Positions 1-32,000 are shown, numbered from the stretch's first letter. The stretch is DNA of 32,000 nt from Opitutales bacterium (GCA_965219535.1 CBDCNV010000001.1:1590001-1622000), one strand, 5' to 3'. Numbers and translations are program-made. The notes: a model not told the origin generated them from the sequence alone.

Positions 1-465
1 CGACTTGCCCGAGTCCTTTATCTCCTGGAGAACTTCGACCAAATTATTTTGTTCAACCTCTTCGACCGTAGGATTGTGCATTTGTATGAGATCGACATAA
101 TCCGTTTTTAAACGTCGAAGGCTTTCATTAATGTTGTGGCGAAACTGCTCCGCCGTCCACTGATGTCCGGGTTCGAGGGGTGATCCCACGGCATCATTAT
201 GACACCCACATTTTGTCGCGAGGTAATACTCATCGCGTCGATGGCTGATAAATTTTCCGATGAGATCTTCACTCACCCCGTAGTCGGGAGCGGTGTCGAC
301 GAAATTGATTCCGCTATCGAGGACAGAATTAAGGATTTGCTCGGCGTCTTTTTCATCGATCTCCGAGCCTCCAAATACCTCCCCGCGGATGGCCGCTCCT
401 CCAAAGCCTAGCTGAGTGATTTCCATCCCTGTTCGCCCGAGGGTGTTTGTTGGTAGATTAGTCAT
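1..465 (-). CDS. aldo/keto reductase, N-terminal part (gene runs off the left edge)
   Basis: Absent from the ORF track because it is open at the window edge. Reverse-strand translation from the ATG at complement 463-465 reads MTNLPTNTLGRTGMEITQLGFGGAAIRGEVFGG...NSVLDSGINFVDTAPDYGVSEDLIGKFI...YLATKCG...DYVDLIQMHNP. The LG.TG...S.LGFG opening, D-TA-x-YG (Asp/Tyr region) and ATK lysine are AKR hallmarks. Confidence 0.8.
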   Translation of the reverse strand, partial: MTNLPTNTLGRTGMEITQLGFGGAAIRGEVFGGSEIDEKDAEQILNSVLDSGINFVDTAPDYGVSEDLIGKFISHRRDEYYLATKCGCHNDAVGSPLEPGHQWTAEQFRHNINESLRRLKTDYVDLIQMHNPTVEEVEQNNLVEVLQEIKDSGKS

Positions 466-546
466 AGTGAAAAATTGAAATACGTATTTTGCTAATATGC
501 AATGGCGGATTTGAGGGATGTCGGCCTTCGCACTCGGTACGGATAT

Positions 547-612
547 CGGATTGCGGATTGATTGCCGATTGTCGATTAATGAGGATTGACGTTTATCGAT
601 TGTCGATTGATT
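547..612. repeat. degenerate CGGATTG/CGATTG heptamer-type array
   Basis: cggattg cggattg (547-560) is followed by ccgattg, tcgatta, aggattg, tcgattg and tcgattg. It is the reverse complement of the array at 708-742. Confidence 0.6.
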
Positions 613-614
613 CC

Positions 615-662
615 TTTTGTCATCGCAGTGGCGGGACTATGACCGACAAGCGCTATGACAAA
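615..662. repeat. short palindromic element, TTGTCATCGC...GCTATGACAA type
   Basis: tttgtcatcgc (616-626) and gctatgacaaa (652-662) are near-perfect reverse complements. The termini are the same as in the elements at 2954-3009 and 15297-15405. Confidence 0.5.
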
Positions 663-690
663 CCAAAGATAATAAAATTGAGGATAATTT

Positions 691-2904
691 TTGAAACCCG
701 CTAAGCCCAATCCGCAGTCCGCAATCCGCAATCCGAAATCGGAGGCGGGGTCGGCGTCGATCTCACCTCATGCCCCGGTTATGGCGGGAAGCTGGGGAAC
801 ATGGACGATTACTTACAAAGTGCCTCCCGGAGGGATCGACGACGGGGGATCAATCCGCGTTGCGATTCGATTTGCCAGCGATTGGGCGATTCCTCAGATG
901 AATGATCCGAGTGGAGATCATTATTTAACTGTCTCGTGTTCCCGTAGTGAAACGCAGTTGGTATCCAGCTGGAGAGCGCGGGCCCACATCCGGCCATACC
1001 AGCCCCATCTTTTTATTGAAGTCCTCGATGCACCTCTCGAATCAGGTGATGAAATAACAATTGTCTACGGCGACTGTTCCCATGGGGGTCGCGGGACGCG
1101 CGCTCAGACCTTCGTTCAGGATAAATTCGATTTTCAAATTGTCGTGGATAGCTTGGGGACAGGGGTATATGATAGTCTTACTGAAAATCCCCACTTAAAA
1201 ATTGTTTCCAACGAACCGCATCACTTAGTGGCGTTGGCTACAGGTGATGGTTCTACAATCCATCCGGCAAGACTCCTGGTGCGCGGTGAGGATATTTGGG
1301 GTAATGCGATTAAGGAATCTATTGCTGGGACTGTCTCGTTAAAAACCAGCGGCCCTGAAAATAACTTGCCTGAAAAGATTGAGCTCAATGAGGGATCTCA
1401 TCTTTTTCCAAATGTAAGTTGTCAGAGTGATGGAGTATTGCGAATTTCCGTGGAGCATCCGCTCTTAGGAAGCGCTGAAGTTGGATCATTGGTCATTAAC
1501 CGCGCTTGTAAACTGCACAGATTCTGGGGTGACCTCCATGGTCAGAGTGGGGAAACAGTGGGGACGAATACCGCAGAACAGTATTTTCACTACGCCAGGG
1601 ACATGGCTCTCTGTGATTTTGCGGGTCACCAGGGAAATGATTTTCAAATTACTGATGCATTATGGGAAGAGATCAACCGGTTAGCGCGGGACCTGACTCG
1701 TGAGGGAGCATTTATAGTTTTTCCCGGCTATGAGTGGTCGGGACTGACACCCGTCGGCGGAGACCGTAATGTTCTGTTCCTCGACGAGGGTCAGACAATA
1801 CGCCGATCGTCGACGGTTCTGGTAAAAGGGCAGAGTGAGCAGTTGGTTGGTACTCCTCTTCGGGAATTATACGAGGAAATTAAAAAATCCGATAAGGAAT
1901 GTATACTTATTCCTCACATAGGAGGGAGACGTGCTAACCTGGAATATTTTGACCCTGAGTTGGAACCCGTAGTGGAGGTGCATTCCTGCTGGGGCACATT
2001 CGAATGGTTTTACCACGATGCACTCCGCAGGGGTTATCGTGTCGGCGTAGTGGCGAACAGTGATGGTCACAAAGGACGACCCGGCGCCGAGCATGCCGGG
2101 ACTGGGAAGTTTGGTGTTTTCGGCGGACTGACATGTATACTGGCAGAAAATTTTGACCGCGCTTCGCTTTTTTACGCTTTGAAATCCAGACATTGTTACG
2201 GGACATCGGGACCCCGAATAGCCCTTCATGCTGAAATGGAGGGGAAATCGATGGGAAGTGACTTGTCACTCAATAGCGAGTCATTGTCTTTTTCTGTTAA
2301 TGTCATTGGCACCGCACCCATTGAAAGCATTGATCTCCTTAAAGCAGGTCAATGCATCGATTCGTGGGAGGGTTGTCCATACGAGGAGCGATCTGGAGAT
2401 TTAATACGGATACGGTGGACAGGGGCGCGCATATTAAACCGCAATCGTGCGACTGATTGGAATGGCTCATTAAAGATTATCGAAAATCAGTTATTGAGCG
2501 TCGACGGATTTGCTTTTGATTCTCCCTCCGAGGGGATTCAGGAATGGAACGCGGAAGGCGTTAGATGGAAAAGTATCACAACCGGAGATGAAGATGGCTT
2601 AATCCTGAATCTAGAAAAGGCCGGTGTTGGGAGTATTAATTATGATACGGGACCCGTCTCCTGCCAGATAGCCGTCGATGAATTAAAAAAGGGCCCGGTC
2701 GTAAAGGATGCGGGTGGGGTGGGTCAGGAAGTCGTATTTGAACTGGCACCTCCGAACGAGGGTTTAAGCAGAGAAGTCACCTGGCAGTCACAGGTTTCGC
2801 CGCGCGAGATAGAGGCGATCGATGGAGTAATTCCCTTGCATCTTCGCGTCCTTCAGGTCGACGGTCACCGTGCCTGGACAAGCCCGTGGTTTATACAATT
2901 GTAG
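691..2904 (+). CDS. PHP/DUF3604-like metal-dependent hydrolase candidate with N-terminal beta-rich domain (function unknown)
   Basis: This is a 737-aa ORF. The central block FWGDLHGQSGETVGT...YARDMALCDFAGHQGNDFQI...FPGYEWSG...IPHIGGR...VEVHSCWG...VVANSDGHKGRPG...CYGTSGPRI resembles PHP/DUF3604-type phosphoesterase motifs. The start is uncertain: TTG 691 has GAGGA 6 nt upstream but adds a repeat-encoded low-complexity N-terminus, and the alternative is the in-frame ATG at 781. Confidence 0.45.
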   Translation: MKPAKPNPQSAIRNPKSEAGSASISPHAPVMAGSWGTWTITYKVPPGGIDDGGSIRVAIRFASDWAIPQMNDPSGDHYLTVSCSRSETQLVSSWRARAHIRPYQPHLFIEVLDAPLESGDEITIVYGDCSHGGRGTRAQTFVQDKFDFQIVVDSLGTGVYDSLTENPHLKIVSNEPHHLVALATGDGSTIHPARLLVRGEDIWGNAIKESIAGTVSLKTSGPENNLPEKIELNEGSHLFPNVSCQSDGVLRISVEHPLLGSAEVGSLVINRACKLHRFWGDLHGQSGETVGTNTAEQYFHYARDMALCDFAGHQGNDFQITDALWEEINRLARDLTREGAFIVFPGYEWSGLTPVGGDRNVLFLDEGQTIRRSSTVLVKGQSEQLVGTPLRELYEEIKKSDKECILIPHIGGRRANLEYFDPELEPVVEVHSCWGTFEWFYHDALRRGYRVGVVANSDGHKGRPGAEHAGTGKFGVFGGLTCILAENFDRASLFYALKSRHCYGTSGPRIALHAEMEGKSMGSDLSLNSESLSFSVNVIGTAPIESIDLLKAGQCIDSWEGCPYEERSGDLIRIRWTGARILNRNRATDWNGSLKIIENQLLSVDGFAFDSPSEGIQEWNAEGVRWKSITTGDEDGLILNLEKAGVGSINYDTGPVSCQIAVDELKKGPVVKDAGGVGQEVVFELAPPNEGLSREVTWQSQVSPREIEAIDGVIPLHLRVLQVDGHRAWTSPWFIQL
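708..742. repeat. (CAATCCG)5 heptamer tandem array
   Basis: The units are caatccg cagtccg caatccg caatccg aaatcgg. The array is inverted relative to 547-560. It lies inside the 737-aa ORF if the TTG at 691 is the start, and in the 5' leader if the ATG at 781 is. Confidence 0.8.
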
Positions 2905-2953
2905 ATTTTTCCTAAAGGTATTCATATATTGTATTTAACTTCGTATCTTCTTC

Positions 2954-3009
2954 TTGTCGTTGCGCTCGGTAGCTTCGTCCCCGCAACTGCGGGATCCTCG
3001 CAATGACAA
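2954..3009. repeat. palindromic element TTGTCGTTGCG...CGCAATGACAA
   Basis: The termini ttgtcgttgcg (2954-2964) and cgcaatgacaa (2999-3009) are inverted. There is an inner 5-bp stem cccgc-aact-gcggg near 2980-2993. Confidence 0.6.
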
Positions 3010-3010
3010 T

Positions 3011-3045
3011 GGGCGCTATTGCGCGTGTTATGTTTTAGGTGTTAA
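3011..3045. repeat. GGGCGCT...(GTGTTAG-type heptamers), direct-repeat partner of 4561-4602
   Basis: gggcgctattgcgcgtgttatgttttaggtgttaag aligns with gggcgcttacacgcgtgttaggttttaagtgttagg at 4561; most positions are identical by eye. It contains the heptamers gtgttat gttttag gtgttaa. Confidence 0.6.
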
Positions 3046-3049
3046 GTTT

Positions 3050-4424
3050 GGTATAGGTTCAAGACATTCTTTACACAAAAGGTTCAGGACATCCTTTACA
3101 GATTGCCAAAGAAAGAAGGATGCTAAGTAAGGGGTATGATGTCATGGAAGGAAACAAATAAAATGGACCAAAGATACCAATTCGCCCTGGAATCGATGCA
3201 ACCGGGAGTAAAGATGAACGAGCTGTGTGAAGACTACGGGATCAGCCGACCGACAGGGTATAAATGGAAGAAGCGCTTCCTGAGCGAAGGGATGGAGGGG
3301 TTGCACGAGCGCTCACGCCGACCGCATGGAAGTGTTCAGGAACTATCCGAATCAGTAGTATGTACGCTGATCAAACTCAAGCATCATCACCCGACGTGGG
3401 GCCCCTACAAGATCCGCGAGCTTTACCAGAGGCGTTACGGGAAGGCCCCCTCAGACTCGAGCGTGAAACGGGTCTTGGAACGTGCGGGACTGGTGCAAAA
3501 GCGTCGGCGCAGAAGCGCTCAAAAAAGCGGACGCCTTTACCGCAGCGTCAAGGCCAGTGGCTGTAACGAAGTGTGGAGCGTAGACTTCAAAGGGTGGTGG
3601 CACACCGTTGATGGCAACCGTTGTGAACCTTTGACGGTACGGGATGAATGGAGCCGCTATGTATTAGAGGTGCGGGTGCTCAGTTCAGCCCGTAGCGAAG
3701 CGGTGCGTGAATGCTTCACAAAACTCTTTGAACGCTATGGACTTCCCGCTTGCATCCGCAGCGACAACGGCAGTCCCTTTGCCAGTGCCAATGCGGTCCT
3801 GGGCCTGAGCAAACTGGCGGCCTGGTGGCTGGCCTTAGGGATCAATCTCGAGCGTGGACGTCCGGGTAAACCCCAGGATAACGGTGCCCATGAGCGTCTC
3901 CATCGCGATATCAAAGAGGAGTTGCAAAAACATGCCCAGGACGATCTTCGCACCCAACAGGTGGCCTTCGATCTGTGGCGCAAGACCTTCAATGAAGAAC
4001 GCCCCCATGCGGCTCTTGCCATGAGCACGCCCTCTGAAATCTATCAGCACAGCTCTCATCCTTACGGTGGCACTCCTGCCGATATCAGCTATGATTTGAT
4101 GACTCGCCGGGTCTCAAAAAGCGGGTCTATCAAACTCGATGGCTTCCAGATTCCTATCTCCACCGCCCTCGCCGGTTGGAGCGTTGGACTAAAACCACTA
4201 GACACGGTACACTTCGATGTTTACTTTGCCACTCTCAGAATCGGTCAGATTGACCTTTCAACGGCTGCTTTCATTGGGGCCGCTTGCGGCCCCAACAATG
4301 CCAGCCAAACCTCTAAAACCGCATAACATTAACTTAACTATATAACCCGATTACCGTTCAGCATCCCTCACAAAGTGTAAACCATGTCTTGATCTAAATC
4401 TGTAAACCATGTCCTGGTTGTACC
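3050..4424 (+). mobile_element. IS481-family insertion sequence (boundaries approximate)
   Basis: A single DDE transposase ORF is flanked by inverted ends: ggtataggttcaagacattctttaca (from 3050) against the reverse complement of the right end, ggtacaaccaggacatggtttaca (ending 4424). Each end carries two copies of a ~17-nt motif caRgacatNNtttaca (3056-3075, 3081-3100; 4376-4392, 4401-4417). Confidence 0.65.
3136..4326 (+). CDS. IS481-family transposase (HTH + rve/DDE integrase core)
   Basis: The 396-aa product has an N-terminal HTH (LCEDYGISRPTGYKWKKRF), then RRPHGS...HPTWGPYKI. DDE candidates are WSVDFKG, IRSDNGSPF and QDNGAHERLHRDIKEE. Confidence 0.85.
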   Translation: MMSWKETNKMDQRYQFALESMQPGVKMNELCEDYGISRPTGYKWKKRFLSEGMEGLHERSRRPHGSVQELSESVVCTLIKLKHHHPTWGPYKIRELYQRRYGKAPSDSSVKRVLERAGLVQKRRRRSAQKSGRLYRSVKASGCNEVWSVDFKGWWHTVDGNRCEPLTVRDEWSRYVLEVRVLSSARSEAVRECFTKLFERYGLPACIRSDNGSPFASANAVLGLSKLAAWWLALGINLERGRPGKPQDNGAHERLHRDIKEELQKHAQDDLRTQQVAFDLWRKTFNEERPHAALAMSTPSEIYQHSSHPYGGTPADISYDLMTRRVSKSGSIKLDGFQIPISTALAGWSVGLKPLDTVHFDVYFATLRIGQIDLSTAAFIGAACGPNNASQTSKTA

Positions 4425-4454
4425 GTTTTATTGCCAAAGAAAGAAGGTCAATTA

Positions 4455-4482
4455 CCTAAAACCTAACACTTAACACCTAAAA
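4455..4482. repeat. heptamer array CCTAAAA/CCTAACA (reverse complement of GTGTTAG type)
   Basis: The units are cctaaaa cctaaca cttaaca cctaaaa. The array is inverted relative to 4575-4602 and to 3025-3045, and 4468-4483 is a perfect reverse complement of gttttaggtgttaagt at 3032-3047. Confidence 0.6.
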
Positions 4483-4494
4483 CTGATCTATAGA

Positions 4495-4557
4495 TCACTC
4501 AATCGTTAGCTCTTCAATGGCGACAGTGATCGTATCTCCTTCCTCATTAGCGAAGAT
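4495..4557 (-). pseudogene. orphan 3'-terminal remnant of a paralogue of the 749-aa secreted protein
   Basis: The reverse strand reads IFANEEGDTITVAIEELTIE* and aligns with the C-terminus NFANEDGEEITVPVEELTIE* of the gene ending at 4662. An in-frame stop lies just upstream (4567-4569), so no gene body is attached. Confidence 0.6.
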
Positions 4558-4560
4558 AGT

Positions 4561-4602
4561 GGGCGCTTACACGCGTGTTAGGTTTTAAGTGTTAGGTGTT
4601 AG
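4561..4602. repeat. GGGCGCT...(GTGTTAG)n, direct-repeat partner of 3011-3045
   Basis: The heptamers gtgttag gttttaa gtgttag gtgttag occupy 4575-4602. Together with 4455-4482 they form an inverted pair bracketing the gene remnant. Confidence 0.6.
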
Positions 4603-4661
4603 GTAATTACGATCAGGGTTCTATGGTTGGGAATTACACAAATCCACTTCCCGTATTTACA

Positions 4662-6911
4662 TTATTCAATTGTTAATTCTTCTACTGGGACAGTAATTTC
4701 CTCACCATCTTCGTTGGCAAAATTGGCAACAATACTTTGTGTCGGTTGTGGTGTGTTGTCCGATTTAAAATTGTTCTGTGTGATCAGGGTCTCAAACCCG
4801 GTCGTTGTCGATCCGCTTTCTGCGACAACGACTGCTGCGCCGTTTGTTTGCGACAGGTCACCACCGGTGATTCGCAACCCAGGGTTGCCCGCGGGTACCG
4901 TGAATGACCCCTCTCCGAACAGGAGGTGAGGCACCGCATCGCCATCCGCATCGATGTCGCCGACCGTTAAGCGAACCGCGATTGGTAATCCGCGCGCATC
5001 CACTCCGACCTTGCCCGTGCTTCCACTGAATACGGTATTCGATAGCTGCATCCCCCCCATGCCCGTGGAATTAACTACTTCCACGAGGGTCACGTCCGCC
5101 TGTGCATCATAGATTTGACCCTCGGGGAACAATGCCTGATTCACCGCGTTGATGGATCCTACAGTGAAGATACTGAAGAAGGTATTGGCGTCCGCTCCGT
5201 CGATGACTACGCTCGGTTTGCCGGTCACATATTCCACTGCCTGGTTGTAGCGTGGAGGGATGGCCGGAAGCAGAAAAGTGGCTGGATCGAGAGTTACGGT
5301 AAAGGTACCTACACCCGAGAACTCGACCTGCACAATGTCTTCGGATTCGTCCATGAAGGAGACACGTGTAATCTGATTCGGTCTCGCCTGAAGCTGGATA
5401 CTTTCTCCGGTTAACAGAATCTGGTCAAAGATATTGCCGTTGGGATGCATGATGTTCTCTCCGGCGATATCCCCCGTTCCTTCAAGTACCAGGGGCACAG
5501 CCGGGGCGGCAATGGTGATTACGGAAGTGTCGCTATTAGCGGTTCCCCCGGCATTGTTTACCTGCACCCAGAAGTTTGTGTTCGCGGTAAGCGCGCCGGT
5601 GTCAAAGCTACTACCAGTTGCACCAGTCACGGGGTTGGCGGTGTCACCACTGTTGCCGGTATACCACTGGTAAGTGAGATCGATGCCACTGGCAACTACA
5701 GACAAGCTCGCCGATGCGCCGGATTGCACTTCTTGATTCGAGGGTTGGGAGGTAATGGAGGGAGCATCCGCGGGTGGCGGTGCCGAGGTGCCCGTGCCGG
5801 GAGCGCCGATGGGCGTAAACCCAAAGTCATCGAGACTGATATTATCAAAACTGCCCGCGGTTGTAGATACTAATCCATTGATATACGTAATCTTTCCAAT
5901 ACCCTCAGGTGCACCTAGTTCCTCAGCGTTGAAATCAAAAAAGGTAAAGGGGACATCAAATGCTATATTAATATTAAGCGGAATATCTTTAGTCGAAGTA
6001 AGGAGATTGTCATTGGTATCAAAGACCTGAATCTCACCATCACCCTCAAAGAATACAGCCGCGTAAAATTGCACCTGAAACGCCGGTGTTTCAAAGGTGA
6101 TGGTCCCGGTAAATTCATTTATAATGATCCAAACGGCCGCTTGGAGAACCTCAGAACCTGCAGCCGTTGCAGGAAGCGTAGGAAATGAGTGATTAAAAGC
6201 CGGAAATGCGCTAAGCCCCTGGACCACACCCCCGGTAAAGGTGGCGGTAAATGGTGGCTGGCCCAGGGTAAAATTCGCAAGGCTGGCAAATACAGGGTTA
6301 CCAGCTACCCCTTCAAAATCTTCAAATACGGTGTTGTTCGGAGGTCCATCGACATAAGTAAAACCCAGGTCATCGATAGAAAATTGACCCGAAACATTGA
6401 CGACCTTTATTTCTTTTATCCCTGCAGTATAATTCAGGTCCGTGGTGTCAGCACTATCACCACTGAAAGAAACAAAGCTTTGTAAGGGCGGATTGGCGCC
6501 TGGACTGATATCAGCGGGTAATCCAACAACTACTCCTTGTTCAACCAAAGTGAAAAAGTTTTTATCACGCAACTCGAGTCTACCTGATCCATTGGTCTCC
6601 GCTGCATAAAACTGCACTAAGTTAACCCCTCTTTCAAATAAGATTTTTCCTTCCTGGGCACCAGGGACAAGGACCAAAGCCTTGGTCCCTGAATGGGTTA
6701 GACTGGGATTCTCTACGGTTTCCAGGGTAAAGTTTATCACCCGTACAGTGAACGGTGATTGCCCGATCGTAAAATCAGTTCCCTCAGCGGTAATATTTTC
6801 AAAATCGAAGAAGGTGTCGAGGTCTTGAGGTAGGGCGTGGAGAAGCACGGGAATTCCAAAGCAAATAAGCAAGCCAGAAAGTAATTTTAATTTGTTCAAA
6901 ATGGACCCCAC
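4662..6911 (-). CDS. secreted protein: signal peptide, duplicated ~170-aa N-terminal domain, Ig-like domain, unknown C-terminal half
   Basis: The 749-aa product has the signal peptide MGSILNKLKLLSGLLICFGIPVLLHA. There is an internal duplication (FFDFENI...GQSPFTV...VQFYAAETNGSGRLEL...SIDDLGFTYV against VFEDFEGV...GQPPFTA...VQFYAAVFFEGDGEIQV...SLDDFGFTPI). An Ig/I-set-like segment reads ITSQPSNQEVQSGASASLSVVASGIDLTYQWYTGN...FWVQVNNAGGTANSDTSVITI. Confidence 0.7.
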   Translation of the reverse strand: MGSILNKLKLLSGLLICFGIPVLLHALPQDLDTFFDFENITAEGTDFTIGQSPFTVRVINFTLETVENPSLTHSGTKALVLVPGAQEGKILFERGVNLVQFYAAETNGSGRLELRDKNFFTLVEQGVVVGLPADISPGANPPLQSFVSFSGDSADTTDLNYTAGIKEIKVVNVSGQFSIDDLGFTYVDGPPNNTVFEDFEGVAGNPVFASLANFTLGQPPFTATFTGGVVQGLSAFPAFNHSFPTLPATAAGSEVLQAAVWIIINEFTGTITFETPAFQVQFYAAVFFEGDGEIQVFDTNDNLLTSTKDIPLNINIAFDVPFTFFDFNAEELGAPEGIGKITYINGLVSTTAGSFDNISLDDFGFTPIGAPGTGTSAPPPADAPSITSQPSNQEVQSGASASLSVVASGIDLTYQWYTGNSGDTANPVTGATGSSFDTGALTANTNFWVQVNNAGGTANSDTSVITIAAPAVPLVLEGTGDIAGENIMHPNGNIFDQILLTGESIQLQARPNQITRVSFMDESEDIVQVEFSGVGTFTVTLDPATFLLPAIPPRYNQAVEYVTGKPSVVIDGADANTFFSIFTVGSINAVNQALFPEGQIYDAQADVTLVEVVNSTGMGGMQLSNTVFSGSTGKVGVDARGLPIAVRLTVGDIDADGDAVPHLLFGEGSFTVPAGNPGLRITGGDLSQTNGAAVVVAESGSTTTGFETLITQNNFKSDNTPQPTQSIVANFANEDGEEITVPVEELTIE

Positions 6912-7169
6912 TCTTTATAATTAAGAATACTTGAGCTTTTAATAAGTAATGTTGCACATATAATCGTAATGTAAAATGAATTAATGCGATTACCGTTATG
7001 AATTAGGTACTACCGAGTCTCGCGACTGTGGGACAATAGCGCCTAATGTCATAAAAGGAACAAATGTGATATTCAATTTGTCGCTGCGTGGAGCAAACGA
7101 CGAAATTTTTGAGGGCGAAGCCCGACATCGAACAAACCGGCAGTCGATTTACTGCGGTTGCAAAAGGGA

Positions 7170-8141
7170 ATGAAATCACTTTTAAATAGGGAGATGAAGA
7201 TCTGCGTATCAGTTGCTGCGTTATTTTTTCTGCTCAGCAATGTCTTTGGAGAGGAGAGTAAGCAATTTTCGGAATTGAAAGCGCGGGCTGAAAATGGCGA
7301 TGCGGAAGCACAATTTAAAATTGGGTACATGTACCTTAAAGGGCGGAACGTTGAGCAGGACTTAAGTGAAGCATTCAACTGGACGCATAAAGCAGCGGTA
7401 CAAGGGTATGCTTCCGCACAGAACAATTTAGGAGTGATGTATGCCAAGGGGCAGGGGGTAGCACAGAATTATGTTTGGGCTTATGCCTGGTTTAGCATCG
7501 CTTCGGAGTCAGGGGCCGCTTCGAGCATAAAGCATATTCAAAGCCTTAACAATTACATGACAGAAGAGCAAAGAAACGAAGCTATCTTCATAATCGGAAG
7601 GTTGTATTACTTTGGTTATGGTGTAGATCAGGATTTTACCAATGCCTTCAAATGGCACCGGAAAGCTGCCTTACGCGGTAATGCCCAAGCCCAGTTCAAT
7701 TTTGCCATCTTCTATGAAAAGGGCCAGGGAATAGAAAAGGATGACAGAGAAGCATACATTTGGACGTTAAAAGCGGGAGAACAGGGATACACGGCGGCAT
7801 ATAATAAACTGGGGAAAATTTATGCCGAAGGCCTTGGGGTAGAAAGGGATTTTGTCAAAGCCTTCGAATGGTGGCGCAAGGCAGCTTACCAGGGAATCCC
7901 GTCCGCTCAAAGTAGCTTAGCCGAGTTGTATGCCGTTGGACGGGGAGTAAAACAGGATTATGTATGGGCTTATACCTGGTACAGTATTGCGGTCATTGGG
8001 GGTGCTCAGGTTGAGAAGAAACGCTTGGATGATCTCAGAGCAGCAATGAACTCACCACAAATCTCAGAAGCCGCGAGACGAGTCGAACAATGGTTGAAAA
8101 AAATAAAAAAGGAGCAGGAGGAGAAAATTAAAGATCAGTAA
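7170..8141 (+). CDS. secreted Sel1-like (SLR/TPR-type) repeat protein
   Basis: About seven Sel1 repeats are visible (AEAQFKIGYMYLKGRNVEQDLSEAFNWTHKAA, SAQNNLGVMYAKGQGVAQNYVWAYAWFSIA, and so on). The signal-like N-terminus is MKSLLNREMKICVSVAALFFLLSNVFG. I prefer the ATG at 7170 over the track's TTG at 7158. Confidence 0.85.
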   Translation: MKSLLNREMKICVSVAALFFLLSNVFGEESKQFSELKARAENGDAEAQFKIGYMYLKGRNVEQDLSEAFNWTHKAAVQGYASAQNNLGVMYAKGQGVAQNYVWAYAWFSIASESGAASSIKHIQSLNNYMTEEQRNEAIFIIGRLYYFGYGVDQDFTNAFKWHRKAALRGNAQAQFNFAIFYEKGQGIEKDDREAYIWTLKAGEQGYTAAYNKLGKIYAEGLGVERDFVKAFEWWRKAAYQGIPSAQSSLAELYAVGRGVKQDYVWAYTWYSIAVIGGAQVEKKRLDDLRAAMNSPQISEAARRVEQWLKKIKKEQEEKIKDQ

Positions 8142-8220
8142 ACCGTGAAGCATTGGCATGCTCTGTCCGGGGCTATTAAGTTAAACTAAAGTGTGGTTCA
8201 AATAAAGACTACAAAATACA

Positions 8221-8466
8221 ATGGAACTTAAACTAAAAGGAAATCCGGCTATTATAGTTGTGGTCGTTATTGTTGCGGGTTTAATTGGCTACCGTATTTT
8301 TTTTCAGTCTGACCTATCAGGGAGTCCTGAATTACGTCAACAGCTCGAGACAAACCTGATGTCAGAAATTGCGGGCGATATAATGGCTGATGCGAAAGCG
8401 ATGAAGGATGCAATTGATCGTGGAGATAATAAGACCGCCTATAGCTGGTACTTGAAGTTGTTTTAG
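8221..8466 (+). CDS. small single-pass membrane protein, unknown function (possibly frameshifted, see findings)
   Basis: The 81-aa product has the TM segment PAIIVVVVIVAGLIGYRIFF. I recognise no family. Confidence 0.4.
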   Translation: MELKLKGNPAIIVVVVIVAGLIGYRIFFQSDLSGSPELRQQLETNLMSEIAGDIMADAKAMKDAIDRGDNKTAYSWYLKLF

Positions 8467-8604
8467 TGATAGGTACACTGTCAATGGCAGCCGTGATGAT
8501 TTGGCTCAATGTTCATCCCAGGTTGTCGTTTGTATCACTCCAGGCGAATTCGATTCGGGAGCTACTATTGAGTTTCTGCTACTTGATTCGTGCAAACTTT
8601 CTCC

Positions 8605-9057
8605 ATGAAATTTAAGCGCAAAAGATATTTCATTATACCCATAGTGATTTTGGCATTCCTTCTTATACTGTGGTATTCAGTAGAGCCTTGGGTCGTCACT
8701 TTCATGGATGATGGGCCTTATTACTCGACAGACTTCACGGGCAAGGTTGATGAATTGCCCCTCTATTCACGCGTCGAACTCCATCGGTTTGGTCAGATAG
8801 CCTATGTTTTGGAATCTCGATTAATCGATCATGAAAAACCAAGTGTGCTCCTCTTGAGAGAGAGAAAAAATGGTTCACTCGTCTGGAGTAGGCTACCCGT
8901 TAAACCTGATGGTGAACTGGGCCCGCTCACCTTGGTCAAGGGGTATCGCACCTGGTATGGGGGTTGGAAAATAACCATTAACCCAGCTTTTCAGGAAGGT
9001 GGATATTTATACCTCGGACCTTTTGGCGGGGTCCGCTTTTTCAACCACAGCTGGTAG
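8605..9057 (+). CDS. membrane-anchored hypothetical protein
   Basis: The ORF has the N-terminal TM YFIIPIVILAFLLILWY. I prefer the ATG at 8605 (MKFKRKRY) over the GTG at 8590. I recognise no family. Confidence 0.45.
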   Translation: MKFKRKRYFIIPIVILAFLLILWYSVEPWVVTFMDDGPYYSTDFTGKVDELPLYSRVELHRFGQIAYVLESRLIDHEKPSVLLLRERKNGSLVWSRLPVKPDGELGPLTLVKGYRTWYGGWKITINPAFQEGGYLYLGPFGGVRFFNHSW

Positions 9058-9221
9058 TCACCACTGGCCCAAAATTAAAGTCAGGACGCCGCATTAAATA
9101 GAGGAACGATCAGTCGACATCGCCGCGCGATAGCCACTTGATCGATCTTCAGATCCCCCGCGATCTCAGCACTTACATTGTAATCTCCGCATTTACACCT
9201 CGTCGTGTAAACTGAGGAGGA

Positions 9222-9512
9222 TTAGATCCAATTTTCTCTTACCGCCAAATCAAAACTGGTGACACTGCCGTACCCCGCATTTTCCGATGCCGTCTCGTAA
9301 TATCTGTAACGTGGTCCAATAATTTTGCCATCTTGATATACGACATAGCCGTTGTGATTTTGCGGTGGACCAACAGCATTAACCTGATTACTGATTTTAG
9401 GTTTGTCGTTATTCCAAGGGACGTTTTCGCCCGACTGTTCCGTCATGGGTTGCTCATTCGTTTTATTAACCATAATTATTGCATATCCGGCCCTGGGATA
9501 ATTTGCAAGCAA
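9222..9512 (-). CDS. hypothetical small protein
   Basis: This is a 96-aa ORF with no recognisable motif, in an isolated AT-rich context. The call is weak. Confidence 0.25.
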   Translation of the reverse strand: MLANYPRAGYAIIMVNKTNEQPMTEQSGENVPWNNDKPKISNQVNAVGPPQNHNGYVVYQDGKIIGPRYRYYETASENAGYGSVTSFDLAVRENWI

Positions 9513-9748
9513 TGATACTCGGCATCGGGTAATTCATAAGAAAATTGAATAATAGTGATGATAATTTCTCTTAATAACAGCATTTCCGAGCGCTGAGACG
9601 AGTATGGGGAGCTGTGGATAAATGGATGCTATTTACAGACTTAAATTACCTTTAAGCTAAAACGGTGAATAATTATCAATAGACAATTGGCTGGGTAGAC
9701 ATCAACTAATAATCACTCGCTCAGCCACTTTATTCTCCTATTATGACT

Positions 9749-10021
9749 CTAGGCGGGGGGATAGAAAAGGTTATGGCGAGGAATAAGGGGGCTGTTCAAT
9801 AGTTCTCCAAACGCAGGGTGGTTTTCTATATTAGCCCGATTGAAGGTCATTGAATGGACGTCTAGGCCACTGGCATCATATAATTGGCGCAGGAATTCTT
9901 GTGCCATACTTTCATTTCCAGTAACACTCGGTATTTGAACGATCTGTTGAAGGGTGCTTATGATGTCATCCTGCAATTTGTCCACCTCACTAATAATTGT
10001 TTCTTTCAATTTAGCATTCAT
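9749..10021 (-). pseudogene. N-terminal remnant of an M20-family (ArgE/DapE-like) peptidase
   Basis: The 90-aa ORF opens like M20 enzymes (LQQIVQIPSVTGNESMAQEFLRQLYDASGLDV...IENHPAFGE) and stops before the metal-binding GH.DVV region. I found no continuation in any frame of 9513-9748. Confidence 0.5.
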
Positions 10022-10057
10022 TCGACAATCTCTTCCTAAATATAACTGTGCTTGTAT

Positions 10058-11131
10058 TTAATTCTTTATGGCTCCCACTAGAGCTTTGTTCAGTGCCGGC
10101 ATCAGTTCGTTTGAAAAAAGATCGAGGTTGCGAAGCCAGCTGGCCTTGTCGTCCCAGTCAAATGCCATGAGGACAAGTGTGCCGAAGGGGCCGCTCTCTT
10201 CGATGAGCATGAGTAGCCGCTTGAGCACTTCATCTACGTCACCAGCGATAATCTGCTCGGATAACCAGTAGTCCATGTTACAGTCGGAATCTGCCATCTC
10301 GGGGTCACGCTTCATAAAGCCGCGTCCGGGTCCCAAGTCCATCAGACTGGCGAGGTACTCGAAGTTTTTTCCCGCTGAATTGGTACGGATCCGATCGACT
10401 GCCTCCTTCGTGGTGTCGGCGAGGAAAATTTGACGGGCTACTTTCCAGTCTGAACGATCCGGACTGTTGCCTGCTTGGAGAGCTGATTTTTCATAGGTCG
10501 CCCAGTTGTCTGCGAGGATATTACCGGTAGCGAGAGCGGCAGAGTAGGGGGCAAATCCGTATTTCCCGGCCAACTGCAAGCTGTATGAATTTCGATTTAT
10601 CCCCGGCATGGCAATCGGTGGATGCGGCTGCTGCAGTGGTTTGTGAATGAAACCGATCTGGGTTTCCTCGTGGACGTTTTCCTTGAGCGCGAACTGCCAG
10701 AATTCACCGTCGTGCTCATACGGCGGTTCTGATGACCACAGCTTTAATATAACGTCGAGTGCTTCTACCATCATAGCGCCGCCCACCTTTGGGTTCTGGC
10801 CATAGAGTTCGTAATCTGTTATTACCCCGCTGGGGCCAAGACAGAGATTGAGGCGTCCCTTAGAAAGGTGGTCGAGAAAAGCAAGTCGGGTGGCTACATA
10901 AGCCGGATGATGTTGGTTCAGGCATATTGGACATGGACCGAGGCGGATACGTTCGGTCTCTCCTAGAACGCGTCCGATAAAGACCTCTGGCACGACAACG
11001 GATTCGTATTTCATTGTGTGGTGCTCCCCAATCCAGAACTCGTCGAAATCTAGCGCCTCGGCCCAAACGACAAGCTCGATGTCCTCATCGTAGCACTGGG
11101 CTAGCGGTTTGTCCGGAGGATGGAACGGCAT
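10058..11131 (-). CDS. luciferase-like (LLM class) flavin-dependent monooxygenase
   Basis: MPFHPP...ELVVWAEALDFDEFWIGEHHT...RIRLGPCPICLNQHHPAYVATRLAFLDHLSKGRLNLCLGPSG is a typical LLM TIM-barrel N-terminal half. The true start is probably upstream of the annotated ATG (see finding). Confidence 0.85.
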   Translation of the reverse strand: MPFHPPDKPLAQCYDEDIELVVWAEALDFDEFWIGEHHTMKYESVVVPEVFIGRVLGETERIRLGPCPICLNQHHPAYVATRLAFLDHLSKGRLNLCLGPSGVITDYELYGQNPKVGGAMMVEALDVILKLWSSEPPYEHDGEFWQFALKENVHEETQIGFIHKPLQQPHPPIAMPGINRNSYSLQLAGKYGFAPYSAALATGNILADNWATYEKSALQAGNSPDRSDWKVARQIFLADTTKEAVDRIRTNSAGKNFEYLASLMDLGPGRGFMKRDPEMADSDCNMDYWLSEQIIAGDVDEVLKRLLMLIEESGPFGTLVLMAFDWDDKASWLRNLDLFSNELMPALNKALVGAIKN

Positions 11132-11363
11132 GATAAAAATGCCGGATTTTATCGATTGACTGTTGGCAATTATAAAGTTCCCTCCCTCTTAAATGCTATT
11201 TGGACATGAACTTAAAACTTAATAATAATGGCAAGAAATAATATTAAATTTAGGAATAGTATTTGTGTATGCGAACGGTATTATAACAATACCCTATTCA
11301 CCGTCATCTTTACAATTACGATAAATATTTACATACCCATTAACTCGCTCTCATCTATGTTCA

Positions 11364-13037
11364 TTATTTGCTATAGTAAAACTGAAAGGCATACAAACTC
11401 GCCTCCAGCAAATGAAAACACAAGCGCACAGGTTTGTTCCAAAGAGCACGCACATCTGTCTTTCCCTGCCAGGTGACAGGGTGCCAAATCTGGCCTTTGG
11501 GTGCGTGAACAGGATCGCAGTCCAGGGCGGAATAACCAGCGTAGGGCTCGAACTTGGAGTCTAGAATTTCCACGCGGATGAAGCCGTAGTCACAGTCGGC
11601 ATTGATTTTGAGCGAGTCGCCCTCGAAAACAAACTGCGTTGTATAGACTCTTCCCTGTTCATAGGTTGGTTTTAGTTTTGCCCAGCCGTCCTCACGCAGG
11701 ACCAGGCCGCCAATTCCACGCTGAAGCGGGAGTTCGGGTCGCACCTGGTCCATCATCGGATTTCCAATTCCGTGTTTGGTGAGTGCTTCCACATGTTCTT
11801 TTGATGCCCGGGCCGAAGATGCCGGAACATGATCCGATGTACCCGCCGGTCGAGTATCGCGTTGTTTAAAGGGGAAAGCGGAGTAGGGGATGATCATCTG
11901 ACCCTGGTGTAAGAGATAACCGGCGACCGAATGACAACAGTAGCCATAGTCCTGGCTTCCAGGTTCACCATTATCACCCCAGGGTTGGTATCCATCGGCG
12001 CGTACGAAATTAGTGCTGTCACGGCTGACGTAGAGCGCTGCCTTGGTGTGAAACTGGTCATGCTGATTGCTTTCAGCGGGAGTGTGCAGCCATTGATGTT
12101 CACCGTGCGCCTCGTCGACAATTCCGATGTAGAGGCCACCTTCTTTGCGTATCGACATGGTGTGGAGTTCGACATTTGGACTCAGGTTGGGATCCCACTC
12201 ACTAGAAAGGATAACCTTTTTAGGTGACCAGTTGATAAAGTCCTCGCTCTCTTGAAGACCGATCGTTCGCAGATGATTATGGCTCCAGGCGTGTGAGTGT
12301 TGAGAGTAGCCAAGCCACATCTGCTGCGACTCATCCCATATCACTCGCATTTGATGATGATGTCGAAAGGAGGTGGAGTCGCTGATCACCTGCCAGTGGA
12401 TACCGTCGGGTGAAGCTGCCACACGTGACATCACCCTTTCACCGCGCTTGAATGCTTCCGCTCCGGGATTATATACGGCGAGAAATTTCTTGTTGGGATC
12501 GCTGCGATCCGGGTTGAGGACCAGGGTCCCATTGTCAAAATCAGTTGCGACGATATTCGTCTTAGTCTTATTTTCGAAGGGCTGACAATCAGATGACAGT
12601 GGTTTCGTCCAATGAATGGCGTCCTCAGATTCAGCATAGCAGAGGACGACTCTGGTGCCATCGGCAAAATTGGTGTTACCGCTGACGAGCGTCTTATACC
12701 ATAGCTTGAATAGCCCGTCATCCGGGTCATGCAAGGCCGCCGCAACGACGCAGGTCCAGTGATAGCGTTCCCATGGCAGGTCCGTGTACTGGATTAGGGG
12801 TTCAGTTTTCTTGGGCCGTACAACGACGCGTTCAACGCCATCCAAATCGGCGAGTATAAAATTGTCCAGCAGGAGTTGCTTGTCCGTTCCAATGTGCGTG
12901 AAAGGGTGTTTGTAAGGGGGATTGAAATAGGGATAGGTCGCTATATCAACCGGACGTTTACCGGTCCAGGTATCATCCATACTGCGGTTTAGATCGAGAA
13001 GTTCAGTGGGGCTTTTATGTTCAGGTTGATCGTTCAT
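11364..13037 (-). CDS. beta-propeller (Asp-box-like) glycoside-hydrolase-like protein with C-terminal beta-sandwich, paralogue 1
   Basis: Blade motifs SEDAIHW, SPDGIHW, SEDFINW and SRDSTNF are present, and the C-terminal tail is ...VRLCFHLLEASLYAFQF. It is homologous to the ORFs at 20229 and 26303. The ATG at 13037 (AAGGA 5 nt upstream) is preferred over the TTG at 13061. Confidence 0.6.
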   Translation of the reverse strand: MNDQPEHKSPTELLDLNRSMDDTWTGKRPVDIATYPYFNPPYKHPFTHIGTDKQLLLDNFILADLDGVERVVVRPKKTEPLIQYTDLPWERYHWTCVVAAALHDPDDGLFKLWYKTLVSGNTNFADGTRVVLCYAESEDAIHWTKPLSSDCQPFENKTKTNIVATDFDNGTLVLNPDRSDPNKKFLAVYNPGAEAFKRGERVMSRVAASPDGIHWQVISDSTSFRHHHQMRVIWDESQQMWLGYSQHSHAWSHNHLRTIGLQESEDFINWSPKKVILSSEWDPNLSPNVELHTMSIRKEGGLYIGIVDEAHGEHQWLHTPAESNQHDQFHTKAALYVSRDSTNFVRADGYQPWGDNGEPGSQDYGYCCHSVAGYLLHQGQMIIPYSAFPFKQRDTRPAGTSDHVPASSARASKEHVEALTKHGIGNPMMDQVRPELPLQRGIGGLVLREDGWAKLKPTYEQGRVYTTQFVFEGDSLKINADCDYGFIRVEILDSKFEPYAGYSALDCDPVHAPKGQIWHPVTWQGKTDVRALWNKPVRLCFHLLEASLYAFQFYYSK

Positions 13038-13094
13038 GGGATTCCTTCGGCTATTTATCAAGGAATGAATTCATAGGAATATGCTTGAATAGAA

Positions 13095-13126
13095 GTCAAA
13101 AGGTCAAAAGGTCAAAAGGTCAAAAG
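13095..13126. repeat. (GTCAAAAG)4 tandem 8-mer array in a divergent intergenic region (candidate cis-regulatory element)
   Basis: There are four perfect units. On the minus strand the array reads TTTTGACC x4, pointing toward the propeller gene. It is nearly centred between the ATG at 13037 (-) and the ATG at 13180 (+). Confidence 0.8.
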
Positions 13127-13179
13127 GGAAGAGGGTATGTGTAGCCGAAGATGAAGAATATTGCTGGTAACTAAGCATT

Positions 13180-15228
13180 ATGGAGCAACCAAATTTCAGT
13201 AACTGCCGATTGCAGGCCAGTATGATTTTGATGGCAATCACCATGGCAGTATTGGGCTGCAGTGGGAATAATGACAGCCGATCAATTGGAAAACCAAACA
13301 TACCAGAACGAGTCGCTGTCAGTACCGAGGGATTCAGTTTTATTTATCAGGGGGCGCCAGTCACTATATTCAGTGAAGCGCCAGAACTGGCAGAGCGCGT
13401 TGCCGCGGGAGAATTGCCCCGGTTGGAAGATCGCTTACCTGAAGAGCCCTTGATTGTACCGACCATAGAACGCATCGGGCAATACGGTGGTACCTGGCGC
13501 CGCGGGTTTACGGGACTTGATACGAGCAATATGGATCGGATTGTACATGATCACTTAATTTACTATGACATCGATGGGTACACCCTGATGCCTCACTTTG
13601 CGAAAGGATGGGAAATCAGCGAAGATGGGACAACATTTACTTTCCATCTGCGACCGGGGATGAAGTGGTCAGATGGAACCCCGTTCACAGCCGATGACTT
13701 CGTCTTCGCTTTCGAAGACATAAGTACAAATGAAAAGATCAATCCGATTAAACCTAACTATGCCACCGTGGACGGGCAGCTGTGCAAATGTGAAAAGTTA
13801 GATGAGACGACGGTTCGTTACACCTTTCATAAACCAAACTATGTTTTCATTGAGAGAGTGGGTGGTTTATACATTGCAGGTCAGTTCGTCCAGGGGGGGG
13901 CTCTCCCTCTCTTCGCACCGAGGCATTATTTAAGGCAGTTTCTCCCGCAGTATACACCCTTAAGTGATCTAAAGAATCAGGCGAAGGCAGCGGGAGACAA
14001 AAGTTGGGTGAAATTCTTTCAACGCAAAGCTTCACCCCATAAGAACCGTGACTTGCCGGTTATAGCTCCCTGGAAGCTAGTTACTCCGATAACGAGTGAT
14101 ATTTACTCTTTCGAACGCAACCCCTATTACTTTGCCGTCGATCCCGAAGGGAATCAGCTTCCCTATATCGACAAGATTGTATTGCGTCGATTTGAGAACT
14201 TGGAGGTGTTCAACTCACGGGTCATTGCCGGCGAGGTGGATATGCAACATCGTCATATCCTGATCGACAAAGTTCCTCTTCTCATAAGGGAGTCCCATAA
14301 AAGTAACTACCGTGTACTCATTTGGCCCAATTTAGGAGGTTCCGACGGCATCATATATGTTAACCAGACCTGGAACGGAGATCCGGAAATAAAAAAGTGG
14401 CTGAGAAGCCGTGATTTTCGGATAGCCCTCTCGCTTGCCATTGATCGGGTAGAAATAAATGAATCGATATTTATGGGCATTGGTGTGCCGAGAGCCTTCC
14501 TCCCATTCCCGAATAATCCCTATTATCCCGGTCCTGAATATGAGAAAAGGAATGCCGTTCGCAACCTGGAACAAGCTGACTCGATTCTCGACTCAATCGG
14601 CTTGGATAGGAAGGATAGTGAAGGTTACCGCCTGCGTACTGACAATAACGAGCGTCTGGTGATTACCTTTTCCGTTCCGGCTCAGTCGTTGATAGATTTT
14701 GAAGGTATAGCTGAACTTCTCGTGAATCATTGGAAGGATGTTGGCATCTATATACATTTAAGTGTGGAAGGGGAAACTTACTATGGAATTCGTCACAGTA
14801 ACAATGAACTACAACTCAACATGTGGTTAGCTGGCGGTTCTGAAAACCCGTGGACATATCCCAATATGACCATACCCGTTGTTGGCGGTGGATTCGCCCC
14901 GCTCAACAGTAAATGGTATACTACTAACGGACAAAGAGGTGTGGCTCCGACCGGTGATCTCAAACGTTTGCAGGAAATATATGAGGAAGGCAATAGTCTA
15001 CCTATAGCGATGCGTGCGGAACTGGGAAAAGAACTGTGGAGAATTCATTCAGACAACCTGTTTGTCATTGGCACGGTCGGGCAATCTCCAGCGATGAACG
15101 GCATAGTCGTAGTAAAAAATGATTTTCGTAATGTTCCCGATATGGCGCCCAACAGCGCCGCCATGCAGACCCCGGGAATTGCGCGACCCGAACAATTCTT
15201 TTTTGAGCGAAGCGGGCCAAACAACTGA
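13180..15228 (+). CDS. ABC-type substrate-binding lipoprotein, family 5 (oligopeptide/oligosaccharide/nickel class), copy 1
   Basis: The 682-aa product has the lipobox AVLGCSG. The overall SBP_bac_5-like pattern is present (WSDG.PFTADDFVF..., NP.YF.VDP.GNQLPYID, LNMW..GGSENPW). It is highly similar to copies 2 and 3. Confidence 0.85.
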   Translation: MEQPNFSNCRLQASMILMAITMAVLGCSGNNDSRSIGKPNIPERVAVSTEGFSFIYQGAPVTIFSEAPELAERVAAGELPRLEDRLPEEPLIVPTIERIGQYGGTWRRGFTGLDTSNMDRIVHDHLIYYDIDGYTLMPHFAKGWEISEDGTTFTFHLRPGMKWSDGTPFTADDFVFAFEDISTNEKINPIKPNYATVDGQLCKCEKLDETTVRYTFHKPNYVFIERVGGLYIAGQFVQGGALPLFAPRHYLRQFLPQYTPLSDLKNQAKAAGDKSWVKFFQRKASPHKNRDLPVIAPWKLVTPITSDIYSFERNPYYFAVDPEGNQLPYIDKIVLRRFENLEVFNSRVIAGEVDMQHRHILIDKVPLLIRESHKSNYRVLIWPNLGGSDGIIYVNQTWNGDPEIKKWLRSRDFRIALSLAIDRVEINESIFMGIGVPRAFLPFPNNPYYPGPEYEKRNAVRNLEQADSILDSIGLDRKDSEGYRLRTDNNERLVITFSVPAQSLIDFEGIAELLVNHWKDVGIYIHLSVEGETYYGIRHSNNELQLNMWLAGGSENPWTYPNMTIPVVGGGFAPLNSKWYTTNGQRGVAPTGDLKRLQEIYEEGNSLPIAMRAELGKELWRIHSDNLFVIGTVGQSPAMNGIVVVKNDFRNVPDMAPNSAAMQTPGIARPEQFFFERSGPNN

Positions 15229-15296
15229 GATTACACGAGAACGAACAAATTAATCGGAAATCGACACTATAAATAACCTTCTGATTCATTTACCTC

Positions 15297-15405
15297 TTGT
15301 CATCGCGAGGTTGCTGGGCAACCGTGGCGATCCAGGGGAACGACAATACGTGACAGGTATTCCCCTAGATTGCCGCAGTCGGCTACGCCTCCTTCGCAAT
15401 GACAA
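15297..15405. repeat. 109-bp palindromic element TTGTCATCGCGAGG...CCTTCGCAATGACAA
   Basis: The outer arms are ttgtcatcgcgagg and ccttcgcaatgacaa. The inner arms are cgtggcgatccagggga and tcccctagattgccgcag. It lies about 70 nt after the SBP1 stop. Confidence 0.7.
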
Positions 15406-15564
15406 ATAGAAGAGTGCAAATATCAAAATGACATTACAGTGAATATTTAATTACCCATATATGATGATTATTGCCAATCGAATATATACTGGTACTAACA
15501 GTGACTTTAATACTTTATAAGCTATATCACTACAGGTCTAATTAGATATGATTTTTAAAGTATT

Positions 15565-17598
15565 ATGAAGATTAATAAATTCCCAAGCTGTCGCACACCG
15601 ATCACTCTATTACTGATGGCGATCATTATTGTGGCGTTGGGTTGCAGCGGAAATAATAAATCTCCATCCACCGATAATTCGGATACTCCTGAACGGACCG
15701 CTGTCAGTACGGAGGGATTTAGTTTTATTTATCAGGGACCGCCACCCACTTCATTCAGTGAAGCTCCCGATCTGGCGAAACGTGTCGCGGCAGGGGAGTT
15801 GCCTCCGGTCGAGGATAGACTGCCTGATGAACCGTTAATAATTTCGCCCATTGAACGCATCGGTCAATACGGAGGGACTTGGCGCCGCGGATTTACAGGA
15901 GTTGATACTAACAACGTCGACCGGTTAATGCATGATCACGTAATTTACTTTGACCTCGACGGATATACGCTCGTCCCTCACGTCGCGAAAGGATGGGAAA
16001 TCAGCGAAGATGGAACAACTTTTACATTTTATCTGCGCGAGGGGATGAAGTGGTCTGATGGTGCGCCGTTCACGGCCGATGACTTTGTCTTCGCCTACGA
16101 AGAAATTATTTTGAATGATCAAATCAATCCGACAAAACCCAGCTACGCGAAAGTCGATGGGAAAATGTGCAAAGTAGAAAAGTTAGACGAAACCACGGTT
16201 CGCTATACATTTAATAAACCAAACTATGTCTTCATCGAGAATGCTGGTGGTTTAATCGTCGCTGGTCAGTACGCTGCCGGAGGAGGGCACCCCCCCTACG
16301 CGCCCCGGCATTATTTAAAGCAGTTTCTTCCGAAGTATACCCCCTTAAGTGATCTGAAAAGTAAGATGAAAGAAATAGGGCTCAGAAGTTGGGTGGAACT
16401 TTTCAAACACGTGGCTTCACCTCACAGGAACCGCGATTTGCCAGTGGTCGGTCCCTGGAGATTGGTTACTCCGATAACTGATGAAATATACTCATTGGAA
16501 CGCAACCCCTATTACTTTGCCGTCGATCCCGAAGGAAACCAACTTCCCTACATCGACAAGATTGTATTGCGCCGGTTTGAGGACTTGGAAGTTTTCAATG
16601 CGCGTGTCATGACTGGTGAGGTGGATATGCAACATCGTCATGTCCTTTTAGACAAAGTCCCTCTTCTCAAGCGGGAGGGAGGCAGGAGTAATTTCCGCCT
16701 CTTCTTATGGCCCAATTTAGGAGGTTCCGACGGCTTCATCTATGTTAACCAAACCTGGCAGGGAGATCCGGAAATAGAAAAGTGGTTAAGAAACCGCGAT
16801 TTTCGGATTGCCCTCTCACTTGCCATAGACCGGGAGGAGATAAACGAATTGATTTTTATGGGCCTGGGTGTTCCGAGAGCCTTCCTCCCCTTCCCGGATA
16901 ATCCTTATTATCCCGGTACCGAATATGAGAACAGGTATGCGATTCGTAACCTGGAAGAATCCAACGTGCATCTCGATGCCCTCGGTTTGGATAAGAAAGA
17001 CAGCGAGGGGTACCGACTGCGAACTGATAATTGGGAACGTCTGATTATTAACCTTACCGTCCCCAGTCAGTCTTATGTAGATTTTAGTGGAATAGCGGAA
17101 CTTCTCGTTAATCACTGGAAAGATGTCGGTATCGCAATACACTTAAGCGTTTTAGGGGAAACCTTTGTAGGGAGACTCCATGCAAACAACGAACTCCAAC
17201 TTCACCTGGGAATTTCTGGCGGTTCTGAAAATCCGTGGACTTACCCAAATATGACCATACCTGTCGTACAAGGTGGTTTCGCGCCTCTCGTTGGCGCTTG
17301 GTATTTATTTAACGGACAAAAGGGCGTGGCGCCAGCTGGCGCACTCAAGCGCCTGTTGGAAATATATGAGGAAGGCAACAGTCTACCCAAAGCGATGCGC
17401 ACGGAACTGGGAAAAGAATTATGGAAAATCCATTCAGACAATCTCTTTAATATTGGCATCGTCGGTCAATCACCGGCCATGAACGGTGTTGTCGTGGTGA
17501 AAAATAATTTTCGCAATGTTCCCGCTTTCGCGCCCAACAGTGCAACCCTGCAAACCCCCGGGATTGCGCGACCCGAACAATTCTTTTTTGATAACTGA
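15565..17598 (+). CDS. ABC-type substrate-binding lipoprotein, family 5, copy 2
   Basis: The 677-aa product has the lipobox VALGCSG and is colinear with copies 1 and 3. Confidence 0.85.
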   Translation: MKINKFPSCRTPITLLLMAIIIVALGCSGNNKSPSTDNSDTPERTAVSTEGFSFIYQGPPPTSFSEAPDLAKRVAAGELPPVEDRLPDEPLIISPIERIGQYGGTWRRGFTGVDTNNVDRLMHDHVIYFDLDGYTLVPHVAKGWEISEDGTTFTFYLREGMKWSDGAPFTADDFVFAYEEIILNDQINPTKPSYAKVDGKMCKVEKLDETTVRYTFNKPNYVFIENAGGLIVAGQYAAGGGHPPYAPRHYLKQFLPKYTPLSDLKSKMKEIGLRSWVELFKHVASPHRNRDLPVVGPWRLVTPITDEIYSLERNPYYFAVDPEGNQLPYIDKIVLRRFEDLEVFNARVMTGEVDMQHRHVLLDKVPLLKREGGRSNFRLFLWPNLGGSDGFIYVNQTWQGDPEIEKWLRNRDFRIALSLAIDREEINELIFMGLGVPRAFLPFPDNPYYPGTEYENRYAIRNLEESNVHLDALGLDKKDSEGYRLRTDNWERLIINLTVPSQSYVDFSGIAELLVNHWKDVGIAIHLSVLGETFVGRLHANNELQLHLGISGGSENPWTYPNMTIPVVQGGFAPLVGAWYLFNGQKGVAPAGALKRLLEIYEEGNSLPKAMRTELGKELWKIHSDNLFNIGIVGQSPAMNGVVVVKNNFRNVPAFAPNSATLQTPGIARPEQFFFDN

Positions 17599-17657
17599 CT
17601 TAATGATTATTTGCAGTTAATCTTCGTCTTCATCCTGTAATTATATACTAAAATATC

Positions 17658-17766
17658 ATGGTGGAACGCGCTGCCTGACGGCCATAGCCTTGGCGACGGC
17701 TGTTCCCAAGCGCGTTTAGTTAATTCGTAATAGAAGAAGCGTGCTAGGGACAGCCCGCTCCACCAT
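17658..17766. repeat. 109-bp imperfect palindromic element E1 with 37-nt conserved core
   Basis: The sequence runs atggtggaacgcgctg + cctgacggccatagccttggcgacggctgt + tcccaagcgcgtttag ... gaagaagcgtgctaggga cagcccgctccaccat. The core 17671-17707 is identical to 20014-20050. Confidence 0.75.
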
Positions 17767-17879
17767 GGGTTGCAAGATCTATTGCGTAATCTTATTTATA
17801 CCGATAACAATCAATGGTGTAATAATTTAATTGAAAACACACCCTTTAGGAGCGCGACATAATTAGTTTATCAAGCATT

Positions 17880-19913
17880 ATGAAGATAATCAATTTCAGC
17901 AACCGACGGACACCGATTAAGCTATTACTGATGGCGATCATTATCGCGGCGTTGGGCTGCAGCGGAAATAATAAATCTCCATCCACCGATCATTCGGATA
18001 CTCCAGGATGGACCGCTGTCAGTACGGAAGGTTTCAGTTTTATTTATCAGGGACCTCCAGTCACTACATTCAGTGAAGCGCCCGAACTGGCGACGCGTGT
18101 CGCTATGGGGGAATTGCCGCCGGTTGAAGATCGTTTACCGGAAGAGCCATTGATTATCCCGCCCATAGAACGCATTGGCCAATACGGGGGTACCTGGCGC
18201 CGCGGTTTTACGGGAATTGATACTAACAACATGGACCGGATAATCCATGATCACCTTATTTACTTTGATTTCGACGGCTATACCTTGATGCCCCACATCG
18301 CGAGTGGATGGGATGTCAGCGAGGACGGGACAGCATTCACTTTCTATCTGCGTAAGGGCATGAAGTGGTCTGATGGCGCTCCCTTCACAGCTGATGATTT
18401 CATCTTCGCCTTCGAAGAAATTATAATGAATGATGAGATAAATCCGACTAAACCTGCCCCCCTTAAAGTCGATGGGCAACTCTGCAGATGTGAAAAGCTA
18501 AATGAGAACACGGTTCGTTATACCTTTCATAAACCTAACTATGTGTTCATTGAGAATGTAGGTGGATTATCTGTTGCTGGCCAGTTTCATCGGGGAGGGA
18601 CATCACCACTCTATGCGCCACGACATTATTTAAAGCAGTTTCTCCCGAAGTATACCCCTTTAAGTGATCTGAAAAAAAGAGCGAAGGCGGCGGGGGATAG
18701 AAACTGGGTGACCTACTTCCAACGCATTGCTTCGCCCCACAAGAGCCGTGGTGTGCCGGTTGTAGGTCCCTGGAAGATGGTTACTCCGTTGACGAGTGAA
18801 GTTTACTCTTTAGAACGCAACCCCTATTACTTTGCCGTCGATCCAAGTGGGAATCAGCTTCCTTATATCGATAAGATAGTAATGCTTCTGTTCGAAGACG
18901 TGGAGCTGTTCAACACACGTGCCATTGCCGGAGAGGTGGATATGCAACATCGTCATATCCAGATAGACAAAGTCCCTATTCTCAAGCGTGAATCAGTCAA
19001 GGGTAACCATCGTGTACTCTTATGGCCTAACTTGGGTGGTTCTGACGCTATTATCTATGTAAACCAAACTTGGGAGGGAGATCCCGAAATAGAAAAATGG
19101 CTGAGGAACCGCGATTTCCGGATTGCCCTCTCGCTTGCTATAGATCGGGAGGAGATAAACGAATTGATTTTTTTGGGCATGGGAAAACCGAGGGCCTTTC
19201 TCCCGTTGCCGGATAACCCGTATTATCCCGGTCCAGAATATGAGAAAAAATATGCGGTTCGCAACTTGGAGCAATCCAACAAGATCCTCGATACACTCGG
19301 TTTGGATAAGAGAGATAGTGAAGGCTATCGTTTGCGTACCGATAACACAGGGCGTTTGAATATTACCGTTTCAGTGACGGCTCAGTCGTTTATTAATTTT
19401 GATGATATAGCTGAACTTCTCGTGAACCATTGGAATGATGTCGGTTTGGATATAAAATTAAGGATTGAAGGGGAAACTTACTATTCTAGACGCGAAGCGC
19501 AAAACGAACATCAACTCAGCATGTGGTTTTCTGGCGGTTCTGAAAACCCATGGACTTATGCTATTATGACCATACCCGTTTCTAACAGCTTCGCCCCTCT
19601 AGTTAGTAAATGGTATATAAATGACGGTCGAGAGGGCGTGGCACCGACTGGGGATCTTAAACGTTTGCTGGAAATATTTGAAGAAGGCAATAGCTTACCC
19701 AAAGAGATGCGCACGGAACTGGGAAAAGAATTATGGAGAATCCATTCAGACAATCTGTATGTAATAGGTACCGTCGGGCAGTCTCCAGCGATGAACGGGG
19801 TTGTCGTAGTAAAAAATAATTTTCGCAATGTTCCCGATGTCGCGCCCAACAGCGCCACCTTGCAATCACCGGGCGTTGCCCGTCCCGAACAATTCTTTTT
19901 TGAACAAGAGTGA
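17880..19913 (+). CDS. ABC-type substrate-binding lipoprotein, family 5, copy 3
   Basis: The 677-aa product has the lipobox AALGCSG and is colinear with copies 1 and 2. Confidence 0.85.
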   Translation: MKIINFSNRRTPIKLLLMAIIIAALGCSGNNKSPSTDHSDTPGWTAVSTEGFSFIYQGPPVTTFSEAPELATRVAMGELPPVEDRLPEEPLIIPPIERIGQYGGTWRRGFTGIDTNNMDRIIHDHLIYFDFDGYTLMPHIASGWDVSEDGTAFTFYLRKGMKWSDGAPFTADDFIFAFEEIIMNDEINPTKPAPLKVDGQLCRCEKLNENTVRYTFHKPNYVFIENVGGLSVAGQFHRGGTSPLYAPRHYLKQFLPKYTPLSDLKKRAKAAGDRNWVTYFQRIASPHKSRGVPVVGPWKMVTPLTSEVYSLERNPYYFAVDPSGNQLPYIDKIVMLLFEDVELFNTRAIAGEVDMQHRHIQIDKVPILKRESVKGNHRVLLWPNLGGSDAIIYVNQTWEGDPEIEKWLRNRDFRIALSLAIDREEINELIFLGMGKPRAFLPLPDNPYYPGPEYEKKYAVRNLEQSNKILDTLGLDKRDSEGYRLRTDNTGRLNITVSVTAQSFINFDDIAELLVNHWNDVGLDIKLRIEGETYYSRREAQNEHQLSMWFSGGSENPWTYAIMTIPVSNSFAPLVSKWYINDGREGVAPTGDLKRLLEIFEEGNSLPKEMRTELGKELWRIHSDNLYVIGTVGQSPAMNGVVVVKNNFRNVPDVAPNSATLQSPGVARPEQFFFEQE

Positions 19914-19920
19914 TAGGAAA

Positions 19921-19941
19921 TCAGGGTTCAGGGTTCAGGGT
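19921..19941. repeat. (TCAGGGT)3 heptamer tandem repeat
   Basis: There are three perfect units starting 8 nt after the SBP3 stop. Confidence 0.8.
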
Positions 19942-20000
19942 AGTCTCTTCATCTACCTAATAAATTTAAGTCAATATTTACATTCTATTTTATGCAGCCA

Positions 20001-20108
20001 ATGGTGGAGCGGGCTGCCTGACGGCCATAGCCTTGGCGACGGCTGTTCCCTAGCACGCTTCTTCAATTGCAACTTTCTAAAACGCGGTAGGGACACCGCG
20101 TTCCACCT
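20001..20108. repeat. 108-bp imperfect palindromic element E2 (inverted backbone relative to E1, same 37-nt core)
   Basis: The sequence runs atggtggagcgggctg + cctgacggccatagccttggcgacggctgt + tccctagcacgcttcttc ... ctaaaacgcggtaggga caccgcgttccacc. Confidence 0.75.
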
Positions 20109-20228
20109 TATTGGCTAACAATTCTATTGTCTCGTCCATGATGTCACCATCAAATCCTTTAGCGATTAATCACAGCGTTGACTAAAATTAATTAGCTTAA
20201 ATGATGGGGCGAAATTCAGGAGGACTCA

Positions 20229-21623
20229 ATGAATACTAGATACCTTGTTCTTGATTCACGCATAATCGAAAGTACGGTCAATGCAAAGCTTGCCGTCACG
20301 GCAGCGGAGAAGGACCCGCGCAACCCCCTCTTTGGTGAAGATAATCCGTGGGAGAAACGTTATGACAATCTTTACGCGAATGTCTTCTACGATGAGCAGG
20401 AGAATCTCTATAAAAGTTGGTACAGTCCTTTTATCGTCGATCAATCTTCTCGTGGCATGAAAATTGGAGAGCGCCAGAAAAAAAAGTATAAGCCTCAAAA
20501 AGGCAGGGAGATGGGGGTTTGTTATGCCACCTCCCAGGACGGCATTGTTTGGGACAGACCCAATTTAGGCTTAGTTGAATATGACGGGAGTGTGAATAAT
20601 AATATTGTTTATCGCGGGCCTCACGGCGCGTGCGTGATCAAAGACCTCAGTGAAAAAGAGGGCGCGAAGCGCTACAAGATGTTCACTTCATCAGGTCAAG
20701 CGAAGATGGCCATATCCTTTTCACCGGATGGCATTCAGTGGGACCCGATCACCGTATGTCCTGATATCAATCCCTATCGCGTTGACGGCACGCATTACAA
20801 CACGTTGTGGGTTGATGAACTCGGCGAGTGGGTGGGGTTTACGCGTATGCGCGATCAGCAGGAAATCGGATCGGATTCAATGAAAAAGCGCCACGGCGCG
20901 TGGCCACCTCGACAAGTGGGAAGATCGACCTCACAAGACTACATCCACTGGTCACAAGCGGTGCCTGTTATGGAAGGATTGAATGAAAACCTGCAGATCT
21001 ATTCGATGCCTGTTTTTCGCCATGGAAGTGTGTTTCTCGGATTACCGGTTATCCACAACCAGCGGAGTGATCGGGCATGGACTGAATTAGCGTGGAGTGC
21101 CGACACCGTTGAATGGCATCGCGTTTGCCCGGGTTCACCTTTGATAGCCAATAGCGATCCCATCGGCAGTTACGACTGGGGCTGTGCGTATTCATCTGCT
21201 TATCCGATTTTTCTCAAAAATGAAATACGTCTTTATTATGGCGCGAGTAACGGTCTGCATTTCGGCTGGCGCGATGGTTTTTTCTGTCTCGCAACTTTGC
21301 GGCCGGATGGTTTTGCCGGTTACGAGCAAAAATCTGATAAGAGACCTGCGTCTATCAACACCGCATCTTTTGAATGTATAGGTAATGAACTTCAGCTCAG
21401 TGCGGATATTCAGAGTGTTGGTTCGGTGAAAGTGAAGTTATTCGATCAATCTAACGAGCAGGTGCTCGCCGAAGGCGAACCCATCGAAGAGAATGTAACA
21501 GACGGCGTTGTTAAGTGGCAAAATGGATTTTCAATGGGGAGTGTCAAAGGTCACGCAGTTCACCTGCAATTTATAATTAACGCGGCGAAACTTTTTTCAT
21601 TCGGCTTTGACCTTTTTGATTGA
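20229..21623 (+). CDS. beta-propeller (Asp-box-like) glycoside-hydrolase-like protein, paralogue 2
   Basis: AGGAGG lies 5 nt upstream of the ATG. Blade motifs SQDGIVW, SPDGIQW, SQDYIHW and SADTVEW are present. The C-terminal tail is ...HLQFIINAAKLFSFGF. Confidence 0.6.
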   Translation: MNTRYLVLDSRIIESTVNAKLAVTAAEKDPRNPLFGEDNPWEKRYDNLYANVFYDEQENLYKSWYSPFIVDQSSRGMKIGERQKKKYKPQKGREMGVCYATSQDGIVWDRPNLGLVEYDGSVNNNIVYRGPHGACVIKDLSEKEGAKRYKMFTSSGQAKMAISFSPDGIQWDPITVCPDINPYRVDGTHYNTLWVDELGEWVGFTRMRDQQEIGSDSMKKRHGAWPPRQVGRSTSQDYIHWSQAVPVMEGLNENLQIYSMPVFRHGSVFLGLPVIHNQRSDRAWTELAWSADTVEWHRVCPGSPLIANSDPIGSYDWGCAYSSAYPIFLKNEIRLYYGASNGLHFGWRDGFFCLATLRPDGFAGYEQKSDKRPASINTASFECIGNELQLSADIQSVGSVKVKLFDQSNEQVLAEGEPIEENVTDGVVKWQNGFSMGSVKGHAVHLQFIINAAKLFSFGFDLFD

Positions 21624-21643
21624 ATCTTAAATTTAATTTACTA

Positions 21644-22552
21644 ATGATGCTCAAAGCAGAAGAAATAAACCGTTACGAAGAGGATGGTTGTCTGGTGTTG
21701 CGTCAGGTGCTCAATCCAGCGGATCTTGAGCCTTTACGCCAGTCGATCTCCGAATTTGTCGATCTGCAAATTCAGAAACTGCAGGCCGATGGAAAAGTTC
21801 GAGACCCTCACACTGAAGCTTCTTTCGAGAAGCGATGGGCGATCGTCTGTGAAGAAAATGATTTACAGAAGGGTGAAGATCGTGTCGCCCAATGGGGAGC
21901 GGGGAGTGGATTGCTCAACGAGGCGGTCTATAACCTGATCGCCGACCCGAGGCTAACTGACATCATGGCGTCTTTACTCGGTCCCGAAATCACCGCAAAT
22001 GGCGACTACTGGATCAGGCCAAAGGTTCCCGGTGACCCGATTACCACGCTCGCCTGGCATCAGGACAGCAACTATTACATCGGCAAGGGGGATAGTGCCA
22101 CCGTAGACGCGATGTCCGATCCAGGGGGGAAAGTACTGAACATGTGGGTGCCGCTTGTCGACGTCAACGAGCATAACGGCTGTCTCAAGCTCGTTCGCGG
22201 GAGCCATCGTCATGGAACTGTCGCTGCTCAAAGAAACGAATTGGGTCATTGGACCCCGGTCGAAGACGTGAGCCGATACGGGACAGTGGCCAATGAACCG
22301 ATGCAGCTCGGCGATGTGCTCATCTTTAACAATTTAACCTTGCACGCTTCAGGTAACAATGACTCCGACCATGTTCGCTGGAACATCGACCTGCGCTACT
22401 CACCAACCGGCCAAGCCGTTCATTGGCATAAACTGGGCGATAAGTTGGATTCAATTTTTCCAGGTTTCGTTGCCCGTAGCGACGACGCCACTAAAGTCAT
22501 GAGTTGGGAGCAATGGCAGGACAAGTGGAACAACAGGCCCGCCATAAATTAA
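21644..22552 (+). CDS. phytanoyl-CoA dioxygenase (PhyH) family Fe(II)/2-oxoglutarate dioxygenase
   Basis: The motifs are WHQDSNYY (HxD), NGCLKLVRGSHRHG and the distal His in LTLHASGNN. I prefer the start at ATG 21644 (MMLKAEEINRYEEDGCLVLRQ) by alignment with the paralogue at 27940; the track's TTG at 21620 overlaps the upstream stop. Confidence 0.85.
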   Translation: MMLKAEEINRYEEDGCLVLRQVLNPADLEPLRQSISEFVDLQIQKLQADGKVRDPHTEASFEKRWAIVCEENDLQKGEDRVAQWGAGSGLLNEAVYNLIADPRLTDIMASLLGPEITANGDYWIRPKVPGDPITTLAWHQDSNYYIGKGDSATVDAMSDPGGKVLNMWVPLVDVNEHNGCLKLVRGSHRHGTVAAQRNELGHWTPVEDVSRYGTVANEPMQLGDVLIFNNLTLHASGNNDSDHVRWNIDLRYSPTGQAVHWHKLGDKLDSIFPGFVARSDDATKVMSWEQWQDKWNNRPAIN

Positions 22553-22559
22553 TTACTTT

Positions 22560-23402
22560 ATGTCTAAAGAATCACACTGGAAACTTCGCACAGAAAACAA
22601 TTGCCTCTTTGTCGATGACGTATCAAACGGCAAGGTGGCAATACAGCACAATGCCCGCCCGGGTCTTCGACCTTACATTCACCCACTGCGTATGCGGGGA
22701 GGCGGTGTCTGCCTGACCGAGGATAGTCCCGGGCACCATCCCTGGCAACATGGTATCCAGACCGGTTTTCATGGAGTTAACGGCTGTGACTTTTGGTTCG
22801 ATCCCGGACAGCAACCCAATGTGGTGACTGGTACGATCGAACCCAGCGCGCCGTGTATTGCGAGCGAGGAACCGCCAAGCTGGAAGATCGAAGCGCTATG
22901 GCGGCATGCGGACGGCAGTGACCTCCTGGCAGAAGAGCAAAGTTGGTCCCTGCTCGAGGGCGAAACGCTACTGTTTTTAGATTTTGACTGGACGCTTCAA
23001 GCAATCCCCGATGTGAAAATAGAACAGCACGCTTACGGAGGTCTTTTTATTCGAATGCCATTTCGGCGGAGTAGTGGGGGCGATGTAATTAACGCCAGTG
23101 GCATGCGAGACGAAGATACTGAACAGCAGGCAGCAACCTGGGTAGACTTGCACATGCCAATAGAGAATAGCGAGAACGGCGCTGGCATCACGGTTTGTGA
23201 TCATCCCGAGAATACCAACCACCCCGCGCACTGGCGGGTGGACGGCAGTTGCGGAATCAACCCGGCGCCCTGTATTCCTGCTGAGATTGAGATGCCGACT
23301 GGAGCAAAATTGCGGCATCGCTACCGCCTGATCCTTCACGACGGACCGCTTCCACCCGAGCAGATCGAAAAACAGTGGGCGACATATGCGCGTGTTGGGT
23401 AA
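22560..23402 (+). CDS. DUF6807 / PmoA-family protein (function unknown)
   Basis: RPYIHPLRMRGGGVCLTEDSPGHHPWQHGIQTGFHGVNGCDFWF matches my memory of the family signature (KPY.HPL....G..LT...P.DH.HH.G.W.....VNG.DFW). Confidence 0.6.
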   Translation: MSKESHWKLRTENNCLFVDDVSNGKVAIQHNARPGLRPYIHPLRMRGGGVCLTEDSPGHHPWQHGIQTGFHGVNGCDFWFDPGQQPNVVTGTIEPSAPCIASEEPPSWKIEALWRHADGSDLLAEEQSWSLLEGETLLFLDFDWTLQAIPDVKIEQHAYGGLFIRMPFRRSSGGDVINASGMRDEDTEQQAATWVDLHMPIENSENGAGITVCDHPENTNHPAHWRVDGSCGINPAPCIPAEIEMPTGAKLRHRYRLILHDGPLPPEQIEKQWATYARVG

Positions 23403-23492
23403 TAAGGCAAAAGGGGAATCGATTATTCGTATTAGGGTTAATGAAGATATATAGATCAACCTGAAATTAATAGCTGTGACACCGATCTTCCT

Positions 23493-23532
23493 TTTTGACA
23501 TTTTGACATTTTGACATTTTGACCTTTTGACT
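23493..23532. repeat. (TTTTGACA)3-TTTTGACC-TTTTGACT tandem 8-mer array (candidate cis-regulatory element)
   Basis: There are five units ending 23 nt upstream of the ATG at 23556. The unit and the orientation relative to the downstream gene are the same as in the array at 13095-13126. Confidence 0.8.
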
Positions 23533-23555
23533 TTCCTGAAAGGAAAGATGAGAAA

Positions 23556-24578
23556 ATGAGATCTGTAATCTGTGTACACGAAAGATTTGATGCGATATGG
23601 CCGTTTGCTGCCGATTATTGGCACAAACGCTGGCAGCAGAATGGTGGTTGCGAGTTCTACCGCACCGAAGATCCTGCTGCATGTCCCTCTCAAATTGTGT
23701 CGGACCCCGCCTCAGTGCACCGTTTGGTGCTTCTAGGTTTGCCCGCGGGTCCCGAGGATCTCGAGCCCTTTGCCGCACTCGAGGAGTGCTACCAAGAATC
23801 CCAAAGCTACCCAAAATCCCAATTCAAATCAACTGCCAGGGGTATAGAAGAGGCAACCGCTCGCGGTGTGAGCTTTATTCCCCACCGGGTCGATGTCTAT
23901 TGGGGACAATCGGTGTCCGAATTTGGCCTCGCACTGACTCTCTGTGCGCTCCGTCGCATACCGCAGACCTACGCCGCGATGAAAGAAAGTCTCAAACCCT
24001 GGGACTATATTCCAGAGGTGGGAAAACCGGGGCAGCGCGGTGCGCAATTTGGAGATGATATCCGCTTTACCAATGGCACGTTGGCGGGCAAAAGGGTGCG
24101 CGTAGTCGGGGCAGGAAATATCGGGGCCCGTTATTCATCTTTTTGCACAGCGTTGGGCGCACAGGTAGCAATATGGGATCCCTATGCACCCGATGCCTCT
24201 TTTGTTGTCGCCGGTGCCGAACGCTGCTTCCATTTATCTGAACTGGTAAAAGATTCAGAAATTTTTGTACCCATGGTGCCTCTAAAAGATGATACCCGCG
24301 GTTTAGTAACCGCTGAGTTGATTGATGCACTACCACATGGAAGCTTGGTCGTGCAGGTGACACGGGCCGCGGTTTGCGACACCGACGCCCTCTATCGACG
24401 CGTATTGAACGATGAGCTTGCGCTCGCCGCCGACGTTTTTAAACCCGAACCTGTGGCACTGGATTCCCTCTTGCTTGGTCGGGACAACGTGGTGCACACA
24501 CCACACAACGCCGGTCGAACAATCGATGCGAATCATGCCTGGGTAAAAGATTTGATTTCCCGATTCAAATCACGCTAA
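23556..24578 (+). CDS. D-isomer-specific 2-hydroxyacid dehydrogenase-family NAD(P)-binding oxidoreductase
   Basis: The Rossmann motif RVRVVGAGNIGARY is present, together with VPMVPLKDDTRGLV, LAADVFKPEP and VVHTPHNAG. The N-terminal ~100 aa are atypical. Confidence 0.7.
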   Translation: MRSVICVHERFDAIWPFAADYWHKRWQQNGGCEFYRTEDPAACPSQIVSDPASVHRLVLLGLPAGPEDLEPFAALEECYQESQSYPKSQFKSTARGIEEATARGVSFIPHRVDVYWGQSVSEFGLALTLCALRRIPQTYAAMKESLKPWDYIPEVGKPGQRGAQFGDDIRFTNGTLAGKRVRVVGAGNIGARYSSFCTALGAQVAIWDPYAPDASFVVAGAERCFHLSELVKDSEIFVPMVPLKDDTRGLVTAELIDALPHGSLVVQVTRAAVCDTDALYRRVLNDELALAADVFKPEPVALDSLLLGRDNVVHTPHNAGRTIDANHAWVKDLISRFKSR

Positions 24579-24595
24579 ATGAGAGGAAATTGATT

Positions 24596-25450
24596 ATGTC
24601 CATTTTAAGGCCTGAGGAAGCGCTGTGCAAACGCAATGAGCTGGTAGATATGGGTTATACCATTCTGCCTGGTATGATGCCGGAATCTCTGCTTAATGAA
24701 TTAAGCGACTGGTCTGCTGAACGATTGCCGAAGATTAAAATTGACGATAGGATACGCTATCAGGGTAGCGATATTTTTGTATTTACAGAGCGCCAGTGGG
24801 AAAAAACAAATGGTAAACCCATGAAGGGTGATCATCCCCACTTCAAAGATCCGATTGCCGAAAAAGTGATAGATTTACCAGCCCAACTGGAGGTCTGCCG
24901 ACAACTCGGCTTGGAAAATCTTAAATCCGATGGGTCTCTCATCATTTTATCCAAACCCGGTCATGGGCCGCCCTTGTATTGGCATCAGGATTTTATGGAT
25001 TGGAACAGTCCCCAAGCGGCAACACCCTGGCCGACCAAGATTTTTCTCTCCTATTACCTGACGGATACGACGCGTGAAAATGGCTGCCTACGCGTCATTC
25101 CCGGCAGCCATCGCAAACGTCACCCTTTACATGATCTTTTACCCGATGCCCATGACGCTGAACTCCAGGCTATCGATGATCTCTCACATCCTGCTTTTGC
25201 TGACTATCCCGATGCCATTGACGTCCCGCTCAAAGCGGGAGATTTGATTATTGCCGATGCACGTCTCATGCACTCAGCCTGGCCGAATCAAACCGCAGAA
25301 CGCCGAACATTGATGTTGGCCTGGCACGATGTCTTTCAATTTCCCGAGCCCCCAAGCTGGTGGACGCGCGCTATCCCCGAGTGTGTAAAAAATGTTGATC
25401 CCAACGCCCAATATGAACGCTCCCGAACACCGACTCACTATATCGCATAA
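24596..25450 (+). CDS. PhyH-family Fe(II)/2-oxoglutarate dioxygenase
   Basis: The motifs are YWHQDFMDW (HxD), NGCLRVIPGSHRKRH and ARLMHSAWPN. The ATG at 24596 has GAGAGG about 9 nt upstream. Confidence 0.8.
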   Translation: MSILRPEEALCKRNELVDMGYTILPGMMPESLLNELSDWSAERLPKIKIDDRIRYQGSDIFVFTERQWEKTNGKPMKGDHPHFKDPIAEKVIDLPAQLEVCRQLGLENLKSDGSLIILSKPGHGPPLYWHQDFMDWNSPQAATPWPTKIFLSYYLTDTTRENGCLRVIPGSHRKRHPLHDLLPDAHDAELQAIDDLSHPAFADYPDAIDVPLKAGDLIIADARLMHSAWPNQTAERRTLMLAWHDVFQFPEPPSWWTRAIPECVKNVDPNAQYERSRTPTHYIA

Positions 25451-25483
25451 GGTATACTCCCGAAATACTTAGAAGTTAAACCC

Positions 25484-26278
25484 ATGTCGAAAGCAGGATT
25501 ACGCCATTTAACTGAAGACCAGTTGTTATCATTTATAACAAACGGCTTTCTTATTGTCGAAGATGTTCTATCGCCGGACGAAGTCAAAGTGTTGTCAGAA
25601 CGATGCGATATGATTGCCGCCGGTGAAGCCGATCATATCCCGGAAACCAGCCTTCAACTTGAGCAGGTATTTCGCGAGGGTGAAAAGCAGGTTGAAAATC
25701 AAGTGCTCTCTACGCGTAAATTATATGATATTGCCGTTTATGATCCGGTGATGTGGCAGCATGTAGTGCATCCAAAAATTGTCACTATCATTACCGATCT
25801 GCTCGGCTGTAAGGATATCAAATTGTACGGGGACCAATTGTTTATGAAACCGCCAGAAGTGGGAACGGAAGTGCCCTGGCACCAGGATTCGGCGTCGTGG
25901 CGCGATATTTTCCCCATGGAGTTAGTCAGTGCCTGGACGGCGATTGACGAAGCGACCGAAGAAAACGGCTGTCTCACTTATGTACCGGGCACACATCGCT
26001 GGGGGATGATGCACAAGAATAAAGTGCAATGGTTTTCATCGGATTTTGGTAATGATCAATGGCCCGTCATCTCAGCAACTATGAAACCGGGCAGTATTAG
26101 TTTTCACCATAGTTTAACGCTTCATCGGACCTCTGCTAATCTCTCGGGCAAACGACGACGAGGTTACTCAGTTCACTATATGCGCGCTACCTCCAGGAAA
26201 GATGAATCAGTCACCGATGCGCCAAAAATGCCTCCGTTTAAGCAAGTGTGTGGCCGATCTTTCGAGGATTGTGTGTAA
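25484..26278 (+). CDS. PhyH-family Fe(II)/2-oxoglutarate dioxygenase
   Basis: The motifs are PWHQDSASW (HxD), NGCLTYVPGTHRWG and FHHSLTLHRTSAN. Confidence 0.8.
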   Translation: MSKAGLRHLTEDQLLSFITNGFLIVEDVLSPDEVKVLSERCDMIAAGEADHIPETSLQLEQVFREGEKQVENQVLSTRKLYDIAVYDPVMWQHVVHPKIVTIITDLLGCKDIKLYGDQLFMKPPEVGTEVPWHQDSASWRDIFPMELVSAWTAIDEATEENGCLTYVPGTHRWGMMHKNKVQWFSSDFGNDQWPVISATMKPGSISFHHSLTLHRTSANLSGKRRRGYSVHYMRATSRKDESVTDAPKMPPFKQVCGRSFEDCV

Positions 26279-26302
26279 TGGGATGATCTGTTCAGGAGGC
26301 AA

Positions 26303-27862
26303 TTGAATAACCCAGACAACATTTCCCACAAGCTCTATGCCAATGAGAGTGTATTACTCCTTGATGAGACTTTGATCGAGGAGGAGAACGGTATCCGAAG
26401 GGAAGTCCAACCGGGGAAGACGATACCTTTCGTTATGGAGCCCGACATAGACAAACCGTGGGAGTATTGCGGTCCTGGGATGAGCAAGCGAATCCACCTA
26501 TACGGTACAACGCTCTATGACGACCTAGTGGGAAAATATCGGATGTGGTACTTCGGCCGTATGGGCCCTCACTGGCGCGCCCCCGCTTGCAACTATCAGA
26601 TACCTGGACTCTTTGTACCGCGCACTGACGAAAAACCTTACAACTGCAACGGTGTTACCGAAGATAAGTTCGGGAGATCCTTTGTCGACAACGACCGGGG
26701 TGATCTGACCTTGTATGCAGAGAGCGATGACGGCATCAACTGGGACAAACCTAAACTGGGCATCTTCACTTTCAACGGAAGCACTGAGAATAATATCATA
26801 TGGGATTTTCACGGGGCCTCGGTGTTCATTGACCGGGAGGAAAAAGACTCCGACAAAAGGTACAAGGCCATCGGCTTCTGTCGGCGCTATCGCAATATAT
26901 TCATGATCACTTCTCCCGATGGCATTCATTGGGATGACAAAGATTATATCGAACCCGTGTCCCGACGCGGCAACGAGGGCTCTTTCAATGTAATCTATGA
27001 TTCGAGGTATCATATCTTCCGGGCTTACTCAATCGTGCGGTTTAATGATAAAGAAAAAAGGAGGGTTATCTGTTACACGGAGAGCCCATCCTTGGAAGGA
27101 CCCTGGAAGGAGCCGCAACCGATGCTCGAGCCGAATAGTTGGGACGATGAAATAGGGCGCCGGAATTACAAAGCGCTGCGCGCCGAGTTTCACAACATGT
27201 CTGCCTTTCGTTACAATAATATTTATCTTGGTTTACTGGGAGTTCTTTATGTGACAGCAGAGCAGATTCCCAGCCAGGAAAACCAGGTGCCCTGTGACGG
27301 ACCCATCGATTCACAGATCGTCTATAGCCGGGACGGCATCAGTTGGGCGCGCGCCGATAGAAACCGGACTGCGGCAATACCCCGGGGTGGCGAAGACGCA
27401 TTTGACCGGGGGATGATTCTTGGAATAGCCAAAGAGCCGATTATCGAGGGCGACGAGATTCACTGGTATTACACCGGCTGTGAACATACCCATGGTGAAA
27501 CGGATATGGAAAAGCGGGTTAAACGTCTGGGGCGTGCGACCTGGCTGAGAGATCGTTTTGTCGCATTGTGTGCAAAAGAAGACGGTATGATTGCGACCAG
27601 AACTTTTACCCTGCCAGGGGGTACCCAGAGTCTGGAAGTAAATGCCAATGCTTCAGGTGGTCAGTTGTCAGCAGAACTATGCGACGCAGAGGGTAGGGTC
27701 TTGAACGGCTTTTCGAAGGATGAATGCGTGCCGTTGAACAGCGATGAGTTGCGATGGCAGCTTAAATGGAAAAAAGGTGATTTTGCGACAGTCAAAGACG
27801 CGGTGAAATTTCGGTTCATTCTCAATGGAGCCAAAGTTTACAGTTTTACATTTTGCCATTAG
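26303..27862 (+). CDS. beta-propeller (Asp-box-like) glycoside-hydrolase-like protein, paralogue 3
   Basis: The TTG start lies just after AGGAGG. Blade motifs SDDGINW, SPDGIHW and SRDGISW are present. The C-terminal tail is ...VKFRFILNGAKVYSFTF. Confidence 0.6.
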   Translation: MNNPDNISHKLYANESVLLLDETLIEEENGIRREVQPGKTIPFVMEPDIDKPWEYCGPGMSKRIHLYGTTLYDDLVGKYRMWYFGRMGPHWRAPACNYQIPGLFVPRTDEKPYNCNGVTEDKFGRSFVDNDRGDLTLYAESDDGINWDKPKLGIFTFNGSTENNIIWDFHGASVFIDREEKDSDKRYKAIGFCRRYRNIFMITSPDGIHWDDKDYIEPVSRRGNEGSFNVIYDSRYHIFRAYSIVRFNDKEKRRVICYTESPSLEGPWKEPQPMLEPNSWDDEIGRRNYKALRAEFHNMSAFRYNNIYLGLLGVLYVTAEQIPSQENQVPCDGPIDSQIVYSRDGISWARADRNRTAAIPRGGEDAFDRGMILGIAKEPIIEGDEIHWYYTGCEHTHGETDMEKRVKRLGRATWLRDRFVALCAKEDGMIATRTFTLPGGTQSLEVNANASGGQLSAELCDAEGRVLNGFSKDECVPLNSDELRWQLKWKKGDFATVKDAVKFRFILNGAKVYSFTFCH

Positions 27863-27939
27863 TAATGGAGAGTAAAGGGAGACTTATATAAAGTGCGTAT
27901 TGATGAACTTATAAGGATCCGATTTTTAAGAAGGGCTCC

Positions 27940-28836
27940 ATGGCATCATTAAGCCAATCAGAAGTAAACACCTACCGGGATCAGGGCTACCTGGTTCTGC
28001 GACAGTGTATTAATCCTGATGGCTTGTCATCCGCGCGCGTTTTAATTGACGAGCTCGTGAACAGGCACGCACGCGAACTCTACCATGCAGGAAAGATTTC
28101 TTCCTTACATGAAGGAGAGTCGTTTGAGCGTCGCATGGTTGTCATTAATGAGGAAGCTGGGTTCAAAACTAGAAATTGGGATGTAACAGAAGTCTCCGAT
28201 TCCCCGGAACTGTACCCTCTCATACTCCATCCGGTTATCCTTGACAGCGTCGAGTCGCTCCTGGGATCTGAAATTGCCTGGACGGGCAGCTATGCCGCCA
28301 GACCAAAAATACCACAACATGAGTTGACCGCATTTCCCTGGCACCAGGATAGCCAATATTACGGCGAGCCAACTAAACACCTCCATATAGTGAGTGTGTG
28401 GATACCCCTGGTCGATGCGGATGAGCGCAATGGTTGTCTTTACATCATACCGGGCAGCCATAAATGGGGTATACTGAAGGGCGAACGCGCTGCAGATAGA
28501 AATATACGCACGTTCGAGGATGTAGAAAAAAAGGGTGAGCCGGTAGCTTTGCCCATGAGAGTGGGTGATATTCTTTTCTTCACCAATCTTACCTTTCATA
28601 CGAGCAAACTTAATTCCACTGACAAGGTGCGTTGGAGTGTGGACTTGCGCTATGTCGTGCCACCAGAATCACAAACACTGACCGAACACGAGCGGGAAGG
28701 CTATAACACGCTCAATGATCACTATAAGATGTCAAACATTACCGTTCGCAGTCGTCAGCCAGAGAAGATTGCGAGCATACAGCAACTGAAGGAATACGTT
28801 ACCCGGCGCATAGAGCAGTTGGCAGAATCCAGGTAA
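27940..28836 (+). CDS. PhyH-family Fe(II)/2-oxoglutarate dioxygenase (closest paralogue of 21644-22552)
   Basis: The motifs are PWHQDSQYY (HxD), NGCLYIIPGSHKWG and LTFHTSKLN. The N-terminus SEVNTYRDQGYLVLRQCINP parallels EEINRYEEDGCLVLRQVLNP. Confidence 0.85.
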   Translation: MASLSQSEVNTYRDQGYLVLRQCINPDGLSSARVLIDELVNRHARELYHAGKISSLHEGESFERRMVVINEEAGFKTRNWDVTEVSDSPELYPLILHPVILDSVESLLGSEIAWTGSYAARPKIPQHELTAFPWHQDSQYYGEPTKHLHIVSVWIPLVDADERNGCLYIIPGSHKWGILKGERAADRNIRTFEDVEKKGEPVALPMRVGDILFFTNLTFHTSKLNSTDKVRWSVDLRYVVPPESQTLTEHEREGYNTLNDHYKMSNITVRSRQPEKIASIQQLKEYVTRRIEQLAESR

Positions 28837-28866
28837 AAACGCTGAAAGCATCAACTCAGGCACGCT

Positions 28867-29853
28867 TCACTTTCTGGGAGATTCCGGTACTTTTGCCATG
28901 GGCACATTACCGATATCCAAGACGATGGCTTCGAGCAATAGCTGGAAGCCCATGATGGTTGGTAATGCGCTAAGCATGACCGTGCCAGCAGTGGCCGGCA
29001 GCCCGAAACGTATCGACTGGATCCAGTGGTAGCTGCCAAACACAACACCGAAACCCATGCTAAATAGCCCCAGGGCTACGAACAGAGAAACTGCAGTAAA
29101 ATTCTGCCAGACATAGCAGTGCATGAACCTCCGGACCATCACCGATAACAGGTAGAGCGGAAATTCCACCAGCGATTTGAACAGGTTCAAGGAACTCCGC
29201 TCGCCCCTGTAAATGGCCGGCATCGCCACCTGCATCACGGGCACATGGTGTAAATATAGGTTGGCGAGCATGCTGCTTTCGAAGAGATAACGCGGTTTCA
29301 AACGTTCGAAATCTAGTAACTGCAGCGTTTGAGCCGAAATTGCCGTGAAGCCATTGGTCGGGTCGAAAAGATTCCAATACCCGGATGCCAGCTTGATCAG
29401 GAAGGAAAGCCCCAAGTTACCGATCTTACGCATCAGCGGCATCTTCTGGACATAACCCCAGTTCTGAAAGCGATTGCCCTTGGTATATCCCACCTGTCCG
29501 CTGGCTACAGGTTGCACTAGTTCCTCAATATAGGTGGAATCCATCTGCCCGTCACCATCCAGCTTGACTACGATGGCGGCATTTTTCTCTAGAGCCATGT
29601 GGTAGCCCGACTTTGTTGCCCCTCCTACCCCTTGATTTTTTTCATGGTGGATTACAATTAAACGCTCGTTCGATCGCGCCAGTCGATCGAGCAACGCTCC
29701 AGTGTTATCAGGCGAACAGTCGTCAACCGCAATGATCGTCTGAACATAAGGCGGAATTTGGCCGATGACGCTCTCAATATGTTTCTCGACACAGTAAGCC
29801 GGGATGACGACCACAATGTGGAGTGAGCTCTCTGCAGTCATATTAATCTTCAA
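28867..29853 (-). CDS. family-2 glycosyltransferase with C-terminal TM helices (polyprenyl-phosphate glycosyltransferase-like, GtrB/ArnC type)
   Basis: The motifs are VVVIPAYCVEKHI...IIAVDDCSPDNT...NQGVGGATKSGY...VKLDGDGQMD (DxD). Two hydrophobic helices lie near the C-terminus. Confidence 0.75.
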   Translation of the reverse strand: MKINMTAESSLHIVVVIPAYCVEKHIESVIGQIPPYVQTIIAVDDCSPDNTGALLDRLARSNERLIVIHHEKNQGVGGATKSGYHMALEKNAAIVVKLDGDGQMDSTYIEELVQPVASGQVGYTKGNRFQNWGYVQKMPLMRKIGNLGLSFLIKLASGYWNLFDPTNGFTAISAQTLQLLDFERLKPRYLFESSMLANLYLHHVPVMQVAMPAIYRGERSSLNLFKSLVEFPLYLLSVMVRRFMHCYVWQNFTAVSLFVALGLFSMGFGVVFGSYHWIQSIRFGLPATAGTVMLSALPTIMGFQLLLEAIVLDIGNVPMAKVPESPRK

Positions 29854-29906
29854 GCCTTTGATTCATGTTTAAACTAATAGCCTTTGGCTTCTTAATAAGA
29901 AAACCG

Positions 29907-31388
29907 TTATTTTTTTATAATCACCGAATTTTCTGGGCAACATTTTTCATCGTATCTATCGATGATATAAAATTCTGACATCGTAGGCCCAGTCATAAAA
30001 ATACTAATGGGCTGCATACCCACAACACAATAGCGCACTCCAGGTTTTAGTTGATCCCACCAAGTAGATGCCCCCCATAATTTTGCTGCAGTGAGATAAT
30101 CGATTTTTTCAATGTTATAATTATGCCAATTGACGCGGGTTATGTAGAGGAAAAGACTGCTTAATAATAGTAAAATACAAAGAGATATTCTGGGAAATTT
30201 TTTGTAAACGTGTGGAAATAACATTGCAATAGTAGCAGCCCAGCTCAGTGGTAAATATTGATAATAGCGCAACTCATGGGATTGGGGGAGAATAGCTTGA
30301 AAACACAGAAATAACGCCATAGCTAAAATCAGATAGGTTCCTTTTTTCCTATGAAAAATCAATGACAGAATCACAACCAGAATTAGATTTATTACCACTG
30401 AAATATTCCAGAATCCACCCATGCGAAAAGCTAACCTGGCATTACCCTGATCGATAATCCAACGAGGTCGGTGAGTATAACTGGTTGGATGATTGATTTC
30501 GAAAAAGGAATGAATGAAAAGCTCAATCTGGCTTAAGTGGGCTAAAGGGGGCGGCTTTTGTTTTAAAAGCGATATTGTTTGATCGTACTTGTACGGAAAC
30601 CATTCACCCACCAGAGGTAATTTTAATGGCCAAAAAGGATTTTGGTAAAAAGCAAGATTCTTAATGTAAGGGGAAGCGGCGATTATCAATCCCACCGCCA
30701 CAATCGCTAAGAATCTGTGGCGTTTTTTTGCTACCCAAAATTTTGGCCGTAGATAGATAATAAGCAAAAAAATAAAGAAGACGGCGGTTAAAGGGACCAA
30801 TTGGTATTTGGACCAAGCAGCAGCGACTAATCCGAATAAACTCCATATGAGCAAAGAACGATCCTGATATTGATTAAAAAGATACATGTAGATGCATGAA
30901 CTTATTCCTATAGCTAGGAATGAATTCGAAAAGAGATCTATATAATTGTCTGTCACGTGAATTAAAATCATCGGAGTAGTTAAGGCAATCAAAGCAACTA
31001 ACCAGAACCGGGCATTTAATTTTCGATGGCAAAAGACAAGGAAGATACAAAATGCTATATAATTGATAACTCCTGTGGCATTCATGGATCCGGTTATACG
31101 CCACAATATCCCTTGAATCAAATGGGGCAAAGGAGGAAAGCCTTGATAGAAATTGTACATTTCCTCATTCATTTCATAGGGAATGTTTAACCCTCCTCTT
31201 AAAGACGCAAAGGGTATATGGTAACTAAACGTGTCCCAGCGAAGCCCTAGACGTAATACGGATCGAATCGCCAAGATACTGAGAGCCACTATAACAATCA
31301 AAGCGCAGAGCATACTGAAGTAATCGATCCAGTTTCTATTGTTCAGATGATCTTTAAATCTGGCAATGAATTCGGTTTTGCTTTTCAC
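29907..31388 (-). CDS. polytopic membrane protein, GT-C-fold (ArnT/PMT-like) glycosyltransferase candidate
   Basis: The 493-aa product has many TM segments throughout and sits directly upstream of the GT2 gene on the same strand. The family call rests on architecture and context only. The start is GTG. Confidence 0.4.
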   Translation of the reverse strand: MKSKTEFIARFKDHLNNRNWIDYFSMLCALIVIVALSILAIRSVLRLGLRWDTFSYHIPFASLRGGLNIPYEMNEEMYNFYQGFPPLPHLIQGILWRITGSMNATGVINYIAFCIFLVFCHRKLNARFWLVALIALTTPMILIHVTDNYIDLFSNSFLAIGISSCIYMYLFNQYQDRSLLIWSLFGLVAAAWSKYQLVPLTAVFFIFLLIIYLRPKFWVAKKRHRFLAIVAVGLIIAASPYIKNLAFYQNPFWPLKLPLVGEWFPYKYDQTISLLKQKPPPLAHLSQIELFIHSFFEINHPTSYTHRPRWIIDQGNARLAFRMGGFWNISVVINLILVVILSLIFHRKKGTYLILAMALFLCFQAILPQSHELRYYQYLPLSWAATIAMLFPHVYKKFPRISLCILLLLSSLFLYITRVNWHNYNIEKIDYLTAAKLWGASTWWDQLKPGVRYCVVGMQPISIFMTGPTMSEFYIIDRYDEKCCPENSVIIKK

Positions 31389-31554
31389 ACCTCTCTTGAG
31401 TAATTTTACATAGCCATGTAAGTCGCTTCTTTGGCTGCATAATCACTGCATCTCTCAATCTTTGGATTACTGCAGGCATAGAATTGATAAAGCGAAACTG
31501 TCTTGGATAATCCGAAGTAACAACACTCAACATAATCGAAGAAGAATTCCAGCG

Positions 31555-32000
31555 CTACAGCCGGTGGCTGTCTGCAGCGTGTTTTGCCCCGAGGCCATTC
31601 TTCATACGCATGAGCTGCCTTTGGCGTTCGGTCAGTTGGTCGAACCATTCTTCCGGAAATTCGTCGTGCGGATCGTTCTGGAATACGAGCATCCTTTTCC
31701 TGTAGTGGCCGAAGAGTGCGTGACGATTCTTGTCTCCGGTATTCCGACCCCCACCGTGCCAGGTCTGGCCGTTGAATACGAGCACGCTTCCAATCGGTGC
31801 GATCGCATCGGCTACGTGCTTCAGCTCCAGGCCTTCTGGCGGCGCGGCAAAGCCGCTCTTGTGTGAGCCGGGTACTGCACGGGTCGCACCATTCTTCGAA
31901 GTAAATTCATCCAGCATCCATACCGTATTCATCATCACGGGTGACGTCATGTTCAGCATTTCGGTCGAGATGTCGCTGTGCAGTCCCTGGTAACCGTCGC
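31555..32000 (-). CDS. PhyH-family dioxygenase, C-terminal part (gene runs off the right edge)
   Basis: The reading frame stays open upstream of the track's Met: ...GYQGLHSDISTEMLNMTSP... supplies the HxD (LHSD). This is followed by NGATRAVPGSHKSG and the distal His in GQTWHGGGRN. Confidence 0.75.
   Translation of the reverse strand, partial: DGYQGLHSDISTEMLNMTSPVMMNTVWMLDEFTSKNGATRAVPGSHKSGFAAPPEGLELKHVADAIAPIGSVLVFNGQTWHGGGRNTGDKNRHALFGHYRKRMLVFQNDPHDEFPEEWFDQLTERQRQLMRMKNGLGAKHAADSHRL

Follow-up and report, generated by a model that had tools for sequence, protein, structure and literature searches.

A lineage-specific gene cluster of marine Opitutales with divergent propeller proteins and PhyH oxygenases, and its putative role in the use of a decorated oligosaccharide

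We have analyzed a stretch of 32,000 nucleotides (the window) from an Opitutales bacterium. On balance we favor the explanation that it carries a lineage-specific, operon-like cluster of marine Opitutales (Verrucomicrobiota) with which the cell takes up an oligosaccharide that is decorated, probably with sulfate, and breaks it down in the cytoplasm. Judged from their homology, three tandem SBP_bac_5 lipoprotein paralogues would capture the oligosaccharide. Three divergent cytoplasmic propeller proteins, whose superfamily profile distantly matches GH117, GH130 and the Flavonifractor GalNAc deacetylase, may then cleave or trim it using hydrolase, phosphorylase or deacetylase chemistry. Finally, five PhyH proteins, a DUF6807 protein and a 2-hydroxyacid-dehydrogenase-like enzyme could process the unusual sugar released or strip its decorations; the one basis for these last roles is the tight co-directional packing of the genes and its conservation within the lineage. 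An earlier note on this DNA had placed the emphasis on a propeller gene followed by an oxygenase gene. Judged by gene content and order, this is not a conserved two-gene module outside the Opitutales lineage. The propeller fold, the lack of a described family, the branch to which the solute-binding proteins belong and the lack of a known pathway for the PhyHs all stand; the module, its duplication as a unit, its enrichment and an analogy with KanJ do not.

The open reading frames reported earlier were all found in place (Table 1), and Pfam identifies the gene inventory then proposed, i.e., three tandem SBP_bac_5 genes, two extra PhyH genes, DUF6807 and 2-Hacid_dh. The reading frame of PropA opens at a TTG codon at 13061, and the ATG at 13037 agrees with the gene call in a close relative, L001. 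The genes from PropB to PhyH4 are operon-like, with intergenic gaps of 7-153 nt; PropB is separated from PhyH1 by 20 nt and PropC from PhyH4 by 77 nt, and the gap between PropA and the LLM gene is 232 nt. All the enzymes of the cluster are without a signal peptide, and the solute-binding proteins have lipoboxes. In Pfam searches of the window there was no match to a sulfatase, SusC/D or a sugar kinase, as had been stated, nor to an ABC permease or ATPase; within the cluster there was none to a peptidase.

Table 1. Features of the window, in order of position
Feature	Description	Coordinates	Strand	Family match or remark
LLM	LLM-class flavin/F420 oxidoreductase, adjoins PropA	10058..11131	-	PF00296, E 1.7e-36
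PropA	Predicted cytoplasmic five-bladed propeller + beta-sandwich, 557 aa	11364..13037	-	Divergent from SBP genes
SBP1	Family-5 solute-binding lipoprotein, 682 aa	13180..15228	+	PF00496, E 1.2e-56
SBP2	Family-5 solute-binding lipoprotein, 677 aa	15565..17598	+	PF00496, E 1e-59
SBP3	Family-5 solute-binding lipoprotein, 677 aa	17880..19913	+	PF00496, E 6.5e-57; lipobox
PropB	Predicted cytoplasmic five-bladed propeller + beta-sandwich, 464 aa	20229..21623	+	
PhyH1	Fe(II)/2-oxoglutarate oxygenase	21644..22552	+	PF05721, E 2e-24
DUF6807	DUF6807 (PmoA-like) protein	22560..23402	+	PF14100, E 2.4e-50
Dehydrogenase	2-hydroxyacid-dehydrogenase-like NAD-binding enzyme	23556..24578	+	PF02826, E 1.7e-31
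PhyH2	Fe(II)/2-oxoglutarate oxygenase	24590..25450	+	PF05721, E 2.1e-24
PhyH3	Fe(II)/2-oxoglutarate oxygenase	25484..26278	+	PF05721, E 2.9e-41
PropC	Predicted cytoplasmic five-bladed propeller + beta-sandwich, 519 aa	26303..27862	+	
PhyH4	Fe(II)/2-oxoglutarate oxygenase, nearest paralogue PhyH1	27940..28836	+	PF05721, E 1.9e-30
Window-specific segment	GT2 glycosyltransferase + 493-aa ORF, between PhyH4 and fifth PhyH	28847..31546	-	
Fifth PhyH	3' part, cut by window end	31555..32000	-	PF05721, E 6.6e-14

The PhyH proteins contain the HxD...H triad and the 2OG-binding arginine, and match PF05721 above threshold. PhyH1 and PhyH4 are the closest pair in the window, as previously noted (34% identity, E = 6e-56), and the other pairs are 24-32% identical over partial lengths. 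The nearest solved relatives, EvdO2, SnoK/SnoN, EctD, MysH and PHYHD1, are matched with E values of only 1e-8 to 1e-18. The top PDB relatives are EctD for PhyH2 (E = 1.4e-8), EvdO2 (E = 1.4e-18) and MysH for PhyH3, and SnoK for PhyH4 (E = 1.1e-13); the solved relatives of PhyH1 are all distant. With NCBIfam equivalog scores far below the cut-offs and such distant structures, the four PhyHs fit no known small-molecule pathway, in keeping with the earlier view, and KanJ is absent from the PDB relatives of all four. The fifth PhyH is an addition to the inventory of the earlier note. The region 31547-32000 aligns with a PhyH gene region of L001, and in L001, L088 and L091 the gene likewise follows the cluster. 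No PDB relative was found for the DUF6807 protein, whose gene occurs in Opitutales clusters only among the loci studied, and every NCBIfam match of the 2-hydroxyacid-dehydrogenase-like enzyme is far below its cut-off.

It is possible, if rather unlikely, that the PhyHs, together with the DUF6807 protein and the dehydrogenase, act on unrelated small molecules such as osmolytes, amino-acid derivatives or phosphonates, and share the locus solely as a result of a massive expansion of PhyHs in such marine or host-associated genomes. PhyHs comprise at least 1.9% of the genes of Poribacteria, where they fall into about 193 clusters, most of them with no assigned function (PMC3909097). They make up 3.6% of the non-propeller genes in the neighborhoods studied, with no peak at adjacency, and among the distant relatives of the window PhyHs are enzymes with small-molecule substrates, i.e., a leucine hydroxylase and PhnY-like enzymes as well as EctD and MysH. 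However, other distant relatives (EvdO2 and SnoK/SnoN) act on sugar moieties, the five PhyH genes lie among about 21 genes and are kept across Opitutales contigs, and the close co-directional packing resembles co-transcription more than random scatter.

We turn to the propellers, which in the favored explanation would break down the oligosaccharide. BLASTP confirms that they are paralogues, all of them distant (PropB-PropC, 24% identity, E = 6e-23; PropA-PropB, 23%, E = 4e-16; PropA-PropC, 24%, E = 1e-14). The blade motif S-x-D-x3-[WF], said to recur three or four times in each protein, was counted five times in PropA, four in PropB and three in PropC, where residue shuffles give an expectation of 0.15-0.19 per protein (P ≤ 0.001 for the observed counts). 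The shared C-terminal tail is also evident (ASLYAFQF in PropA, AKLFSFGF in PropB and AKVYSFTF in PropC). PropA, which has no signal peptide, has orthologues of 69-91% identity and is conserved beside the SBP genes in L001-L003. There are 1,717 homologues of PropB, and orthologues of PropC with 70-77% identity are found in Poribacteria and other genomes. The propellers fall in no sequence family of Pfam, NCBIfam or PDB. A profile-HMM check thus bears out the claim that no described sequence family includes them, and since a profile search of the superfamily gathers 18,844 cluster representatives, they form a large unnamed family. The search extended over these three collections, and the propellers may belong to a recent CAZy family that has no Pfam model. 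Members of the family are fused to BNR_2 sialidase-like, Laminin_G_3 and alginate-lyase domains, and also to 3-keto-disaccharide-hydrolase and GDSL (PF13472/PF00657) domains.

The fold was predicted by AlphaFold (AF2 models with pLDDT of 89.2 for PropB and 89.8 for PropC) to be a five-bladed beta-propeller with a C-terminal beta-sandwich, of the GH43/GH32/GH130/GH117/GH183 type. Foldseek matches are exclusively to five-bladed-propeller glycoside hydrolases and phosphorylases, plus the GalNAc deacetylase 6n1b: PropB matches GH183, GH32, GH130, GH43, GH137 and the deacetylase, and PropC matches GH43, GH130, GH183, GH32, GH62 and GH117. The description of these proteins as hydrolase-like propellers is therefore upheld at the level of predicted fold. 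The top Foldseek E values, 4e-10 to 1e-9, are for GH43, GH32 and GH183 (3c7g, 3u75, 6r3r, 8hhv), which have the same two-domain architecture, but with 8-13% identity and a global rmsd of 14-19 Å; the superfamily profile matches GH32 with E of about 0.7, and does not reach GH43 or GH183. The only residues invariant across the three propeller clades are D55 (blade I), E42, N125, R228, D316 and D360. D55, part of an HDP sequence in PropA as in GH43, ends the inner strand of blade I, the site of the GH43 base and the GH32 nucleophile. In contrast, the blade III/IV catalytic carboxylates of these enzymes are not conserved across the window paralogues, and there is no conserved carboxylate in these blades across the three clades.

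Three further groups resemble the propellers. GH117 alpha-1,3-(3,6-anhydro)-L-galactosidases (4ak5 and 3p2n are so named in the hit tables) are intracellular exo-enzymes in marine glycan catabolism. They have a five-bladed propeller, and share with the window proteins a W-Y...Y-A-x-S-x-D-G-x-x-W blade motif and a long inter-strand insert in blade I, but are without the C-terminal beta-sandwich. The link is made by Foldseek and by a profile match (E = 1.8e-4) to 4u6d, a hypothetical periplasmic protein in the hit table that we take to be a GH117-like Zobellia protein, with a sequence match spanning only about 50-60 residues; the galactosidases 4ak5-4ak7 are reached more weakly (E about 0.2), and 5ta7 is presumably another GH117-like protein. 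GH130 beta-mannoside phosphorylases and hydrolases (9fj8/9gph, 7fip, 5a7v, 4udg) give the best local superpositions, with TM of 0.6-0.7 normalized to target length, rmsd of 5-6 Å and profile E values of 3.8e-4 (9fj8) and 4e-3. They have in common with the propellers an N-terminal N-P-x...P-W-E lead-in and S-x-D-G blade motifs, but at 12-14% identity and about 300-350 aa they lack the beta-sandwich domain. The best profile match of all is a deacetylase and not a glycosidase, the Flavonifractor plautii GalNAc deacetylase (6n1a, E = 3e-7; 6n1a/6n1b), which has four S-x-D-G-x-x-W blade motifs and G-x-W-D in blade V. This enzyme differs in being secreted and multi-domain and in acting on the blood-group A antigen, and its TM is just 0.48 normalized to query length. 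The S-x-D-G-x-x-W motif is common to 6n1a, 4u6d, 9fj8 and 4ak5-4ak7.

We consider it unlikely, though worth weighing, that the propellers are not glycoside hydrolases and instead perform metal-dependent de-N-acetylation, as in the Flavonifractor enzyme, or GH130-like phosphorolysis. The profile match to 6n1a, whose identity of 16-17% is also the highest in Foldseek, the place of GH130 among the top structural matches (TM up to 0.70 normalized to target length), the many invariant Arg and His residues of the PropB clade and the lack of conserved blade III/IV carboxylates are consistent with this, and PIG-L deacetylase and NanM-like neighbors in L148/L149 suggest amino or acidic sugars. Yet the matches are marginal and limited to blade motifs, and an Asp is invariant at the GH43/GH32 blade-I catalytic position.

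The gene order is shared by eight Opitutales contigs with 79-93% nucleotide identity. Each propeller gene does precede an oxygenase gene on its own strand (LLM, PhyH1 and PhyH4), from which it had been proposed that the two form a conserved module with a joint substrate, duplicated as a unit to give PropB-PhyH1 and PropC-PhyH4, PropA-LLM being a variant. In favor of this, PropB is closest to PropC among the propellers of the window and PhyH1 to PhyH4 among its PhyHs, and propeller-PhyH adjacency recurs in Poribacteria, L084/L093, the spirochaete L083, L087, L142 and L148/L149. Nevertheless, we find this proposal improbable. The relatives L001 and L002, at 92% nucleotide identity, lack the 1.7-kb segment (9704-11411) that holds the LLM gene, and none of 147 related loci has a homologue of this gene; on these alignments it is a strain-specific insertion and does not belong to the conserved cluster. 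The segment between PhyH4 and the fifth PhyH likewise has no counterpart in L001, L088 or L091 by blastn. PropB and PropC each have orthologues with >50% identity in other phyla, compared with 24% between the two, indicating that their split is ancient, yet there is no PhyH within two genes of the free-living PropB-clade genes (0/65). Where a PhyH elsewhere adjoins a PropC orthologue (69-76% identity to PropC), it shares no more than 29% identity with the PhyHs of the window, and the partners have therefore not been co-inherited; the sole exception is L142, in which a PropC pair has next to it, on the opposite strand, a PhyH4-like gene of 43% identity. The order and orientation of propeller-PhyH neighbors vary between lineages. 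Nor is adjacency enriched. Over 85 non-redundant loci, PhyHs account for 7 of 143 adjacent genes and 19 of 583 further away (OR 1.5, p = 0.32), and with Opitutales removed the values are 5/90 and 17/287. As PhyHs are very abundant in some genomes, their co-location with propellers outside Opitutales may be due to chance.

The genes enriched directly beside propellers in these 85 loci encode sulfatases (OR 4.9, p = 0.003) and Laminin_G_3 proteins (OR 3.3, p = 0.02), and L003 has an S1 sulfatase without signal peptide between PropB and PhyH1. The suggestion of a sulfated substrate is thus plausible. In other phyla the neighbors of propellers include GH2, GH94, rhaM, NanM-like, PIG-L and GH172 genes and sugar transporters, and also Opp-type permeases with SBP_bac_5.

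SBP1 (lipobox VLGC↓S) shares about 75% identity with SBP2 and SBP3. The nearest solved relative of SBP2 is T. maritima 5ipw (E = 1.8e-110), followed by the pectin-binding SPH1118 (E = 3e-81) and the alpha-galactoside-binding AgpA (E = 5e-35). 5ipw is without known ligand, and pectin oligomers (SPH1118) and alpha-galactosides (AgpA) are the only defined ligands in this large branch of family 5 (PMC9314435). All three proteins group with this oligosaccharide-binding branch, and they are probably oligosaccharide binders, as suggested earlier. Import and processing of peptides or glycopeptides is very improbable: the classical members of SBP_bac_5 are the Opp/Dpp peptide binders, OppA and DppA are among the weaker PDB matches and propeller genes are found together with Opp-type permeases in L083, L084 and L093, but the strong matches are to carbohydrate binders (E = 1e-81 and 5e-35), peptide binders match at E = 1e-11 only and over a short N-terminal stretch, SPH1118 does not respond to peptides (PMC9314435), and a peptidase is lacking from the cluster.

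For the uptake of an oligosaccharide, which we favor, the closest systems are the family-5 importer clusters of Sphingomonas (SPH1118), Sinorhizobium (AgpA) and Thermotoga (Opp-like sugar binders). Their solute-binding proteins exceed 600 aa, as do those of the window, which match them with E values of 1e-110 to 5e-35 and are encoded beside cytoplasmic glycosidase-like enzymes. The window differs from these ABC-importer clusters in that its three tandem solute-binding proteins are orphans without permease genes, and in having enzymes of unnamed families together with five Fe/2OG oxygenases.

The window carries a gene cluster, probably of the glycan-utilisation type, in which an unnamed enzyme family stands together with an unusual wealth of Fe/2OG oxygenases. 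The gene order, derived from the ORF listing and Pfam scans, is given in the table. The unnamed family is represented by the propeller proteins PropA, PropB and PropC, the oxygenases are PhyH1-4 together with a fifth, partial PhyH, and SBP1-3 are tandem SBP_bac_5 proteins; LLM is an oxidoreductase gene adjoining PropA. The genes from PropB to PhyH4 are co-directional, with gaps of 7-153 nt. A signal peptide is absent from all the cluster enzymes, and sequence analysis places the enzymes in the cytoplasm and predicts the SBPs to be lipoproteins. No SusC/SusD pair was found among the Pfam families of the window, and this is therefore not a Bacteroidota PUL; the cluster works like an oligosaccharide utilisation locus of the ABC-importer type. 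Nor was a sulfatase found in the window itself. Between PropA and LLM a promoter and terminator scan picked out one promoter-like site, in a result that overall did no better than shuffles, the site counts being equal to those of shuffled sequence.

Coordinates of genes in the window, and of NanM-like and BNR_2 genes in comparison loci (L numbers)
Feature	Sequence	Coordinates	Strand
DUF3604	window	691-2904	+
IS481-type transposase	window	3136-4326	+
Ig_7 protein, secreted	window	4662-6911	-
Sel1-repeat protein	window	7158-8141	+
155-aa ORF	window	8590-9057	+
LLM oxidoreductase	window	10058-11131	-
PropA	window	11364-13037	-
Three SBP_bac_5 genes (SBP1-3)	window	13180-19913	+
PropB	window	20229-21623	+
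PhyH1	window	21644-22552	+
DUF6807	window	22560-23402	+
2-Hacid_dh-like	window	23556-24578	+
PhyH2	window	24590-25450	+
PhyH3	window	25484-26278	+
PropC	window	26303-27862	+
PhyH4	window	27940-28836	+
GT2	window	28867-29853	-
493-aa ORF, no Pfam match	window	29907-31388	-
Fifth PhyH, 3' part	window	31555-32000	-
NanM-like/BNR_2 case	L148	1-1149	
NanM-like/BNR_2 case	L149	5844-6998	
NanM-like/BNR_2 case	L153	11149-13722	
NanM-like/BNR_2 case	protein P0080		
NanM-like/BNR_2 case	protein P0361		

PropA, PropB and PropC are distant paralogues with 23-24% identity (E 1e-14 to 6e-23). They contain 5, 4 and 3 copies of the motif S-x-D-x3-[WF], where shuffled sequences lead one to expect 0.15-0.19, and have a C-terminal tail in common. 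The earlier note had proposed three paralogous propellers with blade motifs and a shared tail, and had taken PhyH1 and PhyH4 to be each other's closest paralogues. Both proposals are borne out, the latter pair being the closest in the window (34% identity, E 6e-56), and that description of the genes is correct.

Profile searches, as suggested in the same note, place the propellers in no characterised Pfam family: Pfam and NCBIfam scans gave no match for PropA, PropB, PropC or 40 PropB homologues, and a PF22847 assignment precomputed for a few homologues was not reproduced at E≤0.1. Searching PDB sequences with single propeller sequences found nothing, and a profile of the PropB clade gave a single marginal match. 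Further links appeared only with a profile combining the three clades, and these too were marginal. They were to the Flavonifractor GalNAc deacetylase 6n1a (E 3e-7), to 4u6d (E 1.8e-4), which carries the label of a hypothetical periplasmic protein in its deposition and which we take to be GH117-like, and to the GH130 proteins 9fj8 (E 3.8e-4) and 7fip (E 4e-3); anhydro-alpha-L-galactosidases (GH117) and GH32 proteins were weaker still. The aligned segments are Y-A-x-S-x-D-G-x-x-W blade motifs, the same ones that had been flagged from the sequence.

AlphaFold2 models of PropB (pLDDT 89.2, alignment of 40 homologues) and PropC (pLDDT 89.8, 38 homologues) both show a predicted five-bladed beta-propeller followed by a beta-sandwich. 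Foldseek returned 165 PDB matches at E≤1e-3 for each model and, among the matches listed, almost all are carbohydrate-active propellers, from GH183 (EndoMA1), GH32, GH43, GH62, GH117, GH130, GH137, GH159 and the Flavonifractor GalNAc deacetylase. Sequence identity to these is low (8-17%) and the TM-scores are moderate, at most 0.48 when normalised by query and 0.70 when normalised by target. The structure search envisaged earlier thus finds glycosidase-type five-bladed propellers. GH117, GH130, GH43, GH32 and the deacetylase resemble the window propellers in fold and blade motif, but the latter belong to none of these families by sequence in a comparison that covered Pfam, NCBIfam and PDB sequences and left CAZy models outside.

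What chemistry might the propellers perform? Residues L6, D9, W41, E42, D55, W64, Y65, N125, R228, D292 and D360 and the blade motifs are invariant across the three clades, and D316 is conserved at >90%. In GH43 and GH32 enzymes the central cavity holds the catalytic carboxylates, an Asp in each of blades I and III and a Glu in blade IV. The invariant D55 falls at the end of the blade I inner strand and forms part of 'HDP' in PropA, as placed from the sequence alignment; this is presumably where the GH43 catalytic base sits. No blade III or IV carboxylate is conserved across the three clades in that sequence alignment, so that the propellers may be hydrolases, phosphorylases or deacetylases.

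The family to which they belong is very large and unannotated, without a Pfam, NCBIfam or solved-structure member. Among sequences representing clusters at 50% identity, the three-clade profile matched 18,844 with E≤1e-3, of which 4,017 have E≤1e-30. The family occurs chiefly in Planctomycetota, Verrucomicrobiota, Poribacteria and marine Gammaproteobacteria. In multidomain members the fusion partners are BNR_2 sialidase-like, Laminin_G_3, alginate-lyase, beta-lactamase-fold, 3-keto-disaccharide-hydrolase and GDSL domains. By a crude test, N-termini resembling signal peptides occur in about half of the PropB-clade homologues, Planctomycetota providing examples; the window propellers and most members of the PropA and PropC clades have none. 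A Chloroflexi locus (L150, 169-7978 of contig SHYO01000145.1) has five consecutive genes without a Pfam match, four of which are tandem propeller paralogues of PropA and PropB types. Proteins from Poribacteria, Trueperaceae and other phyla have 70-77% identity to PropC, 69-70% to PropA and 66-72% to PropB, and were recovered from MAG sets of one kind, marine or host-associated (including the Poribacteria locus L082, L084 and L148). These comparisons suggest that the three genes may have been exchanged horizontally among co-habiting bacteria. On plasmids, tblastn gave no match for PropB, and for PropA and PropC one weak partial match each, to a hypothetical protein of an Isosphaeraceae plasmid.

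The genomic neighbourhoods of the propellers connect them with sulfatases and other carbohydrate genes across the family. In the non-redundant set, S1 sulfatases are enriched directly next to propellers (8/143 vs 7/583; OR 4.9, p=0.003), as are Laminin_G_3 proteins (OR 3.3, p=0.02), and two or more propeller genes occur in 25 of 85 locus groups. In L003, an 84%-identity relative of the cluster, an S1 sulfatase with SGSH_C (11497-12879) lies exactly between PropB and PhyH1; it has no signal peptide and is cytoplasmic. Other neighbours recognised with Pfam are GH2, GH94, GH172, rhaM, NanM-like Kelch proteins, sugar transporters, PIG-L, Gfo/Idh/MocA, SDR, AP_endonuc_2, and Opp-type permeases with SBP_bac_5. 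Because their neighbourhoods link the propellers to sulfatases, the family is a candidate for a new group of carbohydrate-active enzymes directed at sulfated marine glycans. A published account describes marine Verrucomicrobiota as known specialists on sulfated methyl-pentose polysaccharides (PMC8857213).

Near members of the family, genes of the NanM-like type (sialate mutarotase-type Kelch) and sialidase-like BNR_2 fusions turn up repeatedly (see table), and L148 and L149 also encode a PIG-L deacetylase. These neighbours may point to acidic or amino sugars, nonulosonic acids for instance.

SBP1-3 match PF00496 with E values of 1e-56 to 1e-59, carry the lipobox LGC|S of a lipoprotein signal, and have a mutual identity of about 75%. 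Their nearest solved relative is T. maritima 5ipw, whose ligand is not known (PMC9314435). They are also related to SPH1118, which binds pectin oligomers (E 3e-81), and to AgpA, which binds alpha-galactosides (E 5e-35); peptide binders match SBP1-3 only weakly. From these sequence relationships we infer that the ligand is a carbohydrate rather than a peptide. Neither the ORF listing nor Pfam revealed a permease or ATPase gene in the 32-kb window; Opp-type permease genes adjoin propeller genes in L083, L084 and L093. SBP1-3 are orphan binding proteins in this sense, with the transporter or another partner elsewhere.

PhyH1-4 score 87-142 bits against PF05721 (gathering cut-off 22), and the partial fifth PhyH 53 bits. 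Alignment shows that all four complete proteins retain the HxD...H iron triad, in the form of W-H-Q-D and a distal His, and further downstream the 2OG-binding Arg; they do not have the HxA/G of halogenases. Judged on sequence, they qualify as bona fide PF05721 members. None could be placed in a characterised subfamily (EctD, PhnY*, halogenase, PtlH or carbohydrate-cluster oxygenase): NCBIfam scores were 18-56 bits against cut-offs of 150-550, and the best PDB E-values 1e-8 to 1e-18. Literature searches found no characterisation of PhyH with sulfatase in Verrucomicrobia, of 2OG dioxygenases in polysaccharide utilisation, of PhyH in glycan utilisation, or of the function of DUF6807.

The arrangement of the cluster had led to the proposal of a two-gene module of a propeller followed by an oxygenase, duplicated as a unit (PropB-PhyH1 and PropC-PhyH4) and with PropA-LLM as a variant. 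We examined 147 loci (1.9 Mb) around PropA-, PropB- and PropC-type genes from genomes and metagenomes. Their annotation used iterated HMMs, with seeds taken from the window and from neighbours that Pfam had labelled, in place of single-sequence phmmer, which misses divergent PhyH genes such as that of a spirochaete. Loci were grouped at the nucleotide level, since clustering the propellers by single linkage at 60-70% identity fused clades and weakened the signal.

PhyH-propeller adjacency recurs in several lineages, with varying order and orientation. Poribacteria have PhyH-PropC-PropC-SDR, L084 and L093 have GFO-PropC-PhyH-SBP5-OppBC, L148 and L149 have NanM-like-PhyH-PropA-like, and in the spirochaete locus L083 the PhyH is divergent from PropB-OppBC-SBP5. 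In marine and host-associated clades a PhyH lies within two genes of 28/62 PropC-type and 15/20 PropB-type propellers, two lineages being dominant; in the free-living PropB clade the count is 0/65. PhyH accounts for 3.6% of the genes in the neighbourhoods studied. On removal of the Opitutales relatives and redundant Poribacteria, PhyH occupies 5/90 adjacent slots vs 17/287 further away (p=1), and with one representative for each of the 85 locus groups 7/143 vs 19/583 (OR 1.5, p=0.32). Adjacency is thus not conserved across lineages beyond chance.

The PropA-LLM variant fails too: iterated HMMs found no LLM homologue in the 147 loci, and the gene lies in a window-specific segment. As to duplication, the PhyHs beside PropC orthologues (69-76% identity) have at most 29% identity to any window PhyH, with the sole exception of L142, where a PhyH4-like gene (43% identity) and a PropC pair are neighbours on opposite strands. 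Among PropB orthologues outside Opitutales, the closest (72%), in the Trueperaceae locus L004, has no PhyH within 10 kb. The two partners are therefore not inherited together, and the idea that they were duplicated as a unit is unsupported. As a conserved unit the two-gene module does not exist; it was an attractive but unsupported inference, now corrected, and where genomes are rich in one gene family, closeness of genes should not be taken for functional pairing.

One apparent fusion was discounted. In L087 a PhyH directly upstream of a PropA orthologue is read through as one ORF (8001-10031), giving the 676-aa protein P0270, a PhyH domain joined to a PropA-type propeller with 76% identity to PropA. 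As a Rosetta-stone PhyH::PropA fusion it fails, its linker being a translated intergenic stretch. The contig has low coverage (13x) and the PropA part is broken into two ORFs, and the read-through probably results from assembly error. The adjacency of the two genes in L087 is itself real.

How might the cluster function? We lean towards a picture of oligosaccharide uptake and cytoplasmic breakdown by the propellers, with the oxygenases acting on decorations or released sugar. The SBPs would hand an oligosaccharide over to an ABC permease encoded elsewhere; in the cytoplasm PropA, PropB and PropC would differ in the terminal residue that they take off or in the linkage that they cleave, and the PhyHs, DUF6807 and the dehydrogenase-like enzyme would act on decorations or on the released sugar. 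Within this scheme the propellers probably act on glycans, and it is at best an even matter whether the oxygenases share their substrate. It seems unlikely that the PhyHs are glycan-tailoring partners of new glycosidase-like propellers in the cytoplasmic catabolism of sulfated or amino-sugar glycans of marine and host origin. Tailoring could possibly comprise oxidative removal of sulfate, methyl or other ether or ester decorations, with the resulting keto-sugars possibly re-reduced by the dehydrogenase-like enzyme. If true, such tailoring would explain the massive PhyH expansions of Poribacteria, where at least 1.9% of genes are PhyH (PMC3909097), and of other marine and sponge-associated bacteria. 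The Opitutales operon, with its three SBPs, three propellers and five PhyHs, is a compact test bed that could show whether the long-noted expansions in sponge symbionts relate to glycan breakdown.

Within its lineage the cluster is tightly packed and conserved. The best genomic matches are Opitutales MAGs (PropB identity 96% and 84%), and the same cluster occurs in eight contigs from MAGs and seawater metagenomes (L001-L003, L027, L088-L091) at 79-93% nucleotide identity. Their common order is PropA, divergent SBPs, PropB, PhyH1, DUF6807, dehydrogenase, PhyH2, PhyH3, PropC, PhyH4.

The flanks are variable. Nucleotide alignment shows that the 1.7-kb segment carrying LLM (9704-11411) is window-specific and missing in L001 and L002 (92% nucleotide identity), which have about 86 nt between its flanks. 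In L003 the 2.9-11.4 kb stretch is missing and DUF3604 directly abuts PropA; the whole stretch with the transposase is therefore variable. It forms a hypervariable spot beside the cluster, containing the IS481 transposase, Ig_7, Sel1, the small ORF and LLM. Eukaryote-like repeat proteins of the Ig_7-domain and Sel1-repeat kind are often noted in host-associated bacteria, and the pair encoded here (4662-8141) is consistent with a symbiotic lifestyle, without proving it. At the other end, the segment with GT2 and the 493-aa ORF (28847-31546) is also window-specific, having no counterpart in L001 or L002 and being missing from L088 and L091, both of which cover that end of the cluster. It is inserted between PhyH4 and the conserved fifth PhyH, where L001 has a TonB_C gene.
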